From NCBI GenBank assembly GCA_022614855.1, contig JAKEHU010000006.1, positions 20,537 through 84,536 of the forward strand: a DNA stretch of 64,000 nt. The letters are read 5' to 3'. The position numbers were made by a program, and so were the translations under genes. A model generated the notes under the pieces. It did not search any database and was not told the origin of the DNA. It worked only from the letters and a program-made list of their open reading frames with translations. Of this stretch, positions 1-64,000 are shown piece after piece. This stretch comes from Chlamydiota bacterium. GTDB lineage: Bacteria > Chlamydiota > Chlamydiia > Chlamydiales > Rhabdochlamydiaceae. Positions within the stretch are counted from its first letter, which is position 1; each line of letters starts with the position of its first letter.

Positions 1-1
1 T

Positions 2-802
2 TTTAAAAATCCAGCTTCTCTTGCAACCACTGCTTCACTATTCGGTTTCGGAGAACTAACAGAAATTGATCTTCCTTATGAATATAAAGGAAATATCCCC
101 AATGATCTCTCGCAAAATAAAACAGGACTCTATTCTTTTGCCATTGGACACCACACTCTTGTCGTAACTCCCCTTCAGACAGCTGTCATGGTTTCTGCAA
201 TCGCAAATGGAGGGAAAATCATTAAGCCACAAATCATTAAATTGATCGCAGGAAAGGAGTCAAAGTTAGAAGAGGATATCTCCTTTGAGAAAGAAAATTC
301 TGCTTTTAAAGAAGAATTTTCTCTGATTGGACTTACCTTTCCTCTCTTTACTGAAGCGATAAAAAATCAGCACAACACTGCTATTTTTTCTCCTAAAATA
401 AAGATCAAAAGAACTCTGCCTTTCCCGGATCCTCTTCGCCAGATCCTATTGACTGGAATGCGACGGGTAGTAAATGGAGAAAAAGGATCAGCACGTCCTG
501 CTGTCTTTTATCCTCCACATCACAATGAACGTGGCCTAAAAGATTATATTCATTTGTCTCCCTACCTCGCTGCAAAAACAGGGACTGCACAAATATTGTA
601 TAAGCAGACAATTGATAGAGAGTCTAAAGCTGAAATGGAAGCGCACACCTCATTTGTTTGCATCTCCTTTTTGGATAGTACATTTGAAAATCCAGATCTG
701 GTAGTAGTCGTCTATTTGCGCTTTGGCAACTCTGGAAAAGTTGGCGCTCCCATCGCAGCCCGCCTCATTCAAAAATGGAGAGAGATTTGCTCTCGTAATT
801 AA
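2..802 (+). CDS. Class B penicillin-binding protein (PBP2/FtsI-type transpeptidase), C-terminal part; 5' end lies outside the window
   Basis: The frame is open from base 2 (FKNPASLATTASLFGFGELTEIDLPY...TPLQTAVMVSAIANGG). It carries the KTGT motif (AAKTGTAQ) typical of the PBP transpeptidase domain. Confidence 0.8.
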   Translation, partial: FKNPASLATTASLFGFGELTEIDLPYEYKGNIPNDLSQNKTGLYSFAIGHHTLVVTPLQTAVMVSAIANGGKIIKPQIIKLIAGKESKLEEDISFEKENSAFKEEFSLIGLTFPLFTEAIKNQHNTAIFSPKIKIKRTLPFPDPLRQILLTGMRRVVNGEKGSARPAVFYPPHHNERGLKDYIHLSPYLAAKTGTAQILYKQTIDRESKAEMEAHTSFVCISFLDSTFENPDLVVVVYLRFGNSGKVGAPIAARLIQKWREICSRN

Positions 803-811
803 CTCTCTTGT

Positions 812-1363
812 TCATGATAGCGTACCATATTTGAAAAAATGGATAAGCTGGTCCTTATCAATCTTTCTATCAGCAATGTCTATCACAATTTGTTCCAGAT
901 TTTCTATTTTAAACTTGATAGAAACTCGATTAATTTTCAAAAAAACCAATGCAATAACATATGCTGTTCTCTTGTTTCCATCATTAAACGGATGATTTCG
1001 TGTGAGATGATACAAATATACTGCGGCTTTCTCATAGACTGAGCAATAGATTTCTTTTCCACAAAATGATACTTTTGGAGCTTCTAAGAATGTGTTTACA
1101 AAGTATCATTCTAGAAATTTGAAGGAGATTTTGATGAGATTTTATCCCATTGAGCGAAGACAATATCGGGACGATGATATGGCTGAGCGAAATGGGATAA
1201 AATATCGCAAAAATCTCCTCAAAGGTCAAAATGAGACTTTGTAAACACATTCTAATGCTGAATGAAGAAGATTATAGTCTCGTATTCCAGAAAGACCACC
1301 GAATTTTTTCAACAAATCATCGTGAATTGAAATGACTTGGCTGGCCGTAAAATACTTGATCAC
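812..1363 (-). pseudogene. doc: doc (death-on-curing, Fic-fold) toxin gene interrupted by a 165-bp MITE
   Basis: A GTG at 1363 overlaps the antitoxin stop (GTGA). The N-terminal part reads MIKYFTASQVISIHDDLLKKFGGLSGIRDYNLLHSALE. The C-terminal part (812-1084) reads APKVSFCGKEIY..HLTRNHPFNDGNKRTAY, which is the Fic/Doc motif. Removing 1088-1252 plus one TAA restores a 127-codon ORF. Confidence 0.85.
1088..1252. mobile_element. MITE-like palindromic insertion (family D) inside doc
   Basis: It has perfect 17-bp terminal inverted repeats (GAATGTGTTTACAAAGT / ACTTTGTAAACACATTC). A 3-bp direct repeat TAA flanks it at 1085-1087 and 1253-1255. The interior is also palindromic and there is no plausible ORF. 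Confidence 0.85.
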
Positions 1364-1596
1364 TTATCAGCAAGCCTTTTTAGAGCATCTTTATTATTCT
1401 CAATAATTGAATCCATAACAGATTTAAGTTCACTATCTGATATATTGATTTCTTTGAGCGCGGTCGATACTCGAGAACGAATATATTCTTGCAATGTAAC
1501 TCCTTCGAGGGCAGCAATCGCTTTTAATTTTCTATGCTGGACAGTGGGAAAATCAACTGTAACCCTAGTTACTTTTTTACGTCTTTTAGTTCTCAT
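1360..1596 (-). CDS. Ribbon-helix-helix antitoxin (Phd/ParD-like) of the doc module
   Basis: It encodes 78 aa with VTVDFPTVQHRKLKAIAALEGVTLQEYI, an RHH-like N-terminus. Its stop overlaps the doc GTG start, and a GGAGG sits 5-9 nt upstream of the ATG. Confidence 0.7.
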   Translation of the reverse strand: MRTKRRKKVTRVTVDFPTVQHRKLKAIAALEGVTLQEYIRSRVSTALKEINISDSELKSVMDSIIENNKDALKRLADK

Positions 1597-1615
1597 CTCA
1601 TAGCCTCCATAAAAA

Positions 1616-1631
1616 ATATCAGTATATCAGT
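1616..1631. promoter_or_regulatory. Tandem 8-mer (ATATCAGT x2), candidate antitoxin operator
   Basis: An exact direct repeat lies about 20-35 nt upstream of the antitoxin start codon. Confidence 0.3.
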
Positions 1632-1693
1632 AAATACGGAACTTGCGAAGCTTTTTTACTCAACACTCATTTGGCTAAAAATTGTTTTTTATT

Positions 1694-1858
1694 AACCTGA
1701 GTTTTGAATTTCTTTCCTCAGAATCTACAGAGATTTCCGATGGGATTACCGATTTTTGTTCGAAGGGAATAGCCGAAGGTGCTATTTCCGAGAACAAAAA
1801 TCGGAAAGATCGCGGAAAGATCGTTGATTCTGAGCGAATTAAACCCAAAACTCAGGTT
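1694..1858. mobile_element. MITE-like palindromic element, family CTGAG, copy 1 (165 bp)
   Basis: Its termini are AACCTGAGTTTTG...CAAAACTCAGGTT. It is about 80% identical to the reverse complement of 32119-32283. Confidence 0.85.
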
Positions 1859-1868
1859 ATTATCACTT

Positions 1869-2861
1869 TCAAATTAAAGCGCGAAAAAAGGAGATAGTAT
1901 TTTGGAGTCCTTCTTCTAAGTGGATTTTTGGACTCCAATTTAAAAGATTTTTTGCAAGAGAGATGTCCGGCCTTCTTTTTTTCGGATCATCCTTAGGTAA
2001 GTTCAAATAGGTAAGAGACGATTTTGAACCGGTTAAATCCAATATGATTTTTGCCAGATTTTCAACAGAAATTTCAGCTGTACTGCCAAGATTTAAAGGT
2101 CCAACTATATCGGATGGCCTTTCCATAAAAAGAAGAATTGCATCAATTAAATCATCTACATAGCAAAAACTTCTTGTCTGGTTCCCATCTCCGTATAATG
2201 TCAATGGCTTATTCTGCAAAGCCTGTATGATAAAATTGGAGACCACTCTTCCATCATCTACCTGCATCCTAGGACCATATGTGTTAAAAATTCTTCCAAT
2301 TTTTATATTCATTTTGTTTTTGCTCCAATACTCATAACAAAATGTCTCGCTACACCTCTTTCCCTCATCATAGCAAGAACGAGGGCCGATGGGATTGACA
2401 TAGCCCCAATATTCTTCATGTTGAGGATGAATTTCCGGATCTCCATATATTTCTGAAGTGGAGGCTTGAAAAAATTTTGCTTTGGTTTTTCTTGCCAGCT
2501 CCAATAGGTTCATCGTCCCGATTACATTCGTCCTCAAGGTTTGAATCGGATCGAGCTGATACGCTTTTGGTGAAGCAGGGCAAGCAAAATTATAAATTTC
2601 ATCTGCTTGAATTTCTAATTCATCGCAAATATCACTTTGAATGAATTGAAAGGAAGAATTTGATAAAAAGGGAAGAAGATTTTTTTTCACTCCAGTCGTT
2701 AAATTGTCGATGCAGATAACAGAATTTCCTCTAAGTAATAATTTTTCGACAAGATGAGAGCCTAAAAATCCTGCTCCTCCAGCAACAACGATTTTTTTAG
2801 AACCTGCTTTAAAATCAGCTCTTTTAGAGATTCGAGAAAATTTCTTAAAGATCGAAGGCAT
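1869..2861 (-). CDS. UDP-glucuronate decarboxylase (UDP-xylose synthase family, SDR)
   Basis: It has a GGAGFLGSHL Rossmann motif, and the YDEGKRCSET and YGPRM segments are typical of UXS-type decarboxylases. Confidence 0.8.
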   Translation of the reverse strand: MPSIFKKFSRISKRADFKAGSKKIVVAGGAGFLGSHLVEKLLLRGNSVICIDNLTTGVKKNLLPFLSNSSFQFIQSDICDELEIQADEIYNFACPASPKAYQLDPIQTLRTNVIGTMNLLELARKTKAKFFQASTSEIYGDPEIHPQHEEYWGYVNPIGPRSCYDEGKRCSETFCYEYWSKNKMNIKIGRIFNTYGPRMQVDDGRVVSNFIIQALQNKPLTLYGDGNQTRSFCYVDDLIDAILLFMERPSDIVGPLNLGSTAEISVENLAKIILDLTGSKSSLTYLNLPKDDPKKRRPDISLAKNLLNWSPKIHLEEGLQNTISFFRALI

Positions 2862-2878
2862 GGTTTTAAAGCAGGTTC

Positions 2879-5332
2879 TTAGGTTTGATTGATGACATAT
2901 CCAACTGATTGCATCCCTTTTCTTTCAGGATATCCTTCTTTTAAGATTGAGACTGTTTCTTCCCTAATCACTACGATGGCAGCATCAGCGTAATCTAAAA
3001 GAATTTCACTCTCTACCTCTGAAAGAGAAGCTTTTGTATAAATGAGAATTAGATCATATGTCTGTTTTAATTTTTCTAGAAGAGAAGCAAATTTTTGAGA
3101 AAAGAGCTTTTCCATAGTAATTCGGTCTTCTCCTCCCAGAGCGAGCAAATCATACCCCTCTTCTTGGGCAACCGAAATTTTTTCAAAATTTTCTTGTAAT
3201 CCACTTGTAGATCCATTCGCAAGAGTTATATGAATTAAAAGAGTCTTTTTTTCCTGATTTGAAAAAAGCATAGCTAAGGATTTAGAAAAATCCACCCCTT
3301 TTCCCCCTATGATAAGGGCAATTTTTGTCGGACTCGTTTGAATAAAGTGAGAAACTTTTCTGAGCACCTCTAAATCCTGTGGAGAAGCATGGTCAAGAGA
3401 ATCAGCTTTTATGGATAAGTAGCCAAAAAATCTTTTTCCCATGTCTTTGAATGTATGAGCAGAAAGAGGAAACCCTTTTTTCAATTGGATAAATAACAAA
3501 ATGAGAAAGGAGGCAAAGACCCCAAGAAAAAAAGCGGCAAAAGAAAACCGAAAAGGCGAGGAAACAGGAAAGGGAGAGGCAATGGCTAGATCGATCGGCT
3601 TGGATGCATTTTGATGCAATAAATGATTTAATAAATTATTTTCCGCGATTCTGGAAACCGATGCAATTTGCGCTGTATATAGATCTTTTTTAAATTTCAA
3701 ATTATTTTCTAATTTCCATTCTTCTGGAAAATCCTCCATCTTTTGTTTTAGTTCTACCAATTTACTTTGAATGATCTGTTTTTCACTTTGGATTAGCGAA
3801 ATACCAGCTTTCTTTAACCAGTCAATATGTTTTTCGTATAGTTTTTCTTGTATTTCATTCAATGCAATGGTCTGTTTGATGTAATCAGCTAGATATTTCT
3901 TTTGCCTAAAAAGTGTCTCTTTTACTCTCTCTTGCTCTTTTTCTGTGTGATTTTGGCTGTCATGAAGATCGAAGGAAAGAGCAGCAGCTTTTCGAACAAT
4001 TTCCTGTGCAATCGGATCTAAAATCCAAGAAGAAATCATGCCGATCTCAAAATTCGAGTTAAATATTTCCTTTAAAAAAATATTCAACTGATCCGCCTGC
4101 ATTTTAATTGCATCTTTTTTTTCTGAATAATCAACGCAAAGTTTCCTAATGGAATTGATATCAAAACCAAAACTATTCTCCAGAGAAAAAGGCGAAGTGT
4201 TTCCAATTTGGATTTCTTCTAAAGAAGCTAAAGTTTTTTCTGCTCTATCCTGTGCAGCAAATTTAGGAAGGTGATGGATAGAGCTTTTCTCTTTATTCAT
4301 ATCCATAAGAGATTGAAAATATTTAAGCTGCATATCTAGATCAAATAACTTGCAACTGTATTCTTCTCTTGGTTTAACCAAAATTTCTAATGCATCAGAA
4401 AGACTTAAAGATCCTTTTTCAAAAAGATGTTTTTTTAAATATTTTACCTGTTCATCGAGAACACCACTAAAGTCACGATTTAATTTTTCAAAGCGATCCT
4501 GAATGTATTCCCTCTCTACAATTGCAATTTTATCATGCTCTTTTTTGAGATAGCTTTGACAGGTTTTCATGAGCTCATTGAGCAGCTCTGCAGCAAGAAA
4601 GGGATTTTCCATCATTATCGTCAAGTTCAAGCAACTGTTATCTAGCTTATGTGGTTTAATCGCCAATCTCTTTAAAAGATATCTTACACATGGCATCCAT
4701 GTTTGAATGTGTAGTTCGTAATCATAGTTAAACTGAATGTCTTTGGGAATCTTTTCTAAAACAAAACTGAGATAAGAAAGCTCAACTCTATCTCCAACTC
4801 TTTTTGAAGCTATGAGATTTTTTTTCTCATCTAAAAGGGAAAAATTTTCTCCATCTTTAAATCGAAGGAATAAGATGAGAGGTAAATCTTCTTCATATCG
4901 AACGGATCGAAATTCAAATTTTTTTTGATCCGATTTTTTTGGAGAAGATAGTGTGCAAGATAAGTTTGTGAGGATATTGGAGAAAATAGCAAAGCTATAC
5001 GGATAGTTTCGTATATCAATCTGTAGTCCTAAATTTTGCACTAATTCTTTTAATAGGCTTTTGGACTGCATCAAAACTATTACACGATCCATGCTATTTT
5101 TCGTAAGAAAAGTATCTCCAAGAATATTTTTTAAACTGGTATTCCGTTCATTACTCATCCGACTAAAAATTGCTTCTGCGGTGTATTGAGGGGTTTTAGA
5201 TAGGAAAAAACCAAACGCAAAGAGAAAAAAAACCAAGGCTACTTTGCAACAGGTAAGAAAATTTTTTCGAAAAAACCAGAGTAAATCTGCATAATAAATC
5301 TCATCAGGCTCTATCGAATTAGTCACCGACAT
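2879..5332 (-). CDS. Wzc/GumC-like polysaccharide co-polymerase (PCP-2a architecture) with a degenerate C-terminal P-loop domain
   Basis: An N-terminal TM segment is followed by a Wzz-type segment (SKTPQYTAEAIF), a long coiled-coil periplasmic region and a second TM. The C-terminal domain has GGKGVDFS where a Walker A GK[ST] is expected, and there is no terminal Tyr cluster. Confidence 0.7.
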   Translation of the reverse strand: MSVTNSIEPDEIYYADLLWFFRKNFLTCCKVALVFFLFAFGFFLSKTPQYTAEAIFSRMSNERNTSLKNILGDTFLTKNSMDRVIVLMQSKSLLKELVQNLGLQIDIRNYPYSFAIFSNILTNLSCTLSSPKKSDQKKFEFRSVRYEEDLPLILFLRFKDGENFSLLDEKKNLIASKRVGDRVELSYLSFVLEKIPKDIQFNYDYELHIQTWMPCVRYLLKRLAIKPHKLDNSCLNLTIMMENPFLAAELLNELMKTCQSYLKKEHDKIAIVEREYIQDRFEKLNRDFSGVLDEQVKYLKKHLFEKGSLSLSDALEILVKPREEYSCKLFDLDMQLKYFQSLMDMNKEKSSIHHLPKFAAQDRAEKTLASLEEIQIGNTSPFSLENSFGFDINSIRKLCVDYSEKKDAIKMQADQLNIFLKEIFNSNFEIGMISSWILDPIAQEIVRKAAALSFDLHDSQNHTEKEQERVKETLFRQKKYLADYIKQTIALNEIQEKLYEKHIDWLKKAGISLIQSEKQIIQSKLVELKQKMEDFPEEWKLENNLKFKKDLYTAQIASVSRIAENNLLNHLLHQNASKPIDLAIASPFPVSSPFRFSFAAFFLGVFASFLILLFIQLKKGFPLSAHTFKDMGKRFFGYLSIKADSLDHASPQDLEVLRKVSHFIQTSPTKIALIIGGKGVDFSKSLAMLFSNQEKKTLLIHITLANGSTSGLQENFEKISVAQEEGYDLLALGGEDRITMEKLFSQKFASLLEKLKQTYDLILIYTKASLSEVESEILLDYADAAIVVIREETVSILKEGYPERKGMQSVGYVINQT

Positions 5333-6377
5333 TTACTCCGATACTCTTAATTCCTTTTGTAATTAGGTCAAATCCGATCAAAGTTGGCAAAACTTGATTT
5401 ACAAAGCGATTCCACTCTGCAATGGGAGTTGCTGCAATATAGACAATATCCCCGGGAATTAGTAACAGGCTATCGCTTGGTAAATGGATGAGATGTTGCC
5501 AATTTAACGTGTAAATCTTAGGACAAATTAGATTACCCCGAAAAATTTGAATATACCTTCGATCACCAGTATAAGGAATACCTCCAGCTTCGCCGATTGC
5601 TTGTCTGAGCGTCATAAATCCATTTGGAATGTCGATTACTCGATTTTGTCCTACCTCTCCCAGTACCATCAATTTTGATGCCGAAGGATCAGCAATATAA
5701 ATCTTATCCCCTCCTTGCATAACAATATTTTGACTCATATCTCCTTCTTTTACAAGCTTATATAAGTCAACTGGCAAAATTTTTCCATTTCTCACAACAT
5801 AACTCTTAAAAAAATTTGCATGGGGAGCAGCAGCTGCTTTTGCAAGAACTTCAAACAGACGAAGTTTTCCATTTACCGGATAGCTGGAGATGGAAACAAG
5901 CCCTGCTAACTCTACCTTTCTCTCCACCCGGTTTTTATAACCAACAAAAACCGTAATATCAGAAAAATAGGTAGAATAGGCCTTTTGAATTGCCAGGCGC
6001 ACTTCATCCAACGTCAATCCTTTCACGCAAATCGGCTCCAAATCTGGCAGCAAGATAGTGCCTTGGGAAACCTGAAACCCTAATGTACAATTGATTGTTT
6101 GCAATGTTTGCGCAAGATCAGCTCTAGAAGGATGATAAATAGAAATCTGTAGCACGTCTCCTTCATAAACGAGATCTTTGTACTCTTCTAAATGTTCAGT
6201 TGCTAATGGTTCAAACTCCTTCCCTTCCATTTCTAAAATCGCAAATTTTCCTTCCTTGATTTTGTAGGAGTCAACCACAAACTCATCTGCACCTAAAACA
6301 TCGCATCCACGATAAGGTGCATTTGTGCAGGAACAAAGATAGACAAAAAAGAAAGAAAAAAAATATCCTCTGGGCAT
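5319..6377 (-). CDS. Wza-like outer-membrane polysaccharide export lipoprotein
   Basis: It has a lipobox-like signal (FFFVYLCSC). GDVLQISIY marks the Poly_export domain, and repeated SLBB-like GDKIYI / GDIVYI motifs follow. Confidence 0.8.
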   Translation of the reverse strand: MPRGYFFSFFFVYLCSCTNAPYRGCDVLGADEFVVDSYKIKEGKFAILEMEGKEFEPLATEHLEEYKDLVYEGDVLQISIYHPSRADLAQTLQTINCTLGFQVSQGTILLPDLEPICVKGLTLDEVRLAIQKAYSTYFSDITVFVGYKNRVERKVELAGLVSISSYPVNGKLRLFEVLAKAAAAPHANFFKSYVVRNGKILPVDLYKLVKEGDMSQNIVMQGGDKIYIADPSASKLMVLGEVGQNRVIDIPNGFMTLRQAIGEAGGIPYTGDRRYIQIFRGNLICPKIYTLNWQHLIHLPSDSLLLIPGDIVYIAATPIAEWNRFVNQVLPTLIGFDLITKGIKSIGVNVGD

Positions 6378-6426
6378 AATTCAGTAGTTTATACAATAGT
6401 CTGAAGAAAGAGAGGTTTTTTAACCA

Positions 6427-7383
6427 TTGCCTTTTTCCAAAAGAGTTTTCATCACAGGCATCGCTGGTTTTATCGGTTTTCATCTTGCAGAGTTTTTAGC
6501 TAAGCAAGGCCACTCAGTCTCTGGATGCGATAATTTTAATGATTACTACGATCCAAATTTAAAGCGCTATCGAGCTGATCTTTTACAAAAAAAGAAAATA
6601 AAAATTGCAGAGCTAGATCTATTAGAGGAACAAAAACTAGAGCAGCTCATTTCTCAAGAGAACATTTCTCATCTTGTTCATCTTGCAGCTCAGGCAGGCG
6701 TGCGCTACAGCAATGTAAATCCAAAAAAATATTTAGAATCGAATATTTGTGGTTTTTTTAACATTCTTGAAATTTTGAAAAAATACCCCCAAATCAAATG
6801 TGTTTTTGCCTCTTCCTCTTCAGTATATGGATTAAATGATCGCATTCCTTTTGTAGAATCAGATTCACATGATCGACCTGCAAATTTCTATGCAGCGACA
6901 AAAATTGCAAATGAAGCCATGGCTCACTCCTATCACCATCTCTATGGAATTTCTCTAATTGGCCTTCGCTATTTTACTGTCTATGGTCCGTGGGGAAGGC
7001 CAGATATGGCCTATTTTTCCTTTACGAAAAACATCATCGAAGGAAAACCGATCACTTTGCACAATTTTGGAAAGATGAAACGGGATTTCACCTACATCGA
7101 TGATATCATTCAAGGAACTGCAGCCGCTTTAAATGTGGACGAGAAATTTGAAATTTTCAATCTTGGCAACCATCAACCGATTGAATTAGAAAAATTGATT
7201 TCCATCATTGAACATCTCACAGGAAAAAAGGCAATGAAACAATTTGTTTCCATGGAACCAGGAGAAGCAATTACAACCTTTGCAGCCATTAAAAAAAGCA
7301 AAAAAAAATTAAAGTTTATGCCAACAACTACTTTAGAAGAGGGAATGGCTCATTTTGTTGACTGGTACAAAAAATTTTACTAA
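6427..7383 (+). CDS. NAD-dependent UDP-glucuronate 4-epimerase-like SDR
   Basis: The motifs are ITGIAGFIGFHLA, DNFNDYYD, YAATKIANE (YxxxK) and RYFTVYGPWGRPDMA. The apparent start is TTG. Confidence 0.75.
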   Translation: MPFSKRVFITGIAGFIGFHLAEFLAKQGHSVSGCDNFNDYYDPNLKRYRADLLQKKKIKIAELDLLEEQKLEQLISQENISHLVHLAAQAGVRYSNVNPKKYLESNICGFFNILEILKKYPQIKCVFASSSSVYGLNDRIPFVESDSHDRPANFYAATKIANEAMAHSYHHLYGISLIGLRYFTVYGPWGRPDMAYFSFTKNIIEGKPITLHNFGKMKRDFTYIDDIIQGTAAALNVDEKFEIFNLGNHQPIELEKLISIIEHLTGKKAMKQFVSMEPGEAITTFAAIKKSKKKLKFMPTTTLEEGMAHFVDWYKKFY

Positions 7384-7628
7384 AAACCTGAACTTAATCG
7401 CAATTTGCCTTCTTTTTCTTTTTTTGGTATGATTCATTGAAAAATCTTGGGGGTAAGAGGGTGTTTAAAAAATTATCCCATAGAGAGTTTTGAGAGATTT
7501 CTGAGGAGAATTGGTGTTGCTCTATGAGGCCAATATGCGAAGCTGCATATGGCCGAAAAGAGCAGCAGCAATTATTTCGGAAAGCTCCAAAAATCTCAGG
7601 TGAGAATTTTTAAACTCCCTCTAAAATT

Positions 7629-8750
7629 ATGTCCTGGTTTTCTCCACTTGCAGAAAAAATCGGCGCTTTTATTACAAAGCTGGCGATTAAAATTGGAATG
7701 CCTCTCGTTTGTCTTTACCACACCATCTGCATAAATCCATTTCTAAATATTTGTGCGCAAGATGCACAAGGAATCGAAAAATGGGCAAATCAAGCTCTAA
7801 TCCCCATCCACTATCTTTTTGAAGGAAAACTTGCGGTTCCTTCTGAAAAGGAAACCTATCTGTTTTCCCAACGTTTCAATTACACTCACCATTTTTTTAT
7901 CAAAACCTCGCTATCGATAACAGCATTACCTGTAAGTCTTGTATCAGGAGGAATTCTTAAAGGAATCTCCTTCCTTTTCCCTGAAACACGCAAACGCCAC
8001 TCAGCAATAGTTCGTTCACTCAAAAAAACCGAAGTTCAGTCCAATTTGCCATTCTACAAAAAAATTGGAATGGACATTCAAGATTTTGACCAAGCTGAAT
8101 CAATTGAGAAGCCAAAACATAAGAGAGAAAAAATTCCTTCAAAAATTTTAAAAAAAGATATCGAAGCCTTTCATGAAATCGTAACTATTTTGAAAAAGCA
8201 TAAGATTCCTTTTTGGATTGATTGCGGAACTTGTCTTGGAGCTTATCGATATGGTGGAGTAATTCCTTGGGATTGGGATATCGATATTGCAGTTCTCGAG
8301 CCTGATTATGAAAATGTAAAAAATGCTTTAAATGAACTTGATTCGAATAAATATGCCGTGCAAGATTGGTCTTCTCGAGAATTGCCAAACACCTATTTAA
8401 AAGTTTTTGTAAAAAAAACTGGGACATTGATTGATTTCTACCATTTTAAAATTGACTCAGAAAAAAAAGAAGTTTCCACAATTTTTTCCAATGAATCGAA
8501 TATATTTATCACAAAAAACTGGAAAATCAGCGAAAAAAGATATACTGCACCTATGCCCTTTGATCGAGTTTTTCCATTTAAAAAAGCTCTATTTGAGGGT
8601 ATTGAAGTTCCAGTTCCAGGAAAAATTGTTGAATATTTACAGACTTTTTATGGGAAAAATCTAGAGCCGGCTTATATTTTTAATGAACTTACGCAATCTT
8701 ATGAAAAAGATCTGTCTCATCCTTACTGGAAGATCCCAGCTGCTCGCTAA
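7629..8750 (+). CDS. LicD-family (fukutin-like) phosphotransferase with a ~190-aa N-terminal extension
   Basis: FWIDCGTCLGAYRYGGVIPWDWDIDIAV matches the LicD GTLLGAxRxxGxIPWDDDIDI core. Confidence 0.7.
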   Translation: MSWFSPLAEKIGAFITKLAIKIGMPLVCLYHTICINPFLNICAQDAQGIEKWANQALIPIHYLFEGKLAVPSEKETYLFSQRFNYTHHFFIKTSLSITALPVSLVSGGILKGISFLFPETRKRHSAIVRSLKKTEVQSNLPFYKKIGMDIQDFDQAESIEKPKHKREKIPSKILKKDIEAFHEIVTILKKHKIPFWIDCGTCLGAYRYGGVIPWDWDIDIAVLEPDYENVKNALNELDSNKYAVQDWSSRELPNTYLKVFVKKTGTLIDFYHFKIDSEKKEVSTIFSNESNIFITKNWKISEKRYTAPMPFDRVFPFKKALFEGIEVPVPGKIVEYLQTFYGKNLEPAYIFNELTQSYEKDLSHPYWKIPAAR

Positions 8751-9234
8751 ATGGATCTTTTTTTGTCTGACCATTACTTGTGTGCCACTGAAAGCTGACA
8801 TTGGAGCTCCTGCTATGGTTTCACTAGGAGCAGGAATTTTTGATGTACTCAGAGAAAATCGCAGAACTTTTCAAATGCAAGTGGATTATATCTGGGAAAA
8901 TTCTTTTCATGATATCCACCCTTTTGTTTCCCTTTTCTTTACGCCAAAAGGAACATTTTATTTTTGCGCAGGGGCCTGGATCGATATTTTTCTCAACGAA
9001 AAAATTGTGATCAGCCCAAGTTTTGCTCCAGGCCTTTACTTCAAAGGAAAGGGCAAAGACCTCTATTTTCCTCTAGAATTTCGCTCTGCCATTGCTTTGA
9101 GCTATCGATTGAAAAATCAAGATCGAATTGGAATACAATTTTACCATATTTCCAATGCAAAATTGGGAAAGAAAAACCCAGGTGCAGAATCTTTAATCTT
9201 CTTCTATGGAATTTCCTTACCTGCAAAGCGGTAG
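8683..9234 (+). CDS. PagL-like lipid A deacylase / acyloxyacyl hydrolase outer-membrane protein
   Basis: A signal-like segment (WIFFCLTITCVPLKA) is followed by the C-terminal FYHISNAKLGKKNPGAES, which fits the H-x-S-N...NPG pattern. The start is uncertain; 8701 is an alternative. Confidence 0.6.
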   Translation: MNLRNLMKKICLILTGRSQLLAKWIFFCLTITCVPLKADIGAPAMVSLGAGIFDVLRENRRTFQMQVDYIWENSFHDIHPFVSLFFTPKGTFYFCAGAWIDIFLNEKIVISPSFAPGLYFKGKGKDLYFPLEFRSAIALSYRLKNQDRIGIQFYHISNAKLGKKNPGAESLIFFYGISLPAKR

Positions 9235-10724
9235 ACCTGCTTGAAAGCAGCAGGAAGATACTCGATGAGGTCGGAAGCAATCATTCCAAATGAGGTTTTA
9301 TCTTTTGCAACAAGTTCTCCAGATAGAGCATGGATAGTCGCTCCCACTGCGGCAGCTGTCCTTGCATCCATTTTTTCAGCTAAAAAGGCACCGATGATTC
9401 CTGTCAAAACATCTCCCGTACCTGCAGTTGCCATACCGGGATCCCCTCGATGCATGATGAGCGGTTTTGTCCCAGGGTGAAAAATAAACGTTGGCGCCCC
9501 CTTTAGAAGAAGGGTGACCCTTTTTTTTTCAGCAAAATTTTGACAGGCGGAAAGAGAAATTTCTTCTTGCAGTAATCGCCTCATCTCTTGCGCATGAGGA
9601 GTTAAAATCACTACTTTTGGCAACTTCCAATCAGGATTTTCCGCGAGAAAAAAAAGAGCATCTGCATCTAAAACCATAGGAAGATCTATCTTTTCCAAAA
9701 GAGATTTCAGGCCATTTCTCATCTCTTCGCTGCGTCCAATTCCCGGTCCGATTATCATTGACCTTGCCCGCTTTGCTTCTATGAGAATTCTCTCATCATT
9801 TTTTAAATCCCATACTTCTTTCAAAAGCTCAAGTGGACTAGTTCCAATTTCACTTTCCATGGATTTTGGATAAAAAAGCCGTAGAATGCCACCACCAGAG
9901 CGCATTGCTGCAAGCGCAGTCATAAAAGCTGCCCCAGACATTCCTCTTGAACCAGCAATCTCTAAAATATATCCCGTCTCATATTTATGTCTTGTCCGTT
10001 TGATTTTGGGCAGGAGAAGATGGAGATTGTGATAGGCAATGAGATGGGCTTCAATGGCTGCTTTTTCTACCCACTTGTTGTCTAATCCAAAGTCAGCTCC
10101 AACGAGTTTACCGACCCAATCATATCCTTTTTGAATGAAAAAGCCGATCTTCGGCAATCCCAAATAGACTGTCCATCTTGCAGAAATGGCAACCGGGCCA
10201 ACTTCACCTGTTGTTCCATTTAATCCTGAGGGGATATCAATGGCTAGAATCGGAAGAGAAGAGCCATTTGCCGCTTCAATTACGTCTCTTAAAAATCCTT
10301 CTGCTTTTCCTTCAAATCCCGTACCAACTAAACCATCGATGATGATTCCTTTTTTTGGAAAAGAGATCTCCTTCGCTTTCTTAATGCGACAAATTTTCCC
10401 GCCAGATTTGGTAAATTTTTTTCCTTGCTTTTGACAAAGAGGGCTACACTCTTTTAAATCATAAAGATGAAAGCAGTGGAGCTTAAAACCAAATTGCAGA
10501 AGTTTTCTCCCTGCAACAAAACCATCTCCTCCCTTATTTCCCTTACCAATGAGAAGAACGATTTCCTTCCCTCTTTTTTCTTTAGTGGCAAATTTTTTTG
10601 CAAAATCTGCAATACAAGATCCTGCTTTTTCCATAAAAGCAGCTTCATCAGCGCCATCTTCTACAGCGAGTTTCTCAATGCGCGCCATCTCCTTTGACGT
10701 AACAACAGGAAGACCTTCCAACAT
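9204..10724 (-). CDS. nnr: Bifunctional NAD(P)H-hydrate repair enzyme (epimerase + ADP-dependent dehydratase, YjeF-type)
   Basis: A YjeF_N part (LIGKGNKGGDGFV) is joined to a carbohydrate-kinase part (GDPGMATAGTGDVLTG). Confidence 0.85.
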   Translation of the reverse strand: MLEGLPVVTSKEMARIEKLAVEDGADEAAFMEKAGSCIADFAKKFATKEKRGKEIVLLIGKGNKGGDGFVAGRKLLQFGFKLHCFHLYDLKECSPLCQKQGKKFTKSGGKICRIKKAKEISFPKKGIIIDGLVGTGFEGKAEGFLRDVIEAANGSSLPILAIDIPSGLNGTTGEVGPVAISARWTVYLGLPKIGFFIQKGYDWVGKLVGADFGLDNKWVEKAAIEAHLIAYHNLHLLLPKIKRTRHKYETGYILEIAGSRGMSGAAFMTALAAMRSGGGILRLFYPKSMESEIGTSPLELLKEVWDLKNDERILIEAKRARSMIIGPGIGRSEEMRNGLKSLLEKIDLPMVLDADALFFLAENPDWKLPKVVILTPHAQEMRRLLQEEISLSACQNFAEKKRVTLLLKGAPTFIFHPGTKPLIMHRGDPGMATAGTGDVLTGIIGAFLAEKMDARTAAAVGATIHALSGELVAKDKTSFGMIASDLIEYLPAAFKQVYRFAGKEIP

Positions 10725-10728
10725 AAAA

Positions 10729-11724
10729 TTAGAGATGCTCTTCTTTTATTGCGCGTTGCAATAAGGTTTTTACTGCATCGCGCGGATTTAACCCTTCATA
10801 TAAAATTGAATATACAGCTTCTGTGATGGGAATGGGAATATGATGTTTTTTCCCCAACTGAAAAGCAGAAACACAGGTATAAATCCCCTCCACGACCATG
10901 CCAATCTTTTCCTGTGCCTTTTTTGCATCCACTCCCTCTCCGATTAACTTTCCAAACTTATTGTTGCGAGAGTGTTTTGACATACATGTCACACACAAAT
11001 CGCCAAGACCTGAAAGGCCGTTCAGAGTCTCAGGATTGCACTCTTTTGCCGCAGATAATTTGCGCATTTCATGAAGACCTCTCGTCATTAACGCAGCAAC
11101 GGTATTGTCCCCAAATCCCAACCCAAGTGCAATTCCACAGGCAATTGCCACAATGTTTTTCATCGCACCGCCAAAAGCAACTCCATTGATATCTGAATTG
11201 GGATAGATTCGAAAATAGGGTGTGGAAAAGATTTCTAAAATTTTTTTCATCAACTCTTTGTCATAGGCAGAGCAGACGATTGCAGTGGGTAGCTTTCTGA
11301 TGACCTCTTCAGCATGGCTTGGGCCACTTAGGCAACCAATTTGCGAACGATGATTTTTTCCCAGAACTTGCGCAACCACTTCTGGAAGCAAAAGACCTGT
11401 ATCTTGTTCAATTCCTTTAGAAGTAATGATAACAGGACAAGAAACTTTTCCAAGAGAGACCACCTCTTCAAAGACAGGTCTGACCCCTGAAGAAGTAACA
11501 GATTCAACAATAAGTTCTGCATTTTTTAGTGTTTGAGATAGGTCACTTGTTATGCGAATCTTTTCATTTTTAAAACCCGGAAGTTTTGGATGTTCTCTTT
11601 TTTTTAATAAAGTTTTAACCAATTCTGGGTCTTTAGCCCACAGGGTTACATCATGTCCATTTTCGCTTAGGAGCAATGATAGACAAAAGCCCCAAGTTCC
11701 AGCACCTAAATAGGCAATCTTCAT
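10729..11724 (-). CDS. gpsA: NAD(P)H-dependent glycerol-3-phosphate dehydrogenase
   Basis: The motifs are MKIAYLGAGTWG, GPSHAEEV and GGAMKNIVAIACG. Confidence 0.9.
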   Translation of the reverse strand: MKIAYLGAGTWGFCLSLLLSENGHDVTLWAKDPELVKTLLKKREHPKLPGFKNEKIRITSDLSQTLKNAELIVESVTSSGVRPVFEEVVSLGKVSCPVIITSKGIEQDTGLLLPEVVAQVLGKNHRSQIGCLSGPSHAEEVIRKLPTAIVCSAYDKELMKKILEIFSTPYFRIYPNSDINGVAFGGAMKNIVAIACGIALGLGFGDNTVAALMTRGLHEMRKLSAAKECNPETLNGLSGLGDLCVTCMSKHSRNNKFGKLIGEGVDAKKAQEKIGMVVEGIYTCVSAFQLGKKHHIPIPITEAVYSILYEGLNPRDAVKTLLQRAIKEEHL

Positions 11725-13040
11725 GATTTGATGAATTTTTTATTGGGAAGAGCTTTTCCCTTCCACTTTTTTATCAACTCCTTGTCAGGATAATAAAATC
11801 GCTGATCAAGTTCAAAAGAAGAATTTTTTACCTGAATCCCAGTGATTCGATGATACTGCCTTTGATCTGCAGCAAGAAGATCTTTTTGTACTGTCTTCAA
11901 ACTGTCCTTCCCTTTTGCATTTTTCAAGGGACTAAAAATCTCTTTTTTCGGATAACAAATCACCTCGGTTTTTTTTGAAAGAAAAAGAAGATCAAAAACA
12001 TACTGTTCTGCTTTCCACACCTTTCTAGATAGAAGTTCAACCGTTTTTTGAGAAAAATGCCAAGGCAAATCAATAGTTTTTTCCGCAATTTTTCCAATAA
12101 AATCCATAGTAAAACAGAAAAGACCCGTATTGCCCAAAGAAAAGAGATACCCTCCTTCTTTTCGCTTTGCAGCTTTAATCTCCTCTCCAATCTCAGAATA
12201 TTCCACTACACAAACTCGATCTTTTTGTTTAGCAATAATGCCAATTTTTTCCTCTTCATCTTCTCGAAGAATCGCCTTTAAGGTCACATCTGCTTTTTGC
12301 CTTGCTTGGAACCCAAGTAAATTTGCGTCAAAGGGGTCTGCAAGAGGATTATCAATGGAAACAAGATGGACAAACTCAATTCCACGATCCCTCCAGTTTT
12401 CCCAAATCCCAGAATGAAAAAAATGAAAGAGCACCTTTCCATTGCCATCTGGACCTTCTCCAATTTCTTTTGAAGGATGAAAGACAAAATTTCCCTTTTC
12501 ATCAAAAAAAGGCAAAAGTGGCTGGCGAAATAAAATGAGATCTTGTTGAGATAAACCAAAATATTTTTTCCCCACTAAATATTTTTGAATGGTCGAAATA
12601 TTCAGCGGAGAAGTCATAATGGCTAAAGGAAGATTTTTTCTAGTTTTTTTCGATGCGGCTTTTGTTTTTTCACAAAAAAGTTGCAAAAGTGTCTTTTGTT
12701 TTACTAAAGAGACAGGAGTTAATGCTTTTGGCAAATTCCCTCCCAATCTTGACCCTTGACCTCCAGCTAAAATGATGCACCCAACTTTTCCTTGCCTGAT
12801 CAGCTCTTCTCCCAAATACAAATCTTCCAAATTTCCTGAAACAGCGTAAGATTCTATTGGTGCAACCGAAGGAATATCCCTTTTTGAAAAAAGAAGACCT
12901 TTCAACTGTTTCATTAAAGCAGGATCATATTGCTTTACCTGATCTAAAATCTTTTTTTGTTTAGCAAGCGAAAGAGCCTTGCATTTCTGACCGAATTCTT
13001 TTTGATCCAGCTCTTCTAAAGTATGAAATAATTCTTTCAT
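11721..13040 (-). CDS. UDP-sugar (UDP-GlcNAc) pyrophosphorylase, eukaryote-type UDPGP/UAP1 family
   Basis: The motifs are ILAGGQGSRLGGNLPKAL and LPLAIMTSPLN. A 4-nt overlap links it to gpsA downstream. Confidence 0.75.
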   Translation of the reverse strand: MKELFHTLEELDQKEFGQKCKALSLAKQKKILDQVKQYDPALMKQLKGLLFSKRDIPSVAPIESYAVSGNLEDLYLGEELIRQGKVGCIILAGGQGSRLGGNLPKALTPVSLVKQKTLLQLFCEKTKAASKKTRKNLPLAIMTSPLNISTIQKYLVGKKYFGLSQQDLILFRQPLLPFFDEKGNFVFHPSKEIGEGPDGNGKVLFHFFHSGIWENWRDRGIEFVHLVSIDNPLADPFDANLLGFQARQKADVTLKAILREDEEEKIGIIAKQKDRVCVVEYSEIGEEIKAAKRKEGGYLFSLGNTGLFCFTMDFIGKIAEKTIDLPWHFSQKTVELLSRKVWKAEQYVFDLLFLSKKTEVICYPKKEIFSPLKNAKGKDSLKTVQKDLLAADQRQYHRITGIQVKNSSFELDQRFYYPDKELIKKWKGKALPNKKFIKS

Positions 13041-14128
13041 TGTGAAAATAATACCTGTTCAACTTGGGCTGGCTGAATATTTGCAATATTTTTTTTATCT
13101 CCAAAAATGGGAATGTGGTTCAAAAGAGGATTTGGCGATGGCACATTTTGTTTCAAAATTCCCATATATGGATCTGCCCAAAGAGAGACCAATTGTAGCT
13201 GAAAAGGGACATTGAGAAAATAGGTCATCGAACTGATTCCCGAATCAAGGACAACTAAAGAACGGCAACAATTTTTTATAATGGAAAGCAGTTCAAATAA
13301 AGTTGTTTTCCCCCGTAAATCCACTAGGCAAGAATGAGAAAAAACCGGCTCCGGATGAAAACCAAATAACAAAATTTTTACTCCCGCCCTTTTTTCCAAT
13401 CTAGAAAAGAGCTCCTGCCAATGAGATATTGGCCAATTTCTCCAAGTTGCGTAATCTGTCTCCGTTTGCACATGAGCCCCGATATAAATATTCGACTTCT
13501 TTCGAAACCCCATTTTCTCGCCAAAAATTTGCTTTTTAGCATCTCCAAAATCAGCTTTTTCACCCATGTGCTCTACACATTGTTGCTCAAAAGCCGCTTT
13601 TAGATTTGCTGAAAAATCATTATTTTTTCCGAATAAAGCGGGTTCCGCAAGAAGTCTACTCCTTTCTTCTAAAGGAAATTTTTTCCAAAGGTGATCCCAC
13701 TCTTTTTGCCAGGTCAATTTTGGTGTAATCTTTCCCAATTGCCACTTGAGCCATCTTGTCGGATCAGGTTTTTCCAAAATGAGATCAAAAGATGTACGGC
13801 ATAAACCAAGTGTATGTAACGTGTGATCTAGATCAAAAGGAGTAGAGCGGTCCATTTCTGGAGCAATGATCATTTCTACTCCTCCAAGCAAAATGAATCC
13901 TTCCTTTAAATTTTCCCTCGTTAGAAAAGTAATTTTGGCGTCAGGAAGATATTTTCTAATTTGAAAACAAAGGGCATAAAGACCCAAGGCAATATCGCCA
14001 AGACCTCGATTCCACACAATCAAAAGAGATTTTTTTTCTTCTCTTTTTGCCCTTTCAAGAATCTGATCTAGGGGATTTGGGTTAAGCTTTTCCTTTATCC
14101 ATCTCAACATATTTTTTTTAAAGGCCAA
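13037..14128 (-). CDS. Glycosyltransferase family 9-like protein (divergent, with an internal insertion)
   Basis: LLIVWNRGLGDIALGLYAL resembles the GT9 N-terminal motif and VVLDSGISSM resembles the C-terminal motif. The TTG at 14128 lies in a repeat hairpin, so the ATG at 14110 is a more likely start. Confidence 0.55.
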   Translation of the reverse strand: MAFKKNMLRWIKEKLNPNPLDQILERAKREEKKSLLIVWNRGLGDIALGLYALCFQIRKYLPDAKITFLTRENLKEGFILLGGVEMIIAPEMDRSTPFDLDHTLHTLGLCRTSFDLILEKPDPTRWLKWQLGKITPKLTWQKEWDHLWKKFPLEERSRLLAEPALFGKNNDFSANLKAAFEQQCVEHMGEKADFGDAKKQIFGEKMGFRKKSNIYIGAHVQTETDYATWRNWPISHWQELFSRLEKRAGVKILLFGFHPEPVFSHSCLVDLRGKTTLFELLSIIKNCCRSLVVLDSGISSMTYFLNVPFQLQLVSLWADPYMGILKQNVPSPNPLLNHIPIFGDKKNIANIQPAQVEQVLFSQ

Positions 14129-14185
14129 AAGCTAAATTACAGAATTTGCTTCTTTCTCCTTTTTAGCCTTTAGCTTTTAGCCTTT
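14120..14185. repeat. REP-like hairpin, AAAGGCTAAAAGCTAAAG family, copy a
   Basis: AAAGGCCAAAAGCTAAA (14120-14136) pairs with TTTAGCTTTTAGCCTTT (14169-14185). It lies in the intergenic space between the two GT9 genes. Confidence 0.75.
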
Positions 14186-14188
14186 CCC

Positions 14189-15265
14189 TTATGCGCTTAT
14201 GTGCAAGGAACGGAGATCTGTTTTTTTCTTATGAAGTACTGCTATGATTTCCTGATAGACCTCTTCTGCTGTGATTTTTTTCATGCATCGAAAATCAATT
14301 GGACAGGTTCTTTGATAACAAGGCGAACACTCTACATGTTTGTGGATTACTTTTCCTGTACGATAAGGGCCTGTGACAAGTTCATTTGTAGAACCAAATA
14401 AGGCAATAATGGGCGTTCCAAGAGCATCCGCAATATGCATAGGGCCACTGTCATTTGTTAAAAGAACGCCGCATTGGCTGATGAGTGCAGCAAGTTCTCG
14501 CAGTGAAGTCAAGCCAGCTACATTGATGACACGAGAAGATAATCCCTGGCAAATTTCCTTGACAAGAGCTGTTGTTGGTTGATCTCCAAAATAAATGATA
14601 AAAATATTGGGATCAACAAGTAGCCTTTCTGTGACTTCGCGAAATCTCTCCGGAAGCCAACATTTTGCTGATCCATAAGTAGCTCCAGGATTGATTCCGA
14701 CAAGAAGACTACTGCTGGTAACCCCATGCTGTTTTAAAAGCGATTGCGCTTCCGATACTTCTCTTTTTGACAAAAATAACCTAGGAACCGCACCTGACAT
14801 GGAAATTCCAAGGGGTTCTAATAACCGTTTGTAGGTAACAACTAAATGTTGTCGATCAATTTCATCCGGAAGAAGAACAGGTTGGTTGAGCAAAAATCTT
14901 CTCCCATTACAATCATAGCCAAGGCGGTTTTTTACCTTCCCCTGCCAAAACCACCAGGCAGATGAAAAAGAATGGGTGAGCAAAATTCCCAAATCATATT
15001 TGCCATGGCGCAATTTTTCTATGATGTTTTTCTTATCGCTGCGGCGGGAAAAGCTGCTGCCTTTGCTAAAGCAAAAAAGTTCATCAATTTCGGGATCTTC
15101 TTTAAGCAAATCGCACACAGGCGTGCGACACATTGCGGTAATAGTTGCATCTGGATAGGCCTTTCTCAAATCGGTGAGTACCGGGGTTGCCATGACCATA
15201 TCCCCGATCCAATTTGGCATGCGGACAATGATATTTCTAAAAATCATTCCTTCTAGCGATGGCAT
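14189..15265 (-). CDS. ADP-heptose:LPS heptosyltransferase (GT9, WaaF/RfaF-like)
   Basis: The motifs are IIVRMPNWIGDMVMATPVL and NDSGPMHIADALGTPIIALFGST. Met7 at 15247 is an alternative start. Confidence 0.8.
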   Translation of the reverse strand: MPSLEGMIFRNIIVRMPNWIGDMVMATPVLTDLRKAYPDATITAMCRTPVCDLLKEDPEIDELFCFSKGSSFSRRSDKKNIIEKLRHGKYDLGILLTHSFSSAWWFWQGKVKNRLGYDCNGRRFLLNQPVLLPDEIDRQHLVVTYKRLLEPLGISMSGAVPRLFLSKREVSEAQSLLKQHGVTSSSLLVGINPGATYGSAKCWLPERFREVTERLLVDPNIFIIYFGDQPTTALVKEICQGLSSRVINVAGLTSLRELAALISQCGVLLTNDSGPMHIADALGTPIIALFGSTNELVTGPYRTGKVIHKHVECSPCYQRTCPIDFRCMKKITAEEVYQEIIAVLHKKKTDLRSLHISA

Positions 15266-15290
15266 GAACCTATCCCAAAACTAGATTTTA
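15266..15290. repeat. Solo terminal-repeat remnant of the 161-bp MITE family GAACCTATCC
   Basis: catGAACCTATCCcaaaactagatttta matches catGAACCTATCCgcaaattctaaaa at the ends of the elements at 20689 and 46899. It abuts the ATG at 15263-15265. Confidence 0.65.
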
Positions 15291-15302
15291 AAATACCAGT
15301 CC

Positions 15303-16451
15303 TTATTGATTTTGTACATCCGAGATCTTAATCTGATAGGGACCCATAACTGCAGAAGAGGAAATAGAGATACGAACGTTTTTTGGATTTTCAACTTTAA
15401 GTTGCAACACTTCTTCTAAAGTCATTCCCTTCGCAATTTCTTGCTTATTTGAGAAGATAAAAGAGAGAAAATATCGGTATACTCGAAAAATCACATCTAG
15501 AATCATTCCAGAATAAGATTTATTATTATTTGCAGGCAGTTGATTGAGATAATTAACAGCTTTTGTTTTAAATTGATTTAAATCTAAAATCAATGTCATA
15601 TTCTTATGATTATAAAAAGCTATTAAGAACTCTTCATCTGTCATCCAAGGATTTCCAGATAGATCAAGTTCTATCAAAGAAGGACATCGATCAAAAATCC
15701 CTTTAGTTACATTATCAATTTTATTGTTTGACAAATCTAATTTTTTAAGGCGGTAAGAATACACAGGGTCTTTTTTATTCGTAGCAAACTTAATTTCCGT
15801 CAATTTATTCCCTTTCAAATTTATCTCTTCCAGACATTCGGGAGAATTCTCTGGAAGATGGGTAAGCTCATTATTGGGCATTGAAAATATTTTCAGATTA
15901 TCCAAATAAATCATTTCAAATGGAAGTTCATTAAATTTACACTTTTGCATATCTGCATTATATTCAACTGTTTCTATTTTTTTATAATAGTCATAATCTT
16001 TAAACTCCTTTAAAAATCTGTCCAAATCTTCCTTTTTATCTACGCTTTTGTAAATATCTTTAAAGTTTTTCAACAGTAAGGCTTTTCCTTTGCAACAATA
16101 TTGCAAGAATACATAGGTCATATAATTTCTTTCTTTCCACCAAGAATTTGCCGGCATTAAAGAAATGGTTTCAGAGTCCTCTTTTTTAGGGTCTATGTAT
16201 GTTGAAATGAGCTCATCTACAGTCATTAATTCTAAATCTCTATCCGATAACTGTTTTGTTCTAAGTGTATCGGAGCCATATTTGCAAAGCGTTTGAAAAT
16301 ATAAACCGTGAATTGTTTGAACATCGGATTCCAAAGCCATTTTTTTATTAATTTTGGCAAGGTTTTCACAAAGTATTGAATTTGACTTGTGTTCATCAAT
16401 TGCGTTTAGTAATTCACCAAAATTGAATTCTGTTATTCCCGGGGCCATCAT
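15303..16451 (-). CDS. Leucine-rich-repeat protein (eukaryote-like LRR; candidate effector)
   Basis: LRR units are visible (LDNLKIFSMPNNELTHLP, INLKGNKLTEI, LDLSNNKIDNV, LDLSGNPW). The N-terminal ~170 aa have no recognisable motif. The gene looks more AT-rich than its neighbours by eye. Confidence 0.75.
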   Translation of the reverse strand: MMAPGITEFNFGELLNAIDEHKSNSILCENLAKINKKMALESDVQTIHGLYFQTLCKYGSDTLRTKQLSDRDLELMTVDELISTYIDPKKEDSETISLMPANSWWKERNYMTYVFLQYCCKGKALLLKNFKDIYKSVDKKEDLDRFLKEFKDYDYYKKIETVEYNADMQKCKFNELPFEMIYLDNLKIFSMPNNELTHLPENSPECLEEINLKGNKLTEIKFATNKKDPVYSYRLKKLDLSNNKIDNVTKGIFDRCPSLIELDLSGNPWMTDEEFLIAFYNHKNMTLILDLNQFKTKAVNYLNQLPANNNKSYSGMILDVIFRVYRYFLSFIFSNKQEIAKGMTLEEVLQLKVENPKNVRISISSSAVMGPYQIKISDVQNQ

Positions 16452-16532
16452 AATCTCACCTCATTAAAGAAAAATTTTTATTTTGATTTTATTGTAGTTT
16501 ATAAAAAAATTAAGTTAGGGTTAGATTCTATC

Positions 16533-17033
16533 ATGAAATCGACTAAAGAGCAAATCATTCTTGGAATTGATCCAGGCACAATGGTGACTGGGTATGGGGT
16601 GATCAAAATCTTGGATCATCTCTTTGAGCCTCTAGATTTTGGAGCGATTTATCCGCCGCAAAAAGCAAATGCATCTGAGAAATATCTCATCATCTTTAAC
16701 TCCCTTGAACAGCTGATACAAAAATTTCACCCTGATGCAATTGCAGTGGAAAGCCAATTCATCCATAAAAATCCTTATGCCGCTATGAAGCTGGGAATCG
16801 CCAAAGGGGTCGTTCTTCTTGCTGGAGCAAAAAATGGGGTCTCTATTTTTGAATATGCACCAAAAAAAGCTAAACTTGCTGTTGCAGGCAATGGATCTGC
16901 AAAAAAAGAACAGGTTCAAAAGATGATTCAACTTTTATTGAAATTGCCCTCACTTCCTGTACCTTTTGATGCGGCGGATGCTTTAGCACTTGCCTTATGC
17001 CACGCCAACAATTTAAAAAAATTGTATGTTTGA
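16533..17033 (+). CDS. ruvC: Holliday junction resolvase RuvC
   Basis: ILGIDPGTMVTGYGVI...ESQF...DAADALALALCH. Confidence 0.9.
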   Translation: MKSTKEQIILGIDPGTMVTGYGVIKILDHLFEPLDFGAIYPPQKANASEKYLIIFNSLEQLIQKFHPDAIAVESQFIHKNPYAAMKLGIAKGVVLLAGAKNGVSIFEYAPKKAKLAVAGNGSAKKEQVQKMIQLLLKLPSLPVPFDAADALALALCHANNLKKLYV

Positions 17034-17628
17034 ATACATTAGAGGCATCCTAACTGAGGTAAAATCAAATAGAGCAGTTGTCGAAGCGCATGGAGTGGGA
17101 TATGCGGTCCATGTTTCATCCAGATCTCTTTCTAATTTTCCTCCAGTTGGAAAAGAGATCATTTTGTATGTTCGATTAATCGTAAGAGAAGATTCTCATA
17201 CCTTATTTGGATTTACCTCCTATCTTGAATGTCAGCTTTTTGATTTGATGAATGAAGTTTCTGGAATTGGTCCAAAAACTGCACTCACCATTTTGGGAAA
17301 TATGGACCCAAATGAATTTAAGGGGGCAATTGTCCATGGACAAGCCCAGGAGCTTTCTAAAATCCCCGGGATTGGAAAAAAACTTGCCGAAAGGCTTGTT
17401 GTAGAATTGAAGGATAAATTTAAAAAAATTTTTCCACAATCTTTGCCTATTTCTTCTGTAAAGGTAGAAAAAGAAATTGTCTCTGATGCAATAAATGCTC
17501 TCATTAATCTTGGTTTTCAATCCAAAGATGCAGAAGCAGCTGTAAAAAAAGTTTTGCAAAAAGCAGAAGAACCCCTTGACCTACCACAGCTCATTCGTCT
17601 CTCTTTAAAGGGAAAGACTAAAGGCTAA
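17026..17628 (+). CDS. ruvA: Holliday junction branch-migration protein RuvA
   Basis: MFEYIRGIL...GVGYAVHVS...VSGIGPKTAL...IPGIGKKLAERL. It overlaps ruvC by 8 nt. Confidence 0.9.
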   Translation: MFEYIRGILTEVKSNRAVVEAHGVGYAVHVSSRSLSNFPPVGKEIILYVRLIVREDSHTLFGFTSYLECQLFDLMNEVSGIGPKTALTILGNMDPNEFKGAIVHGQAQELSKIPGIGKKLAERLVVELKDKFKKIFPQSLPISSVKVEKEIVSDAINALINLGFQSKDAEAAVKKVLQKAEEPLDLPQLIRLSLKGKTKG

Positions 17629-17654
17629 AAGAAGAGCTTCGATTTAGCCTTTAG
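17618..17654. repeat. REP-like hairpin, AAAGGCTAAAAG family, copy b
   Basis: CTAAAGGCTAAA (17618-17629) pairs with TTTAGCCTTTAG (17643-17654). The ruvA stop codon (17626-17628) lies inside the left arm. Confidence 0.7.
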
Positions 17655-17686
17655 ACGTTAGAAGAAATTCTGCTACAATACCCTCT

Positions 17687-19063
17687 ATGTCAAATCCACT
17701 GGGTTTTCTCGATTTAAATGATACTATCGTGGCGATTGCCACAGCTGCTGGAGAAGGGGCAATTAGCATTGTCAGGCTTTCAGGAAAGCAGTCGCAAGCT
17801 ATTGCAGAGTGCATTTTTTCCAGATCTCTAACGAACATTCCCTCGTACAAACTCTGTTTAGGAGAAATCCTCGATGAAACAAGAAAGCGAGTGGATGAAG
17901 TTCTTGTGACCATTATGCGAGCGCCAAAGTCGTACACAGGAGAAGATGTTGTAGAAATTCATGGACATGGAGGGAAACTCGTCACAAACCAAATCCTCAA
18001 TCTCTGCATAAAAAAGGGAGCAAGGCTGGCCTTTCCTGGAGAATTTACCTACCGCGCTTTCATAAATGGAAAAATCGATCTCACTCAAGCTGAAGCAGTG
18101 CAACAAACCATTTCTGCAAAAAATGAACTCTCTTTGCATGCAGCCGGAGAGCAGCTTAAAGGCGCTCTTTCTCAAAAAATTGCCACATTTCAAAAGGAGT
18201 TGATTGAATTAACTGCCATTATCGAAGCTTGGGTTGATTTTCCTGAAGAGGATCTTGCATTTACCACTTTTGAAGAGTGGCTCTCACACCTTTCTTCGAT
18301 CATTGATTCGATGAAAGTTTTAGAAAATACATTTCACCATGGAAAAATCATCTTCGATGGAATTACTCTATCTCTTGTCGGTGCTCCCAATGCGGGAAAA
18401 TCTTCTCTCATGAATGCTCTTCTCCGAAAAGAGCGAGCTATCGTGACCCCTATTCCTGGAACAACACGGGATATTTTGGAAAGCGATTTAAGAATCGGAG
18501 ATCTCCATTTTAAACTTCTCGATACAGCAGGAATCCGGGAAACGGAAGAGACAATTGAGCTTGAAGGAATTCGAAAAAGTAGAGAAGCAATGAAAATGGC
18601 AGATTTGATTTTGCTTGTCATTGATGCCACGCAGCAGCTGGGTGAACAAGAGATAAAAATCTTTAAACTTTGCCCTTCTCATAAAACCATTTTGATTTGG
18701 AATAAAACTGACCTTCCCCATTTCATCCCCACAATTTCAAATTTTCCCCACTCTGTTAAGATCTCTGCAAAACATCAAACAGGATTGGATGAGTTGGAAA
18801 CTCTCGTGCATACAATCATCTGGAATGGCTCTTTTCCTGCAAAAGATGAACTCATTCTCACAAACTTTCGCCATAAAGAAGCTTTGACAAGAGCGATTGA
18901 ATCTGCAGAAGTTGCTTACAATGGATTAAAAAATGGAATTTCTCCTGAACTGATTGCCATTGATTTGAAACAAGCTCTCGAGTGGCTTGGAACAATTGTA
19001 GGAATGAATATCAATGAAGAGATCTTAAGTGCGATTTTTTCCAAATTCTGCGTGGGAAAATGA
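17687..19063 (+). CDS. mnmE: tRNA modification GTPase MnmE (TrmE)
   Basis: DTIVAIATAAGEGAISIVRLSG, GAPNAGKSSLMNAL, DTAGIRET and a C-terminal FCVGK. Confidence 0.92.
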   Translation: MSNPLGFLDLNDTIVAIATAAGEGAISIVRLSGKQSQAIAECIFSRSLTNIPSYKLCLGEILDETRKRVDEVLVTIMRAPKSYTGEDVVEIHGHGGKLVTNQILNLCIKKGARLAFPGEFTYRAFINGKIDLTQAEAVQQTISAKNELSLHAAGEQLKGALSQKIATFQKELIELTAIIEAWVDFPEEDLAFTTFEEWLSHLSSIIDSMKVLENTFHHGKIIFDGITLSLVGAPNAGKSSLMNALLRKERAIVTPIPGTTRDILESDLRIGDLHFKLLDTAGIRETEETIELEGIRKSREAMKMADLILLVIDATQQLGEQEIKIFKLCPSHKTILIWNKTDLPHFIPTISNFPHSVKISAKHQTGLDELETLVHTIIWNGSFPAKDELILTNFRHKEALTRAIESAEVAYNGLKNGISPELIAIDLKQALEWLGTIVGMNINEEILSAIFSKFCVGK

Positions 19064-19689
19064 ATAAAAACCAGCGAGCAAAGTTCATCCAAAAGAAATT
19101 AAAAGAGCTTTTCCCCCATCCTGAAATTCCTTTGCACCACAGGAATTCTTATACTCTTCTCATTGCAGTATTGCTTTCGGCCCAATGTACAGATGCAAGA
19201 GTCAATAAAATTACTCCACTTCTTTTTGCAAAAGCAGATAGTCCAAAAAAAATGATACAACTGGATATCAAAGAAATCGAAGAGATCATCAGACCTTGTG
19301 GCCTCGGCAAAAATAAAGCAAAAGCAATTTGGCACCTTTCGAAAAAAATTCTAGAAGATCACAAAGGGAAAGTCCCAAATACTTTTGAAGAATTAGAAGA
19401 GCTCCCTGGTGTAGGCCATAAAACGGCATCGGTTGTCATGTCTCATGCATTTGATAAACTTGCCTTTCCTGTAGATACACACATCCATCGCTGTGCAAAA
19501 AGGTGGGGTTTAAGCAATGGAAAAAGTGTTGCTCAAACAGAAAAAGATTTGAAGAAACTTTTTCCAAAAAAAGATTGGCATCTTCTCCATCTGCAAATCA
19601 TCTATTACGCGCGCAAATACTGTCCTGCAAGAGGCCACAAAATAGCTCACTGTCCTATCTGTAGAGAAATGCTAAAAGCTAAAGTATAA
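19060..19689 (+). CDS. nth: Endonuclease III (HhH-GPD DNA glycosylase, 4Fe-4S)
   Basis: LLSAQCTDARVN, LPGVGHKTASVV, VDTHIHR and C..C..C. Confidence 0.9.
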   Translation: MNKNQRAKFIQKKLKELFPHPEIPLHHRNSYTLLIAVLLSAQCTDARVNKITPLLFAKADSPKKMIQLDIKEIEEIIRPCGLGKNKAKAIWHLSKKILEDHKGKVPNTFEELEELPGVGHKTASVVMSHAFDKLAFPVDTHIHRCAKRWGLSNGKSVAQTEKDLKKLFPKKDWHLLHLQIIYYARKYCPARGHKIAHCPICREMLKAKV

Positions 19690-19764
19690 AGGCTAAAAAA
19701 GAAGAGAGAAATGGACTACAAGAAACAAATTCTCCGATTTTAGCCTTTAGACTTTAGCTTTTAG
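19670..19764. repeat. REP-like long hairpin, AAAGGCTAAAAGCTAAAG family, copy c
   Basis: The 28-nt arms (19670-19697 and 19737-19764) have one mismatch. The element lies between the convergent genes nth and psd, and the last nth codons and its stop lie in the left arm. Confidence 0.8.
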
Positions 19765-19773
19765 CTTTTGCCT

Positions 19774-20688
19774 TTACAAAGGGGAGAGGGCTCTGCCAAG
19801 CGATTCACCCATTTTGCCAAGGACCTCCATTCTTTTTTGCGATGCCTCTAAAAGATCCTGGTCAAACTGAATGCGAAAAGGTTCAAAAAGAAGGATGATG
19901 CAAGATCCTCCAAAGGAAAAATATCCCTTTTCATCTCCCTTAGCGTAGTGTTCTTCTGGAATGTAGGTCTGATGAATCGATCCCACATAAGTAGCGCCGA
20001 TTTCAATGAAAAGAACCGGACCAAAATTTTTTGTTTGAAGTTGTGTGACCACCCTTTTGTTTTCCGTCAAAATGTGAATATTTTTGCAAAGTGCAATGGG
20101 ATTTACAGAAAAAAGAGCGCCATTTATGGCTTTTCCATTTCCGGGAACGCAATTGCAGGGAAAATGAAATCGATGATAATCGACAGGAGCTAGCCTTGCA
20201 ATCACCATGGACCCATGCAGATATTTGTGTGCAATCGTCTCATTTTTAATCAACTCTTCTAGAGAAAATTTCTTTCCTTTTACAATAAATCCATCGCTTC
20301 TTTGAACCTCAGGAAATACCAGATACCTTCCGTCCGCCGGTAGGATTGCTACATCATTGCCATTGGTAATTGACCTTGCAGAAGGTTTTAATTTTCGAAT
20401 GAAAAAATCATTAAACGAAGAAAAGGAAGAAACAGGGTCTAAAAATTCCGTTGTATCAATTTGAAAACGGCGGATAAATGGGCCAATTTTGTATCTGCTC
20501 CATTTGCTCTTTTGAAATTTTCCATACATTTTAGAAAAAAGCGAAATGCGTGAAATAAGTCCCAAAAAAAGGAGGGAAAAAATCCAGGAAATGGGATTAT
20601 TGCCATAAAGAAGATTAAGAAAAAATTTGCCATAAACTCTTTCTACTTCTACTTTTTTGTTCTGCCGATTAAGATAGCGAATTTCCAT
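19774..20688 (-). CDS. psd: Phosphatidylserine decarboxylase proenzyme
   Basis: The N-terminus RYLNRQNKKVEVERV is typical of chlamydial Psd as I recall it. Other motifs are FNDFFIRKLKP, LAPVDYHRFHFP and GYFSFGGS (cleavage site). Confidence 0.9.
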   Translation of the reverse strand: MEIRYLNRQNKKVEVERVYGKFFLNLLYGNNPISWIFSLLFLGLISRISLFSKMYGKFQKSKWSRYKIGPFIRRFQIDTTEFLDPVSSFSSFNDFFIRKLKPSARSITNGNDVAILPADGRYLVFPEVQRSDGFIVKGKKFSLEELIKNETIAHKYLHGSMVIARLAPVDYHRFHFPCNCVPGNGKAINGALFSVNPIALCKNIHILTENKRVVTQLQTKNFGPVLFIEIGATYVGSIHQTYIPEEHYAKGDEKGYFSFGGSCIILLFEPFRIQFDQDLLEASQKRMEVLGKMGESLGRALSPL

Positions 20689-20849
20689 GAACCTATCCGC
20701 AAATTCTAAAAATTTGATTTTTGTAAGATTTTTCCATCATATTTTTATGCCACTTTGAAGGACATACTTGCAAAGTCAAGCCGAGAAGTGGCATAAAAAT
20801 ATGACGAAAAAGATACGAAAAGCAGGTTTTAGAATTTGCGGATAGGTTC
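20689..20849. mobile_element. MITE-like palindromic element, family GAACCTATCC, full copy A (161 bp)
   Basis: The ~25-bp terminal inverted repeats are GAACCTATCCGCAAATTCTAAAA / TTTTAGAATTTGCGGATAGGTTC. It is highly similar by eye to the reverse complement of 46899-47059. It starts immediately after the psd start codon. Confidence 0.9.
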
Positions 20850-20923
20850 ATGTGTTAATTCAATTGAACCGAATCAGCATAATTCTTTCAAATATTCTAT
20901 TTAGTAAGGAAATATTTTAAAAA

Positions 20924-20952
20924 TTGAGAAGTTCCAAAAAATAGGTTATAAT
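20924..20952 (+). promoter_or_regulatory. Sigma-70/66-like promoter candidate for secA (TTGAGA-17-TATAAT)
   Basis: The -35 box is at 20924-20929 and the -10 box at 20947-20952. AGGA lies 4-7 nt before the ATG at 20970. Confidence 0.45.
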
Positions 20953-20969
20953 AATTTTCCATAGGACAT

Positions 20970-23936
20970 ATGTTTGGCATTTTAAAAAAAATATTTGGTA
21001 CCGCGCAAAGTCGCCTTCTAAAAAAAGATGCAAAAATTGTTTTAACGGTCAATGAGATCGAAAAACGTTTGCAACTTCTTTCTGATGTAGAACTTAAGCG
21101 AAAAACAGATGAGCTTAAGCTGCGCCTTTCTAAAGGGGAGACCCTCAATGATATCCTCCCAGAAGCCTATGCTGTTGTAAAAAATGTCTGCAGAAGGCTC
21201 TGCGGAACAGAAGTCCATGTCTCAGGATACAATCAAAAATGGGATATGATCCCCTATGATGTGCAGATTTTGGGTGCAATTGCCATGCACTATGGGGCCT
21301 TAGCAGAGATGCAAACAGGGGAAGGAAAGACCCTTACGGCTTCAATGCCCCTTTACCTCAATGCCCTTTCTGGAAAACCTGTTCATCTTGTCACTGCCAA
21401 TGACTATTTAGCAGAGCGCGACTGTGAATGGATGGGAGCCATCTTTCGCTGGCTGGGACTTAAAGTTTGTTCCATTACCAACAATACCCCCCATAACTTG
21501 AGAAAATCCTATTACGCTTCCGACATCGTCTATGGTACTGCTTCAGAATTTGGCTTTGATTATTTGAGAGATAATGCAATGGCACAAAGCGCTGAAGAGC
21601 AGGTGCAGAGGGGCCATTTCTTTGCTATCATTGACGAAGTGGATTCGATTTTGATCGATGAAGCGCGCACTCCTCTAATCATTTCTGGTCCTTCTTCTGA
21701 ATCCAAACAGATGTATGAAGAGCTTAAAGAACCTGTTGCAAATCTTGTTCGCCAGCAAAGAGATCTCTGCAATCGACTTGCTAACGATGCGAAAAAAATC
21801 TTGGAAAAGTTGGATCTGGTCGAAGAGAAACAGGAAAAAAAGAAACTTTCCAAAGAGGAAGAAAAAGAAGAAAAGGAGAGTTATCGCAAACTTTGGCTCG
21901 TCAGCAAAGGAACTCCTCAAAACAAGGTTTTAAAAAGATTCCGTGAAAATCCAGATATTCGCGCAGCTGTAGAAGCCCTAGATACCTATTTTCATGCCGA
22001 TCCAAATAAAGAAGAGCGGTTAGAAGCTTTAGCAGAACTTTTCATCATTGTCGATGAAAGGGCAAATGAATATGAATTGACCGATCTAGGAATTCAAAGT
22101 TGGGGAAAATCAAAAGCAGAAGTTACAGAAAGCGATTTTACCATGATCGACTTAGGCCATGAATATGCACAAATCGATACAAATCCCGATCTTTCTGAAG
22201 AGGAAAAACTAGAGAAAAAAGTGGTGCTTAGAGAAGAAGATGGGAGAAGAAAAGAAAGAGCCCACAATTTGCGTCAACTTTTCCGTGCCCATCTCTTAAT
22301 GGAAAAAGATATCGATTACATTGTTCAACAAGGAAAAATTGTCATTATTGATGAAAACACCGGACGCCCTCAACCTGGCAGACGTTTTTCTGACGGACTT
22401 CATCAATCAATTGAGGCAAAAGAGGGAGTTGCAATCCAAGGGGAAACGCAGACCTATGCAACGATTACCCTGCAGAATTATTTCCGAATGTATGGAAAAT
22501 TATCGGGGATGACTGGAACTGCAATGACAGAAGCGCAAGAGTTTAAAGAAATTTACAAGATCGATGTTCTTGCGATTCCCACTTACCTTCCTTGCCAAAG
22601 AGCAGATTATGATGATGAAATCTACATGTCAGAAAGAGAAAAATACAATGCCATTGTAAAAGATATTAAGGAAATTCATGAAAAGGGACGTCCGATTTTA
22701 ATTGGAACAGAATCGGTAGAAACATCGGAAAAGCTTTCCCGTATCTTGAGACAAAACCGATTGGAACACACGGTATTAAATGCAAAACAACATGATAAAG
22801 AAGCAGAAATCATCGCAGAAGCTGGCAAAAAGGGAGCGATTACCGTTGCAACTAATATGGCAGGCCGAGGTACGGATATCAAACTAAAAGAGGGGGTAAA
22901 AGAAGCAGGCGGACTCCATGTCATCGGAACGACAAGGCAGACAAGAAGAGTAGACAGGCAACTTAAAGGGCGAAGTGCACGACTTGGCGATCCGGGGTCG
23001 GCTAAATTTTATGTCTCATTTGAAGATTCGCTCTTGCGCCTCTTTACTTCGCCTCGTGTCACAGCATTTTTGCAAAAATTTCGTCCTCCTGAAGGAGAAC
23101 CCATTGCTGCCAAAGTTCTTAATAAATCGATTGAAACTGCACAAAAACGGGTCGAACAGAGAAACTATACAATGCGCAAATATACGCTTGAATATGATGA
23201 TGTGATGAATAAGCAAAGATCAGAAATCTATGCTTTTCGCAATGAAATTCTCCATACACAAAATCCTACTCTACTTGCGGAAGAAATTTTAGAAAGCGTC
23301 TGCTCCTCTCAAGCTGCACATTTCCTTGTAGATAGAGCCACCGAAGAGGGATGGAATCCTCAAGGATATTGCACTTGGCTTCAGACCCACTTCCCTTTAA
23401 AATTTGATCTATCTGAATTTGATAGCGATTACCTCTCTTTGAATGAGATCGAAAAAACAGCCTCCATCAAAGTTGTTCATGCTTTTCAAAAAAAGATCTC
23501 TCACCAGATAGAGATGATCAAAAAAACAAAACATCTGATCATGCCAAACAGCCAATTTTCTCCTGAAAATGTGATACAAGAGGTCATTCGAAATATTCTC
23601 GTCCGCTCTATCGATCGCCTTTGGCAAGAGCATCTTTTGCACATCGATCACCTGCGAACAGAAGTACATCTCCGCTCCATTGGGCAAAAAGATCCCCTTT
23701 TGGAATTCAAACATGAAGCCTTTCATCTCTTCAATTCACTGAGTTTAAAAATCAAAATTGAAATTGCACATGCCCTTTTCAAATTTGAAATGGTCGTACA
23801 AGATCAGGAAAAAAAGAAACGAGAAACCATCGAACAAAAAAAGAAAAAACCCCTCAAAGAACATCGCACAATGCCCATGATCGACCTCTCTTTGATGGAC
23901 GAAGAAGATCCGGATAATTTACTTTCTACAAGGTAA
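20970..23936 (+). CDS. secA: Preprotein translocase ATPase SecA
   Basis: AEMQTGEGKTL, DEVDSILIDEARTPLIISG and TNMAGRGTDIKL; 988 aa. Confidence 0.95.
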   Translation: MFGILKKIFGTAQSRLLKKDAKIVLTVNEIEKRLQLLSDVELKRKTDELKLRLSKGETLNDILPEAYAVVKNVCRRLCGTEVHVSGYNQKWDMIPYDVQILGAIAMHYGALAEMQTGEGKTLTASMPLYLNALSGKPVHLVTANDYLAERDCEWMGAIFRWLGLKVCSITNNTPHNLRKSYYASDIVYGTASEFGFDYLRDNAMAQSAEEQVQRGHFFAIIDEVDSILIDEARTPLIISGPSSESKQMYEELKEPVANLVRQQRDLCNRLANDAKKILEKLDLVEEKQEKKKLSKEEEKEEKESYRKLWLVSKGTPQNKVLKRFRENPDIRAAVEALDTYFHADPNKEERLEALAELFIIVDERANEYELTDLGIQSWGKSKAEVTESDFTMIDLGHEYAQIDTNPDLSEEEKLEKKVVLREEDGRRKERAHNLRQLFRAHLLMEKDIDYIVQQGKIVIIDENTGRPQPGRRFSDGLHQSIEAKEGVAIQGETQTYATITLQNYFRMYGKLSGMTGTAMTEAQEFKEIYKIDVLAIPTYLPCQRADYDDEIYMSEREKYNAIVKDIKEIHEKGRPILIGTESVETSEKLSRILRQNRLEHTVLNAKQHDKEAEIIAEAGKKGAITVATNMAGRGTDIKLKEGVKEAGGLHVIGTTRQTRRVDRQLKGRSARLGDPGSAKFYVSFEDSLLRLFTSPRVTAFLQKFRPPEGEPIAAKVLNKSIETAQKRVEQRNYTMRKYTLEYDDVMNKQRSEIYAFRNEILHTQNPTLLAEEILESVCSSQAAHFLVDRATEEGWNPQGYCTWLQTHFPLKFDLSEFDSDYLSLNEIEKTASIKVVHAFQKKISHQIEMIKKTKHLIMPNSQFSPENVIQEVIRNILVRSIDRLWQEHLLHIDHLRTEVHLRSIGQKDPLLEFKHEAFHLFNSLSLKIKIEIAHALFKFEMVVQDQEKKKRETIEQKKKKPLKEHRTMPMIDLSLMDEEDPDNLLSTR

Positions 23937-23940
23937 TTTT

Positions 23941-25149
23941 TTGCAAGCTACAGCTCAAAAAGTGCGCCAAGCTTTTTTGCTGACCAAATTGTTTAGTGCT
24001 CCTTTCTGGACGCTCTATGCAATGCTCGCTTTTATTCTCTATAAAGATCTCCATGCAACGCCCTTTCAAATTTCCCTTTTCATTTCTCTTAAACCAGTCG
24101 TTTCCCTTCTTTCAATCTATTGGAGTGGATTTGTTCATCATCGACCTGATCGATTGAAGAGCAACATCATTTGGGCGACTATTATTGGCCACCTCCCCTT
24201 TTTATTTGTACCCTTCATGAAAAATCCTTGGCTTTTCATTGCAGCTTCGGGTTTCTATATGATGTTGATGAGAGGGATCATTCCTGCTTGGATGGAAGTT
24301 TTAAAGCTACATCTTCCTTCTGTAGAGCGAGAAAATGCATTTGCAATGGGATCGATTTTATCTTACCTTACAGGAATTCTTTTGCCGATTTTTTTAGGAA
24401 GATGGTTAGATAGCTCCCAAGAATTGTGGCGACTTTTATTTCCCATGGCTGCAACCTTAAGCCTCATCGGAATGTTGTTTCAATTGCGCATTCCAAAAGA
24501 AAAAATCGTTTTTTCTTCAACTCCTTCCTCTATTTTTTTCCTTCAACCTTGGAAAGATGCGTGGAATCTCTTAAAAACAAAAAAGGATTTTTTCCATTTT
24601 CAAATCGGATTCATGTTAGGCGGAAGTGCTCTCATGATCTTACAACCTGCATTGCCCATCTATTTCAATGATTTTCTCCATATCTCTTATTCAGAACTGG
24701 CCATTGCCCTTTCTCTTTGCAAAGGCATTGGATATGCATTGACCAGCAGAATTTGGGCAAAAACTATCCATAGATATTCCATCTATTTGATTGGAGCTTT
24801 TGTCACTTTGGCAGCAGCGATATTTCCTCTACTTCTTCTAAGTGCACAAAGCACACTTGTTACTCTTTATGCAGCCTATTTTGTTTATGGATTGATGCAA
24901 GCGGGAAGTGAACTCACCTGGCATCTATCTGGACCCATTTTCTCACAGAAGGAAAATAGCTCCATCTATAGCAGTGTCAATGTCATTACTGTGGGAGTGC
25001 GTGGAATTTTTGCTCCCTTTCTCGGAGCCCTTCTCTTTTCTTATGCAGGCATTGGCGCTACTTTTATCATCGGTTCTATACTTTGTCTGATTGCGTCATT
25101 AAAACTTCGCTCTTCCCACCGTCAATTTCAGCCAATTTCCTCTTTTTAA
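23941..25149 (+). CDS. Major facilitator superfamily transporter (about 12 TM)
   Basis: Hydrophobic segments recur throughout the 402 aa. The start is TTG. Confidence 0.6.
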   Translation: MQATAQKVRQAFLLTKLFSAPFWTLYAMLAFILYKDLHATPFQISLFISLKPVVSLLSIYWSGFVHHRPDRLKSNIIWATIIGHLPFLFVPFMKNPWLFIAASGFYMMLMRGIIPAWMEVLKLHLPSVERENAFAMGSILSYLTGILLPIFLGRWLDSSQELWRLLFPMAATLSLIGMLFQLRIPKEKIVFSSTPSSIFFLQPWKDAWNLLKTKKDFFHFQIGFMLGGSALMILQPALPIYFNDFLHISYSELAIALSLCKGIGYALTSRIWAKTIHRYSIYLIGAFVTLAAAIFPLLLLSAQSTLVTLYAAYFVYGLMQAGSELTWHLSGPIFSQKENSSIYSSVNVITVGVRGIFAPFLGALLFSYAGIGATFIIGSILCLIASLKLRSSHRQFQPISSF

Positions 25150-26395
25150 ATACCTCTTCAATTGCATTTAAATTAAATTTTATCGTTGCAAGTTTGCCAT
25201 TTTCAAATCCGACAAAGAGGATATTCTCATCAAAAGTAAAGGTAGTGATCTTTCCCAAATCTTCATTTTCGTAAGAATAGAGAATTTTTCCATCTTCCTC
25301 TGAATCGATTAGGTAGATTTTTTTTGATCCAACTAATAATAGGTATCGATTGAAGAGATATTCAAATCCTAGAACTTCTATTTTCTCTGAATATGTATTT
25401 TTAAAAAGTTCTTCTATGGAGTTTGAAGTAAGGCCAAGGCTAAATAATATTAAATTTGTCTGGAAAACATTTGTGATGGCAATACTATTCCTTTCCACTC
25501 TGTCATTACTAATCAAAACGAGATTACTTTTAAAAACAAAGTTTGGATGGCTAAAAAGATCAAACCTAAAGTTTATTTCTTTGCAAAATTTAAACTCTCC
25601 ATCCCAAATTTTTAAACTAGTTTTTTCATTACTTTCACTTACTGTTACAATACATTCATCACAAATATTTCCAAGAAATCTAACAGATTCAAATAGTACC
25701 GGGAATGCTTGTCCACTTATTTTATCACTTCCAATTTCGAACATCTTTAAAGCATCAGATCCATCGGATGTACCAATAAAAAGATATTTTGAAAAATTCA
25801 TTACTGATTGAACATGGACTAAATCAACCTCTTTTAATAATTCTTCCTTGCCCCAATCATAAAATTTTATTCTTGTAACATCTTTTTGCATTTTACTTAA
25901 AATAAGAACCTTATCGCATTCCAATGGAAAAATTTGATCAATAGAGTTGAAATTAATGGTTTTTCTTAAGACGATTTTTTTATCTTCAATGTGAAAAATT
26001 ATGAGCTGGTCAGTTCCATATATAAAAAGATTATTTTCAAAATTACAAACCTTCGGACTAGAAATTTTAATAGAATGTGTAGATATTTCTTTCCATTCGT
26101 TTAAATCATTCAATGTAAAAAGATGGATTTGCTCATCATCAACAACAACTAGTTGTCCATTCAAAACAAGGCAGCAAACAGGAATTTTTGCATATTCCAA
26201 AAAGTTTACAGAAAAATTTAAGACTGGAAACTCTGAGATAACGTGTTCCTTCAGTATTTCTGAAGATTCATTTAATTTAAGGACCTCATAAATCTTCTCT
26301 TTTTCTATTTTAGATAGTGAACTTTCTTTAATTACGTTTTGAAAATCATTAGAAAGTTCAATATCCTTAGTGGGTAAATCATTTCGTACAGACAT
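25076..26395 (-). CDS. Hypothetical beta-propeller-like repeat protein (WD40-like periodicity)
   Basis: Short strand-like units of 40-50 aa recur (LVVVDDEQIHLF, LFIYGTDQLIIFHI, LFIGTSDG..LKMFEI, LKIWDG, LFVGFENGKLATI). The gene looks very AT-rich. It overlaps the MFS gene 3' end by 74 nt. Confidence 0.45.
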   Translation of the reverse strand: MSVRNDLPTKDIELSNDFQNVIKESSLSKIEKEKIYEVLKLNESSEILKEHVISEFPVLNFSVNFLEYAKIPVCCLVLNGQLVVVDDEQIHLFTLNDLNEWKEISTHSIKISSPKVCNFENNLFIYGTDQLIIFHIEDKKIVLRKTINFNSIDQIFPLECDKVLILSKMQKDVTRIKFYDWGKEELLKEVDLVHVQSVMNFSKYLFIGTSDGSDALKMFEIGSDKISGQAFPVLFESVRFLGNICDECIVTVSESNEKTSLKIWDGEFKFCKEINFRFDLFSHPNFVFKSNLVLISNDRVERNSIAITNVFQTNLILFSLGLTSNSIEELFKNTYSEKIEVLGFEYLFNRYLLLVGSKKIYLIDSEEDGKILYSYENEDLGKITTFTFDENILFVGFENGKLATIKFNLNAIEEVFKKRKLAEIDGGKSEVLMTQSDKV

Positions 26396-26414
26396 AAATT
26401 TTTTTTAAGAACTG

Positions 26415-26948
26415 TTATTCCAATTCTTTGGTTTTTTTCAGGCCAAAGAATAAAAGAGGGGCTGCTAAAAGGCAATAGAAAAACCAGTAGCTGCTATCCC
26501 ATTCTAGTTTTAGAATATTTTCTTGAGAAAAAAAGAGTTGAATGAATCCCCAAATCAAGAGATTCGATCCTGAAATGACGAGAATCGTCGGCCAAAGGCT
26601 GCTTTTTACTCCCGCTTGAGGAGCAAACTTTTTTAACTCTTCCTGCATGTAATTGGAAGAATCGGAATAAATTGGCTCTTTCGCCACCTGCGCCTTCATC
26701 GGCTGTTCTTGTACAATTTTTACTGGTTCTTCTTCAAAGGGAGATTTTTTCCCCGAATAGGGAGGTTGGTAAAGAGAATGCAAACTATCCTGCAAAGATT
26801 GGGTTTCAAAAAGGGGACTGTTGAAAGAATTTTTCATTTTTTCTTGATCAAAATCTTGATCCGCAGCGCAGTAAGGGCAAGAATTAGAATCAACAGCAAT
26901 CCTCGCTTCACAATGGGGACAGATTTTTTGGCGCTCTACAGGATTCAT
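26415..26948 (-). CDS. Zinc-ribbon membrane protein (hypothetical)
   Basis: The N-terminus has CPHC..X..CPYC, and the C-terminal half has predicted TM helices. Confidence 0.5.
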   Translation of the reverse strand: MNPVERQKICPHCEARIAVDSNSCPYCAADQDFDQEKMKNSFNSPLFETQSLQDSLHSLYQPPYSGKKSPFEEEPVKIVQEQPMKAQVAKEPIYSDSSNYMQEELKKFAPQAGVKSSLWPTILVISGSNLLIWGFIQLFFSQENILKLEWDSSYWFFYCLLAAPLLFFGLKKTKELE

Positions 26949-27054
26949 GATCTACCTTTTATTTTTTATTTTTTCATATTTCTCATAAACTTTCTACCAA
27001 TAAAAATGGGTGCGAAAATCTTTCTCTGAAGGTTATGATAGATAAAAGATTCAT

Positions 27055-28458
27055 ATGGAAAGAAAAAAATTTGATATAGCTGTGATTGGTGCAGGTCCTG
27101 GAGGATATGTCGCTGCGATCAAAGCTGCACAAAGCGGAAAGGCAGTCTGCTTGATTGAAAAAAAGGATTTGGGAGGGACTTGCCTGAATGTAGGATGCAT
27201 TCCGACCAAAACTCTACTTGCCAATGCATCGATCATGCACAAAATGAAAATGGCTGAAGAATTTGGCATTTCCGCAAAGGATATTTCCTTTGATTTTGCA
27301 AAAATGAAAGTTCGTAAAGATAGCGTAGTAGACAAACTTAGGAAAAGTTTGGGCAGTCTTTTACAGAGCAATAAAATTGTAATCATTCAAGGAATAGCTG
27401 AATTTATCTCCCCTAAAGAATTGAAAATAAAGGGAAAAGAAAATTATTTTATCGATGCAGACTATATCATCATTGCCACTGGATCGGAACCACTTGATAT
27501 TGGTGCCTTTCCCTGTGATCATAAGAAAATTTTAAATTCCACATCCATTTTGGAACTCACCCATCTTCCGAAGAGTTTGGCAATCATCGGAGGCGGATAC
27601 ATTGGGTGCGAGTTTGCATCTCTTTATGCAGCATTTGGCGTAAAAGTTACCATTTTAGAAGCTCTTCCTATGATTATTGCAAATATGGGAAAGATGATTT
27701 CTGATAGTTTGACCTTTTCTTTAAAAAAAAAGGGGGTTGAGATAGTAACGGATGCAATGGTAGAAGGAATTGATAAAAGAGAAAATGGGGTAACCATAAG
27801 ACTGAAAAATCGAGATTCTTTACCAAGCGATCTTGCTCTTGTTGCAATTGGAAGAAAAATTGTCTCCAAGGATCTTGGGCTAGAAAAAGCTGGAGTAAAA
27901 GTGAGAGAGAAAGGGGAAATTCCAGTCGACGAGAAGATGCAGACAAATATCCCTGGAATTTATGCAATTGGAGATGTCACAGGAAAATTCTTGCTTGCCC
28001 ATGTTGCCTCGCACCAAGGAATTATCGCTGCTTCTCACATTTTGGGAGAAGAGAGTTCGATGCGCTATGATGCTGTTCCTGCTGTGATCTTTACCGATCC
28101 AGAAATTGCAACTGTGGGTATGAGTTTAGAAGAAGCACAAAAATCTGGATTGGAACTTGCAGTTGGCAAATTTCCTTTCCAAGCGCTTGGGAAGGCAATT
28201 GCTGCAAATGAAACGGAAGGTTTTGTCCATATCATTTCCGATAAGAAAACGGGAAAAATTTTGGGAGCACAAGCAATTGGCCACGAGGTTTCTAATCTCA
28301 TCGCTGAAATTGCTCTGGCTATCAACAATGAGCTCACTTTAGAATGCATTGCAGATACAATCCATGCTCATCCCACTCTGCCAGAAGCATGGCTAGAAGC
28401 TGCGCTGATTGCCAATGAGACACCGATTCATTTCCCTCCAAAAAAGAGATCTTTATGA
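27055..28458 (+). CDS. lpdA: Dihydrolipoyl dehydrogenase (E3)
   Basis: VIGAGPGGYVAAIKAAQ, GGTCLNVGCIPTK and HAHPTLPE. Confidence 0.93.
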   Translation: MERKKFDIAVIGAGPGGYVAAIKAAQSGKAVCLIEKKDLGGTCLNVGCIPTKTLLANASIMHKMKMAEEFGISAKDISFDFAKMKVRKDSVVDKLRKSLGSLLQSNKIVIIQGIAEFISPKELKIKGKENYFIDADYIIIATGSEPLDIGAFPCDHKKILNSTSILELTHLPKSLAIIGGGYIGCEFASLYAAFGVKVTILEALPMIIANMGKMISDSLTFSLKKKGVEIVTDAMVEGIDKRENGVTIRLKNRDSLPSDLALVAIGRKIVSKDLGLEKAGVKVREKGEIPVDEKMQTNIPGIYAIGDVTGKFLLAHVASHQGIIAASHILGEESSMRYDAVPAVIFTDPEIATVGMSLEEAQKSGLELAVGKFPFQALGKAIAANETEGFVHIISDKKTGKILGAQAIGHEVSNLIAEIALAINNELTLECIADTIHAHPTLPEAWLEAALIANETPIHFPPKKRSL

Positions 28459-29381
28459 AAGCAAATCCTCTTCAAATTATCGATGAAGAAAAGGCGGTAT
28501 CTACAGGCCGCTTTCCAAAATGGCTTCATATCTCTCTTCCAAAAGGAGGCGAGATTTTCAAAACCAACCAGATTTTGGAAAAATATCGATTGAATACCGT
28601 TTGTGAAGAGGCAAAATGTCCCAATCGGATGGAATGCTACTCGAAAAAGACAGCTACTTTTTTAGCTTTAGGCAAAGAGTGTTCTCGAAGTTGCGGATTT
28701 TGCAATATTGATTTCACAAAAAAACCAAAAGCCCCTGAAGAAGATGAGCCGAAAAGAATTGCTTTTTCTGCCAAAGAATTAAGGCTAAAACATGTTGTCA
28801 TTACGATGGTTGCAAGAGATGATCTCCCAGATGGCGGAGCTGTCCATCTTGCTGCCATCATTCGTGAAGTGAGAAAGGAAAATCCTCAGTGCACAGTGGA
28901 AATTTTAACTTCTGATTTTGCCGGAAACTTTGCATCCCTCGATATTGTCCTAGAAGAATCTCCGGAAATCTTCAACCACAATATTGAAACAGTTCGCTCT
29001 CTAACACCAAAAGTAAGACATAAAGCTACTTATGATCGCACTTTATCAATTCTTTCTTATGTTAAAAAAAAGAAAAAAAATCATTTTCTCAAATCTGGTC
29101 TAATGTTAGGACTTGGAGAAACGGAAGAAGAGGTGAAGAAGACGATTGGCGATTTACATGAAGTTGGCTGCGATATTGTGACTATGGGTCAATATCTCCA
29201 ACCAAGCAAACACAATATCCAAGTAAAAAGATTTGTTCATCCCGATGAATTTAAAGCCTATACAGAATATGGACGTGCCATAGGAATAAAAGAGATGTAT
29301 TGCGGTCCTTTTGTCAGGTCTAGTTACAATGCTCATGAAATCCACTCTCATTTAATAGATCATGTTACGCAAAAAGATTAG
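28455..29381 (+). CDS. lipA: Lipoyl synthase
   Basis: CEEAKCPN and CSRSCGFC (radical SAM CxxxCxxC). A 4-nt overlap links it to lpdA. Confidence 0.93.
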   Translation: MKANPLQIIDEEKAVSTGRFPKWLHISLPKGGEIFKTNQILEKYRLNTVCEEAKCPNRMECYSKKTATFLALGKECSRSCGFCNIDFTKKPKAPEEDEPKRIAFSAKELRLKHVVITMVARDDLPDGGAVHLAAIIREVRKENPQCTVEILTSDFAGNFASLDIVLEESPEIFNHNIETVRSLTPKVRHKATYDRTLSILSYVKKKKKNHFLKSGLMLGLGETEEEVKKTIGDLHEVGCDIVTMGQYLQPSKHNIQVKRFVHPDEFKAYTEYGRAIGIKEMYCGPFVRSSYNAHEIHSHLIDHVTQKD

Positions 29382-29409
29382 TGATTTACATTATGCAGAG
29401 AACTTGTTT

Positions 29410-29728
29410 AGACATGTCGGGGACATCCTTTGTGTACGTGTCATCTTGCAGGACCAACTTCAGAAACTTGTTTACTTTTGGTTTTTTGGTTTTAAAAATA
29501 GCTCTGCGAAGTGACGCGAGAAGGGAATCCGCCCAAAGGAGGCGAAGCCCGGGCGGGAAGTGAGCGCGTGAGCAGCCGATTGACTCAGATCGCTTTAGGA
29601 AAATTGCTTCAAAGGAGTGGGGACAGTACTCTGTACGGATCCACGACGGAGAAGTGATTTTACAAAGCGAGGTGAGTCGCAAGGGGGGCAGCAGGGGACA
29701 AGCCATAGGACTTGTTTCCGACATGTCT
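29410..29728 (+). ncRNA. Candidate structured RNA of unknown class (GC-rich non-coding island)
   Basis: AGACATGTCGGGGA at 29410-29423 pairs with TTTCCGACATGTCT at 29715-29728 over 14 bp. Two of the pairs are G-U, so the helix is complete only in a plus-strand transcript. The interior is clearly more GC-rich than the flanks and has local hairpins (CCGCCC..GGGCGG, GCGA-GGTGAG-TCGC). No credible ORF is present. Confidence 0.4.
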
Positions 29729-29777
29729 TATGGAGGTACTCTTAAAGGGATTACTTTGGCATAAGGTGGCTTAATAA

Positions 29778-30698
29778 ATGACAGCTAAAATCGCTATTCT
29801 CATTTTGCATTATAAAAATATTGCCGATACCTATGAATGTCTCACTTCAGTCTTTCGCATTTCTTATCCCCATTTTTCTGTTATCGTCATCGACAACTGC
29901 TCTACAGATCTTTCCGAATTGGAACTAAAAGAGCGGTTTCCAAAAGTAACGATCTTAAAAAACAAAGCGAATTTGGGATATGCTGAGGGAAATAATCGAG
30001 GGATCTCCTATGCCATGGACCAAGGATATGATTTTTTCTTTCTCCTGAACAATGATACGGTTGTCCATCCGAATATCTTGCATGCATTTATTGATGCATC
30101 TACAGCTTTTCCGAGCGGAGGGATATTTGGAGCAAAGGTCTACTTCTATGACGAACCCACACAAATTAGCTATGCTGGAGGAACTATTGATCCACATCAG
30201 ATGCGATGCATTCATATCGGCTGTGGTCAATCTGATTTAGAAAAAAACCATGAAGAGGTGGTGAAAACAGACTACGCCTGTGGATGTGCGCTTTTAGTGA
30301 GAAAAGAGGTGGTACAAAAATGCGGCATGATGGATTCGCGCTTTTTTTTAATTTGGGAAGAGGTCGATTGGTGTTGGAAAATTCGGAAAGCTGGTTTTGA
30401 TTGTTTTTTTGTCCCCATGGCAAAAATCTGGCATAAAGTTTCCACCTCTTTTGAAGGTGGCAATAGAGGCCCTCTTTGGCAATACTACTATTTTCGCAAT
30501 CGCCTTCTCTTTATGAAAAACCATTTTTCTTTGAAAGAGAGGTGGAGATTTTATCGAAATACTTTTGCAAAAGAAGTTTTAGACTTATGCAAAACCTCTT
30601 TTAGCTCTAAGACCGATCCTTTCCAACGATTGCAATATCGAGCTGCTTTGCGCGGAGTAGTTGATTATTTTCTTCATAAAAATGGTTCTAAAGAGTGA
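29778..30698 (+). CDS. Family 2 glycosyltransferase (rhamnosyltransferase-like)
   Basis: ILILHYKN...VIVIDNCSTD, LGYAEGNNRG and LLNNDT (DxD-like). Confidence 0.75.
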   Translation: MTAKIAILILHYKNIADTYECLTSVFRISYPHFSVIVIDNCSTDLSELELKERFPKVTILKNKANLGYAEGNNRGISYAMDQGYDFFFLLNNDTVVHPNILHAFIDASTAFPSGGIFGAKVYFYDEPTQISYAGGTIDPHQMRCIHIGCGQSDLEKNHEEVVKTDYACGCALLVRKEVVQKCGMMDSRFFLIWEEVDWCWKIRKAGFDCFFVPMAKIWHKVSTSFEGGNRGPLWQYYYFRNRLLFMKNHFSLKERWRFYRNTFAKEVLDLCKTSFSSKTDPFQRLQYRAALRGVVDYFLHKNGSKE

Positions 30699-31983
30699 AA
30701 TGATCTTTGATTTCTGTTCCTTGCGTCACAATGATGATTCCATCTCGAATAAAAATGCCTTTGCCATCCATGGTTTGTAGCTTATCTTTATTCACTAGAT
30801 TCACATGATTCCCAATTTTTGTATGCTCATCGATGATGCATTTTTCAATAAGACAATTTTCCCCAATGGAATATTTATCCGTTTCTTGCATCTCATCACT
30901 TTCTAAATCATAACTCTTATTCCCTAGAATGATGGAGTCGCGAATTACAGTGTTTTTTTTGATGATTGCGCGGACTCCAATGACGCTATGGCTTATTTCA
31001 CGAGCTTCAATAATAGAACCTTGGCTGATCAGAGAATTTTCGATTTTAGTTCCTTGAATTAAAGCACTTGGTACGTGTTGTACAGCAGAATAAATAGGAT
31101 TTTGCAGGTCATAAGTATTCAACCCCTTTCCCTTTTCTGTTAAAATTAAATTGGCCTCATAATAGGATGCGATTGTTCCAATATCTTCCCAATACCCATC
31201 GTAAACAAATGCCGCCGACTTCCACTTTTTGATGAAATTTGGAATCAAATGTCTGCCAAAATCATCCCCTTCTCCCTTTAAAATGGAAATGAGAGCCTTG
31301 CGTTTAAATATATAAATTCCCATGGAACCAAGCCATTTTTCTTCTTTTTCATTGGGAAAGTGGTTTCTCTTTAAAAATTCTATGGGAAGTTGAAACTGCT
31401 TTAGCAGCTTTTCTTCTTGTGGCTTTTCGAAAAAACTCTGCACATCAAACTCATGATTTACTTTTAAAACCCCCATTCGCATCGCCTCTTCTCTTTCTAC
31501 TGGAAGGGCAGCAATCGTGAGATCCGCATTTTTTTGCTTTGCAAATTCGACCATTTGGACAAGATTCATGTTATAGAGTTGGTCTCCTGAAAGAATCAGG
31601 AAATATTCTATGGGAAACCGCAAGAGATAGTCGAGGTTTTGTCTAATTGCATCTGCTGTTCCTTTAAACCAACTTTTTCCCTTTGGCGTCTCTTGAGGGG
31701 TCAAAAGTTCTATACCACCTCTGCGAAAAATATCTAAATGATAAGTAGCGAGAATGTGCTGATGCAGCTCTGAAGCAAAATATTGAGAAATGACAAAAAT
31801 CTGATTGATTTTTGCATTTAGTGAATTGGATAAGGGGATATCGATCAACCGATAGCGCCCTCCAAAACTGACAGATGGTTTACATCGAAAGGAGGTTAAA
31901 GGATATAGACGAGTCCCTTGACCACCAGCTAAAACAATGGTGGCTACTCTTGAGACAATATTCTCCTCTTTTTTTGTATTCAC
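30688..31983 (-). CDS. glgC: Glucose-1-phosphate adenylyltransferase
   Basis: IVLAGGQGTRLYPLT, FKGTADAI and WEDIGTI, with a left-handed beta-helix C-terminus. Confidence 0.9.
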   Translation of the reverse strand: MNTKKEENIVSRVATIVLAGGQGTRLYPLTSFRCKPSVSFGGRYRLIDIPLSNSLNAKINQIFVISQYFASELHQHILATYHLDIFRRGGIELLTPQETPKGKSWFKGTADAIRQNLDYLLRFPIEYFLILSGDQLYNMNLVQMVEFAKQKNADLTIAALPVEREEAMRMGVLKVNHEFDVQSFFEKPQEEKLLKQFQLPIEFLKRNHFPNEKEEKWLGSMGIYIFKRKALISILKGEGDDFGRHLIPNFIKKWKSAAFVYDGYWEDIGTIASYYEANLILTEKGKGLNTYDLQNPIYSAVQHVPSALIQGTKIENSLISQGSIIEAREISHSVIGVRAIIKKNTVIRDSIILGNKSYDLESDEMQETDKYSIGENCLIEKCIIDEHTKIGNHVNLVNKDKLQTMDGKGIFIRDGIIIVTQGTEIKDHFTL

Positions 31984-32118
31984 TTTGAACGGCCTAATAT
32001 TGATGAATCCTTAAAGAAATCATTAGCACGTTTTCTCGATCGATGACAAATTAAATTTTTAATTTGATGTTTTTAATTCTCTTGAGACTCAAGAGAAAAG
32101 AAGGCTATTATTCATTTT

Positions 32119-32283
32119 AACCTGAGTTTTGGGTTTAATTCGCTCAGAATCAACGATCTTTTCAAGGTCTTTCTCATTTTTTTCCTCGAAAATAGCGCCT
32201 TCGGCTATTATCTTCGGATAAAAATGAAAAAGCTCATTGAAAATCTCTATTGATTCAGAGGAAAGAAACCCAAAACTCAGGTT
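32119..32283. mobile_element. MITE-like palindromic element, family CTGAG, copy 2 (165 bp, inverted relative to copy 1)
   Basis: Its termini are AACCTGAGTTTTGGG...CCCAAAACTCAGGTT. It ends 3 nt before the ATG at 32287. Confidence 0.85.
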
Positions 32284-32286
32284 TTT

Positions 32287-33039
32287 ATGTCTGTCTGGGC
32301 CATTGCAGATCTCCATCTTTCTTTTAGCACTCCAAGTAAAAGCATGGAAATCTTTGGAGAAAAATGGAGAAATTATACCAAAAAAGTAGAACAATTTTGG
32401 AAAGAGCGCATTTCTCCTGACGATCTCATTCTCATTCCTGGAGACATTTCCTGGGCATCTAGTTTAGAAGAGGCTGCTCAAGACTTACATTGGATTCATT
32501 CTTTGCCAGGAACAAAATTGATGATAAAGGGGAATCACGATTTTTGGTGGCCCTCTTCCAAAAAATTGAAAGAGAGGTTTCCCTCTTCCATCAAATTCAT
32601 CTATAACACTGCTTTTCATTGGCATGAGTATAGCTTTGGAGGGTCGAGGCTGTGGGATAGTGAGGAGTACTCTTTTGAACCGTTCATTGAATATGTTGCT
32701 CGGCCGCAGCAAAAAAAAACAGAATATGACGCTGAAACGGCGAGAAATCTCAACAAAACAGTTTTTAATAGAGAGCTGGAAAGGTTAAAATTAAGCCTGA
32801 GCAAGCTCAACCCAAAAGCTAAGAAAAAAGTCGCTCTGACCCACTATCCCCCAATCGGTCCTGAGCTTACCCCTTCCAGAGCATCTGCTATTTTAGAAGA
32901 ATATGGAGTTGATATTTGCGTCTTTGGCCACCTTCATAATGTAAAACCGCGCTCTCTTTCTTTTGGAAAAGCAAGAGGCGTCTCCTACTTCCTAACCTCT
33001 TGCGACTTTATCGACTTTTGCCCAATAAAAATTTTATGA
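32287..33039 (+). CDS. Calcineurin-like metallophosphoesterase
   Basis: WAIADLHLS, IPGDISW, KGNHDFWW and FGHLH motifs. Confidence 0.75.
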   Translation: MSVWAIADLHLSFSTPSKSMEIFGEKWRNYTKKVEQFWKERISPDDLILIPGDISWASSLEEAAQDLHWIHSLPGTKLMIKGNHDFWWPSSKKLKERFPSSIKFIYNTAFHWHEYSFGGSRLWDSEEYSFEPFIEYVARPQQKKTEYDAETARNLNKTVFNRELERLKLSLSKLNPKAKKKVALTHYPPIGPELTPSRASAILEEYGVDICVFGHLHNVKPRSLSFGKARGVSYFLTSCDFIDFCPIKIL

Positions 33040-33206
33040 ACCTGAGTTTTTGGGGTTTTTCATGGAGAATTGGTGCAGATTGTGAGACAATTTCTTTGGA
33101 TCTAGACGAATCCAATAGTCGAAGGAGCTTATGGATGAGGAGAGATCCAAAGAAATTGGCCGCAAAATGCGGCAAGGCTCTATGAAAAAACCCAAAAACT
33201 CAGGTT
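33039..33206. mobile_element. MITE-like palindromic element, family CTGAG termini, copy 3 (168 bp, divergent interior)
   Basis: Its termini are AACCTGAGTTTTTGGGG...CCCAAAAACTCAGGTT. An internal inverted repeat pairs CAATTTCTTTGGATCT with AGATCCAAAGAAATTG. It begins on the last base of the upstream stop codon. Confidence 0.8.
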
Positions 33207-33628
33207 ATGAAAGGTCTTACCTTCTGATCGAACTTCTAATTTGCCTTTCTCTTTTTACAGCATGCAGCTATTTTCTTATCTTTCTTCCCTTTTCTAACCT
33301 TAGGAAAGAGGTAGAATATCTTTACAAAATGGAACTGGAAAGGGATCTTGTCCAGGCTTATGTTCACGCAAAAGAGCTTTTTTACTGCAATTCAATTCCC
33401 TTCAACCATCTGACAAAATCCGCGGTTCTATCTAGCGATAAGGTAGAAATCCATTTGCATCCAAAATGGAAAAAAAAGATCTATAGAAAGGAACTGGTTT
33501 TTCAAAAAAGTAAAAGTAAAAAAGTTCAGGACATTGAATATTTTTTGGTTAAGGTACAAATCAAATACCTTGAAGGAAAAAAGAAAGCTTTATCAAAAAA
33601 TTTTGAATTTTTTCTCAAAAAAGTATGA
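33182..33628 (+). CDS. Type II secretion minor pseudopilin-like protein (GspH/I-like)
   Basis: MKKPKNSGYERS-YLLIELLICLSLFTA has a prepilin-type N-terminal hydrophobic helix with Glu at +5. The start is chosen at the ATG at 33182, which lies inside the MITE. An upstream in-frame ATG at 33131 is also possible. Confidence 0.55.
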   Translation: MKKPKNSGYERSYLLIELLICLSLFTACSYFLIFLPFSNLRKEVEYLYKMELERDLVQAYVHAKELFYCNSIPFNHLTKSAVLSSDKVEIHLHPKWKKKIYRKELVFQKSKSKKVQDIEYFLVKVQIKYLEGKKKALSKNFEFFLKKV

Positions 33629-34266
33629 AAAAAAATCTTTCAAAGATTGAAGGCCTAGTTTTAAGACAGTCTCTTACTTTGATAGAAGTGATGATTGCCC
33701 TTTCGCTTGGTACGATCATCATCTCTATCCTTTTCTCTAGTTTTCACAACCTCTCTTCTCAGCAAAGAGAATTAGAAGTAGCTCACAAAATAATCAACCA
33801 AAGATCGGTTGCTTTTTTAAAACTCTCGCAAATTTTTGATCAGCTAATCCTAGATGGGATTTCATTGGAAAATGAAAAAAAAACAACAAATTTTTACACA
33901 GATTCTTCTTCTCAAGGCCCTATTTTAACTTTTCAATATTACAACCCTCTCGACCGCAATCCTGATTTTGCTAAAGCAGTTGACGCAACCCTTTTTCTTG
34001 ACGCGCGCAAACAACTTTGTTTAACTTCAACTGCCAAAAGCCATACAAGAGAGGAATTTTTATTTGAAAATATCGAAAAAATAGAATTCCAATTCTTAGA
34101 TCCAGAAGAAAAAAAATGGTGCGAATCTTGGAATAAAAAAAATCGCTCTTTTCCAGTGATGTTTAAAATCATTCTCACTGAAAAAAAATTTTTAGAAAAA
34201 ACCGAAAAAGTGGAATACTCCTTTATCATTAAAAATCACCCTTCCCAAATTGTATACAAATTATGA
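33625..34266 (+). CDS. Type II secretion minor pseudopilin, GspJ-like
   Basis: The prepilin N-terminus is SLTLIEVMIALSLGTII. The C-terminal W..W......FPVMFKIIL resembles GspJ. An ATGA overlap links it to the previous gene. Confidence 0.55.
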   Translation: MKKNLSKIEGLVLRQSLTLIEVMIALSLGTIIISILFSSFHNLSSQQRELEVAHKIINQRSVAFLKLSQIFDQLILDGISLENEKKTTNFYTDSSSQGPILTFQYYNPLDRNPDFAKAVDATLFLDARKQLCLTSTAKSHTREEFLFENIEKIEFQFLDPEEKKWCESWNKKNRSFPVMFKIILTEKKFLEKTEKVEYSFIIKNHPSQIVYKL

Positions 34267-35153
34267 ACCTTCTTCCATTTGTCTCAGCATTTCTCTTGAT
34301 TTTATCTCTCTTGAGCTACCGCTGCTTTAATAACTTGGTTGAAACGATTTCAGAAGAGAGAAGCTTTTTAGGAAAGGTCTCGACTTATATCGATATCGAC
34401 TCCAAAATTAGCAAAAAAAAATTTGCCGGAATGAAAAATGAAAAAACAGAAAAATCCTCTGCTAAAAAAAGTAAATCTAAATCAAAAGCTGGAGCATATC
34501 TCAGCCATCGTGAAAATGAAAATCCCCATCCACTTTCCAAACTAAATATTGCACCTCTTTTCAGAGATACTTATGAAAAAAAAGAGATGATTTTTCGCAT
34601 TGCTCTCGAAGGGATCCGCATTCTTTATGAAAAAACTCCTATTTACAGAGAGGGGATGAATGAAAAAATCTTGAGCTGGATGGTTGAGGTGGGAAAAGGA
34701 GATGCAACGATTCAATCGATAGATGAATTTGTGCAAAAAATCCCAGATAATATGAAGTGGCTTTACCCATTTTTTAAGGGAACAAATTCCTATGTTATTG
34801 GAAAAAAAGGAGTTCCCCCTCTTTCTGATTTTTTTGCGATCGATCAAAGGAAAAATATTAAATCTATTCATCTGTTCTATACATCCAAACCAATTTTGCA
34901 AGCTTTTTTAGGAAAAAATCTAACTGAAGAAATAGAGAAAAAAGAACGAGAAAAATGGGAGTTAAATCACTCACACAGGCCCATTACAAAAGGAGAATTA
35001 GAATCAATTCTCTTAAAAGAGCGGCGCATTTCCTTTTCCGACGTCGAATCGATTACCTATTTCAGCAAGAAACCTGAAAAAAATCCTCAATTGGTCGATG
35101 TCCATCCAAAAACCGGATTGCGAACCAAAAGAAAATTCTTCCCCCCTCTTTAA
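34263..35153 (+). CDS. GspK-like minor pseudopilin / hypothetical secreted protein
   Basis: An N-terminal hydrophobic helix and SKLNIAPLF resemble the GspK KxNINxA motif. An ATGA overlap links it to the previous gene. Confidence 0.4.
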   Translation: MNLLPFVSAFLLILSLLSYRCFNNLVETISEERSFLGKVSTYIDIDSKISKKKFAGMKNEKTEKSSAKKSKSKSKAGAYLSHRENENPHPLSKLNIAPLFRDTYEKKEMIFRIALEGIRILYEKTPIYREGMNEKILSWMVEVGKGDATIQSIDEFVQKIPDNMKWLYPFFKGTNSYVIGKKGVPPLSDFFAIDQRKNIKSIHLFYTSKPILQAFLGKNLTEEIEKKEREKWELNHSHRPITKGELESILLKERRISFSDVESITYFSKKPEKNPQLVDVHPKTGLRTKRKFFPPL

Positions 35154-35186
35154 ATAAAAACCGTGCTACAAATCCTATCTTCAAAG

Positions 35187-36575
35187 CTAACGATGTTTTG
35201 GCAAGAGAATCGTAAAGATTGTTCCCTCACCTACTTTGGATGCTACCTGAATTTTTCCTCTATGTTTGTCGATAATGGTCTTTACAATGGAAAGACCTAA
35301 ACCTGCACCACCAAATTTTCTTGAACGGGCCTTATCGACTGTATAAAACCTCTCAAAGATACGATCCAAATCTTCAAGAGGAATGCCAATCCCTTGATCA
35401 CTGATCATCAGTTTTACACTTTCACCCATATCTTCTAACTTTATGATAATTTTTGCAGGAGGTTTAGAATATTTAGCTGCATTGTCGAGCAAGTTGAGGA
35501 TGGCAAGTTCTAAAATATCTGCATCGGCGGAAATGATCATCTGATCTTGATCTTTTTGAATTTTTATCGATGCATTGGAATAGACAGAGAGCAAAATGTG
35601 TTTGCAATTTTCGACTAAAACCACCAAATCACAAGCTGTAAATCGGCTTTCAGGAATATTCTCTAGATCTGCCAATGTCAAAAGACTTTTAACAAGATTT
35701 TCCATCCTTTCACAGTTTCGCAAAATTTTTTCTGTAACCTCTGCAAGTGTCTCTTTAGAGATTTTGGGAAGATCGCTAAGAGTTTCAACAAATCCTCTGA
35801 TTACGGTAATCGGAGTGCGAAGTTCATGAGAAGCATTTGCGACAAAATCTTTTTCTCTTCGAATTTGAGATTGAACCTTTTCCGATAAAGAGTTCAATGT
35901 ACTCGCAAGCTGTTTAAACTCATCTTCCTCACTTGTTTTTCTTTTTAGGACAATCTTGGGAATCTCTTCTACTTTTCCCATTTGATAAGGTTTAATGGTA
36001 TTAATGATTTCGCGAATCGGTTGGCTTAGCCGATTGAAAATGAGCCAAGTAAGACCGGTAAAAAATAAGAGCATCACAAAAGAAAAAATGAGAAATCCAA
36101 TTTCAAAATTTTTTGTTATGTCTTGGATTTGACCAAAGGGGAAAGCAGTTAAAAGATAATAGGTCTTTCCCTGAAATGAAAATTTTTGCGCGATATAGGC
36201 AAACCTTCCGGAAAAAACTTTGGAGTCAATGACCGCATATCCAATTTCATCTTTTTCTGCCTCTTCCAGCTCAGGGTGGGGTTCTGCTTCAAGAAAGTGA
36301 AGAAACCTCTCTCCATAAGAGTCATAGATAATCTGTTTTTTTTCATCGATTAGGGTGATATGAAAGAAAACAAAAAATTCTTGGTTTTTTAACCGTTCTA
36401 CCAGCTCATTTTCTGAATTGGCATCATCGATGAGATCGATGAGATCATTTGTACTTTCTTCAAGGGATTCTCTCACAAGCCGCACTACAGCACGATTGAT
36501 AAAAGGAAAGAGAGCTGCAATAAAGACAATGAATAAAATCAATTGGCTTAAAATAATCTTTTTGCGAAAACTCAT
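35187..36575 (-). CDS. Sensor histidine kinase (PhoR/EnvZ-type HisKA + HATPase_c), 2 TM
   Basis: The H box is ASHELRTPITVI, the N box LLDNAAKYS, G1 DQGIGIP and G2 GGAGLGLSIV. Confidence 0.85.
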   Translation of the reverse strand: MSFRKKIILSQLILFIVFIAALFPFINRAVVRLVRESLEESTNDLIDLIDDANSENELVERLKNQEFFVFFHITLIDEKKQIIYDSYGERFLHFLEAEPHPELEEAEKDEIGYAVIDSKVFSGRFAYIAQKFSFQGKTYYLLTAFPFGQIQDITKNFEIGFLIFSFVMLLFFTGLTWLIFNRLSQPIREIINTIKPYQMGKVEEIPKIVLKRKTSEEDEFKQLASTLNSLSEKVQSQIRREKDFVANASHELRTPITVIRGFVETLSDLPKISKETLAEVTEKILRNCERMENLVKSLLTLADLENIPESRFTACDLVVLVENCKHILLSVYSNASIKIQKDQDQMIISADADILELAILNLLDNAAKYSKPPAKIIIKLEDMGESVKLMISDQGIGIPLEDLDRIFERFYTVDKARSRKFGGAGLGLSIVKTIIDKHRGKIQVASKVGEGTIFTILLPKHR

Positions 36576-37687
36576 TTTCTTCCTCTTATCGCATACACTT
36601 CTATTTTTTCATCAAATCCCTTTAAACTCATAGGAGAAAGAGGCTCTACTATTAATTGTTCTTTTGCCTGAGACTCATCCAAGGTTTCTTTTGAAATGAG
36701 AATTTGCATTTTAGAAGCTTTACCACAAAGACGCGCCGCCAAATTGACATTGCTGCCGATAACTGTATAATTCAATCGATTTTCAGCACCCATATTTCCC
36801 ACAACTACAATCCCTGTATGGATGCCGATTCCCATCTCTATTTTCGGCAACCCTTTTTTTTGCCTCTCTTCATTCCACTTTTTAAGTACATCTACCATTT
36901 TCAAACCAGTGAAAATAGCTTTCAGTGCACTGTCTTCCTTATCGATGGGTACTCCGTAGAGAGCCATCACCTCATCACCTACATATTTATCGATCACTCC
37001 CCCAAATTCATCAATGACATGGGAAACTTTTGTCATGCAGGTATTCAACATTTCAACTACTTCATGAGGCTGCATGGTAGAGGAAAGATGGGTAAAATCT
37101 CGAATGTCAGCAAAAAGAATGGTTACCTTTTTTTCCTCTCCCCCTAAATGAATTTTTCCCTTCAACACTTCTGATGCAATTTCAGGAGAAACAAGTTTAT
37201 TTAATACCCCTTTGACTTTTTCTTTTTCTTGCAGACCTTTGACCATTTGTTCAAAAGAATTGCACAACATGGCGATTTCATCATTATGATCTTTTGCAAG
37301 TTGAGGAAGCTCAATGTCTTGTAAGCGACCTGCAGCAACATTATTCGTTGCTTTAGCTAAAAGAGAAATTGGCTTTGTAATTTTTTTTGCAAGAAAATTT
37401 AGAATGTACAATACCAAGATCAAAGAGATGATCGCTGCAACGCGCAAATTCAATGATAAGGCATGAACAAGATCTTCAGTTGCTTTTTTATTAAAATTGA
37501 GTTGCTCATCTAGAGTTAGAGACCCTTGACCTTTTTTCTCGATGAGTTCTTCGCGCAATTTTTTTTCGGCTGTATCGATTTTCTTATCTGTCAGATAGAT
37601 TTCAAAAATCAAAGATAAAATGAAAACGATACAAAAAACCAAACCAACAGAAAGAAATAATCTGGTGCGCAGTTTCATTGTAATCAA
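36572..37687 (-). CDS. Membrane-anchored class III adenylate/guanylate cyclase with HAMP domain
   Basis: VTILFADIRDFT, KYVGDEVMALYG, IGIHTGIVVVGNMG and YTVIGSNVNLAARL. Confidence 0.85.
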   Translation of the reverse strand: MITMKLRTRLFLSVGLVFCIVFILSLIFEIYLTDKKIDTAEKKLREELIEKKGQGSLTLDEQLNFNKKATEDLVHALSLNLRVAAIISLILVLYILNFLAKKITKPISLLAKATNNVAAGRLQDIELPQLAKDHNDEIAMLCNSFEQMVKGLQEKEKVKGVLNKLVSPEIASEVLKGKIHLGGEEKKVTILFADIRDFTHLSSTMQPHEVVEMLNTCMTKVSHVIDEFGGVIDKYVGDEVMALYGVPIDKEDSALKAIFTGLKMVDVLKKWNEERQKKGLPKIEMGIGIHTGIVVVGNMGAENRLNYTVIGSNVNLAARLCGKASKMQILISKETLDESQAKEQLIVEPLSPMSLKGFDEKIEVYAIRGRK

Positions 37688-38772
37688 GTTTGAATTGATG
37701 GTGGATAAAAATTTTTATATCCATCCTTAGTAATCACAATAGTATCTTCATAGCGCACTCCCCCTTTTCCAGGCAAATAAAGGCCTGGTTCAATTGTAAT
37801 CACCATTCCTCTTTCTAAAATTACCTCTTTATCTACACCATCTTTGCTAATCCTTGGAAACTCATGAATCTCAATACCTACTCCATGTCCCAAACTATGA
37901 GAAAATAGCTCTTCCATCCCCTCTTTCGCCATTTCTCTTCTAGCAGCTAAATCTAGCTCTTCAAGAGAAGTTCCGGGACGGCATAGCTTCAGTGCCGCCT
38001 TTTGTGCTGAGCGGACAGTTTGGTACATTTTCCACAACACTGGATCCTTGCTTCCATAAAAATGGATTCGAGTCATATCCGAGCAATAGTGGTCTACTAC
38101 CACTCCCAGATCTATCAAAATGAGATCTCCTTTCTTTAATTTAGAAGATGATGAGCGGTGGTGTGGATAAGCTGAATTTTTCCCAAAAGCTATGATCGGT
38201 TCAAAGGAGAGTTTTTCTGCGCCATTTTGTCTTGCAAAAACTTCAAATTTCCAAGCGAGTTCTCTTTCAGTTATTCCAGATCGAAAAAATTTAGTGGTAT
38301 AGCGATATGCTTTTTGTAAAACTCCTGCGCTTTTTTGCAGAGATTTGATCTCAAAATCATCTTTAATCGATCGCAAAGATTGCAAAATTCTAGGTTGGGA
38401 AAAAAGCTTTGTTCCTATGGGTTTTACCATTTTTCCCATAGATAGATAGCGCTCATGGTTCATTCGAGTTCCATTAAAAACAATTTTCTCCACTTTATTT
38501 TGAGCAAGAAAGGCATGTTTATTTTCATCTGTTAAAGAAAGGATTGGATGAGAGGTCTTTTCTTTAGCAGCAGCAATGTAGCGACCATCTAGGAAAAGGA
38601 TTTCTTTATTTTTAAGGATAATGAAACATCCTGTAGAGACAATGAGTCCTGTTAAATAAAAAAGTTCAACGGAATCTTCCGTTAAATAACCATCGAAATC
38701 TTCTAGTTGCAGCCGCTTTTTAATCTCTTCTATTCGCTTGGATAGATTCATGGAATAGCTCTTCAATTTCAT
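37684..38772 (-). CDS. pepP: Xaa-Pro aminopeptidase (M24B)
   Basis: DLGVVVDHYCSDMTR, HSLGHGVGIEIHE and TIEPGLY. The start may be the ATG at 38751. Confidence 0.8.
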   Translation of the reverse strand: MKLKSYSMNLSKRIEEIKKRLQLEDFDGYLTEDSVELFYLTGLIVSTGCFIILKNKEILFLDGRYIAAAKEKTSHPILSLTDENKHAFLAQNKVEKIVFNGTRMNHERYLSMGKMVKPIGTKLFSQPRILQSLRSIKDDFEIKSLQKSAGVLQKAYRYTTKFFRSGITERELAWKFEVFARQNGAEKLSFEPIIAFGKNSAYPHHRSSSSKLKKGDLILIDLGVVVDHYCSDMTRIHFYGSKDPVLWKMYQTVRSAQKAALKLCRPGTSLEELDLAARREMAKEGMEELFSHSLGHGVGIEIHEFPRISKDGVDKEVILERGMVITIEPGLYLPGKGGVRYEDTIVITKDGYKNFYPPSIQT

Positions 38773-40438
38773 CCGCTGTCATGCGCGTTATAAAAGGCCT
38801 GCCTAGCTGGCCTACATAAGGGATCTTTAGTGATACTACTTCGTTCCATATTTTTTTTGCTTCTTCTAAAGAAAAATTTCTTTTTATTTTAGAAAACCGA
38901 ATTGAGATCATGGCTAACTGTTTTCTTCTTTCCGTTTCCAATAAATTTTTGCCAATAAAAGCTTGCAGCTCCTGTGTCATTTCGATTAAAGACTCCCTTC
39001 CTTTATCCTCGCTTAAAAAAGGAGGGATTGCATCAATGATAAATGCATCCTTTCCAATCGGTCGAATGGAAAAACCAATGGACTCAATTGCGGGCAAATG
39101 AGTGAGCATCATGGCCGATTGAATAGGAGTAAGTTGAAGAACAAAAGGAATCATGAGACCTTGTTTTTCTATTTGAGCTGCTCCTTCTTTTTGGATCAAT
39201 CGATAAAAGAGAAGTTCTGAAAAAGCTCTTTCTACATTGACAATCATGAGTTCATTTTCCTCTTCTAAAAAAAGAAACTCCTTATACATCCCAATGATTT
39301 GGAGAGAAGGTTCTAATTTAAGAGTCAAATGAGAGGAATCCGAAAGAAGAGATTCTTCCTTAAATTTCAATGAGAGAGGAGAGGAAAAGTCAATTCCTTC
39401 TGAAAAAGAATGAGAAAAAGAAAAATCTTTTTTTTGATTAGGAATATCAAAAACTTTAGATATTGCCTCAAAGATAAAATTTTTTATCAAAGATTCTTCG
39501 CGAAGCCTCACCTCTTTTTTTTGAGGATGGACATTTGGATCCACTAAATAAGGAGGAAGATGCAAATGAAGAAAAAATTGCGGAAAAATTTGTATGGAAA
39601 GCCGTGTGCCGTACGCTTCTTTTATCGATGAACTGATGAATGGGCAGATAACAGATCTCTGATTGATAAAGAGATATTGACCCGTTCGATTTTTTCTACC
39701 ATTTTCTGGACTGCTGATCAAACCAAATATCTTTAAAGATTCTTTTTCTTCATGGATTGGGTAAAACTTTTCAAGGAGCTGGCCATCAAATAGCCCATGA
39801 ATTCTCTTATTAAAAGCTTGTGGAAGATCTTCCTGATTTTCGTCTGTATTCAAAGCTGTTTTTCCATTTGAAACAAGGGAAATGGCAATATTCGGATTAC
39901 TCAAACTCAAAAACAGCATCATGCGAAATATCTCTGCAGAAGAGGCAACTGCTTTTTTTTGAAATTTTTTTCTCGCAGGCACATTGTAAAAAAGAGATTT
40001 TACTTCTATTGTTGTTCCTTTTGAACGGGCAAAAGTTTTTTGACTCATAATCTTTCCTCCTTCCACATCGATTTTCACTCCAGCTACTCCTTCCGTTGCA
40101 GTGGTTATGGAAAAATGAGAAATTGCACAAATCGAAGAAAGAGCTTCTCCTCGAAATCCCATTGTTTTTAATTGAAATAACTCTTTTGCATGGGCAATTT
40201 TTGAGGTGGCGTGTCTTTGTATTGACAGCAGAGCATCTTCCTTATCCATTCCAGTGCCATCGTCAGAAATCTTAATCAATTGAAACCCTCCTCCTCGAAT
40301 TTCAACTCGAATTTTTCTTGCGTGCGCATCAAGTGCATTCTCGACAAGTTCTTTTACGACAGAAGCCGGATTTTCAATGACTTCGCCTGCAGCGATTTGA
40401 TTGATTGTTTCTTCAGATAAAATTTGTATCTTTGCCAT
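38720..40438 (-). CDS. mutL: DNA mismatch repair protein MutL
   Basis: MAKIQILSEETINQIAAGEVIENPASVVKELVENALDA and GFRGEAL. The start is set at the ATG at 40438, not the upstream 40489. Confidence 0.92.
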   Translation of the reverse strand: MAKIQILSEETINQIAAGEVIENPASVVKELVENALDAHARKIRVEIRGGGFQLIKISDDGTGMDKEDALLSIQRHATSKIAHAKELFQLKTMGFRGEALSSICAISHFSITTATEGVAGVKIDVEGGKIMSQKTFARSKGTTIEVKSLFYNVPARKKFQKKAVASSAEIFRMMLFLSLSNPNIAISLVSNGKTALNTDENQEDLPQAFNKRIHGLFDGQLLEKFYPIHEEKESLKIFGLISSPENGRKNRTGQYLFINQRSVICPFISSSIKEAYGTRLSIQIFPQFFLHLHLPPYLVDPNVHPQKKEVRLREESLIKNFIFEAISKVFDIPNQKKDFSFSHSFSEGIDFSSPLSLKFKEESLLSDSSHLTLKLEPSLQIIGMYKEFLFLEEENELMIVNVERAFSELLFYRLIQKEGAAQIEKQGLMIPFVLQLTPIQSAMMLTHLPAIESIGFSIRPIGKDAFIIDAIPPFLSEDKGRESLIEMTQELQAFIGKNLLETERRKQLAMISIRFSKIKRNFSLEEAKKIWNEVVSLKIPYVGQLGRPFITRMTADEIEELFHESIQANRRD

Positions 40439-40531
40439 ATTTTTAAAGTATGAAGTATGAAAGTGTAAGTTTAAAATGAATCGATGCAAAAGTTCTAGAA
40501 AAGAAATATTCTTTACAGAAAATATATTCTT

Positions 40532-41782
40532 ATGCCTACAAAACTATTTGCAATAAAGATTGTAAAAACACTTGCACGAGCAGGACACATTGTCTACTTT
40601 GCAGGAGGCTGGGTAAGAGATTTTCTCATGCAACATCCATCCGATGATATCGATATTGCAACAAGTGCATCTACAGATGAAGTACAAAAACTCTTTCCAA
40701 AAACAATTCCTGTCGGCGTTTCTTTTGGCATCGTCATTGTTGTGCAGAATGGCCATCAATTTGAAGTAGCAACATTTAGAAAGGATAGAGGCTATGTAGA
40801 TGGAAGAAGACCTACCGGAATCGAACCTGCTACTCCTGAAGAAGATGCCCTTCGGCGCGATTTTACGATAAATGGAATGTTTTATGATCCGCTCAATGAG
40901 AAATTATATGATTACGTTGGAGGAGAAGCGGATATCAAAAAAAAGATCATCCGAGCAATTGGAAATCCGCATGAAAGGTTTGGTGAAGATAGGCTTCGCA
41001 TGATGCGGGCAGTGCGCTACTCAACCAGATTTAATTTCCCTATTGAAAGTGAAACTTTGCAAGCAATTCTTATCCATGCGAAAGAGCTTTTTCCTTCTGT
41101 AGCCATGGAAAGGGTTTGGCAAGAGTTTAAAAAAATGTCTCAATTTGCACATTTTGATAGAGGTTTAGCCACTCTCCATAAGCTGCAACTTTTGTCTACA
41201 ATTTTTCCAGAGCTTGCTAATGTCTCTTTAGAAGAAGTTGAAAAGAGGGTACGTTTTATGAGACAATTTCCAAAAAATACCCCTACTTTTGTAGAAGTTT
41301 TAGAGTTATTTCCCGACCATTCCTTCGAACAAATTATTCAGCTCTGCGACTATCTCAAGCTATCCAAAAAAGAAAAAGCATTTGCTCAGTTTTATTACCA
41401 CTCGCAAAATCTTCTCAACATGCCTAAATCCTGGCTGGATAAATTAGAAAAGGTGGAGTGGGCCCATTTTTATGCAAATCACTACTCCGATCTCTGTCTG
41501 CAAGTGCATGCGGCAAGAAAAGAAGCTGAGGAAAGAAGAGAATTTATCGATCATCATACAAGACAAAGAGAGTTGTTGAAAGAGCCAATTTTACGAATTC
41601 AATCAGCTAATCCCATTGTTAAAGCAGACCATTTGATGGAAGAGGGGATTAAACCCGGAAAAAATCTGGGAAAATTGCTCAAAGAAGCGGAGAGAATCTC
41701 TGTGAATGAACAGTTAGAAGATAGAAAAAAGATCATTGAAAAATTAAAAAAAACTCCACTATGGCAAGATGAACGAAGCTGA
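40532..41782 (+). CDS. CCA-adding enzyme / poly(A) polymerase family tRNA nucleotidyltransferase
   Basis: YFAGGWVRDFLM..DDIDIAT, RRDFTINGMFYD and EDRLRMMRAVRY. Confidence 0.85.
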   Translation: MPTKLFAIKIVKTLARAGHIVYFAGGWVRDFLMQHPSDDIDIATSASTDEVQKLFPKTIPVGVSFGIVIVVQNGHQFEVATFRKDRGYVDGRRPTGIEPATPEEDALRRDFTINGMFYDPLNEKLYDYVGGEADIKKKIIRAIGNPHERFGEDRLRMMRAVRYSTRFNFPIESETLQAILIHAKELFPSVAMERVWQEFKKMSQFAHFDRGLATLHKLQLLSTIFPELANVSLEEVEKRVRFMRQFPKNTPTFVEVLELFPDHSFEQIIQLCDYLKLSKKEKAFAQFYYHSQNLLNMPKSWLDKLEKVEWAHFYANHYSDLCLQVHAARKEAEERREFIDHHTRQRELLKEPILRIQSANPIVKADHLMEEGIKPGKNLGKLLKEAERISVNEQLEDRKKIIEKLKKTPLWQDERS

Positions 41783-42641
41783 ATCCCCTCCTTTTATCAA
41801 TGGAGTTCTTCTCATTATCTTTGCCTGGGTTTTCTTCACTGTAATGATTGCAATTTCTCGATATGTAAGTCCTTTGACTTCCATTCCAATTGTACTTCTC
41901 TTTCAAAATGGAATCAGTTTGCTTTTCATTCTTCCCTGGATGATCGAAAAAGGAAAAACAAGTTTTCACACTCCAAAATACCATCTTCTCATTCTAAGGA
42001 CGGTAGCCGGTTATTTAAACTTCACATTCATCTTTCTTGCAGTACAAAGAACATCACTAGTCAACACACTTTTGCTCAGCAATAGCGCCCCGATTTTCAT
42101 CCCTTTGATCATCTGGATTTGGCGGCGCATTGCAGTCGGCTACAAACTTTGGCTTGGAATTATCATAGGATTTATCGGAATTGGGCTGATTTTAAAACCG
42201 GATATTGATTTCATGAATACTGGGGTTCTTTTTGCCCTTGGATCTGCAATTTCTTTTTCCATCTCTATGATTGCGCAGAGAAGATTGATTAAAACAGAAC
42301 CCAAATACACGATTCTATTTTACTATTTTCTAGCAGGAACGCTCATCAGCTTCCCCTTTGCCATTTACACATGGAACATTCCCTTAACAATATTGCCTCT
42401 TTTAATTTTAATAGGTGTGCTGTCTGTGATTGGACAACTAGCATTTCTACAAGCCCTCCAATTTGGGAAGCCCTCTGCTTTAAGTCCTTTCAACTACATA
42501 TCAGTTGTATATGCAGCTATCATAGAATGGATCATTTGGAACCAATTTCCCGATCTTTTCTCGATCCTTGGCATCATTCTCATTTCCGTAGGAGGGATTC
42601 TTACAATGATTTATGAGAATAAACCTATCCGCAAATTCTAA
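41769..42641 (+). CDS. EamA/DMT-family transporter (10 TM)
   Basis: The protein has a two-fold hydrophobic repeat architecture. The last six codons and the stop (KPIRKF*) are encoded by a MITE terminal repeat. Confidence 0.65.
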   Translation: MNEAESPPFINGVLLIIFAWVFFTVMIAISRYVSPLTSIPIVLLFQNGISLLFILPWMIEKGKTSFHTPKYHLLILRTVAGYLNFTFIFLAVQRTSLVNTLLLSNSAPIFIPLIIWIWRRIAVGYKLWLGIIIGFIGIGLILKPDIDFMNTGVLFALGSAISFSISMIAQRRLIKTEPKYTILFYYFLAGTLISFPFAIYTWNIPLTILPLLILIGVLSVIGQLAFLQALQFGKPSALSPFNYISVVYAAIIEWIIWNQFPDLFSILGIILISVGGILTMIYENKPIRKF

Positions 42642-42697
42642 AACTTGCTTTTCGTATCTTTTTCGTCATATTTTCATGCCATTTCTTGGCCTACTTA
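42622..42697. mobile_element. MITE family GAACCTATCC, half copy B (left arm only)
   Basis: AACCTATCCGCAAATTCTAAAACTTGCTTTTCGTATCTTTTTCGTCATATTTTCATGCCATTTCTTGGCCTACTTA is near-identical (one mismatch seen) to 46900-46975. It then diverges. Confidence 0.85.
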
Positions 42698-42703
42698 AAT
42701 GGT

Positions 42704-43594
42704 TCATTGAAAACAAAATAGTGTGATTTCTTTTTCAAATTTTGGCATGAATTCAGGGTATTCTTTTGCTATCCAATTCCTCAACTTTTTGCCAACTCTG
42801 GATATCTCTTTTTGATAATAAGATGGTTTTTTTACCTCTTCATCAAAAAACATTCTCCCTACATCTAAATGAACAATTTCTTCTCCGATAAATCCATAGT
42901 TGTGGTTGATTCCATGATCTTTATCGGCAAACCCCTTTTTACACTTTTCAATGATCTGTTCGAGTAAAGAGCGAATCGTTTTAGTGGCCAATTCTTCATT
43001 CTTATTTTCAAGAGCTCTTTTAAGCCTATTTAAAAAAAGCTCACATTTTTTTTGCACAACAAACTCATATTGATCTACGTCAAGAAGATGCTTTTTCTTT
43101 TTCTTATCAATTAATGTAATTTTTCTATTCCATTCATTTGTCTTATTTAAATGAATATAGATAAGTCCTGTTTCTCTTCTCAATGTATCAAAAGCCATTT
43201 TATAACTTGAAAAAAGGTCAATTTGTCTCTGTTTTCTTCGATCTATTTTGTTGAAGCGATACATTTCTAAGCCTGGCAAAGGAAAAAACTTCAACCAGCT
43301 CTTGGGAAGAAAATGTTTCATGCGAAAAAATTTAAGAACAGATTTCTTGTCTTCAGAGATAAATACATAGCATTGACTACCTGACGCCAAATGTGAAAAA
43401 CCCTGAGAAAAGATCTCATTTAACAAGCTTTTTTCTTCATCCATTAGCGGCAAAACTTCCCAAGAATTGCAAAATTTAAGGTTTGAAGAGATTTTTTTGA
43501 GATCGAACCCGGAATTTTTTTTAAAAAAAAAGAATCCGAAAAAAATCACAAAAAAAAGAAAGAGAGAAATCAGGTTTGCTCTATTAAATTTCAT
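42704..43594 (-). CDS. Membrane-anchored hypothetical protein with protein-kinase-like features
   Basis: An N-terminal TM is followed by a G-loop-like LASGSQCYVF and VLKF (Lys), then DKDHGINHN and HLDVG as possible catalytic and DxG segments. The assignment rests on motifs only. Confidence 0.3.
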   Translation of the reverse strand: MKFNRANLISLFLFFVIFFGFFFFKKNSGFDLKKISSNLKFCNSWEVLPLMDEEKSLLNEIFSQGFSHLASGSQCYVFISEDKKSVLKFFRMKHFLPKSWLKFFPLPGLEMYRFNKIDRRKQRQIDLFSSYKMAFDTLRRETGLIYIHLNKTNEWNRKITLIDKKKKKHLLDVDQYEFVVQKKCELFLNRLKRALENKNEELATKTIRSLLEQIIEKCKKGFADKDHGINHNYGFIGEEIVHLDVGRMFFDEEVKKPSYYQKEISRVGKKLRNWIAKEYPEFMPKFEKEITLFCFQ

Positions 43595-43751
43595 AAAAAA
43601 TAGAAGAAAACATCATTGTCTTTTCTGAAAAATTTTCAGTCTATAAAAACTTTTAAAGTGAAAAAAAAATAAAAAAAGCTTGCAAGAATAAAATAAAGTT
43701 TCTTATCCTGTGAATTAACGTTTTTGTCCAACCTTATTTATGGAGAAAGCA

Positions 43752-44885
43752 ATGAAGAAAACATCTAAATTCTTAATTTCTAGTTCAATTCTGGTGCTTG
43801 GAAGTGCAACAAGTTTGTTTGCCGATTACGATTGTCCTGAGCCTAAAAAAAAGATGAAGGACTGTCCTCCTCCAAAACCTGAATGCCCAAGTCGATGTGC
43901 ACAGCTCGATATTACGAGAGGTCCACGTCGCGAAATTACTCCAAACGCAGGTCCTTGCGTAAATAATGGAGTAGATCTTTATGTCACAGCAGATTTTATC
44001 TACTGGACAGCAAGAGAAGATAATCTTGGTTATGTAGTTTCTACGGGCCAAGTTAATAACGGTGCAAGTTCTGCAACCGCTAGAGGTGGTGTACACCATC
44101 CCGATTGGAAATTCCGTCCAGGTTTCAAGGTAGCTCTTGGAATGAACTTTGAACATGATGGCTGGGATTCCAAGATTGAATATACATGGAACAGATGGAG
44201 AAGAATCAGTGATTCTACAACTCCTTCTGGAACAAAACTTTTGTTAGATACTCTAATAGCGGTCAATGATGATCCTTTTAGCATAAGTCCAGTTACTAGA
44301 GCCTCAGCAAGATGGCGTTTTAATCTCAATGTTCTCGACTGGGAACTTGGACGCAATTATTATATCAGCAGATATCTCATGTTGAGACCTCACTTTGGTT
44401 TCAAAGGTACATGGGGTAGACAAAGATTCAATACAACATTTAATGGGCTAACGGGCGCTGATGCGCATGTAAAAACATCTCGCTGGAGAATGCCTTACTG
44501 GGGTATTGGTATTCGTGCGGGTCTTGATACTGCTTGGCACTTCACAAAAAGCTTTAGCCTTTTTGGAGAGATTGCCTTTACAGGACTATGGGAGCAGTTT
44601 AAACCAAGAAGACATGACGTAGACCAAAACATAGTAACAGGTCTATTTACTAGTCTCTTTAACGTTGACTATGAATTCCATACCATTAAGCCAATTATTG
44701 AATGGATTATCGGTCTTCGTTGGGAAACATGGTTCTCCGATGATAACTACCATTTCGGCATTGAAGCTGGCTGGGAAGAACAATGGTGGGGAGGACAAAA
44801 TCAGTTCTTTAGACTAACTACTGAAAGTGACTGGGGCGATCTTGTAATGCAAGGTTTAACAGTTAAAGTAAGATTTGATTTCTAA
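43752..44885 (+). CDS. MOMP-like outer-membrane beta-barrel porin with Cys/Pro-rich N-terminal segment
   Basis: A signal peptide (KKTSKFLISSSILVLGSATSLFA) precedes DYDCPEP..CPPPKPECPSRC. Alternating beta-strand patterns follow, and the protein ends in F. GGAG lies 7 nt before this ATG; the ATG at 43740 is an alternative. Confidence 0.65.
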   Translation: MKKTSKFLISSSILVLGSATSLFADYDCPEPKKKMKDCPPPKPECPSRCAQLDITRGPRREITPNAGPCVNNGVDLYVTADFIYWTAREDNLGYVVSTGQVNNGASSATARGGVHHPDWKFRPGFKVALGMNFEHDGWDSKIEYTWNRWRRISDSTTPSGTKLLLDTLIAVNDDPFSISPVTRASARWRFNLNVLDWELGRNYYISRYLMLRPHFGFKGTWGRQRFNTTFNGLTGADAHVKTSRWRMPYWGIGIRAGLDTAWHFTKSFSLFGEIAFTGLWEQFKPRRHDVDQNIVTGLFTSLFNVDYEFHTIKPIIEWIIGLRWETWFSDDNYHFGIEAGWEEQWWGGQNQFFRLTTESDWGDLVMQGLTVKVRFDF

Positions 44886-44902
44886 TTGTTTTCTTCCTAA
44901 TG

Positions 44903-44934
44903 GAGCAACAAACGTAGATTTGTTGCTCTTTTTT
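44903..44934 (+). terminator. Rho-independent terminator after the porin gene
   Basis: A 10-bp perfect stem (GAGCAACAAA / TTTGTTGCTC) with a 6-nt loop is followed by T6. Confidence 0.75.
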
Positions 44935-44955
44935 CGTCCTAGGGTTTGTTAATGG

Positions 44956-44985
44956 TGCCCGTCTTAAAAGACGGGCATTTTTATT
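44956..44985 (+). terminator. Second tandem intrinsic terminator
   Basis: A 9-bp stem (TGCCCGTCT / AGACGGGCA) with loop TAAA is followed by TTTTTATTTT. Confidence 0.65.
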
Positions 44986-45081
44986 TTCTTCTCCTTTGTG
45001 TTCTTCGTGAGCTCTGTGGTTTAAATCCGGATAAGTAAAAAGATTATTACTACAGAGATCACAGAGGACACAGAGAGAAAA
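44985..45081. repeat. Inverted pair of CACAGAG 9-mer arrays
   Basis: The right arm is TACAGAGAT-CACAGAGGA-CACAGAGAG. The left arm is its degenerate reverse complement (..TTCTTCGTGAGCTCTGTGGTT). The same 3x9 array recurs at 54985-55020. Confidence 0.7.
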
Positions 45082-45098
45082 TAGGATTGGAATAAGAA

Positions 45099-46898
45099 TC
45101 ATAGATTTAGATTAATGATGAGAAGTGTGATGTCATCTTCTTGGTCTAGTCCAGAAGAAAAATTTTGCACCTCGTGGATGATTATATTCACAAGGTCTTG
45201 TGATTTTTTACTTTGTGCGTGTTTGATCAATTCTTTCAATCGATCTATGCCAAAGGTCTCTTTTTCTCGATTTCTAGCTTCAATAATTCCATCCGTATAA
45301 AGAATGAGAAAATCTCCTTTTCGAAGTGTCATTTCTTGAATGGAAAGATGGTCGAGTTCCATTACTCCCAATGCAATACCATCTCCTCTTAACTGGTGCA
45401 TCGTTCCATCTGACCTACGCAAAATTGCCGGCAAATGTCCTGAATTATGATAATAGAGTTTTTTTTGTCTTCGATCAAAAAGCCCTACCCAGGCTGTTAC
45501 AAAATTATGTGAACCGACCGTATCGAGGTACAATAAATTATTTGTCTCTAAAAGAATTCTGTCCAAACTATGTTTTTCCTTGGCTAAACTTCTGAGCGTG
45601 CTTCTCACCGAAAGAGAAAAAAGAGATGCACCGATTCCCTTTCCCGATCCATCTGCAATAGAAAAAAGAAGAGTATTGTCATCTGGCGCAAACAGATCAT
45701 AAAAATCTCCTGCAACTGTTTTTGCCGGAATGAATTTTGTTCCAATATCTATTCCAGGAATTTGAGGAATTTCTTTGGGAAAAAGAGTTTTTTGAATTTC
45801 ATGGCCAATTTTTAATTCATTTTCTAAAAGTTCTCTTGAAATTTTTTCACTTTTTGCTGTTTCCATTTGCGTTAAGAGGTCTTCAATCATCTGATTAAAT
45901 CCCCTTCCTAAAACATTGATCTCAAATCCCATCTTTTCCTTTTCATACCTCGCATTCAAATCTCCATGTTGTACTTTCTCCATAACAGAAAATAGTTGTT
46001 TCAAGGGTCTGCCCATTTTTATGGTCATGATGCAAGCAGTTCCACCTCCTATGAAAAGTAGAATGATAAATAGACTGGAAATGGGATAAAGAAAGTGGTT
46101 TACCGCAAAAAGATCGATTCCCAAATGAGAAAGATTTGCCAAAAGAGAAAATGAAGCGTCTTCAATGGGAATTTCAATGGCTAACCGACTTTCTCGATTT
46201 GTAAAAACATCCCAAATTGAAAGGGAAAACATCCACTTGTTTAACTCATTAGCATGAAAAATCTCCATTTTTTCTCTTTCAAATTGTGGCTTGGTGGTAA
46301 GCACAATTTGGCCAGATGGATCGACCAAAGAAAGGTTAAAATCGCCTAAAACATCGCCGAAAGCTGCAATATTTTCTAACCAACTTTGCCCAGCAGTGAT
46401 AAAAGCTAGACATTTTTTTTTCGTTTTATCTGTTTTTAAAAGAACAAGCTCAGTTGAGATAAAAGAGAGTTCACGAGAAATAAAAACGAGCGTGCCTCTT
46501 TCGGAAGCTAAAGAAAGCTCTTCAGAAAAAAAAGTTTTTCCTATTAACGATGGTTCGCTGCCATTTTTACAAATCCATTTGCCCTCTTCCAAAGAAAAGG
46601 AAAAAAGACCGCTTAATTTTAACTTCTGAGCAAGAACCTCAAAAGAGACGGCTCCATTTTCAATCAAATTTGCATCGAGAGATCTGAGTTCAATCCATTG
46701 ATTGATCAGGTGCGCATGTGCTTTAGCAAAAGAGGAAAGTTCAAAAAAAAGTGCACGCATTCTTGTTTGATAATCTCGATGCCACAAAACGATGCTATGA
46801 ACCACTAAAGGGACAATGATAAATGCAACACAGATAAGCGCGACTCGAAGTCCTAGCGAGCCGACCAGATGTCGAAGGGCAATTCTTTTTCTTTCCAT
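45099..46898 (-). CDS. rsbU: RsbU-like sensor PP2C phosphatase (periplasmic domain + HAMP + SpoIIE/PP2C)
   Basis: Two TM segments flank a ~250-aa extracytoplasmic region. A HAMP segment (MGRPLKQLFSVMEKVQHGDLNARY) is followed by PP2C motifs (VAGDFYD, IADGSGKG, LYTDGIIEA). Confidence 0.85.
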   Translation of the reverse strand: MERKRIALRHLVGSLGLRVALICVAFIIVPLVVHSIVLWHRDYQTRMRALFFELSSFAKAHAHLINQWIELRSLDANLIENGAVSFEVLAQKLKLSGLFSFSLEEGKWICKNGSEPSLIGKTFFSEELSLASERGTLVFISRELSFISTELVLLKTDKTKKKCLAFITAGQSWLENIAAFGDVLGDFNLSLVDPSGQIVLTTKPQFEREKMEIFHANELNKWMFSLSIWDVFTNRESRLAIEIPIEDASFSLLANLSHLGIDLFAVNHFLYPISSLFIILLFIGGGTACIMTIKMGRPLKQLFSVMEKVQHGDLNARYEKEKMGFEINVLGRGFNQMIEDLLTQMETAKSEKISRELLENELKIGHEIQKTLFPKEIPQIPGIDIGTKFIPAKTVAGDFYDLFAPDDNTLLFSIADGSGKGIGASLFSLSVRSTLRSLAKEKHSLDRILLETNNLLYLDTVGSHNFVTAWVGLFDRRQKKLYYHNSGHLPAILRRSDGTMHQLRGDGIALGVMELDHLSIQEMTLRKGDFLILYTDGIIEARNREKETFGIDRLKELIKHAQSKKSQDLVNIIIHEVQNFSSGLDQEDDITLLIINLNL

Positions 46899-47059
46899 GA
46901 ACCTATCCGCAAATTCTAAAACTTGCTTTTCGTATCTTTTTCGTCATATTTTCATGCCATTTCTTGTCCTACTTATATAAGTATGTCCTTCGAAGTGGCA
47001 TGAAAATCTGATGAAAAAATCTTACAAAAATCAAACTTCTAGAATTTGCGGATAGGTTC
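46899..47059. mobile_element. MITE-like palindromic element, family GAACCTATCC, full copy C (161 bp)
   Basis: It has the same terminal repeats as copy A. It fills almost the entire divergent rsbU/trmH intergenic region and starts immediately after the rsbU start codon. Confidence 0.9.
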
Positions 47060-47082
47060 AACCTTGCCACTGATGTTATATT

Positions 47083-47859
47083 ATGAGATATTATTTCCGC
47101 ATGGTAGCAAAAGAAATTAGCAGTTTACAACACCCAATCGTAAAACATCTCGTCAATTTGCGAACAAATCGAAAATATCGTGAGGAAAAAGAAGGTCTTT
47201 TACTTCTCGGAGATAAAATGATCCTCGAAGTAAAAAAACCAATTAAAACTCTTTTAATTACCATGGGAAGCCCCATCCCTAGTCATCTTAATTTTGAAAA
47301 AGCTTATCTCATTACAGAGGAAATGTTAAAAAAAATCAGTGGAATGCAATCTGTTGAAACCCTTGCTGCTGAGGTCTCTTTTCCTACCAAGGCAAATTTG
47401 AATCATAAAAAACTACTCCTTGGTCTTGATAACATTAGCGATCCAGGAAATATGGGAACCATGTTTAGATCTGCTTTAGCTTTGGGATGGGATGGAATTT
47501 TCCTTAGCGAAGATTCAGTAGATCCTTTCAACGACAAAGCTCTTCGCGCCGCCAAAGGAGCTTCTCTTATTCTTCCTTTTTCTAGAGGAAATGAATTGGA
47601 TTTTTACCAATTAGTCGAAAAAAATAATCTTCACGGTTACATTGCCGACTCCTCAGGCGACTTGATTGAAAATATCTCTTTTAAATTCCCTCTTATCTTG
47701 ATCTTAGGAAATGAAGCACGAGGAGTAACCCAATTTCATAAAAAAGAATTTCCAAAAATTGCAATTCCTATGCAAGGAAGGGCCGAATCTTTAAATGTAG
47801 CAACTGCAGCTGCAATTTTAATGCATTACATTAAATCGAGGATTCATGGCAAATCATGA
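47083..47859 (+). CDS. TrmH/SpoU-family RNA 2'-O-methyltransferase
   Basis: LDNISDPGNMGTMFRSA, LILGNEARGV and ESLNVATAAAI. The ATG at 47101 is an alternative start. Confidence 0.85.
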   Translation: MRYYFRMVAKEISSLQHPIVKHLVNLRTNRKYREEKEGLLLLGDKMILEVKKPIKTLLITMGSPIPSHLNFEKAYLITEEMLKKISGMQSVETLAAEVSFPTKANLNHKKLLLGLDNISDPGNMGTMFRSALALGWDGIFLSEDSVDPFNDKALRAAKGASLILPFSRGNELDFYQLVEKNNLHGYIADSSGDLIENISFKFPLILILGNEARGVTQFHKKEFPKIAIPMQGRAESLNVATAAAILMHYIKSRIHGKS

Positions 47860-48961
47860 TCAATTTGAGGAAGAATTTTTTTACCAAGATCGAAAAAGAT
47901 TTCGAAAAGAGAGAAAAATTCTCTCTAGAAAAGATCGGTCAAAATACAAAAAAACAGATCAAAACAAAGTAAAACCTCTAGCTTATAAAACAAGAGAACA
48001 ACACCTTGTAAAAGAAGGTCGTGTTCTTACCATGATTCCTGAAGCGATCTTGGTGGAATCTGAAGGGAAAGTCTTTAAATGCACCATAAAAGGTGGTTTA
48101 AAAAAGGAGGTAAAAAAAGTTAAAAGTCTCATTACGGTAAATGATTTTGTCGAATTCATTCCCAAAAATGGACAAGAAGGGGTAATTACTTTGATCAAGG
48201 AAAGAAAATCTATCTTATCTCGAGCTGACCATTTATTGCGAATGAAGCAGCAGTTGATTGCGGCAAATATTGATCAAGTTTTTATTACTGCATCCGTCGT
48301 TCTTCCTCCTCTCAAACCCCACCTAATTGACAGGTACATCATCGCTGCAAAAAAAGGGAAGATGAATCCCTTAATTGTGATCAATAAAACCGATCTTTTA
48401 AAAATCCCTCCTAAGGGAATGGAAAAAGAAAAAATCAACCAGGAGCAAATGCTCTTGCAGGAAGTTGTAAAAACCTATCAAAATCTGCACATCCCTCTTT
48501 TTTTAGTGAGCACAGAAACAAAAGAGGGTATCGATGAGCTTAAAGAAGCGATGAAAGGAAAAACTTCTGTATTCGCTGGTCAATCTGGAACAGGAAAATC
48601 TTCTTTGATCAATGCAACAACTCAGGCCAATTTACTGATTGGAAAAATTATTGAAAAAACAAGAAAAGGCACTCACACTACCTCTAATGCCCAATTATTG
48701 CCGGTAGAAGGGGGAGGCATGTGCATCGATACCCCTGGGATTCGCAGCTTTGGAATTTGGGATTTAAGCTTGAGTGAAATCCAAAGCTATTTTTCTGAAA
48801 TTGCAAATTTTGCAAAAAAATGCAAATTTCCCGATTGTAGTCATATGAAAGAGCCGGAATGTGCAGTGAAAAAAGCAGTAGAGAAAAACCTCATTTCTCT
48901 CTTGCGTTTTGATTCCTACTGCGCTTTAATGGCTGAGTTGATGGAAAAAGAAGCTTTTTAG
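47846..48961 (+). CDS. rsgA: Ribosome small-subunit-dependent GTPase A (YjeQ)
   Basis: It has an OB-fold N-terminus, circularly permuted GTPase motifs ([24 protein letters not shown]) and a C-terminal Zn knuckle ([14 protein letters not shown]). Confidence 0.88.
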
Positions 48962-48978
48962 CAAGAAAAGGGAGTTTT

Positions 48979-50268
48979 GTGTCTAATATCAAACACATAG
49001 ACGCATTGGAAATTTTAGATTCTAGAGGAAATCCGACTCTGCAAGTAACGGTCGTTACAGAATCAGGATCTAGAGGCACTGCTTCTGTACCATCTGGCGC
49101 TTCGACCGGAGATAATGAAGCAGTAGAACTTCGCGACAAAGACAAAAATCGATACTTCGGAAAAGGGGTGAAAAAGGCTGTTGCAAATGTGATGGGGCCT
49201 CTGAGCGCACTCCTAATTGGCAAAAATGTATTTAATCAAATCCTCATTGATCAAGCAATGATCGAAGCCGATGGAACAGCAAACAAATCTAAATTTGGAG
49301 CCAACTCCATTTTGGGAATCTCTCTTGCGGCAGCAAAAGCAGCAGCAAAAGAGGTGAATATGCCTCTTTTTCGCTACATTGGAGGGCTCCATGCCCACGT
49401 ACTCCCTTGCCCAATGATGAATATCATCAATGGAGGTGCCCATGCGGATAACTCACTCGATTTTCAAGAATTCATGATCCGTCCTGTTGGTGCACCCACC
49501 TTTAGCGAAGCAGTTCGTTGGGGTGCGGAAATTTTTCATACTTTAAAACTGCTTCTTCAGGAACAAGGATATGCGACATCTGTTGGAGATGAAGGAGGAT
49601 TTGCACCCAAATTATCTTCCAATGAAGCGGCTCTAGATTTTATTTTAAAAGCAGTCGAAAAATCCGGGTTTAAATTGAAAACCGGAGTGACAATTGCTTT
49701 GGATTGCGCCGCCTCAGAATTTTACGATAAATCCAGCAAAAAATATGTGGAAAAGAAGAAACAAAAAGCTGGCGAAAGCTTCATCTCCAGAACTTATGAG
49801 GAACAGATCAATTATTTATCTGCGCTATGTGACAATTATCCCATTGATTCGATTGAAGATGGATTGGATCAAAATGATTGGGATGGATGGAAACAGATGA
49901 CTACACAGTTAGGTGGTCACATCCAAATTGTAGGTGATGACATTTTTGTCACAAATACAAAGTTTCTCAAAAAAGGAATCGAACTCAAAATTGCTAACGC
50001 CATCTTAATCAAAGTAAATCAAATTGGCACTTTGACAGAAACCTTAGATGCCATTGAACTTGCCCAGCAAAATGGATATGCCACAATCATTTCCCATCGT
50101 TCCGGGGAGACAGAAGATGCAACCATCGCAGACATTGCCGTTGCTACCAATTCAAGACAAATCAAAACAGGTTCTCTCTCCCGTTCTGATCGCACTGCAA
50201 AATACAATCGATTGTTAGAAATCGAGGATATATTGAGGTCATCTGCGATCTACTACAAGCAAAAATAA
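48979..50268 (+). CDS. eno: Enolase
   Basis: [24 protein letters not shown] and [16 protein letters not shown]. The start is GTG. Confidence 0.95.
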
Positions 50269-50287
50269 TTAGTGAAAAATATGATTC

Positions 50288-50470
50288 TTATTTTTGCCGC
50301 TCTCTAGATAGATTTTCTTCCTTCACATCTACCAACATGAGCTTATATCTTGGTTGAAAGGAGATGAGTGCTGTATGGGCTTCAATAACACCTAGGGTTC
50401 GATCTAGGCGCATTTCCCAGGCTTTTCCAAATAAGGACCCAATTTTAGATACAAGATCCCCTTGCGTCAC
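50288..50470 (-). CDS. Small hypothetical protein (60 aa), possibly translationally coupled
   Basis: Its ATG overlaps the upstream stop as ATGA. No motif is recognised. Confidence 0.25.
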   Translation of the reverse strand: MTQGDLVSKIGSLFGKAWEMRLDRTLGVIEAHTALISFQPRYKLMLVDVKEENLSRERQK

Positions 50471-51405
50471 GAAAAAGATAAATAAAGGCTTTTTTTTTTC
50501 GAAGGCTGCTCTTCTAAAAGATGTTTGGATATTCCAGGGGCATTAAACCCAATGGAGGGGAATCGATGATCATGAATGAGTAAATCGGGAAAAAAAAGAG
50601 TGGTATAAGCTGCAAAAACTCCTCCTAAACTCATGCCAAGTGCTCTGGCAGGAGTACCGGAATCTTTCATTTTTTTCAGCCAACTTTCTATTTTAGGTGC
50701 TGCCTTTTTGAATGTGGAAAACCCTGGCCCTGAAAGATCTAAATCGCTTAAAATCGATGCCCAACCCTTTTCTGTGGTCAATGAAAGATCTGTTCCTCTA
50801 AAAAGCAGAACGGAATGGTTGATTCCCTGATCTTTCGCAACCAGTCCGAAAGCCGGCATTCCACGCCATAGATCGATGATCTCATCGACTAGATAAGTCA
50901 CATATCGATTTTTTCCCTCTGGATCCAACGTAGAAAATGCAACTTCATCTCCCTTTTTAAGAGCGCGGTAAGCAAGAACTTTGGCAAGAATTTCTTCAGT
51001 GGTTAAAATTTTTTGCGGCACATGGCTGACCTCATCGTGAATGAGCCTCAAAATACAATTTGTGATAAATATATCCTCCTCATCTTTTGTTACGCTGCCA
51101 ACTAAGGGCTTGATTTGGGAAAAATAACCAAAGTATTCCGAAAACTCAGAAAATTTCTTCTCACCCGTTTCAAACTCCTCCATTTGAGTGGGATAAAATA
51201 AAGTGTACTCCCTATTTTTCATGGAAAAAGTCCAGGAGAGGAATTTGTCCCATGCTTTTAGTGTCTTTGCTCTCACTTCTGAAATAGCAGAAGACTTTGG
51301 TGCAATCTCTGAAAACTCTGGACAGACGATTTGTTCAGTTTGATTCATAAAACCCAAGGGCATAAGACTCAAAATGCTAAGGAGAAAAAATCTTGTCCAA
51401 AGCAT
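50467..51405 (-). CDS. Secreted alpha/beta-hydrolase (lipase/esterase-like)
   Basis: It has a signal peptide and a nucleophile elbow GMSLGG. An A10 tract lies near the 3' end. Confidence 0.5.
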   Translation of the reverse strand: MLWTRFFLLSILSLMPLGFMNQTEQIVCPEFSEIAPKSSAISEVRAKTLKAWDKFLSWTFSMKNREYTLFYPTQMEEFETGEKKFSEFSEYFGYFSQIKPLVGSVTKDEEDIFITNCILRLIHDEVSHVPQKILTTEEILAKVLAYRALKKGDEVAFSTLDPEGKNRYVTYLVDEIIDLWRGMPAFGLVAKDQGINHSVLLFRGTDLSLTTEKGWASILSDLDLSGPGFSTFKKAAPKIESWLKKMKDSGTPARALGMSLGGVFAAYTTLFFPDLLIHDHRFPSIGFNAPGISKHLLEEQPSKKKSLYLSFS

Positions 51406-53281
51406 AATTAAAATCCTTATAAACCGATTCTAGCGTATAAGGGATATTTTCATCATTTATTCCCTTCAACCCAACTATTTTTAATTCTTTTGAATTAAAT
51501 ATATCTCCCTTGTTTTTAAAAGAAAGAATCAGCTTTTCCTTTCCATTATGAATAAAAAATTCATAAGGACTTCTACTTGCATTATATCTTCCTGAAATGA
51601 CGAAAGAGGTGGGTGTTTCGCTAAAAATAGACTTTCCAATAAATAACCCTGCCGCTAAATCTTCACTTTTTAATAAGTAATGAAAGATCGTGGGGAAAAT
51701 ATCTATGTGTGAACAAACCCCACTTTTTTTATCTAAAGCAATCTTTGTGTTATTCCCCAATTTAAAATAAATGGGAACGTGCGTTTGAGGTCTACTCAAA
51801 TTGGAAGCATGAAAAAGATGCCCTTGCTCATAAAACTCCTCACCATGATCTGACGTAAATATTACAATGGATTCTTTCCAATTAGGAGCCTGCTGCAACG
51901 TTTGAAGAAAATTGCCAAATAAATAGTCGATATAATGAATGGCGTTGCGATATCGATTCTGAATCTTTTTTAAATGGGTTGTTGAGAAAGTTGCTTTTAA
52001 GTAATTAATTTTATTTGTGATAGGATTAAATTGGGTAAATGTTTTCAAAGGCCAGCTATAGTCAAAATGAGTAGATTCTAAAAATACAATAAAACATTTC
52101 CCCTTTCGATTTTTCTCTTTTTGCACTTCTTTAACCAATTTTGATATCGTTTTTTGGTCGCTTTCAAAAGCTGGAATATGATCATTATGAGGAAAAAAAT
52201 GAGACTTTCTAACTAAGTGTTCCTTTTCTCCAAATATCAGTTCATCCATCTTATAATATGCGAGCCTTGCTGAAGAAATGAGTTCGATCTCATAACCCAT
52301 TTTCTTCAAGATTTGCAGAGGTGGACTACCAGATTTCCAATTTGCGCGATGAATTTGTTCAAAATGAAGAGGCCATTGTGAGTAAAAAAGAGAAAACCAA
52401 GAATCTTGCGTGCCATTAGCATTTGATAAGGATAGATCAACAGAAATATTTTCCTTCTTAAATTTCACGAGATTCGGTGCAATTTCTTCAGTGAGAAAAT
52501 CCTCTCTTAGGCTTTCAACAACAAAGAGATAAATATTTGGAAGGTCTTTTATTTGAGAGGAAAAAGCAGCAAGCTTTTCCTCGACAACCGTTTCTTTTAT
52601 GGATGGCTTTAATTTATGTGGAAGGACGATAAGTTCCTGTTTTAATGGGATAAAACTATTTTTCCAAGGAAGAGCCTGGGAAAAGATGTTGTTTAAATCT
52701 CGCTTAGAAAAAACCTGTCCATTTAGGAAAAAAAATAAAGAGATTAGTCCCAATAACAAAAATATATTTGTTTGGGAGAGATAAAGGGGATATTTCTTTC
52801 CCACTTTTTCCGTAAAAAAATAAAAGATAAAGCCTAAAGCAATTACGATTAGAGAACAAATTCCACCTATTATCCATGAAACTAAAGAAATGTGTGTCGC
52901 ATAGAGCATTTCAATAAAGTTTTCCCAAGTTTCTTGGACAACAAATTCGATTGCACTCCAAATGGAAATATCCATGAGCCGCGTCAAAGGGAAATCAACG
53001 AGATGGGCCAAAAAAAGAAGAAAAGTAATCGAGGCAAATGCTATGGAAAATCCTTTTCCAAGATGTTTATAAATTAGTCCTCCTAGAAAGGTTAAAATTC
53101 CTATTTCAACTATGCTTTCCAAAAGAGCATAAAAAATAAAAATTCCTTTGTCAGTCGAAGGTCCTTCTATGAGAAAAACATGATAAATATGGATGAAAGT
53201 AATAATGAGAAGAAAAAACCCATAATAAAGATAATTAATGGGAAATGATGGTGAAGAATGGTTACGTTTGTTTTTTCTCAC
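51377..53281 (-). CDS. Membrane-anchored sulfatase-family transferase (LtaS/EptA/OpgB superfamily)
   Basis: About five N-terminal TM helices precede FVVESLREDF and FTSDHGEEFYEQGH, the sulfatase metal and nucleophile region. Confidence 0.7.
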   Translation of the reverse strand: MRKNKRNHSSPSFPINYLYYGFFLLIITFIHIYHVFLIEGPSTDKGIFIFYALLESIVEIGILTFLGGLIYKHLGKGFSIAFASITFLLFLAHLVDFPLTRLMDISIWSAIEFVVQETWENFIEMLYATHISLVSWIIGGICSLIVIALGFIFYFFTEKVGKKYPLYLSQTNIFLLLGLISLFFFLNGQVFSKRDLNNIFSQALPWKNSFIPLKQELIVLPHKLKPSIKETVVEEKLAAFSSQIKDLPNIYLFVVESLREDFLTEEIAPNLVKFKKENISVDLSLSNANGTQDSWFSLFYSQWPLHFEQIHRANWKSGSPPLQILKKMGYEIELISSARLAYYKMDELIFGEKEHLVRKSHFFPHNDHIPAFESDQKTISKLVKEVQKEKNRKGKCFIVFLESTHFDYSWPLKTFTQFNPITNKINYLKATFSTTHLKKIQNRYRNAIHYIDYLFGNFLQTLQQAPNWKESIVIFTSDHGEEFYEQGHLFHASNLSRPQTHVPIYFKLGNNTKIALDKKSGVCSHIDIFPTIFHYLLKSEDLAAGLFIGKSIFSETPTSFVISGRYNASRSPYEFFIHNGKEKLILSFKNKGDIFNSKELKIVGLKGINDENIPYTLESVYKDFNYALDKIFSP

Positions 53282-53413
53282 AGGTATTAAAAAAGAATTT
53301 TATATTTCTATTCTTCTATTAGTTGGGGAAACATTATTGAGTCAACAGACTTCTTCTGAAAATCGCTTTTGTCGAAACAAATTTCCTTTTTAGCGAGAAA
53401 ATGGATTTAGAGA

Positions 53414-54394
53414 TTATCTTTTTTGCTCTAAAAGATATTTTATTAATCCTTCAAACTTACGATTTTGTATGTAGGATATGATCTTTTGGTTATCTACTTG
53501 CACCTCTTCAGAAAATCCCGGAATATAGCGCGTGAGATTATCCCGATCTGCTTCTCGCTCCATCCGAATAAATAATCCAGGAATATCCTTATCTCCTTTA
53601 GTGAATCCTTCCCACTTAAAAGAATTTTCTCGAATCTTAACCAGACACTCAATTAGTCGATTATCTGTAAAAATGATACTCAAAAATCGAACTGGATGAA
53701 CATCGAGAATTTTTTTTCCAATCTCTTTAAGCCTCTTCTTTTCGAATAAAAGCTTAAATACATTATTCTTAGCCATCGTATTGAGCAGCTGGTTGATTAA
53801 TTTTTTCTTCTCTTGAGAAACTTCCAATTCATAATAAAGCGCCAGCTCTGGGCTCAAAGATTTCTTATCCGGAGCAGGTTGGCTTACATTTTCATCGACA
53901 GATTCATTTGGTATGGCAAAAGTCGCATTATTGGAATCTATTTCACGACAAGGAAAAATCGTATCTTCATCATTTACTTCTTCATCTTTGACCATCTGAC
54001 TAAAGCAATTCCAATTGTCTGAGCGAGAAAAATCATAAGAAAGAGTTTGATCCTCAGAATTTTTTTCCACTTCATGATCCACCCATTCCATTTCAACGGA
54101 TGAAACATCCATATATTCTAAAGGTGCTGAATCAGAATGATCTGTAGTTATTTTGCTCTCTGTTCTATTTTTTTCACCCTCCTCCAGTTGATCTATTTTT
54201 TCCAAAGATTGTTGCGATAAAAATTCTTCTAATCCACTTTCTTTTTCCTGGGAAAGCTGCCGTTGACTAACTGCAGGTTCTGCAAACAAATTGCAGTAGG
54301 GATTAGTATAAAGCTGGAGAAATTGCCACAAAATTACAAAAAGAAATAGCATGTGCGACTCCAAAATTATTCTGGATAGTATACCGATTTTCAA
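53414..54394 (-). CDS. Hypothetical secreted protein with an acidic central region
   Basis: It has a hydrophobic N-terminus and an E/D/S-rich low-complexity middle. The C-terminal ~130 aa look globular and are unrecognised. Confidence 0.4.
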   Translation of the reverse strand: MKIGILSRIILESHMLFLFVILWQFLQLYTNPYCNLFAEPAVSQRQLSQEKESGLEEFLSQQSLEKIDQLEEGEKNRTESKITTDHSDSAPLEYMDVSSVEMEWVDHEVEKNSEDQTLSYDFSRSDNWNCFSQMVKDEEVNDEDTIFPCREIDSNNATFAIPNESVDENVSQPAPDKKSLSPELALYYELEVSQEKKKLINQLLNTMAKNNVFKLLFEKKRLKEIGKKILDVHPVRFLSIIFTDNRLIECLVKIRENSFKWEGFTKGDKDIPGLFIRMEREADRDNLTRYIPGFSEEVQVDNQKIISYIQNRKFEGLIKYLLEQKR

Positions 54395-54522
54395 GTTCGG
54401 TATAGATATAAATTAATGAAACATATTCATCAATTTTTTTCATTAGACTTGTTTCAAAACCCGCTTTACTTGGGAAAATGCGGCTTGATAAAAATTTCCT
54501 AAATTTCTATTTGATGAAATAT

Positions 54523-54683
54523 GGTAGTCCGCAACATGTAAGGCTAATAAATTGCGAAGTGGAGCGGTTCAAAGGCAAGTCAAATGACGAGTTCATAGCG
54601 AAAAAAGCTATGGACGAGGAATTTGACGAAGCATATGAATCGCTTACACGAGCAGGAATTAGCCTTACATGTTAAGGACTACC
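54523..54683. mobile_element. MITE-like element, family GGTAGTCC (161 bp) with a 7-bp target-site duplication
   Basis: The 26-nt terminal inverted repeats are GGTAGTCCgcAACATGTAAGGCTAAT and ATTAGCCTTACATGTTaaGGACTACC, sharing 24 of 26 positions. It is flanked by the direct repeat GAAATAT at 54516-54522 and 54684-54690. An internal hairpin pairs GTCAAAT..CATAGC with GCTATG..ATTTGAC. Confidence 0.8.
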
Positions 54684-54688
54684 GAAAT

Positions 54689-54982
54689 ATGAATCTATCC
54701 ATTTTCTTTATTCTCTTCGTGATTTTGTCCACCACGTTGTTTGGAGGAAAAAAGATATCCTCTTGTAAACCTCCCACTTCTAAGCAAGAAAAATGGCTCT
54801 TTTCCCAAATTGATTCTGAAAGCCAAAAGCTTTACCTCTCTCTACCTTGTGAAGGAAAAAAGCTAGTTATGAGACTTGCAAAAGAAAGTTGCATAGAAGA
54901 CAAGAATATCGCTGTTCATTTAGTAGTAAAGCGAATTGCGCAAAAAAAAGCAGAAAATCGCAATTACGTAACATCTCAATAA
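54689..54982 (+). CDS. Small secreted hypothetical protein (97 aa)
   Basis: It has a signal peptide (MNLSIFFILFVILSTTLFG). The start is chosen at the ATG at 54689, whose first two bases lie in the MITE target duplication. Confidence 0.45.
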   Translation: MNLSIFFILFVILSTTLFGGKKISSCKPPTSKQEKWLFSQIDSESQKLYLSLPCEGKKLVMRLAKESCIEDKNIAVHLVVKRIAQKKAENRNYVTSQ

Positions 54983-54984
54983 AG

Positions 54985-55020
54985 AACCACAGAGATCACA
55001 GAGTACACAGAGACGAAGAA
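54985..55020. repeat. Solo CACAGAG 9-mer array
   Basis: AACCACAGAGAT-CACAGAGTA-CACAGAGAC-GAAGAA matches both arms of 44985-45081. Confidence 0.7.
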
Positions 55021-55124
55021 TAATTTTTTTCAATGATTTTAATTCAAATAAATTAGATGAAAAAAACAAAAATAAAATCATAATTAATTTGACATCTTTA
55101 AATAATTTTCCTAATTAAAAGCTA

Positions 55125-55514
55125 ATGATGCGACATAGAATGTTTTTATTTGGAGAAGCGGAAAAAGGTGAACTCTGCACTCCCATTTTTTGCCAAAATC
55201 TCTTAGAACTTTCAGAGACAGTGGGTAACCCTACCAAGACTAGTATGGGAGTTTTCTTTGCTATCCAAACACTTCTATTTGAAAGAGATCTATTCTTTTT
55301 TCGCGTAAAAGAAGAGGGATTTAGTGTAGAAGATTACTTGCAGGGAATAAAAATATTGAGAAATAAAAAGAATTTCAAACCCCTATCTGCCATTTGCATA
55401 CCAGGTGTGGGAAATGCCGATTTGATCCATCAGATTACTCAAATATGCAATCTCTACCAAAGCTGTCTTATCCTCTCAGAAAAAGACTTTTACGATTATC
55501 TTACAACACGTTAA
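55125..55514 (+). CDS. Hypothetical protein (129 aa)
   Basis: The ORF has a plausible composition but no recognisable motif. Confidence 0.35.
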   Translation: MMRHRMFLFGEAEKGELCTPIFCQNLLELSETVGNPTKTSMGVFFAIQTLLFERDLFFFRVKEEGFSVEDYLQGIKILRNKKNFKPLSAICIPGVGNADLIHQITQICNLYQSCLILSEKDFYDYLTTR

Positions 55515-55527
55515 CAGTCTCTAAGTG

Positions 55528-56124
55528 CTATTTAAAATATCTAAGAAGTCCTTCCGGAGTTGGTTGCATCGATTTTGCACCTACCGTCCAATTTGCAGGA
55601 CAAACTTCTCCATTTTTCTCATGAAAAATGAGCGCATCAACCAGCCTCAATACTTCATCAACTGAACGGCCAATCGGTAAATCATTGACAAGTTGATGGC
55701 GAATCACTCCTTCTTTATCAATGAGAAACTGTCCTCTGAAAGCAATTCCATCATCTTCTTTGAGAACATGGAAATTGCGAGAAATCGATTTATTGAGATC
55801 TGAAACAAGCGGGTATTCAACCCCCTGAATGCCTCCCTTACCTTTTGGACAATTTATCCAAGCAAGATGTGTATACCAGCTATCGACAGAACAACCAACC
55901 ACTTGGGTATTTCTCTTTTCAAATTCACAAATTTTTTCCTGAAACGCATGAAGCTCAGTTGGACAAACAAAGGTAAAATCTAAGGGATAAAAAAAGAAAA
56001 AAACATATTTCCCCAAAAAATCCTGCAGAGAAAATTCCTCAATAATTTTTCCTTTAACTACGGCTTTAGCTTTAAAAAATGGGGCCTTCTTTCCTACGAG
56101 CAAGCTAGTCATACTTTCCTCCAA
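55528..56124 (-). CDS. ahpC: 2-Cys peroxiredoxin (AhpC/Tsa family)
   Basis: FFFYPLDFTFVCPTE carries the peroxidatic Cys and EVCPANW the resolving Cys. Confidence 0.9.
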   Translation of the reverse strand: MEESMTSLLVGKKAPFFKAKAVVKGKIIEEFSLQDFLGKYVFFFFYPLDFTFVCPTELHAFQEKICEFEKRNTQVVGCSVDSWYTHLAWINCPKGKGGIQGVEYPLVSDLNKSISRNFHVLKEDDGIAFRGQFLIDKEGVIRHQLVNDLPIGRSVDEVLRLVDALIFHEKNGEVCPANWTVGAKSMQPTPEGLLRYFK

Positions 56125-56755
56125 CCAATTGTTTGATATGTTTCTCCATCATGTTAATCTCTTCGCCAATCGTGGTTTCTTCCCCATGCCCTGGAATGAC
56201 ACGAGTATCGTGGGGTAGTGTCATTAATCTTTGCAATGTTTGAACCATTTTAGCAGGATTCGACGTGGGAAAACTGATGTTTCCAATCGCTCCGCGAAAA
56301 AGAACATCTCCTGAGATGAGAATTTTTTCTTTTGGAAGAAAAAAACAGATACTGCCAGGACTATGTCCGGGTGTGTAAACCACTTCAAAGAGAAGTTTCC
56401 CAAGATAAAACCTTTCTCCATCTTGCAAAAAATGGTCGGGCTGTGCCGGTTCAACATGGCAAAATATGGGCAATCCATCTGCTCCTGGTTCCTGTAAATT
56501 TTTTGCATCCTCTTGATGAACCCAGATAGGAATGGAAAGATCTCTTTTCAACGACGCAGCCTCTGCAATGTGGTCCCAATGAGTATGTGTTAAAAGAAGT
56601 TTTTCAATCGAAAGAGAGAGTTCTTGAGCTCTTAAAACTCTAAAACTTTCTCCTCCTAAAGGAGCATCAATCAAAGCAGCTTTTCGTGTCTGAGAACAGC
56701 CAATCAAAATTCCATTTGTATTAGCAGGTCCTGAAGCTAACATTTCTAATATCAT
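56105..56755 (-). CDS. MBL-fold hydrolase (glyoxalase II-like)
   Basis: THTHWDHI (HxHxDH), TPGHSPGS and PGHG. The start is moved to the ATG at 56755 because the longer ORF runs into the tRNA gene. Confidence 0.8.
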   Translation of the reverse strand: MILEMLASGPANTNGILIGCSQTRKAALIDAPLGGESFRVLRAQELSLSIEKLLLTHTHWDHIAEAASLKRDLSIPIWVHQEDAKNLQEPGADGLPIFCHVEPAQPDHFLQDGERFYLGKLLFEVVYTPGHSPGSICFFLPKEKILISGDVLFRGAIGNISFPTSNPAKMVQTLQRLMTLPHDTRVIPGHGEETTIGEEINMMEKHIKQLVGGKYD

Positions 56756-56767
56756 ATTTTTCTCAAT

Positions 56768-56841
56768 TGCACCGGAGAGGATTCGAACCTCTGACCTCAC
56801 GGTTCGTAGCCGTGTACTCTATCCAGCTGAGCTACCGGTGC
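56768..56841 (-). tRNA. tRNA-Arg (anticodon ACG)
   Basis: The reverse complement, GCACCGGTAGCTCAGCTGGATAGAGTACACGGCTACGAACCGTGAGGTCAGAGGTTCGAATCCTCTCCGGTGCA, folds as a canonical cloverleaf. The anticodon loop is CTACGAA and the T-loop TTCGAAT. CCA is not encoded. Confidence 0.95.
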
Positions 56842-56878
56842 GTAAATCTTGGAACATCATTGAGTATATTTTTTCTAA

Positions 56879-56924
56879 ATAAAAAAAATCCAAGAAATCA
56901 CTTAATGTAAGCGAATTTCTTGGA
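56879..56924 (-). terminator. Rho-independent terminator after groEL
   Basis: On the minus strand, a 10-bp stem (TCCAAGAAAT / ATTTCTTGGA) with a 16-nt loop is followed by T8. Confidence 0.7.
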
Positions 56925-56965
56925 AAATATCCAAAAGAGAATATAAAAAATTCCTTATCCCGAAA

Positions 56966-58681
<1,716 letters not shown>

Positions 58682-58990
58682 TTATGATTTACTAACAAAA
58701 ATTCCCAAAATTTCATCTTCACTCATAATTAAATACTCAGCTTCCTCGTCATCAGTTTTCACCTCAGTCCCAGCATAAGAATTGAATAGAACTGTATCTC
58801 CAGCCCGTACATGCATGTGTTGAACAACTCCCTTTTCATCCACTTTTCCAGGCCCTACCATGAGAACCTTTCCTTGCTTTGGCTTTTCTTGTGCACTTTC
58901 TGGAAGAAAAATTCCTCCTTTTGTCGTTTTTGCTTCTAACCGTTTAACAAGAACTCGATTTCCTAAGGGTTTAATATGTTTGAATGACAT
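58682..58990 (-). CDS. groS: Co-chaperonin GroES (Hsp10)
   Basis: MSFKHIKPLGNRVLVKR...GGIFLPESAQEKP. AGGAG lies 7 nt upstream of the ATG at 58990. Confidence 0.93.
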   Translation of the reverse strand: MSFKHIKPLGNRVLVKRLEAKTTKGGIFLPESAQEKPKQGKVLMVGPGKVDEKGVVQHMHVRAGDTVLFNSYAGTEVKTDDEEAEYLIMSEDEILGIFVSKS

Positions 58991-59036
58991 ATGAATGCTC
59001 CTACTCATTGAATGCTGTTTATTTTTGGAAATCAAA

Positions 59037-59065
59037 ATTATCTGTCGCAGAGTTTATTTTGTCAA
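59037..59065 (-). promoter_or_regulatory. Sigma-70/66-like promoter candidate for groES-groEL (TTGACA-17-GATAAT)
   Basis: On the minus strand the -35 TTGACA is at 59065-59060, a 17-nt spacer follows, and the -10 GATAAT is at 59042-59037. Confidence 0.5.
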
Positions 59066-59083
59066 TAACAGTAAATAGGCTTT

Positions 59084-59110
59084 TTAGCACACAAGAGTAA
59101 AAACTGCTAA
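59084..59110. promoter_or_regulatory. CIRCE-like inverted repeat (HrcA operator candidate)
   Basis: TTAGCACAC-N9-AACTGCTAA compares with the consensus TTAGCACTC-N9-GAGTGCTAA. It lies about 95 nt upstream of groES. Confidence 0.6.
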
Positions 59111-59164
59111 TTTTATCTTTTCTTTAAAATAAAAATTTTATTTGATATTCCAAAATTATCTAGT

Positions 59165-62100
59165 ATGTCAGAGAAAAAAAAAGTATCCAAAAAAATTCTA
59201 AAGGCAAAAGAACTCTTATACAAAGTGCATGGAACTTCTCTGTCTAATGCAGAGCGGGAAAAAAAGAGTATTGAACTCGCTAGCTTTTTACTTGATGAAG
59301 CGCTCCACCAACAAACATTTAAGGAAAAACTTAAAGTAGCGGAACTAGCAAGAATGATGGATGATCCAAAAGGAAAAGCTTTCACCACATACATGACCGA
59401 TCAATGTTTTCGCAGCAAAAAATCGAGCCGAATATCTGATCAATTGATCTATCTGCTTCACAAGATGGGAACTCCAAAATATCTAGGACCTATAAAAAAA
59501 TCTCAGTTGATCCTTTTTAAATTTTTAGGAAAACCCTTTTCATTTCTTCTCGTTCCCTTAGCGACTTATATGCTCAGGAGAGCAACATCATCCGTAATTT
59601 TACCAGGAGAAATGGGTAAATTATCTGAGCACATGCATAAGAGACGCGCACAAGGAGTGAGATTGAATTTAAACCATCTTGGAGAGGCAATTTTAGGAGA
59701 AGAAGAAGCAAGAAGAAGATTGCATGTTTATCTTCATGATTTAAAGCAGGACGATATCGAATATGTTTCCATTAAGATTTCCACTATTTTTAGCCAAATC
59801 CATATCGTCGATTGGGACAAGACCCTTAAAATATTGAGCGAAAGGTTGAGAGAACTTTACAGAGTCGCGATGAAACACACCTTCAAAGCACAAGACGGGA
59901 CGGAAAGAGGGAAATTTGTAAATCTGGATATGGAGGAGTATAGAGATCTGCATTTAACAAAAGATCTTTTTAAAAAAGTGTTAGATGAAGAAGAATTTCT
60001 TTCTTTTTCAGCTGGAATTGTTCTGCAAGCTTATCTTCCCGATTCCTTTGAAATTTTTAAAGAGATCATCGAATGGGCAAAAAAAAGAGTTTCTCGAGGA
60101 GGTGCTCCAGTCAAAGTTCGCATTGTCAAAGGAGCAAATCTTGCCATGGAACAGGTTGAAGCAAGCTTGAAGAAATGGCCGCAGGCACCTTTCAAAACAA
60201 AACGAGAGGTAGATGCAAATTACAAAAGAATGGTCCATTTTGGATCTACTCCGGAAAATGCACGAGCAGTCCATTTGGGTATTGCCAGCCATAATCTTTT
60301 CGATATTTCCTATGCGATGCTCCTCAGAGCAGAAAATAAATTAGAAAAGGAAGTTTCTTTTGAAATGCTTGAGGGAATGGCAGACCATATGAGAAGGGCT
60401 GTGCAAGAACTGGTAGGGGATATTTTGCTCTATTGTCCTGTTGCAACCAAAGAAGATTTTCAAAGTGCAATCGCCTATTTAATCAGACGCCTTGATGAAA
60501 ACACAGGAGCTGAAAATTTCTTGCGCCATAGTTTTGGTTTAAAGCCGGGAACAGAAGAATGGATGGATCAAATCGACTTATTTACAAATAGTTGTAGGCA
60601 AAAAGATCATATTTCTTCCGCACCCCGTCGAAATCAAAACCGCCATGATCAGCCCAGCCATCTTGAAATGGAAGAGCTATTCGAAAATGAAGCTGATACC
60701 GATTTTTCTCTTTTTCAAAATCAAAAGTGGGCAGCTGGTATCGTAAAAAAATGGCAAAAAAAACCGTTTGACCCCATTCCATTAGTAATTGGAGGTAAGG
60801 AAATTCATCAGGAAAATCCGGAGGGAATTGGAGTCGACCCTTCCCATCCTAAAAAAGATCCTCTATACCATTTTTCTCTAGCAAGCGCAGAGCAAATTGA
60901 TGAGGCTTTAGAAATTGCCAAATCTGAAGAACTGGATTGGGCAAAAACTCCTAGTATTGAGAGATGCAAACTGATCTCTGATGTAGCCAAAATGATGAGA
61001 AAAGAACGAGGAGATTTGATTGGAGTGATGATGCGAGATGGAGGAAAAACGGTTCTCGAAGCAGAGCCTGAAGTTTCAGAGGCAATAGACTTTGCAGAGT
61101 ATTATTTGCGCAGCATGAAAAAAATGCATGGTTGCGAAGATATTGAGTGGCACCCAAAGGGAACGATCTTAGTTACCCCTCCATGGAATTTTCCCATTTC
61201 TATTCCAGCAGGTTGCATCTGTGCAGCGCTTGTCACAGGAAATTGCGTCATCTTTAAGCCTGCTCCTGAAGCAGTGGTGTCCGGTTGGATTTTAGCCAAT
61301 CTGTTTTGGAAAGCAGGAATCTCGAAGAAAGTCTTGCAATTTGTAAATTGTGAAGATGAACCGATTGGAAGTAAGCTGATTGCAGATCCAAGGGTAAATG
61401 GCGTCATCTTAACAGGTGCCACTTCTACAGCTCGCCTTTTCTTAAAACTTCGACCTTCACTTGATCTAACTGCTGAAACAGGTGGAAAAAATGCGATGAT
61501 CATCACTGCAATGGCTGATCGCGATCTTGCTATTAAAGATCTGATCAACTCTGCATTTGGCCATTCAGGACAAAAATGCAGTGCGGCAAGTCTTGCAATA
61601 TTGGAGGCAGAAGTTTACGACGATCCCCATTTTAGAAGACAATTAAAAGATGCTGTTGAGAGTTTGAAGGTTGGTAGCCCCTTTGATCTCTCTGCAAAAA
61701 TCGTTCCCTTGATTAGAGAACCTGGAGAAGCTTTATTGCGAGGGTTGACCCGTTTAGATCGCAAAGAGGAGTGGCTTGTTAAGCCAAAGCAAGATTCGGA
61801 CAATCCTCAATTATGGACTCCAGGAGTTAAATTTGGAGTAAAAGAGAGGAGCTTCATGCATCAGACTGAATTATTTGGACCTGTTCTTGGTGTGATGAGG
61901 GCAAAGAATCTAGATCATGCCATCTATCTTGCCAATGGAACTCCATATGGTCTTACCTCCGGTATTCACACCTTAGATGAAAGAGAACAGAAAAAATGGA
62001 TGGAAGAAATTGAAGCGGGAAATCTCTATGTAAATAGAGGCATTACGGGAGCTGTTGTCCGCAGACAGCCTTTTGGAGGTTGCAAAGCAAGTGGTTTTGG

Positions 62101-62791
62101 AAGAGGTGCAAAAGCAGGAGGGCCAAACTATCTTTGGCAATTTATGACTCCTGTACAAGCCGGGCTTCCTCAAGAAAAAATTCCCATTTCAAACCCTGTA
62201 AACCAGTTGACCAACTCGATCGAAAAAATTCCCCTAAGCGGCGAACAGTTAGGTTTATGGTATGCGAGTATTTCCAACTATGCCTATTGGGCAAAAAAAT
62301 TTGCACGCGATGCAGACCCTTCAAAAATACTTGGCCAAGATAATCTTTTCCGATATCGTCCACGAAAAAATATCCTTTTTCGCATTCAGCAGAGCGATGC
62401 AAAACTCGATGTATTAAGAGTCTTTGCTGCGGCCTTATCTTGCTCTATTAAAATGGAGATCAGTTGGGATGAAGAGAATAATGCAGATCTACAGAGTTGT
62501 GATTGGAAATCCCTTATCCCGGATTTCGAATTTCATATTGAAAATGAAGATAGGTTCATCACAAGGCTTAAAACAACAAAAATTGAGCGAGTGCGCCTTC
62601 TTTCCACTCCTTCAAAAAAAGTGCAAGAAACCTCTGCTGAAAAGGCAATTTTCCTAGATCATGCTCCCGTTCTAGCCAATGGAAGATTTGAACTCCTCCA
62701 TTATTTGAGGGAAATTGCCATCAGCATCGACTACCATCGCTATGGTAACCTCGGCTTAAGGGAAGTAGAGCAAAGGGCAGAGATTCTCTAA
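59165..62791 (+). CDS. putA: Bifunctional proline dehydrogenase / delta-1-pyrroline-5-carboxylate dehydrogenase
   Basis: At 1208 aa, it joins a PRODH barrel (EMLEGMAD, YLIRRLDENT) to an ALDH domain (ETGGKNAMII, FGHSGQKCSAAS, ELFGPVL). Confidence 0.92.
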   Translation: MSEKKKVSKKILKAKELLYKVHGTSLSNAEREKKSIELASFLLDEALHQQTFKEKLKVAELARMMDDPKGKAFTTYMTDQCFRSKKSSRISDQLIYLLHKMGTPKYLGPIKKSQLILFKFLGKPFSFLLVPLATYMLRRATSSVILPGEMGKLSEHMHKRRAQGVRLNLNHLGEAILGEEEARRRLHVYLHDLKQDDIEYVSIKISTIFSQIHIVDWDKTLKILSERLRELYRVAMKHTFKAQDGTERGKFVNLDMEEYRDLHLTKDLFKKVLDEEEFLSFSAGIVLQAYLPDSFEIFKEIIEWAKKRVSRGGAPVKVRIVKGANLAMEQVEASLKKWPQAPFKTKREVDANYKRMVHFGSTPENARAVHLGIASHNLFDISYAMLLRAENKLEKEVSFEMLEGMADHMRRAVQELVGDILLYCPVATKEDFQSAIAYLIRRLDENTGAENFLRHSFGLKPGTEEWMDQIDLFTNSCRQKDHISSAPRRNQNRHDQPSHLEMEELFENEADTDFSLFQNQKWAAGIVKKWQKKPFDPIPLVIGGKEIHQENPEGIGVDPSHPKKDPLYHFSLASAEQIDEALEIAKSEELDWAKTPSIERCKLISDVAKMMRKERGDLIGVMMRDGGKTVLEAEPEVSEAIDFAEYYLRSMKKMHGCEDIEWHPKGTILVTPPWNFPISIPAGCICAALVTGNCVIFKPAPEAVVSGWILANLFWKAGISKKVLQFVNCEDEPIGSKLIADPRVNGVILTGATSTARLFLKLRPSLDLTAETGGKNAMIITAMADRDLAIKDLINSAFGHSGQKCSAASLAILEAEVYDDPHFRRQLKDAVESLKVGSPFDLSAKIVPLIREPGEALLRGLTRLDRKEEWLVKPKQDSDNPQLWTPGVKFGVKERSFMHQTELFGPVLGVMRAKNLDHAIYLANGTPYGLTSGIHTLDEREQKKWMEEIEAGNLYVNRGITGAVVRRQPFGGCKASGFGRGAKAGGPNYLWQFMTPVQAGLPQEKIPISNPVNQLTNSIEKIPLSGEQLGLWYASISNYAYWAKKFARDADPSKILGQDNLFRYRPRKNILFRIQQSDAKLDVLRVFAAALSCSIKMEISWDEENNADLQSCDWKSLIPDFEFHIENEDRFITRLKTTKIERVRLLSTPSKKVQETSAEKAIFLDHAPVLANGRFELLHYLREIAISIDYHRYGNLGLREVEQRAEIL

Positions 62792-63267
62792 CTATTCTTT
62801 TCTCTAGGTTTATTTTTCTTTTCCTCCCTTTCTTTCTTTTTTTGCTCTTCTCTTTCTCTCTTTTCTTTCTCCCTTGCTTCTCTTTCCTTTTTTAAGGGGC
62901 AATCTTCATTTTTGCAGATAAGAAAATATTCCAATTTACATCCAGGACATGTTGGTAAAACTTTAATTTGAAAATTTCTTGTTACATTTAATTCAACTGA
63001 TGGGAGCTTGACATAACACCCCTTTTCATCGGAAAAGAGTTTTGGAATGAGGAGATAATCATCACTATTGTTTAAAACAAGAAATATTCCCTTTTCGGTT
63101 GGATAAATATGATCTTCCTTTAAATAAATCTTATTTTGATCAAATTCCCTTACACAAGTTGCCTGATTTTTGATGATTTCTTCCATTAGAAAACCATTTT
63201 GATCATTATTGGCAAATGCTAAGATAGAAAATGTGATAAATAAAAAAACAAACTTTTTCACAATCAT
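62788..63267 (-). CDS. Secreted hypothetical protein with CxxC..C..C knuckle and K/E/R-rich tail
   Basis: It has a signal peptide (FVFLFITFSILAFA), then PTCPGCK...CKNEDCP, and a C-terminal KKEREAREKEKREREEQKKKEREEKK. Confidence 0.45.
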   Translation of the reverse strand: MIVKKFVFLFITFSILAFANNDQNGFLMEEIIKNQATCVREFDQNKIYLKEDHIYPTEKGIFLVLNNSDDYLLIPKLFSDEKGCYVKLPSVELNVTRNFQIKVLPTCPGCKLEYFLICKNEDCPLKKEREAREKEKREREEQKKKEREEKKNKPREKNS

Positions 63268-64000
63268 ATGAAAACTCCTAAAAAAAAAATTTCAGTTTAT
63301 CCTTTTAAGTTCTTTCTTATTTTTATTTCAATTGGTTTCTTTTTTTCTTCTTGTCAAAGAGATTGTTCGGATCATAAAAAGTTTAATCTCACAAAAGAAG
63401 AAAGGGTTTGGATGGAAGAATTTTTTAATGATCTCATGTTCTTTGAACGCGGTATTTATACTCTTTGGGGCTCAAAACCGATGACCCGAGTAGTATTAGA
63501 GCATTTCACACAGGAAGAGCTAGAAAATCGCATTTTAACAGAAGAAGAAAAAAAAACAGCTTTTTCACTCGCAAAAGATTATACACTTCCGGAAAACTGG
63601 GAAAAATGGAAAAAAATCAGTTCAAGGTTTCCCCTGAAACGGTACCTTCTTTTCCAATCAGACTGGTATAACGATCCAAAAGCTACATATGTTTACTTTG
63701 TAGATATCCTTAAAACGACCTTGGTGATTCAAGAAAACTACGATACATTTCGCAATGCCATTGGATTTGATTTTGATCCAACCCAGGTTGTCTTTGAAAT
63801 GCAAGATAAGAATTCAAAAATCTGGGAAAAGATACGGGGGGGAGGACATGCTCTTTTATGGGGAATTTTATTTGGATATGGGAAGAAAAACTCCTATGCA
63901 TTCCATTGGAAATATTTTAAAGAGGGGATAAACAATTTTTTTCCTTCTATTAAAAATAAATTCAGTGAACATCCCTTTCGCGGTCTTTCAAATGTTCGCA
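63268..64000 (+). CDS. Hypothetical lipoprotein, 3' end outside the window (absent from the supplied ORF track)
   Basis: The ATG at 63268 opens a frame with no stop to the window end: MKTPKKKISVYPFKFFLIFISIGFFFSSCQRD (lipobox-like FSSC)...HALLWGILFGYGKKNSYAFHWKYF. Confidence 0.55.
   Translation, partial: MKTPKKKISVYPFKFFLIFISIGFFFSSCQRDCSDHKKFNLTKEERVWMEEFFNDLMFFERGIYTLWGSKPMTRVVLEHFTQEELENRILTEEEKKTAFSLAKDYTLPENWEKWKKISSRFPLKRYLLFQSDWYNDPKATYVYFVDILKTTLVIQENYDTFRNAIGFDFDPTQVVFEMQDKNSKIWEKIRGGGHALLWGILFGYGKKNSYAFHWKYFKEGINNFFPSIKNKFSEHPFRGLSNVR

Follow-up and report, generated by a model that had tools for sequence, protein, structure and literature searches.

The palindromic repeats of this chlamydial genome are probably MITEs, gene-less short DNA transposons built as near-complete palindromes of 160-170 bp. 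Judging from their ends and flanks, they were formerly moved by the DDE transposases of full-length insertion sequences (ISs). The elements were analysed in a 64-kb window, the whole stretch of DNA presented here, and across the assembly to which it belongs (1.51 Mb, 44 contigs). No description of such elements in Chlamydiae was found in the literature.

Inventory and Dispersal of the Elements

Within the window there are nine full elements and one half element that are palindromic over their whole length, measuring 161-166 bp, together with two short REP-like families (Table 1). Genome-wide, 200 whole-length palindromes were recovered, of which 138 are 150-200 bp in length with a sharp mode at 165-170 bp. 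A simpler, ungapped scan returned 44 such palindromes in the genome and none in a shuffled genome. The palindromes group into 15 multi-copy families and 12 singletons. The largest family, fam0, occupies 72 loci on 34 contigs, mostly contig-internal, and 43-44 of its copies are complete; each of the remaining families has 3-20 loci. About 140 full copies plus further fragments are dispersed over up to 34 of the 44 contigs. The length of the elements across families is 159-171 bp, short by the applied MITE limit of under about 600 bp, and they have no capacity to encode a transposase.

The sequence-only reading of the window had described non-autonomous, MITE-like repeat families of long-palindrome design and strikingly uniform size, and each of these features is supported. 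Its own refutation test, a genome copy number about equal to that of the window, fails because the families are far more numerous in the genome as a whole than in the window. A draft of 44 contigs, many of which end in these repeats, might raise the suspicion that they arose by local duplication or as errors of assembly and have no significance beyond that. The fam0 loci, however, lie mostly away from contig ends, and the same families recur in other genera, in genomes independent of this one, and also in named MAGs. This explanation is refuted by both observations, and its probability is negligible.

Table 1. Putative MITEs and REP-like repeats in the 64-kb window.
Element	Position	Strand	Length	Ends	Flanks or duplication	Remarks
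famC palindromic MITE	1088-1252		165 bp	GAATGTGTTTAC...	TAA duplication, 1085-1087 and 1253-1255	
famB copy 1	1695-1857		163 bp	ACCTGAGTTTTG...	TA/TA	
famD (cluster 4) MITE	7457-7621		165 bp	GAGGGTGTTTAAAAA	TAA/TAA duplication	IS5-type
Cluster 9 MITE	13494-13656	minus	163 bp	GACTTCTTTCG...	2-bp duplication	165 bp with duplication
REP-like array	14108-14195					(A/G)GCTAAA heptamers
REP-like heptamer hairpin	19653-19775					arms 19644-19705 and 19731-19792; between convergent genes
fam0 MITE	20689-20849		161 bp	GAACCTATCCGCAAATTC	AT/AT	
famB copy 2	32120-32282		163 bp		TA-type	
famB-like copy 3 (cluster 7)	33040-33205		166 bp		TA-type	
fam0 half copy, one arm	42619-42700					adjoins stop of ORF 41769-42641
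Short inverted repeat, CACAGAG-type	44980-45087					second REP-like family
fam0 MITE	46899-47059		161 bp		AT	
Cluster 26 MITE	54523-54683		161 bp	GGTAGTCC...	7-bp duplication GAAATAT, 54516-54522 and 54684-54690	3 loci genome-wide

famB copies 1 and 2 lie in inverted orientation at 84% identity, and one arm of the second full fam0 copy has 97% identity with the fam0 half copy. The (A/G)GCTAAA heptamer hairpins were found at 31-37 loci genome-wide and the CACAGAG-type hairpin, mostly short, at 17.

Ends, Target Duplications and Family Relationships

All families contain terminal inverted repeats (TIRs), with the inverted repeat spanning the entire element. The target duplications are family-specific and consist of TAA/TTA, AT, TA, 3 bp of any sequence (NNN) or 7 bp. 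In the families with GAG/GAA ends, TAA/TAA or TTA/TTA flanks are present in 8/11, 5/7, 3/3, 5/8 and 2/3 copies, while AT/AT flanks border 33 of 44 fam0 copies. Rare direct flanks that are not palindromic (GT/GT, AA/AA) also occur, which indicates true target duplication. TA flanks border copies of cluster 5 (5/6), cluster 9 (6/7), cluster 12 (5/5) and clusters 6/7 (7/12), where TA, itself palindromic, is indistinguishable from an extension of the TIR.

The families had been regarded as unrelated and their activity as extensive and recent; neither description is fully supported. The sequence clusters form about three superfamilies plus orphans, and the central motif CATATGCGAAGCTGCATATG is common to families with different ends. 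Superfamily I comprises fam0, famC, famD and clusters 1, 2, 8 and 10, with GAG/GAA... ends and a TAA/TTA or AT duplication. Identity to the window copy is 85-92% for most members of fam0, and a single pair reaches 99%. The majority of copies, with no transposase on board, are probably fossils.

Transposases and Autonomous Partners

The expected lack of a cognate transposase was borne out for the families searched. There is no transposase within the window; IS5, IS630, rve, Mutator and Y1 transposases are absent from the genome, as is any match to NF033580 and PF13358, in a 44-contig draft where a transposase may lie on an unbinned contig or plasmid. Outside this genome, the fam0 end GAACCTATCCG.AAATTC bounds two full ISs of Chloroflexota, L028 (938 bp) and L126 (1445 bp), both with TAA duplications and with ORFs that match NF033580 (E 1.8e-63 and 2e-60). 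IS5-type elements of 850-870 bp elsewhere in the chlamydiae also have ends that match the MITE ends. L133 (Chlamydiales), with the end GAGACTGTCGTCGAATTAA, is 92-95% identical to cluster 1 across 20-25 nt at each of its two ends, and the IS5-family TIR of L131 (Chlamydiales, in a genome of the same family), GAGCCTGTTTAAAAT, resembles the famD ends. A transposase of the DUF4096 and DDE_Tnp_1 type, absent from the host genome, is bounded by the same ends in all four of these loci. Superfamily I has its ends in common with these autonomous elements, and its GAG/GAA ends and TAA/TTA duplications are those of IS5 derivatives.

In the short NF033580-type elements of the IS5 family, the IS1031/IS427 subgroups in the terms of ISfinder, the ends begin with GA or GG and the duplication measures 2-4 bp and is typically TNA. 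IS5 elements whose ends are GAG and whose duplication is a 3-bp TNA make up the IS1031 group. fam0 duplicates AT, whereas the ISs bearing the same TIR duplicate TAA, so the TIR is the sole link between fam0 and IS5. For the TA-type, NNN-type and 7-bp families, the search for an autonomous element with the same ends found none. In 16 IS630 loci, a small sample of the IS630 elements of the order, none of the ends that could be defined matched.

The IS5-family transposases of the DUF4096 and DDE_Tnp_1 type (NF033580) would have mobilised superfamily I, and IS630/Tc1-type enzymes are the most likely movers of the TA-flanked families (famB, clusters 3, 5, 9 and 12). The host genome has probably lost those transposases since, or never fixed them, which would leave most copies now immobile.

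Repeat activity of this kind had been called unexpected for an obligate intracellular lineage, a view that does not fit the host, which is an environmental chlamydia, probably of the Rhabdochlamydiaceae and not of the Chlamydiaceae. Among 201 genomes of the order, IS5-type (NF033580) transposases were found in 91 and IS630-type (PF13358) in 58. IS expansions have been published for the Rhabdochlamydiaceae, among them R. oedothoracis, whose transposase genes number 415 (PMC9723776).

Insertion Sites

Genome-wide, the distance to a start codon is 8 nt or less for 23% of the elements and the distance to a stop codon for 28%, compared with about 4% for random intergenic points. The insertions at starts, at stops and inside a gene that had been noted in the window are confirmed across the genome. 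For fam0, 42% of copies adjoin a true ATG. ORFs of at least 80 codons are opened by 19 of 22 flank ATGs, and the N-termini that begin there are canonical for RpsS, LeuS, YebC, RplR, MurE and DapB.

The left AT of the first fam0 copy in the window belongs to the ATG of psd (19774-20688, minus; Pfam PS_Dcarbxylase). That of the second belongs to the ATG of an rsbU-like PP2C phosphatase gene with SpoIIE and HAMP domains (45099-46898, minus), and here the element occupies most of the divergent intergenic region, to 47083. famB copy 2 ends 4 nt upstream of the ATG (32287) of a metallophosphoesterase gene, in whose product residue 1 falls on position 1 of the Metallophos profile. The left edge of famB-like copy 3 is the final base of the TGA stop of the same gene (33037-33039). 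The right GAAATAT duplicate of the cluster 26 element overlaps the ATG at 54689. The doc (Fic/DOC) toxin gene is split by the famC element; its N-terminal piece (1226-1363, minus) runs into the element and the other piece (815-1105, minus) has a Pfam Fic match (E 2.7e-12).

The start and stop positions are explained by target preference and purifying selection. The element positions would follow from the sequences cut, as the targets TAA, TA and YAT|R occur in stop codons or cover the AT of ATG, and the codon would be restored by the duplication. Selection in a genome with a coding density of 88% would remove nearly all other insertions.

Six of 141 full copies are intragenic and are read in frame within real genes, including those for MraY, a P-type ATPase, an E1 dehydrogenase and the GT9 protein of the window. 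The same peptide is encoded in the same frame by cluster 10 in three genes. The cluster 9 element of the window, free of stop codons, forms residues ~157-214 of a GT9-like glycosyltransferase (ORF 13037-14128, minus; Pfam Glyco_transf_9). In the GT9 orthologs of 22 related genomes residues 1-157 and 211-363 are contiguous and the insert is absent, which provides the empty site, and the MraY insert appears as a gap against PDB 8g01. At least one stop-free frame is present in 43% of elements and in 13% of shuffles, and the length of element plus duplication is divisible by 3 in ~9 of 13 families. Families with both properties would be able to survive in frame, as inserts of 55-58 residues.

The Palindromic Design

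Each window element is 73-79% self-complementary over its full length, and two elements folded as single-stranded DNA gave -40.7 and -43.2 kcal/mol (z = -11 and -10 against shuffles). Within the fam0 arms, 97.8% of cells are paired and double changes are found in 18 of 47 pairs; double-change cells number 130, compared with a maximum of 58 in shuffled data and of 23 when the partners are slid. As the arms change together, the hairpin itself appears to be under selection.

The preserved pairing has also to be weighed as a sign of host-encoded structured RNAs or regulatory hairpins (terminators, RNase III sites, small RNAs), spread by recombination and kept for function without being mobile. The compensatory changes, the excess of G-T wobble pairs over A-C mismatches on the fam0 reference strand and the gene-boundary positions, including those between convergent genes, are consistent with such a role. 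It is nevertheless unlikely, given the target duplications, the TIRs common to ISs, the copies within ORFs (one of which disrupts doc), the occurrence of both orientations relative to neighbours and an Rfam search of the elements in which no family matched. Individual copies may have been co-opted later.

The very low folding energy and the co-varying arms could similarly be attributed to a single-strand HUH (Y1) transposase of the IS200/IS605 or RAYT kind, which would move REP/PATE-type hairpins by recognising the hairpin and not the terminal repeats. One intact TnpB-like gene is present in the genome. The Y1_Tnp domain (PF01797), and with it the transposase of a REP/RAYT system, is absent. 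The elements carry clear direct target duplications, which IS200/IS605 elements are not known to make. In addition, the element ends match DDE-type IS5 elements and the elements are 4-8 times the length of REPs. The duplications and the absent transposase largely refute this mechanism, which is considered very improbable.

Movement of MITEs by DDE transposases requires only the terminal 20-30 bp, and this mechanism accounts neither for a palindrome over the whole length nor for the shared size. The hairpin may help the ends to meet for transposition, or the arms may correct each other. Counting against the MITE origin, the IS5 deletion derivatives in the related, IS-rich genome G074 are non-palindromic and 218-382 bp in length.

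It is possible, though doubtful at present, that the design reflects one shared constraint and not ancestry. Only frame-keeping, stop-free hairpins of ~165 bp would persist in environmental chlamydiae, so that MITEs with origins in three or more transposase superfamilies would have arrived by convergence at one architecture suited to a gene-dense genome. Such a constraint complements the MITE origin and does not replace it. The families have five duplication types, yet all fall in one narrow length range. MITEs with the same TIR measure 67-184 bp in Chloroflexota, which, with the G074 derivatives, indicates that size is not set by the transposase. The prevalence of lengths in multiples of 3, the enrichment of stop-free frames and the co-varying arms point the same way. 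On the other side, fam0, the largest family, is 161 + 2 = 163 bp, a length not divisible by 3, and element boundaries are accurate only to within ~1 nt. Nor are the copies of one family independent samples, and the cross-family similarity allows common descent with replaced ends.

In its fullest form, offered equally tentatively, environmental chlamydiae might impose one design on the products of at least three unrelated transposase superfamilies: a hairpin of ~165 bp with an 80-bp stem, kept by compensatory change, often 3n and stop-free, that inserts at TAA or at the AT of ATG and rebuilds the codons. If true, this would be selfish DNA adapted to a genome with almost no spare room, and fam0 would supply the entire 5' leader of essential genes, rpsS, leuS, murE and rplR among them.

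Comparison with Known Systems

REP/RAYT repeats are 20-40-bp palindromes associated with a Y1 (RAYT) transposase gene. They and the IS200/IS605-derived PATEs resemble the chlamydial elements as hairpin-forming intergenic repeats, and the small heptamer and CACAGAG families of the window are similar to REPs in size. In contrast, the 160-170-bp elements have duplications and TIRs, the genome is without a Y1/RAYT gene and no GTAG/CGTC tag was seen in the elements.

The eukaryotic Tourist and PIF-Harbinger MITEs have a 3-bp TWA duplication. The chlamydial elements share with these and with IS5-family MITEs the GAG/GAA... ends and direct 3-bp TAA/TTA duplication, as well as a non-autonomous, multi-copy nature and a preference for AT-rich targets. 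As in IS5-family MITEs, the ends are common to transposase-bearing IS5-family elements (NF033580; DUF4096 and DDE_Tnp_1). Unlike both, the chlamydial elements are palindromic throughout and not just at the ends, have a very narrow length range and reside in a host without the transposase, and fam0 duplicates AT at YAT|R instead of TWA.

Palindromic elements of Rickettsia were reportedly described by Ogata et al. in 2000. These elements (RPE-1 to RPE-10; PMC10969869) are likewise ~150 bp, palindromic, divided into several families and without a transposase on board in an obligate intracellular host, and repeatedly form in-frame, translated insertions in unrelated housekeeping genes, as in six genes here. 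The host belongs to another phylum, and the chlamydial elements are likened to them by behaviour and not classed as members. The chlamydial elements differ in their clear TIRs, defined target duplications and identifiable IS5-type partner, and the few intragenic copies contrast with a majority docked on start or stop codons.

The bacterial MITEs Correia (NEMIS) of Neisseria, ERIC, RUP and Nezha (PMC10969869) likewise have TA-type targets and are abundant in intergenic regions near gene ends. They can alter the expression of neighbouring genes, which by analogy the chlamydial elements may also do. Each is a single family per genome with ends that match one IS family, whereas the chlamydial genome contains 15 or more families and no fewer than 4-5 duplication types, all of one size and hairpin design.

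Palindromic elements in the window and the genome

A repeat scan and self-BLAST of the window recovered the long palindromes that a sequence-only reading had placed there, and its two shorter REP-like families proved real in genome repeat searches (see the table). The palindromes belong to families of MITE-like elements named fam0, famB, famC, famD (the same as cluster 4) and further numbered clusters. Self-complementarity from end to end is 73-79% in each window element, and two window copies folded as single-stranded DNA gave -40.7 and -43.2 kcal/mol (z about -11 and -10). Rfam gave one match in the window, a tRNA gene, and none for the palindromic elements.

Coordinates of elements and associated features (window positions unless a contig or locus is named)
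Feature	Position	Size	Remarks
famC	1088-1252	165 bp	TAA/TAA flanks
famB, three copies	1695-1857, 32120-32282, 33040-33205	163-166 bp	
famD	7457-7621	165 bp	TAA/TAA flanks
Cluster 9 copy	13494-13656	163 bp	
fam0, two full copies	20689-20849, 46899-47059	161 bp each	
fam0 half copy	42619-42700		
Cluster 26 copy	54523-54683	161 bp	7-bp duplication GAAATAT
REP-like family 1	14108-14195, 19653-19775		(A/G)GCTAAA heptamer hairpins
REP-like family 2	44980-45087		CACAGAG hairpin
tRNA gene	56768-56841		minus strand
phd/doc-type toxin-antitoxin pair	812-1626		upstream antitoxin ORF 1360-1626, minus strand, still open
TnpB-like ORF	contig C14, L180:1450-2532	360 aa	minus strand; adjoins miaA
IS5-type deletion derivatives, examples	G074:C1:90823-91043, 91161-91502, 173326-173602		related genome

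The genome is a draft of 1.507 Mb in 44 contigs, rated 99% complete. Gapped self-BLAST identified 200 whole-length palindromes, 138 of them 150-200 bp long and 116 between 160 and 175 bp. This search replaced an ungapped palindrome scan, which recovered 44 elements but, with arms displaced by indels, overlooked known window copies. Single-linkage on raw repeat segments lumped most families in a group of 165, as links ran via composite segments and contig ends; the clean palindromes were therefore re-clustered, giving 15 multi-copy families and 12 singletons. Family median lengths are nearly all 163-173 bp, with one exception at about 181 bp.

Had the repeats been local duplicates, their copy number in the genome would be about that of the window. 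Instead, fam0 occupies 72 loci over 34 contigs (43-44 at full length) and the other window families 3-20 loci. Repeats of all kinds make up 5.5% of the genome, and about 140 full elements account for about 14% of the 167 kb outside long ORFs. The elements also broke the assembly, since 61 of the 88 contig ends recur in other places, mostly as MITEs and about 44 of them many times. Fragmentation was mainly caused by MITEs, not by ISs or rRNA operons.

Target duplications and terminal sequences

The palindromic elements are transposons, and the direct target duplications in the flanks of full copies sort by family. TAA/TAA or TTA/TTA duplications surround the GAG/GAA-ended cluster 1 (171 bp), clusters 2 and 4, and famC (165 bp), while fam0 and cluster 8 (161 bp) have AT/AT at a YAT|R target. 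A few copies of this AT type are flanked by GT/GT or AA/AA, so the 2-bp duplication is real and not part of a longer TIR. TA flanks occur in clusters 3, 5, 6/7, 9 and 12 (159-166 bp); cluster 11 (165 bp) has a 3-bp duplication that may be any sequence, and cluster 26 a 7-bp duplication. Integron attC sites, suggested by TAAC...GTTA ends in some families, were rejected, as there are no arrays, most families are without such ends and duplications are present.

A fam0-end pattern of 16 specified bases, run against 185,579 species genomes, gave mostly chance matches, as expected. The end was found in Rhabdochlamydiaceae SMAG_U5417, Chlamydiales MFD00008.bin.2.19, a "Chlamydiae" MAG and a Waddliaceae MAG, and the elements bounded by it in chlamydial MAGs are again 161 bp. 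Of 40 related genomes, 8 contain fam0; all are of other genera and one is from another family. Unexpectedly, in many Chloroflexota the same end bounds short MITEs of 67-184 bp (TTA, TAA or GTA duplications) as well as two full insertion sequences (loci L028:2842-3779 and L126:756-2200), the ORFs of which encode IS5-family transposases (NF033580, E 1.8e-63 and 2e-60; DUF4096 and DDE_Tnp_1). The end is also carried by about 20 further Chloroflexota loci (L020, L049, L064, L099, L118 and others). Its 18 nt are identical to the TIR of IS5 elements and MITEs in Anaerolineales and Caldilineaceae, and it occurs in a few archaeal MAGs. The fam0 end is a cross-phylum end sequence.

NF033580-type genes are present in 91 of 201 genomes of the order. 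The chlamydial elements of this type measure about 850-870 bp and have ends such as TAA followed by GAGACTGTCGTCGAATTAA at locus L133 and TAA followed by GAGCCTGTTTAAAAT at locus L131, the latter from the same family as the genome under study. Cluster 1 MITEs match both L133 ends at 92-95% over 20-25 nt. Together with the Chloroflexota IS ends, these matches point firmly to an IS5 derivation of superfamily I, the GAG/GAA-ended families (fam0, famC, famD and clusters 1, 2, 8 and 10). IS630-type genes occur in 58 of the 201 genomes, and an end-similarity search of the TA-type families against the IS630 ends that could be defined among 16 loci gave no match; the TA flanks of these families suggest a putative IS630 origin. 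Outside the IS5-derived families, no partner element turned up. At L141:1300-2314, in a genome of another chlamydial family (G132), an 856-bp IS5-type element is nested within a palindromic MITE of about 160 bp from the AACGCGAG family.

Relations among families

The families had been described as unrelated. Several lineages are indeed present, but the families can be grouped: global alignment of family consensus sequences, compared with shuffles, gives three groups plus orphans. The ends are of GA.. type in group I (fam0 and clusters 1, 2, 4, 8, 10, 15 and 16; z up to 11), AAC(G/C)NGAGTT in group II (famB with its relatives; z up to 15) and TATAC... in group III (z up to 17). The orphans are clusters 5, 9, 11 and 26. 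A central motif, CATATGCGAAGCTGCATATG, is common to families that differ in their ends and even in duplication type. The shared motif and the consensus groups leave the window with four or five independent lineages, not six.

Absence of a transposase

The reported lack of a transposase extends to the whole genome, where profiles of DDE_3, DDE_Tnp_1, NF033580, Y1_Tnp, rve and Mutator type had no credible match. A weak PF01609 (DDE_Tnp_1) match at C29:3857-4084 (E 0.04) is spurious, with six stops and a position on a MITE. When ORFs from IS loci of relatives were used in tblastn, only flanking housekeeping genes were matched; the final queries were limited to Chloroflexota and chlamydial transposase pieces, and these found nothing in the genome. 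One intact TnpB-like ORF (PF07282, E 3.4e-22) is all that the genome has by way of mobile-element genes. A fam0 copy lies about 400 bp from this ORF, and the genome is without a Y1 TnpA gene. A multi-copy IS hidden within assembly gaps is unlikely because MITEs account for the contig ends; a single transposase copy on an unbinned contig or plasmid is possible.

G074, a genome of the same family, has hundreds of candidate IS matches, a profile that agrees with the 415 transposase genes of R. oedothoracis (PMC9723776). G074 and the named MAGs with fam0 point to an environmental chlamydia, probably one of the Rhabdochlamydiaceae, as the host of the elements. Full-text literature searches found ISs described in Chlamydiae and no description of MITEs or palindromic elements, and a 2024 review of prokaryotic MITEs leaves Chlamydiae unmentioned. 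As far as the searched literature goes, a class of mobile DNA is thus added to the phylum.

Gene boundaries

Siting at start and stop codons, a further claim of the sequence-only reading, is a genome-wide feature. In a set of 141 full elements, an end lies no more than 8 nt from a start codon in 23% and from a stop codon in 28%; random intergenic points reach about 4% in either case. The flanking AT of fam0 and the next base form ATG in 22 of 44 copies; ORFs of at least 80 codons start at 19 of these 22 (16% for all ATG trinucleotides). The resulting N-termini are canonical (RpsS, LeuS, YebC, RplR, MurE and DapB), which identifies these ATGs as true start codons and means that the element replaced the whole leader of the gene. 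TAA duplications likewise rebuild stop codons. If non-coding YATR sites were equally used, 20% of fam0 copies would be expected at starts; 42% were observed (p = 0.001), so the target motif together with purifying selection explains most, not all, of the pattern. A search of the fam0 end (GGATAGGTTC-ATG) for a Shine-Dalgarno sequence gave 3-mers only (GGA, AGG) and no 4-mer core.

Downstream of the third famB copy, the longest ORF (window 33131-33628) has its ATG inside the element, and this copy may supply its start and leader. In a destructive case, famC splits a doc (Fic/DOC) toxin gene and the antitoxin beside it is intact. Elements of clusters 1 and 3 have one or two open frames and yield spurious ORFs of 100-115 aa (in the genome under study, C10:5716-6082, C31:148240-148569, C6:3944-4249 and C27:221-550), which gene callers would probably annotate as hypothetical proteins. 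Annotation and expression models are affected by spurious ORFs and by the replaced 5' leaders of essential genes, and short-read assemblies break at the elements.

The hairpin and the common size

Across the arms of 37 fam0 copies, 97.8% of positions are paired and both-side changes occur in 18 of 47 pairs. Double-change cells number 130; column shuffles never exceed 58 and slid partners never exceed 23. Copies within one family are not independent samples in these or the other statistics. This covariation indicates that complementarity is kept well beyond the 20-30 bp that a DDE transposase needs. At pairs 43-119, 44-118 and 70-90 of the fam0 reference strand, G-T wobbles far outnumber A-C mismatches; the excess would fit a strand-specific hairpin but may reflect only a few inherited changes.

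The size of the elements is not set by the enzyme, because Chloroflexota MITEs with the same TIR span 67-184 bp and IS5 derivatives in G074 span 218-382 bp. Contig C1 of that IS-rich genome carries at least 19 such internally deleted derivatives, none palindromic. For the palindrome and the size of about 165 bp, shared over different transposition chemistries, four options may be offered. A hairpin or cruciform would draw a very short element's ends together, one arm could be corrected against the other, the instability of long palindromes might set an upper length limit, or a single successful backbone with replaced ends may be the common ancestor. The shared size is a clean, testable question on the limits of very short transposons.

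In-frame copies and comparison with known systems

Six copies lie inside real genes with the frame unbroken. The hosts are the GT9-like glycosyltransferase of the window, MraY, a P-type ATPase, a fused E1 dehydrogenase and two proteins without known function. Cluster 10 is found in three of the six genes, read in the same frame to give the peptide RTYPNKISNEIS...NIEGN. GT9 orthologs from 22 related genomes are about 55 residues shorter, with residues 1-157 and 211-363 aligned contiguously, and the alignment of MraY with PDB 8g01 has a gap at the insert. At least one stop-free frame is present in 43% of elements versus 13% of shuffles; in clusters 9, 10 and 12 every element is open. By family lengths, the element plus its duplication is divisible by 3 in about 9 of 13 families.

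In-frame inserts and frame-keeping lengths are shared with the Rickettsia palindromic elements (PMC10969869). Selfish DNA translated within housekeeping proteins is a phenomenon of Rickettsia, and the chlamydial elements are a second and independent case. Unlike the Rickettsia elements, they have recognisable ends, target duplications and a candidate transposase, which makes the mechanism testable.

Follow-up and report, generated by a model that had tools for sequence, protein, structure and literature searches.

Introduction

The phd-doc module of phage P1 pairs an antitoxin with Doc, a Fic-fold kinase of EF-Tu (PDB 3K33, 3DD7). The locus described here resembles that module in the size and fold family of its toxin, in the Doc-type motif H-x-F-x-D-G-N-K-R, in an upstream antitoxin gene whose stop codon overlaps the toxin start, and in a repeat operator at the promoter, which in our case is a predicted one. 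Unlike in P1, the antitoxin is a ParD-like ribbon-helix-helix protein and not a Phd/YefM-like one, the toxin gene is interrupted, and identity to P1 Doc is low.

The interrupting DNA has parallels of its own. MITEs derived from insertion sequences are known in bacteria from the Correia elements of Neisseria, the pneumococcal RUP and the cyanobacterial Nezha, and PIF/Harbinger with its Tourist MITEs constitutes the eukaryotic relatives of the IS5 family and duplicates TWA. The insert described below shares with the bacterial elements a short, non-coding sequence, terminal inverted repeats, a target duplication of fixed short length and a high copy number per genome, with most copies intergenic and an occasional gene disruption. 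It differs from them in duplicating TWA (3 bp) instead of TA, in forming, over its whole length, one long hairpin with co-varying arms, and in residing in a chlamydia-like bacterium. Palindromic elements also occur within genes of Rickettsia, where the reading frame stays open and target duplications are not known to be formed. In the literature that we searched, we found no papers on MITEs in Chlamydiae and none on MITE-disrupted toxin genes of toxin-antitoxin pairs.

Here we analyse a 64-kb stretch of DNA, hereafter the window, which corresponds to positions 20537-84536 of contig C7 in a draft genome (G000) of 1.5 Mb, 44 contigs and 99% completeness. A preliminary description had proposed that a doc toxin gene in this window was split by a non-autonomous element while its antitoxin gene remained intact. 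We examined both genes, the element and its relatives, and the possible origin and age of the insertion.

Results

A 165-bp palindromic element interrupts doc

The insert occupies positions 1088-1252 of the window and has no assigned strand. Its first 17 bp (GAATGTGTTTACAAAGT, 1088-1104) are the exact reverse complement of its last 17 bp (1236-1252), and with a single mismatch tolerated complementarity reaches 23 of 24 positions (1087-1110 against 1230-1253). On either side lies a TAA triplet, read directly from the sequence: the upper copy at 1253-1255 and the lower copy at 1085-1087, which on the minus strand reads TTA and encodes Leu37 of Doc. The insert, with its perfect 17-bp repeats and a TAA on both sides, thus agrees base for base with what had been claimed for it. 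The 17-mer occurs exactly twice in the window, once per strand, while shuffled sequence yielded a mean of 0.28 matches even at up to three mismatches. The element is predicted to fold into a single long hairpin of -71 kcal/mol (z = -14.4 against shuffles). Its matches in Rfam were to plant microRNA precursor models, lay far below thresholds and reflect hairpin shape only, and were discarded. The longest internal ORFs, of 50 and 72 aa, have no Pfam match, and inspection of the copies revealed no conserved ORF in the element family. With its short length, terminal inverted repeats, target duplication, lack of a transposase gene and occurrence at multiple unrelated sites, the insert has the properties of a MITE, consistent with the proposal that a non-autonomous element splits doc.

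Both parts of doc are on the minus strand. The 5' part (1256-1363) comprises codons 1-36 from a GTG start at 1363-1361 and by itself matches Fic positions 1-38, and the 3' part (812-1084) comprises codons 38-127 plus the stop codon and by itself matches Fic positions 54-93 (E = 3.5e-12). The frame that opens at the GTG runs through 37 native residues and eight codons of the element (ECVYKVSF) before it reaches a stop, leaving an interrupted N-terminal piece, the 45-aa ORF at 1226-1363; this is the truncation eight codons into the insert that the preliminary description had reported. It had also placed the part with the Fic motif below 1085, where we found HPFNDGNKR within the ORF at 812-1015. 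The earliest start codon after the insert is the TTG at 1015, which gives only 67 residues and lies just ahead of this motif, so that the longest pieces of doc that are left measure 45 and 67 aa.

Insert and one TAA together amount to 168 bp, or 56 codons, and since this is a multiple of three, the doc frame is preserved downstream. Such an arrangement would be expected if the palindrome were tolerated in frame within a longer functional protein, in the manner of the Rickettsia palindromic elements, which the insert also resembles as a palindrome of ~100-170 bp, of a length divisible by three, in a protein-coding gene of an obligate intracellular bacterium. However, the doc frame meets three stops within the insert, no frame in the doc orientation is open across it, and, as set out below, none of 149 Doc homologues has an insert at this site. 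The three in-frame stops and the clear TAA duplication also set the element apart from its Rickettsia counterparts, and we regard a tolerated in-frame insertion as extremely improbable.

Removal of the element restores a full-length Doc

When 1088-1255 are removed in silico and 812-1087 are joined to 1256-1363, a single open frame of 127 aa results. The joined protein matches the whole of the Fic/Doc model PF02661 (70.9 bits at a cut-off of 24, model positions 1-93 of 93) and most of TIGR01550 DOC_P1 (60.9 bits at a cut-off of 38.65, positions 5-116 of 122), and P1 Doc (PDB 3K33) matches its residues 4-110 with E = 1.2e-11. A search of a large protein collection returned 149 homologues. The best of these are 126-130 aa long and 66-72% identical at a query coverage of 96-100%; several are named death-on-curing toxins and come from Parachlamydiales or Chlamydiae metagenome-assembled genomes. 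The alignment is gapless at the junction (...LLHSALE|APKV...), and an insert at this point is absent from all 149 homologues. None of the 16 invariant or 14 nearly invariant positions is changed in the restored protein. Among 14 aligned Doc sequences, F70, D72, N74, K75 and R76 are invariant and H68, P69, N71 and G73 nearly so (90% or more), and the Doc-type active-site motif H-x-F-x-(D/N)-(A/G)-N-K-R is present as HPFNDGNKR. Over the 384 nt of doc we found no second lesion.

The colinear 127-aa Doc that had been predicted upon deletion of the element and one TAA was thus obtained, complete over the Fic/Doc model. The preliminary description had made its case depend on an end-to-end alignment of the excised product with Doc homologues, and since the restored frame aligns with them over its full length, it withstood this test; it had likewise asked whether the 165 bp might be part of a longer functional protein, which the three stops and the uninterrupted homologues speak against. 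Removal of 1088-1255 rebuilds the conserved gene exactly and in this way provides a presumptive empty site. Judged from its sequence, the locus is a well-preserved doc pseudogene made by MITE insertion and not a working toxin gene, and we infer that the Doc toxin is dead. It is the only Doc locus in the 44 contigs of the genome.

Two further observations were made among doc homologues of other genomes. In G088 (L077, C3:570600-571900) and G122 (L078, C1:797400-798600), doc homologues lie in two frames, apparently through a frameshift, next to single-frame antitoxin genes, which could reflect parallel toxin-first decay or a homopolymer error in the assembly. In G019, a ~68% identical doc homologue is split between the ends of two contigs (L079 and L080, at the starts of C157 and C78) with residues 56-63 missing, and a repeat inside the gene may have broken the assembly there.

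The antitoxin gene is intact and preceded by a probable operator

Upstream of doc, the minus strand carries an intact gene for a ParD-like ribbon-helix-helix antitoxin of 78 aa (1360-1596). The protein scores 30.8 bits against PF09386 (cut-off 27.3) and matches PDB 2AN7 (ParD) with E = 1.9e-5, on the strength of which a Phd-like identity was rejected. It is 59-72% identical to antitoxins encoded upstream of intact Doc homologues. Close homologues have 88-90 aa, and the antitoxin of the window lacks, in frame, ~8 residues of their basic, Lys/Arg-rich N-terminal tail but is otherwise colinear with them to the last residue, in line with the earlier statement that a ribbon-helix-helix antitoxin was left intact. 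It is present in a single copy in the genome. Its stop codon overlaps the doc start in the sequence GTGA, and the order of antitoxin and then Doc, with the overlap, is conserved at L010, L011, L013, L014, L016, L019 and other loci in related genomes and metagenome contigs. The pair therefore shows the hallmarks of a type II toxin-antitoxin system, namely a small antitoxin gene upstream, translational coupling and a pairing kept in relatives. Its neighbours are genes for a penicillin-binding protein and a sugar-nucleotide epimerase, one on each side.

At 1616-1631 the sequence ATATCAGT occurs twice in tandem, reading ACTGATAT ACTGATAT on the coding (minus) strand. A promoter-like site overlaps this repeat, with a -35 element TTCGCA at 1649-1644 and a -10 hexamer TATACT at 1626-1621 that is preceded by TG and lies inside the repeat. 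Two to three tandem copies of ACTGATAT are also found upstream of homologous antitoxin genes at three other loci (L010/L011, L013 and L014), where they have the same spacing to the Shine-Dalgarno sequence as in the window. The remaining upstream DNA of these loci is unrelated, and their antitoxins are only 59-72% identical to that of the window. Conservation of the repeat within otherwise unrelated upstream DNA supports its interpretation as the antitoxin operator, which had been put forward as a putative one; we consider it a probable operator.

Another palindromic MITE, from an unrelated family with ends TAACCTGAGTTTTG, lies at 1690-1862 of the window, ~40 bp upstream of the -35 element of the toxin-antitoxin promoter, and takes up most of the gap to the epimerase gene. 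The cluster to which it belongs has seven copies in the genome, and a sister cluster has another seven.

The element belongs to a superfamily of mutually related hairpins

The closest copy of the doc element in the genome is intergenic and 94.5% identical (C41:2495-2659), and ~22 further diverged copies at 65-75% identity bring the total to ~24. All have termini of the form GA[GA]nnTGT...ACAnn[TC]TC, and in most the flanks are identical TAA or TTA triplets in direct orientation. Of 121 genomes from the same family of bacteria, 19, representing 10 of 40 genera, contain a strict version of this superfamily pattern; the control had zero matches. In all strict-pattern matches but one the flanks are direct and not inverted, which identifies them as true duplications and not as part of the palindrome. 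In a scan of representative genomes, the terminal repeat of the doc subfamily gave 12 single matches in unrelated phyla, which were taken as chance.

When 11 copies are compared, compensatory double changes are seen in 25 of the 57 stem pairs, a count that overstates the number of independent events because the copies are mutually related. Between the two youngest copies, the doc copy (C7:21624-21788) and the one on C41, nine of 165 positions differ, and four of these nine constitute a paired swap of GC/GC to AT/AT at element positions 67-68 and 100-101. The genome as a whole contains ~293 repeat loci of 160-185 bp, which belong to many families and make up 3.1% of its DNA. With so many elements of this size class and no matching transposase (see below), a hairpin-dependent route might operate, in which the hairpin itself, and not the terminal repeats alone, would be maintained and recognised and would spread or be homogenised without an IS5-type enzyme. 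We consider this unlikely; if it were true, the doc insertion would record a hairpin-dependent event rather than classical cut-and-paste.

Members of this 160-185 bp class are often found at contig ends, and in a draft of 44 contigs this raises the question of whether the split gene is an artefact of assembly or binning, or a minority population variant fixed by the assembler by chance. A mis-join would not give an exact 3-bp duplication or perfectly colinear gene halves. In addition, one public record of the locus was retrieved with the exact antitoxin protein sequence; it is on a contig that differs in length, and it also carries the insert. Being 100% identical over 4,596 bp, this record is not independent and may share source data. 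Taken together, we judge an artefact to be very unlikely.

An IS5-family transposase is a candidate for mobilisation in trans

Within the genome, there was no match to the transposase models PF01609 (DDE_Tnp_1) or PF13359 (DDE_Tnp_4), and self-comparison revealed no full-length insertion sequence. DDE_Tnp_1 genes are present in 80 of the 121 family genomes. Among the loci retrieved from these, two compact insertion sequences have matching ends: an 866-bp IS5-family element in G051 (L053 1478-2343, contig C1; terminal repeat GAGCCTGTTTAAAATCTT, 18/18 positions) and an 848-bp one in G066 (L073 85-932, contig C4; terminal repeat GAAGCTGTTTTAAAACCT), both with TTA/TTA flanks. They belong to two related genera, encode DUF4096 and then DDE_Tnp_1 in two overlapping frames, and match NCBIfam NF033580 (IS5 family). 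A tblastn search of the window's genome with both transposases gave no match. The L053-type element is present in at least 24 copies in G051.

The ends of these insertion sequences have the form GA[GA]nnTGTTT...AAA with a TTA duplication, which resembles the design of the MITE superfamily. The agreement is closest for a sister MITE subfamily in the window's genome (contig C14, GAAGCTGTCTTAAAAC), which matches the L073 ends at ~15 of 16 positions, while the ends of the doc subfamily match the insertion-sequence ends at only ~12-13 of 17. Duplications of 3 bp with the sequence TWA are also made by some members of the IS5 family and by PIF/Harbinger-Tourist, the related system of eukaryotes. The doc element thus resembles the two-frame IS5 type in its ends and in its 3-bp TTA or TAA duplication, and full-length examples exist in related genera; it differs in that it has no transposase gene, its host genome lacks the family, and the match of its ends is partial. 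As no matching transposase is found in the genome, the link to IS5 is drawn from insertion sequences of other genera that have similar ends and make the same duplication. On this basis we propose, with moderate confidence, that the element was mobilised in trans by an IS5-family enzyme of the DUF4096 plus DDE_Tnp_1 type. Because IS5-type elements are absent from the genome, the doc insert is probably now immobile.

The insertion in doc is the only one deep in an open frame

For each of the 24 copies, we removed the element in silico and looked for open frames across the junction. The doc copy alone lies deep inside a frame, with 36 codons on one side of it and 91 on the other. Other copies are intergenic, just upstream of a start codon or within 37 codons of a frame end; one non-doc copy lies 55 codons into a frame of 67. 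This distribution fits purifying selection against insertions into genes, with exceptions where loss is harmless or helpful.

At four places in the genome (C28:29999-30178, C8:8141-8464, C30:25-188 and C22:5248-5415), copies of the superfamily sit in the last 1-8 codons of long frames. Their position suggests that TAA stop codons may be favoured targets, and elements of the superfamily may rewrite C-termini.

Age of the insertion

The insertion had been called recent and precisely datable. This could not be upheld, since the nearest copy is only 94.5% identical and neither a matching transposase nor an empty allele was found. No natural empty allele came to light: neither the joined empty site nor a stretch of doc beside the insertion had an exact match in the metagenome contigs scanned. 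The relatives compared all come from outside the genus, and the closest Doc homologues lie in non-syntenic surroundings and so provide no orthologous empty site.

Restored Doc has nine private substitutions at otherwise conserved positions, among them G-to-C, P-to-C and K-to-Y, and eight intact homologues have 1-9. The doc halves thus show no clear decay but give no clock. Against great age speak the perfect repeats and duplication together with the lack of a second lesion; against a very recent jump speak the missing transposase and the 5.5% by which the element differs from its nearest copy.

These considerations bear on the possibility that the split is old and the locus a decaying relic, in which the antitoxin has merely been spared so far and neither toxin loss nor antitoxin retention was selected. 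In its favour are the nine differences from the closest element copy, the failure of our genome searches to return a transposase, and a count of private Doc substitutions at the top of the range of intact homologues. It is less easily reconciled with terminal repeats and a duplication that are still perfect, with 384 nt of doc in which the conserved residues are all kept, and with an intact antitoxin gene and operator. The frameshifted doc homologues beside single-frame antitoxin genes in G088 and G122 would fit toxin-first decay, with the caveat that frameshifts in assemblies can be sequencing errors. We therefore view an old, unselected split as the less probable explanation, but as one that deserves more weight than any other alternative considered here.

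Discussion

The course of events that we favour begins with a MITE that would have been moved in trans by an IS5-family transposase making 3-bp TWA duplications. The element entered doc at the TTA that encodes Leu37 and duplicated this target as TAA/TAA. As a consequence of the three in-frame stops, translation from the coupled GTG would end after 45 residues, and the catalytic part has no start codon before the TTG. If the predicted antitoxin promoter and tandem-repeat operator are still functional, the locus would make an orphan, self-repressing antitoxin. Loss of the toxin would cost nothing, or might even help, as long as the antitoxin remains, and this would explain why the insertion in doc is the sole mid-gene insertion of its family to persist. 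We consider this account as a whole, that is, a MITE insertion killing Doc, an orphan antitoxin, mobilisation in trans by an IS5-type enzyme and tolerated toxin loss, to be highly probable.

As the knock-out of a selfish toxin by a mobile element, the locus is a clean case but an ordinary one, and it opens no long-standing question. For annotation, the gain is that the locus can be described as a doc pseudogene with an orphan ParD-like antitoxin, and the conserved tandem ACTGATAT repeat, as a putative operator, defines the predicted binding site of this antitoxin family. The comparison of ends and duplications suggests that a widespread MITE superfamily of chlamydiae is linked to small IS5-type elements that duplicate TWA. 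Collectively, our data point to a mobile element that has disarmed a toxin-antitoxin module at its toxin, as a textbook-clean example, in an environmental chlamydia-like lineage in which such repeats have been little described.

Follow-up and report, generated by a model that had tools for sequence, protein, structure and literature searches.

The 161-bp palindromic repeats in the analysed window, a 64,000-nucleotide stretch of a Chlamydiota bacterium contig, can be classed from their sequence as non-autonomous transposable elements (MITEs) of a superfamily with GAACCTATCCGCAAATT as its common tip. In this superfamily, polarity with a leader open reading frame (ORF) is the feature that tracks start-codon adjacency. 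When a gene start was defined as an ATG, GTG or TTG at offset 0 that opens at least 80 codons, gene starts adjoined open-frame ends in 25 of 34 cases and closed ends in 5 of 174 (Fisher p = 5e-20; the copies are partly non-independent, some being orthologues and some coming from the same MAG). We consider it reasonably probable that insertion at start codons is tolerated through translational coupling, a solution convergent with that of the mycobacterial MIRUs.

The original prediction described two 161-bp palindromic copies lying in opposite orientation at the start codons of psd and an rsbU-like gene, and both were recovered (Table 1). The left base of copy A (20689) comes right after the psd ATG, and that of copy B (46899) right after the ATG of the RsbU-like gene. 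Because A(+) fits B(-) better (146 of 160 aligned bases identical, 91%) than B(+) (79.5%), the two are in opposite orientation. Perfect terminal inverted repeats (TIRs) measure 23 bp in copy A and 20 bp in copy B, and the RNA of A(+) folds at -78.5 kcal/mol (z = -16 against shuffles). Copy A is flanked on both sides by AT, a 2-bp target-site duplication; copy B has an imperfect duplication, with AT and AA as its flanking dinucleotides. With up to three mismatches, the 18-mer tip is found five times in the window (0.06 expected). Three of the other tip-like window matches (38739, 58671, 62547 and others) were compared with the ORF map, and none of the three lies at a gene start.

Table 1. Positions in the window of the element copies, their leader frames and the adjoining genes
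Feature	Position	Strand	Remarks
Remnant distal tip GTTTTGGGATAGGTTC	15266..15283	-	directly upstream of GT9 heptosyltransferase ATG (15265-15263)
psd (phosphatidylserine decarboxylase)	19774..20688	-	start codon adjoins copy A
Downstream AT of duplication, copy A	20687..20688		first two bases of psd start codon
MITE copy A	20689..20849	-	161 bp; sense (open-frame) direction minus, toward psd
Leader ORF, copy A	20693..20851	-	52 codons, MNLSANSKTC...NQIFRICG
Upstream AT of target-site duplication, copy A	20850..20851		with the element's first G (20849, minus strand) forms the leader ORF ATG
Candidate psd promoter TTTAAA-16-TAGAAT	20894..20921	-	outside and upstream of copy A; consensus match only
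Half copy (sense 5' arm)	42621..42698	+	78 bp; 96% identical to left half of copy B
RsbU-like HAMP + PP2C (SpoIIE) gene	45099..46898	-	ATG adjoins copy B
MITE copy B	46899..47059	+	161 bp; sense-type direction plus, toward trmH
Truncated leader, copy B	46969..47061	-	rsbU strand; TTG start (flank TT + tip G), 30 codons

Copy A at psd appears to be the canonical case of a sense insertion at a start codon: its leader stops at a TAG (20695-20693) that is part of the distal tip GGATAGGTTC and precedes the psd ATG by 4 nt. Copy B is best read as a rare antisense exception. Its antisense-type end lies at the ATG of the rsbU-like gene, a non-coupling orientation; its sense frame is interrupted at codon 28, and the truncated leader on the rsbU strand meets a TAG stop 70 nt short of the element end. 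The solo tip predicted before the ATG at 15265 is also present, though degenerate: GAACCTATCCCAAAAC at 15266 carries four mismatches to the 18-mer, and GGGATAGGTTC-ATG is exact as far as the heptosyltransferase ATG. This tip lies within the 37-nt spacer that follows an LRR gene and looks like a decayed case of start-codon insertion. The half copy, the AT duplication at copy A, the 52-codon ORF and the polarity of the element had not been part of the prediction. In the half copy the first base is mutated from G to A, and an EamA gene (41769-42641) reads six codons into it, its stop being the element's TAA.

Chlamydial MAGs and metagenomes yielded 121 copies for the census; the tip GAACCTATCCG is common to both ends of all of them. 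Copies are 105-184 bp long and fall into 40 sequence clusters, every one of which has long hairpins; one MAG, JABDDY01, alone contributes at least 15 copies. Direct flanking dinucleotides are identical in 85 of the 121 copies (41 expected), and among non-palindromic cases 22 are direct and one is inverted. The duplications and the copy number together point to mobility; no strain-level polymorphism between filled and empty sites was seen. General features of MITEs are reviewed elsewhere (PMC3184786). Families whose interiors are unrelated share both the length of 161 bp and a 52-codon frame ending in TAG 4 nt before the gene. Among inverted tip pairs 0.3-6 kb apart, none encloses a transposase that could identify an autonomous partner, no long ORF is repeated among about 220 loci, and no transposase was seen at L064 or at the Chloroflexi loci inspected; the one hit in a viral-contig scan was a chance match. 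Candidate partners would presumably be found among IS families with 2-bp duplications, namely IS30, IS630 and the ISL2 and IS427 groups of IS5. At gathering score, Rfam covariance models matched no element and found only a tRNA in the window, and a permissive search returned only sub-threshold generic hairpin matches (plant miRNA precursor). Matches to a 17-mer in Pedobacter and cyanobacteria fall within protein-coding genes that are conserved, and were discarded as chance. We found no described chlamydial MITE or start-codon MITE in the literature searched, the coverage of which was incomplete.

In the sense orientation, the upstream AT and the element's first G make an ATG that opens a frame of about 52 codons through the whole hairpin and has its stop, a TAG in the far tip, 4 nt short of the gene ATG. 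When the length of a copy is divisible by three, the frame ends at a TGA overlapping the gene ATG (ATGA; -4 overlap), as in L029, L109, L202 and L205. Where the upstream duplication is imperfect it is GT or TT, so that the leader still has a start codon. No gene was found at the closed side of open copies. The abutted starts themselves appear genuine, since 8 of the 10 abutted genes tested (ClpB, CoxI, GT2, EamA and others) have a Pfam domain that starts within the first 4-59 residues. The prediction that start-codon adjacency exceeds chance is borne out, and the pattern extends to many chlamydial genomes. A full read-through leader is not indispensable, because five closed or antisense copies (copy B of the window, L147, L150, L160 and L196) also lie at gene starts.

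The polarity is also apparent in the RNA. In 33 of 35 copies, and in each of the 10 clusters, the sense RNA forms a weaker hairpin than the antisense RNA, the mean difference being 13.8 kcal/mol (copy A: -72.5 for sense and -78.5 kcal/mol for antisense RNA), and closed families show little strand asymmetry. One-base indels in orthologous or related copies of clusters 5 and 9 swap the TAG+4 and ATGA modes; after such a switch the peptide is wholly different and the frame is open. Leader peptides are unrelated between clusters, and no homologue was found in a collection of 5.8 billion proteins, which makes a functional small protein unlikely. It would seem, then, that the openness of the frame is maintained and the peptide is not. 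An open frame is expected by chance with P = 0.05-0.58 per cluster under dinucleotide shuffling. We have accordingly dropped the claim that there are more open clusters than chance would give, and the case rests on association and polarity.

The original prediction further suggested that the tip donates translation starts. Its Shine-Dalgarno (SD) component held up: pairing of the tip with the anti-SD reaches -4.8 kcal/mol, compared with a window median of -2.25 kcal/mol, which makes the tip a better-than-median SD mimic for this genome. Donation of the start codon did not. The N terminus of Psd (MEIRY...) agrees with those of its orthologues, and the psd orthologues L220 and L221 (about 70% identity) have the same ATGGAAATTCGC start without the element. 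The psd ATG is thus ancestral and its AT is duplicated target DNA, and start codons in general appear to be ancestral and not donated by the element. The nearest relative of the window genome shows 71% identity at Psd. An exact look-up of the window Psd gave no record, although a protein identical to it is present in NCBI (P0001).

Promoters were also expected inside the element. No sigma-70-like consensus site lies within copy A or B, and the candidates are outside, with the proviso that chlamydial promoters may differ from the consensus and that the number of promoter-like sites found does not exceed that in shuffles. If the candidate psd promoter in Table 1 is used, the psd mRNA would pass through copy A.

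How, then, might a gene survive insertion of a long hairpin at its start codon? Insertion in the AT of a gene's ATG leaves an intact ATG on one side. The copied AT, together with the element's first G, gives a new ATG that follows the ribosome-binding region originally serving the gene. Ribosomes starting at this captured site would melt the hairpin, which if left unmelted would bury the gene's SD-like GGAUAGG. They would terminate beside the gene's ATG and then either start again there or leave it accessible to new ribosomes. Coupling has been shown to depend on overlap or a very small separation and to disappear at about 20 nt (PMC10666635). A sense-oriented insertion at a start codon would thus be cheap and would survive selection, and such copies would persist, since removing them imprecisely would damage the gene; those elsewhere or wrongly oriented would be lost or would decay. 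In keeping with this, orthologous insertions are shared between strains with flanks 82-93% identical. One point against coupling is that the hairpin stem begins at +3 of the leader start codon, which should impede initiation if ribosomes do not load while transcription is under way.

An alternative that we regard as unlikely is that the element acts simply as a donor of a ribosome-binding site or promoter, with GGATAGGTTC providing an SD at the right distance, the 3' arm perhaps an outward promoter, and the gene translated directly, so that the leader is irrelevant. Several observations are in keeping with it: the favourable anti-SD pairing, the tips that remain alone before the heptosyltransferase gene and 1 nt from polA (L064), the five closed or antisense copies at gene starts, and the 40-nt hairpins with the same tip that lie 5-6 nt upstream of ATGs in Anaerolineae. 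Identical tips, however, cannot explain why genes adjoin the open-frame end and never the closed end of open copies (25 and 0), and they leave the strand asymmetry of the hairpin unexplained. The lack of sigma-70-like sites in copies A and B likewise argues against this reading, as does the burial of the SD-like tip in a stem of about -72 kcal/mol in a full-length transcript. We give a very low probability to target preference as the only cause, that is, a transposase preferring (C)ATG-like sites, neutral copies, and a frame and polarity inherited from a few master copies. The preference itself, for (C)AT(G) targets and in line with the targeting proposed in the original prediction, is visible: AT accounts for 59 of the duplications and dominates even in cluster 2, away from gene starts, where five of seven AT-flanked copies have ATG on one side; nor are open frames improbable by chance. 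What speaks against its sufficiency is the size of the effect. Under the most generous null, with a strict ATG target and all insertions inside genes lethal, at most about 22% of insertions are predicted at starts (0.22, a baseline taken from the gene map of the window only), compared with 74% observed (p = 2e-10). Moreover, cluster 2 targets AT with a closed frame, yet 0 of its 16 ends lie at gene starts. The polarity recurs across 9-10 clusters with unrelated interiors, and the frame is open despite frame-switching indels.

Another reading would make the hairpin and leader a domesticated, translation-dependent switch, responding to ribosome supply, temperature or RNase III, that places unrelated genes under common post-transcriptional control and is kept for its benefit. 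Orthologous insertions are kept between strains, the elements being 98.8-99.4% identical where their flanks are 82-93% identical; long hairpins occur in all 40 clusters; and stress and envelope functions are represented among the abutted genes (ClpB, RsbU-like, psd, glycosyltransferases). In the same alignments, however, some coding windows are equally conserved (96-100%), which weakens hyper-conservation of the element as proof of selection. A common function of the abutted genes is not evident, and neither interiors nor peptides are conserved between clusters; we think there is only a slim chance that this reading is correct. A bolder version, which we rate as quite doubtful, is that the element homes actively to translation starts (for example to SD-ATG regions mimicking its own tip plus flank) and that its hairpin and leader form a common switch. 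As it spread, dozens of unrelated genes (psd, clpB, coxA, ytgC, glycosyltransferases) would be drawn into a single post-transcriptional regulon, in Chlamydiae and, via related tips, in Chloroflexi. The census, in finding enrichment at start codons, leaves the original proposal of a link between element and gene start standing, and tolerance through coupling is the account of that link that we favour.

The closest parallel is with MIRUs, which are described as having a short co-oriented ORF coupled to the gene start and are interpreted as insertions with minimal impact on expression (Supply et al., 1997, as summarised in PMC12548453 and PMC3184786). Like the element described here, a MIRU is a small repeat at start codons or between cistrons with a short ORF oriented as the neighbouring gene. 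The MIRU overlap of -4 is the same as in our ATGA-mode copies, and a co-oriented, putatively coupled ORF is found in both. The two share no sequence similarity. MIRUs are actinobacterial units of 40-100 bp, often in tandem arrays and not long palindromes, whereas the present element is a single near-perfect hairpin of 161 bp with TIRs of 20-23 bp and a 2-bp duplication, in Chlamydiota with relatives in other phyla; we saw no tandem arrays of it. Here the start codon is captured through duplication, and mostly a 4-nt spacer follows the tip-encoded TAG.

The Correia elements (CREE/NEMIS) of Neisseria, likewise MITEs, measure about 100-160 bp and have TIRs and a 2-bp duplication; they are gene-adjacent and co-transcribed, and form long RNA hairpins that affect the expression of neighbouring genes. 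They duplicate TA and carry IHF sites and outward promoters, and we know of no report that they abut start codons or bear a polar coupling ORF. The element studied here differs from them in duplicating mostly AT (TA in 4 copies), in tip sequence and in its Chlamydiota hosts. The REP2 repeats of Neisseria and the upstream repeats of Borrelia lie immediately upstream of ORFs and supply translation signals (PMC3184786). REP2 is not a TIR element and itself contains the promoter, ribosome-binding site and ATG, whereas here the ATG is apparently ancestral and outside, no promoter-like site is found inside, and the tip is SD-like. Rickettsia palindromic elements, selfish palindromic repeats of obligate intracellular bacteria, are tolerated as translatable sequence (PMC3184786); these insert in frame within coding sequences, whose protein product then includes them, in contrast to the separate upstream cistron seen here. 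In synthetic bicistronic designs, a short leader ORF delivers ribosomes (PMC12548453) and, as in our element, ends at the gene's start, which removes the effect of local RNA structure. Such designs are engineered and not mobile; here the arrangement is apparently a natural property of a transposable element.

If the coupling mechanism holds, selfish DNA would occupy a start codon, among the most sensitive positions in a gene, without silencing that gene, by means of its own ribosome-delivering frame. The strategy proposed for MIRUs would then have arisen a second time, independently, in the form of a classical hairpin MITE, and the start-codon census is statistically much clearer here than for MIRUs. 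The element would be a natural analogue of bicistronic expression designs and a test case for translational coupling across an RNA hairpin of about -70 kcal/mol. In practical terms, 161-bp repeats disrupt short-read assemblies, and gene callers and start-site predictors will encounter such leaders in chlamydial MAGs. Several Waddliaceae contigs end inside such a repeat.

The 161-bp palindromic element occurs in the window as two full copies, A at psd and B at an rsbU-like gene encoding HAMP and SpoIIE domains; the left end of each directly follows the ATG of its gene. A(+) aligns with B(-) at 146 of 160 positions (91%), compared with 79.5% identity between A(+) and B(+), and the copies are therefore inverted relative to each other, as originally predicted. 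The plus-strand transcript of copy A has a predicted fold of -78.5 kcal/mol (z = -16) and the minus-strand transcript one of -72.5 kcal/mol. When the window was scanned with the 18-mer tip GAACCTATCCGCAAATTC, five occurrences with at most three mismatches were found versus 0.06 expected. The fifth lies in a half copy, 96% identical to the left arm of B, which the original prediction had overlooked. The solo tip reported before a heptosyltransferase gene (GT9 family) is present directly before the ATG, though in degenerate form (GGGATAGGTTC).

Coordinates of element copies, candidate promoters and related features (window positions unless a census locus, L, is named)
Feature	Position	Strand	Details
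Copy A	20689-20849		161-bp near-perfect palindrome; perfect terminal inverted repeats, 23 bp
Copy B	46899-47059		161-bp near-perfect palindrome; perfect terminal inverted repeats, 20 bp
Half copy	42621-42698		78 bp
Leader frame of copy A	20851-20693	minus	
Candidate psd promoter, sigma-70-like	20921-20894	minus	outside copy A
Candidate secA promoter, sigma-70-like	20924-20952		outside copy A
Candidate trmH promoter, sigma-70-like	47064-47092		just outside copy B
EamA gene	41769-42641		
Palindrome TTCAATTGAA	20856-20872		10-12 bp, ending ...GAACC
CGGATAGGTTCATG matches outside recognised element sites	2501, 5000, 15191, 38739, 54688, 58671, 62246, 62547		
Permease locus, Waddliaceae MAG	L109:3403-5612		108-bp derivative
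Remnant tip at polA, JABDDY01 MAG	L064:3308-3348		35 nt (GAACCTATCCGGAAATGC...)
Chloroflexi tip hairpins	L021:2912-2960, L063:4946-4995, L012:4170-4265, L002:682, L107:2584		

When one genome per species was scanned for exact matches, the tip turned up in the Chlamydiota MAGs JABDDY01, Waddliaceae JBAUVX01, JAGROB01, Ca. Sacchlamyda, JAAKFC01 and CAZLDZ01; these copies are too divergent in their interiors for BLAST, and the length of 161 bp recurs. A further 110 loci came from metagenomes scanned for paired tips (GAACCTATCCG-N125-155-CGGATAGGTTC). Once duplicates were removed, the census comprised 121 copies in 40 clusters of interior sequence, all with long predicted hairpins.

Identical dinucleotides flank 85 of the 121 copies (41 expected); AT does so in 59, and AA, TT, CT, GT, CA, AG and TA also occur. 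Non-palindromic flanks are direct repeats in 22 cases and inverted in one, so the dinucleotide is a target-site duplication rather than an extension of the terminal inverted repeats. The element is thus transposon-like, with a 2-bp duplication. No element precedes the psd orthologues (~70% identity), which start at the same ATGGAAATTCGC, and Psd shares its N terminus MEIRY... with orthologues; hence the psd ATG is ancestral and the element sits exactly 5′ of it. This orthologue comparison, which the original prediction had proposed, speaks against donation of the ATG by the tip. Duplication of AT at an ATG instead keeps the gene start and creates a further ATG that follows the original upstream region of the gene; from this second ATG a frame runs through the hairpin and ends 4 nt before the gene ATG or overlaps it.

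When this leader frame was read from the two flanking bases and the first G of the element, every 161-bp copy of the first set was open in one direction (sense) for exactly 52 codons, from MNLSAN... to ...ICG or ...IYG, with a TAG stop within the far tip GGATAGGTTC, 4 nt before the element end (TAG+4). In the opposite direction a stop is reached after 9-27 codons. Copy A shows the canonical arrangement: it lies in sense orientation and has an ATG leader, 52 codons and the junction TAG-GTTC-ATG(psd). Where copy length is divisible by three (150, 162, 165 and 108 bp), the frame ends ...NLRIGS-TGA, the TGA overlapping the gene ATG (ATGA). One such derivative, at L109, separates the TAA of an ABC ATPase gene from the ATG of a gene for a YtgC-YtgR-like protein, in which an ABC-3 permease is fused to an iron-dependent repressor domain; the result is a gene-leader-gene chain with ATGA coupling. 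Upstream duplicates other than AT are GT or TT, so the leader retains a start codon.

Open, gene-abutting copies belong to nine clusters with unrelated interiors, and their leader peptides share the tip-encoded ends only. In clusters 5 and 9, one-base indels toggle related copies between TAG+4 and ATGA, altering the peptide wholly and leaving the frame open; L154 and L202 are one such locus in two strains. Four lineages of cluster 0, with 64-73% mutual identity, are all open and gene-abutting; in simulations, the frame stayed open after 40 random substitutions with a probability of ~0.2. These sequence comparisons are evidence that openness of the putative leader, and not its peptide, would be what matters. 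Dinucleotide-shuffled interiors yielded open frames with P = 0.05-0.58 per cluster, and the number of open clusters is thus not above chance; the case for a translated leader would be one of association and polarity, not of that count.

Polarity is also apparent in predicted RNA folds. In 33 of 35 copies, and in each of the 10 clusters, the antisense hairpin is the more stable of the two (mean difference 13.8 kcal/mol, Wilcoxon p = 3e-10); positions mismatched in the sense RNA thus form G·U pairs in the antisense RNA. In large closed families the asymmetry is small, 2.5-4.6 kcal/mol. It is compatible with selection for a translatable sense transcript and could equally be a by-product of T-to-C removal of stop codons.

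The predicted enrichment at start codons was borne out. Among ends flanked by 150 nt or more, we scored as abutting those with ATG, GTG or TTG at offset 0 opening at least 80 codons, and as open those whose leader starts with NTG and ends in TAG+4 or ATGA. Gene starts abut 25 of 34 open-leader ends versus 5 of 174 closed-leader ends (Fisher odds ratio 94, p = 5e-20), and genes are absent from the closed ends of open copies. Among 10 abutted ORFs checked against Pfam, domain models begin within residues 4-59 in 8; these are true N termini. The domains include CoxI, GrpB-GNAT, ABC-3 permease with iron repressor, VKOR, EamA, GT2 and a PLOD-type GT, and one ORF is a full-length ClpB.

When empty sites were reconstructed, an in-frame stop usually lay 0-22 codons upstream of the ATG with no other start between the two, and the target consensus did not go beyond ATG. 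Even the most generous null, in which insertion strictly requires ATG, every hit within a gene is lethal and every intergenic one neutral, places 22% of insertions at start codons on the gene map of this window, versus 74% observed (p = 2e-10). Cluster 2 provides a natural control: its 147-bp copies are closed in both directions and carry AT/AT duplications in 7 of 8 cases, and 0 of 16 ends are at gene starts. The excess over the null has three possible sources: true targeting of start regions, harm done by untranslated hairpins elsewhere, or longer survival at start codons, since imprecise deletions there would kill the gene. Some insertions have persisted. L194/L208 and L154/L202 are orthologous pairs, sharing locus-specific variants and the same gene, with flanks 82-93% and elements 98.8-99.4% identical; they are therefore older than the strain splits, and their frames were kept open. 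Equal conservation is seen in some coding windows, and we do not claim stronger-than-coding constraint on the element.

Our confidence is high in the reality of the family and of its duplication, polarity and association with start codons. On sequence grounds we consider it fairly probable that leader and gene ATG are translationally coupled: translation of the leader would melt the hairpin and deliver or admit ribosomes to the gene ATG, by termination-reinitiation or by unmasking. Translational coupling works only when the two frames overlap or are a very short distance apart, and at ~20 nt it is almost lost (PMC10666635). Consistently, census leaders at genes end at +4 or -4, and leaders that stop 16 or more nt earlier do not adjoin genes. 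The far tip is Shine-Dalgarno-like (-4.8 kcal/mol with the anti-Shine-Dalgarno sequence; window median -2.25) and is base-paired in the predicted transcript fold. The original interpretation thus holds for this likeness and for the start-codon association, but not for the ATG, which is ancestral; the leader ORF and its polarity had been missed. Nor do promoters appear to lie inside the element as proposed: sigma-70-like candidates were found outside copies A and B and none inside, which makes a psd transcript through copy A plausible. The sole promoter-like site for the SpoU/TrmH gene has a -10 hexamer ending at 47092, downstream of the first ATG of the ORF (47083) and ~8 nt before ATG 47101; the trmH start may be 47101, with an mRNA that is leaderless or nearly so (47064-47103).

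Cluster 0 has three antisense exceptions: copy B, L147 and L150. The sense-type direction of copy B points at trmH, and its frame is interrupted at codon 28. The rsbU strand has a TTG leader of 30 codons, which stops 70 nt short of the element end, and the predicted rsbU-sense hairpin is the more stable (-74.8 versus -69.3 kcal/mol). Judged from this arrangement, rsbU expression would have to depend on the Shine-Dalgarno-like tip or on partial unmasking by a leader covering the 5′ arm.

Chloroflexi MAGs carry the same 17-nt tip, (A/G)AACCTATCCGCAAATTC, at the ends of short hairpin elements; the tip is therefore conserved across phyla. Anaerolineae hairpins (~40 nt) separate genes read in the same direction, the ATG of the downstream gene following 5-6 nt later, and tip-bounded hairpins of Caldilineaceae are ~90 bp. 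Together with flank GC of 57-70% in some metagenome clusters, this indicates a superfamily wider than Chlamydiota. Its transposase was not found among tip pairs 0.3-6 kb apart, repeated long ORFs (~220 loci) or the Chloroflexi loci. In the short-read MAG JBAUVX01, four contigs (L043, L091, L095 and L108) end inside or within a few bases of a copy, yet L001 has the same element end away from the contig end. The repeat evidently breaks assembly, and MAG copy numbers are underestimates.

An Rfam search matched no family, and a literature search of incomplete coverage found no published description. The nearest concept is MIRU: the element is a MITE probably working like MIRU, from which it differs in being a 161-bp hairpin MITE with terminal inverted repeats and a 2-bp duplication, non-tandem and in another phylum. 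Correia elements differ in duplication and sequence; also unlike the chlamydial element, Neisseria REP2 donates ATG and promoter, and RPEs insert in frame within proteins.

The heptosyltransferase tip and the polA remnant of L064, 1 nt from the ATG, look like decayed insertions of which the tip alone was retained. Pattern CGGATAGGTTCATG has 14 window matches with at most three mismatches (3.55 expected), 8 of them outside the four recognised element sites; of three compared with the ORF map (38739, 58671 and 62547), none abuts a gene start. The palindrome TTCAATTGAA, in the psd leader region just upstream of the captured start of copy A, may have been left by an older element or may be due to chance. 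The EamA-family gene in the 41769-42698 region has no stop codon of its own: it extends six codons (KPIRKF) into the half copy and ends on the element's TAA. At L037 (Ca. Sacchlamyda), the TAA of an EamA homologue directly precedes a full copy, which abuts a VKOR gene.

Follow-up and report, generated by a model that had tools for sequence, protein, structure and literature searches.

PATEs are IS200/IS605-type elements that lack an ORF and carry omega-RNA genes used in trans (PMC10055086). REPINs are inverted doublets of REP sequences mobilised by RAYT transposases (PMC3116915, PMC3733652). A REP unit has 20–40 nt and a GTAG or CGTC head. The locus compared with them here lies between lipA and a family-2 glycosyltransferase (GT2) gene in 64,000 nt of chlamydial DNA, referred to as the window, and had been marked in an earlier inspection of the letters (the original prediction) as an unassigned structured-RNA candidate. 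Positions 29410–29731 of the window are one copy, with part of it deleted, of a palindromic repeat that occurs many times in intergenic DNA and whose ∼235-nt module carries a covarying, RNA-like fold; we consider it probable that this repeat is a non-autonomous selfish unit with its arms transcribed outward (feature coordinates are collected in Table 1). The repeat is apparently undescribed, as full-text literature searches on chlamydial repeats or non-coding RNAs gave no account of it.

In geometry the repeat is closest to the ORF-less omega-RNA elements of the IS200/IS605 type. Like PATEs, it is short and multicopy, has neither an ORF nor a target-site duplication, and has the 3′ end of its structured RNA abutting the element boundary, with a subterminal hairpin that here lies 11 nt from the end. 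Unlike a PATE, it has one RNA module of ∼235 nt repeated in inverted orientation at both ends, and the loci examined yielded neither a TnpB or TnpA partner nor a conserved target motif in the flanks; the left flanks of 17 elements share only a final AT where a PATE target motif (TAM) would take up 4–5 nt. For want of that motif and partner the element is at most 'like' a PATE and is not filed there. With REPINs it shares two inverted unit copies that give a long hairpin, intergenic location, multiple copies and the lack of target-site duplications. However, no GTAG or CGTC head is seen at the ends of its unit, which at ∼235 nt is far longer than a REP unit and combines the tail GACAUGUCUAU with a covarying fold of three hairpins. 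MITE-type palindromic repeats include the Correia elements of Neisseria and the Rickettsia palindromic elements, which are similarly non-coding, have inverted termini, lie in intergenic DNA near genes, occur in several size variants and may be co-transcribed with neighbouring genes. To our knowledge, elements of this type have no covariation-supported internal RNA fold. Terminal inverted repeats, a MITE trait, are present in the 17 complete elements with at most two mismatches per end, but MITEs also have target-site duplications, whereas none flanks any of these 17, the AT on both sides being part of the palindrome. The loci examined likewise gave no parent insertion sequence that shares these termini and encodes a transposase. 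HEARO RNAs were orphans before IscB was understood, and with IscB the guide is at the 5′ end, whereas the boundary here is at the RNA 3′ end. These IscB-associated omega-RNAs (Rfam RF02033) are also large, GC-rich, multicopy and often without an adjacent ORF, but the window copy and three homologues gave no Rfam match at E ≤ 10.

The original prediction had described the island after lipA as GC- and purine-rich, and this is borne out. A composition scan places the highest-GC 150-nt windows of the whole 64 kb within it, the GC content being 0.575 at 29500–29699 compared with 0.374 window-wide, and since GC skew and AT skew are both +0.29 over the same positions the island is purine-rich. The 14-bp helix that was said to close it is also present, 29410–29423 (AGACATGTCGGGGA) pairing with 29715–29728 (TTTCCGACATGTCT) and including two G-T pairs (29421/29717 and 29422/29716). 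The plus strand of the island has a minimum folding energy of −123.2 kcal/mol (z = −5.3 against shuffled sequence), and the minus strand gives an equal z, so that folding thermodynamics alone makes no choice of strand. The word GACATGTC, correctly recognized as palindromic, is 8 nt long and occurs in the window solely at the two island ends (2 matches, 0.46 expected). As for ACTTGTTT, reported to precede each helix arm with a third copy between, three copies do exist, at 29402, 29466 and 29710 (3 of the 8 matches in the 64-kb window), but the last overlaps the right arm by 3 nt and does not precede it. The threefold recurrence of GAAGTGA (29508, 29557 and 29651) is real, although the window has 10 matches in all, about as many as chance would give.

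The closest lipA genes are 61–72% identical and are all found in Chlamydiae MAGs of Rhabdochlamydiaceae, Simkaniaceae or Parachlamydiaceae type, and the gene order lpdA–lipA–(GT2)–glgC–phosphoesterase is kept among chlamydial relatives. The lipA–GT2 gap is about 5–35 nt in three of them (loci L006, L015 and L033) compared with 396 nt in the window, where the element fills it, and the window copy is therefore an insertion; mobility is judged here from presence and absence among distant relatives (lipA 67–72% identical) and not among strains. A Logan contig (L081) from the same strain aligns across the island for 461 nt with no difference and is for that reason uninformative. Of the small foreign insertion bounded by direct repeats that had been offered as one explanation, the insertion thus agrees with the empty junctions of the relatives, but the family boundaries are inverted termini (ATAGACATGTCGGG ... 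CCCGACATGTCTAT) and are not accompanied by a target-site duplication. The 10-nt direct repeats AACTTGTTTA, 64 nt apart, that flank the partner-module stump could be a duplication scar, a deletion scar or chance.

Conservation in relatives, on which the structured-RNA proposal depended, was found. A profile search over 80 chlamydial lipA loci, which make 81 neighbourhoods with the 64-kb window added, returned one clear homologue, in a Simkaniaceae MAG (L038, E = 9e-7), that is aligned at 11292–11521, extends over about 11270–11610 in full and consists of blocks of identity between variable, indel-rich stretches. Word searches identified two copies in L004, one a near-perfect hairpin of 158 nt that shares the termini and carries the motif GGTGAGGCGCAAGGGGG, the other a 59-nt remnant; L025 has one degenerate copy. 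The element is thereby present in 4 of 81 chlamydial lipA neighbourhoods, a count that refers to lipA neighbourhoods only. The copies in the relatives occupy other intergenic sites of the lipA gene cluster, following the phosphoesterase gene in L038, preceding glgC in L025, and in L004 both following the phosphoesterase gene and upstream of lpdA. A metagenome scan with a pattern of the positions common to all three forms of the element gave 28 further loci, mostly from one chlamydial metagenome (LNFM01), in which several single contigs carry two to four sites (up to four on a 313-kb contig), and the genes flanking these loci have chlamydial best matches with up to 88% identity. With the family profile there are about 50 module matches in the loci examined, one of them in the window, where the profile and a covariance model agree on a single element copy. 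The repeat family is seen so far only on chlamydial contigs, from environmental Chlamydiae. An origin from a plasmid, phage or virus was considered and rejected, as blastn found no match to the element in plasmid and phage collections and pattern scans of IMG/VR viral contigs gave only chance matches in unrelated high-GC DNA, a single one with the pattern of the metagenome scan.

The family is built from a ∼235-nt module, of which the window has an intact example on the plus strand (29504–29731); it starts with CUGCGA...GAC, ends with CCCGACAUGUCUAU and is made up of three abutting stem-loops followed by the tail GACAUGUCUAU. Its usual form in the LNFM01 organism is a head-to-head dimer of 473–597 nt in which the 3′ ends of the two modules are at the outer boundaries and a poorly conserved central spacer of 16–52 nt separates them. 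The two arms of a dimer are of different subtypes, one with the long-arm helix GACUCAGAUCGC/GCGAGGUGAGGC and the other with GGCUUCAAGCCGC/GCGGAUUGAAGC or GGCUGCAGAUGGC/GCCAGGUGCAGC. The 319-nt forms (window and L119) contain one full module and the stump of its partner, while short hairpins of about 158–170 nt (L004, L110, L126 and L131) are made of two tails. The termini AGACATGTCGGG...CCCGACATGTCT are found within two mismatches in nearly all of these elements; 12 of the 17 elements listed, including the window copy, open with AGACATGTCGGG(G), and the remaining five have one or two mismatches to it. Similarity between copies ends from a few to ∼45 nt past the tail. In one subfamily the GACAUGUCUAU tail is followed by a CU-rich extension (AUUCAUCUCUUCUUUU...) of about 15–45 nt, seen in the 3′ flanks of L108, L109, L116, L118, L120, L126 and L130.

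In the window copy, the minus strand of 29410–29451 reads CTGCAAGATGAC followed immediately by ACGTACACAAAGGATGTCCCCGACATGTCT, such that the start of the partner module is joined directly to its tail and ∼200 nt of that module are deleted between the pieces 29410–29439 and 29440–29451. The comparable stretches in other copies read CTGCGACATGACACG... and ...TTGTCCCCGACATGTCT. The closing helix is therefore the pairing of two module tails, and the proposed RNA of ∼320 nt enclosed by it gives way to a conserved unit at 29504–29731, the left arm being the vestige of an inverted module. Central deletion is a known fate of long DNA palindromes. The AT-rich spacer of the window copy contains a weak promoter-like pair (TTTACT at 29469–29474, 16 nt, TAAAAAT at 29491–29497) that is below the scan threshold, and L038 has TTACTC-N17-TAGACT at the aligned place. 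No promoter at a fixed distance was found among the copies, in whose spacers the words TTAAGAAT and CTTTAC occur at inconsistent distances. A sigma-54-like TGGCAC was rejected as a promoter as it is not conserved among copies. The solitary module of L105 starts ∼12 nt past an apparent terminator, a hairpin plus T-run judged by eye.

Table 1. Coordinates of the element, its parts and the neighbouring features in the window.
Feature	Position	Strand	Detail
lpdA	27055–28458
lipA	28455–29381
AACTTGTTTA	29401–29410	+	left flank; exact repeat at 29465–29474; ACTTGTTT recurs at 29710–29717
Partner-module 3′ end remnant (left helix arm)	29410–29439	−	reverse complement ...GGATGTCCCCGACATGTCT matches module tail
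Partner-module 5′ start remnant	29440–29451	−	GTCATCTTGCAG is the reverse complement of CTGCAAGATGAC, close to family start CTGCGACATGAC
AT-rich central spacer	29452–29503	+	between the two arms
Stem-loop 1	29504–29575	+	P1 CUGC 29504–29507/GCAG 29572–29575; P2 ACGCG 29514–29518/CGCGU 29565–29569
Stem-loop 2 (long arm)	29576–29684	+	CC/GG, GACUCAGAUCGC/GCGAGGUGAGUC, AAAAU/AUUUU helix, apical hairpin 29620–29641
Stem-loop 3	29685–29719	+	GGGGACAAG / CUUGUUUCC, closed by conserved GGG/CCC pairs
3′ tail GACAUGUCUUAU (family consensus GACAUGUCUAU)	29720–29731	+	nearly invariant; outer boundary; holds 8-nt palindrome
Family-2 glycosyltransferase (GT2) gene	29778–30698
glgC	30688–31983	−	metallophosphoesterase gene also in cluster
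Further hairpin repeats	1087–1253, 1690–1862, 19644–19792, 20686–20852, 32119–32283, 33026–33219, 46898–47060, 54523–54683

The fold of the module was derived with RNAalifold from an alignment of 31 modules from at least six sources. The consensus has 41 pairs, comprising P1 (CUGC/GCAG), a long arm of ∼34 pairs with an apical hairpin, and the GGG/CCC pairs of stem-loop 3. Standard pairs occupy 97.8% of the cells in the 31 copies, and compensatory changes are seen at 23 of the 41 pairs (117 cells; covariation score 0.318). None of 500 shuffled controls reached any of five measures, and sliding the partners by 1–3 columns left 38–52% paired with 2–7 compensatory pairs. In stem-loop 1, P1 is retained in 28–30 of the 31 copies and P2 covaries, one of its pairs being GC in 12, AU in 6 and UA in 1 copy, and another CG in 13 and UA in 3. 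The same stem-loop has the compensatory sets CGCGAAA/UUUCGCG, CAUGAGA/UCUCAUG and GACA/UGUC, a variable apex, and purine-rich internal loops that hold two GAAGUGA words. The long arm provides 34 of the consensus pairs, 22 of them with compensatory changes, and its three subtypes are clean compensatory sets. In stem-loop 3 every one of the 31 copies has the GGG/CCC pairs either unchanged or as G-U; this local hairpin is seen when the module is folded alone and is an alternative to the long-range 14-bp helix. No linker nucleotides separate P1 from the long arm or the long arm from stem-loop 3, GCAG being followed directly by CC and GG directly by GGG. Of the 39 consensus pairs that can be scored in the window copy, 35 are standard; two further pairs fall on alignment gaps. 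The proposal of a structured-RNA candidate is accordingly supported by conservation in relatives and by strong covariation, and, as described below, by folding in the plus-strand sense.

The fold does not correspond to a known RNA family. Rfam searched over the whole window at the gathering threshold identified only a tRNA at 56768, searches at E ≤ 10 with the island and with the copies in L038, L128 and L114 gave noise (≤25 bits compared with gathering scores of 40–168), and ARAGORN detected no tmRNA in the window. RNase P, tmRNA, SRP, 6S, riboswitches and HEARO are rejected on these grounds, in line with the failure of the original prediction to recognize RNase P, tmRNA, SRP or B12-box signatures. 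A coding gene or a pseudogene of a known protein is also rejected, because Pfam has no match for the 112-residue ORF on the minus strand across the island or for the ORFs spanning other copies, and the substitutions in the helices are compensatory.

A repeat is not the only kind of entity that might show such conservation. The module could instead be a vertically inherited host gene for a trans-acting small RNA, housekeeping or regulatory, that was secondarily amplified in some lineages, in which case the window would contain the functional gene beside a decayed duplicate. The intact state of the window module, which matches the family profile over its full length (nhmmer, 134.9 bits, profile positions 4–239), is consistent with this, as are the between-lineage identity of 60–68% with helices preserved and the four lineages with a copy in the lpdA–lipA–glgC–phosphoesterase neighbourhood, a distribution that fits vertical inheritance too. 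So is the presence of a dimer in L108 (10165–10688) and of a solitary module in L114 (1339–1588) between the same two flanking genes, an orthologous locus although those genes are only ∼70% identical. However, only 4 of the 81 lipA neighbourhoods examined gave a copy and the lipA–GT2 junctions of relatives are empty, while several copies per contig, inverted dimers and deletion derivatives reduced to the termini are typical of repeats and not of sRNA genes, and on balance we regard a host RNA gene as unlikely. The pattern is that of a repeat gained, lost and then retained, and not of a cis-regulator of one gene.

No protein partner that might mobilise the element was identified. ORF clustering around the 28 metagenome loci produced only spurious ORFs within the element as recurrent neighbours, and the surroundings of the copies examined revealed no transposase, TnpB-like, Y1 or reverse-transcriptase partner. 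In L113 an IS982-type DDE transposase gene (406–1395; 293 aa, PF13612, DDE_Tnp_1_3) lies at the apex of a dimer, on a contig that is palindromic to its very ends and may be an assembly artefact. Three homologous transposases (61–66% identity) are encoded on 12 contigs that contain no module, and the L113 gene is hence a secondary insertion and was rejected as the parent of the element.

These searches bear on the possibility that the repeat is an ORF-less IS200/IS605 element of the PATE kind, each arm being omega-RNA-like with a guide taken from flanking DNA and served in trans by a TnpB-like nuclease and a Y1 transposase. The outward-pointing RNA 3′ ends located exactly at the element boundaries, the hairpin 11 nt from the end and the absence of an ORF and of target-site duplications all suit such an element. 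The known range of omega-RNA scaffold lengths includes ∼230 nt, the size of the scaffold here. Trans-used omega-RNAs, moreover, are described for PATEs (PMC10055086). Against this, none of the ∼50 module matches is joined to a TnpB ORF, neither a TnpB C-terminal motif nor a Y1 HUH motif turned up when 1.09 Mb of chlamydial DNA was scanned with crude patterns, and the left flanks have no conserved motif of 4–5 nt beyond the AT. Furthermore, the ends of IS200/IS605 elements are not normally long inverted copies of each other. Taken together, the evidence makes a true PATE-type element doubtful, and quite unlikely in our estimation.

The strand that folds is indicated by two measures. Among the consensus pairs there are 49 G-U or U-G cells compared with 7 A-C or C-A cells, which means that the sense strand folds, and R1, a covariance model of 130 positions built on the long arm (stem-loop 2), gives the plus strand of the window 94.4 bits (E = 3e-21) and the minus strand 17.3 bits. 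Plus-strand folding, which had been proposed from the two G-U pairs of the closing helix, is therefore retained for the module. Strand-specific G-T pairing could in principle also operate on single-stranded DNA, and the fold might then act only in single-stranded or cruciform DNA, in recombination, in replication or as a REPIN-like substrate of an HUH enzyme, without any functional RNA. The palindromic architecture, the conserved terminal 8-bp palindrome GACATGTC and the deletion forms that keep only the termini would all be expected of such an element, and neither a terminator-like site (terminator scan of the window, none in 29200–29900) nor a fixed-distance promoter among the copies was found. 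However, the G-U over A-C bias holds in the own sense of each dimer arm (14 versus 0 and 15 versus 2), and the arms are on opposite DNA strands, so that a single transferred strand would fold with A-C mismatches in one arm. This bias is easier to reconcile with outward transcription than with a single folded DNA strand. Known DNA hairpin substrates are, in addition, far simpler than a conserved 235-nt fold of several helices, and a purely DNA-level role is consequently very unlikely.

The elements fill whole intergenic regions, and their ends are 17–90 nt from stop codons (in all but three cases) or 31–193 nt from start codons, with convergent and co-oriented neighbours about equally common. 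The long 5′ leader for the glycosyltransferase that had been suggested, or a riboswitch controlling that gene, would fit a module that ends 47 nt before GT2 in the same orientation and is not separated from it by a terminator-like site, but is extremely improbable given that ∼24 of 43 module ends face a convergent gene 3′ end, that the co-oriented downstream genes are mutually unrelated and do not form one class, and that L006, L015 and L033 have GT2 next after lipA with no element between them. In the LNFM01 organism a module (L111, 13854–14057) lies 94 nt upstream of pgk, compared with pgk directly after lipA in a relative (L051, 768–795). Because no terminator-like site separates lipA from GT2, the window element is probably within, or at the start of, a transcript that reaches GT2, and it probably shapes the lipA–GT2 transcript. 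With read-through from lipA, the 319-nt form would fold into a long hairpin that includes the 14-bp helix.

We propose that the repeat is most likely a non-autonomous selfish unit that spreads or persists without target-site duplication, and that the predicted RNA would serve the element itself. In its full form it comprises two modules of different subtype placed head to head with the 3′ ends outermost, and each arm would be a candidate for outward transcription as RNA, as suggested by the pairing bias in the two arms. The left module in the window has lost ∼200 nt, its surviving end now pairing with the end of the right module to give the closing helix. A more specific version, in which two outward-reading guide-like or catalytic RNAs extend into both flanks, possibly dimerise through the palindromic GACAUGUC tail, and guide a trans-acting protein in homing, maintenance or regulation, would make the repeat a new ORF-less RNA-based selfish element, but this we put forward tentatively and as an improbable case. 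The family represents a large class of structured RNA, strongly covarying, that Rfam 15 does not contain. Its organisation is unusual, with two versions of a module head to head and 3′ ends at the boundaries but no ORF and no target-site duplication, and repeat-borne orphan RNAs so organised earlier proved to be guide RNAs of transposon nucleases. For annotation, it accounts for intergenic islands of high GC content in chlamydial MAGs and for long inverted repeats there, and it offers a marker for insertion polymorphism and rearrangement.

The window also contains eight further near-perfect hairpin repeats of 149–194 nt, or about one per 8 kb, and these include at least two multi-copy families, one with CATGAACCTATCCGCAAATTC... 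twice and one with AACCTGAGTTTTGGG... three times. They look like MITE-type palindromic elements and are unrelated in sequence to the island; as members of the present family they were rejected, having only weak scores of a generic-hairpin kind with the model and no profile match. One of them (32119–32283) borders the glgC segment, which is on the minus strand in the window and co-oriented with lipA in every relative that has glgC, a difference that indicates a local inversion. At the lipA–GT2 junction of another chlamydial MAG (L003, 3017–3116) there is a different GC-rich palindrome of 88 nt (AGATCGGGCTCGGGCTC ... GAGCCCGAGCCCGATCT).
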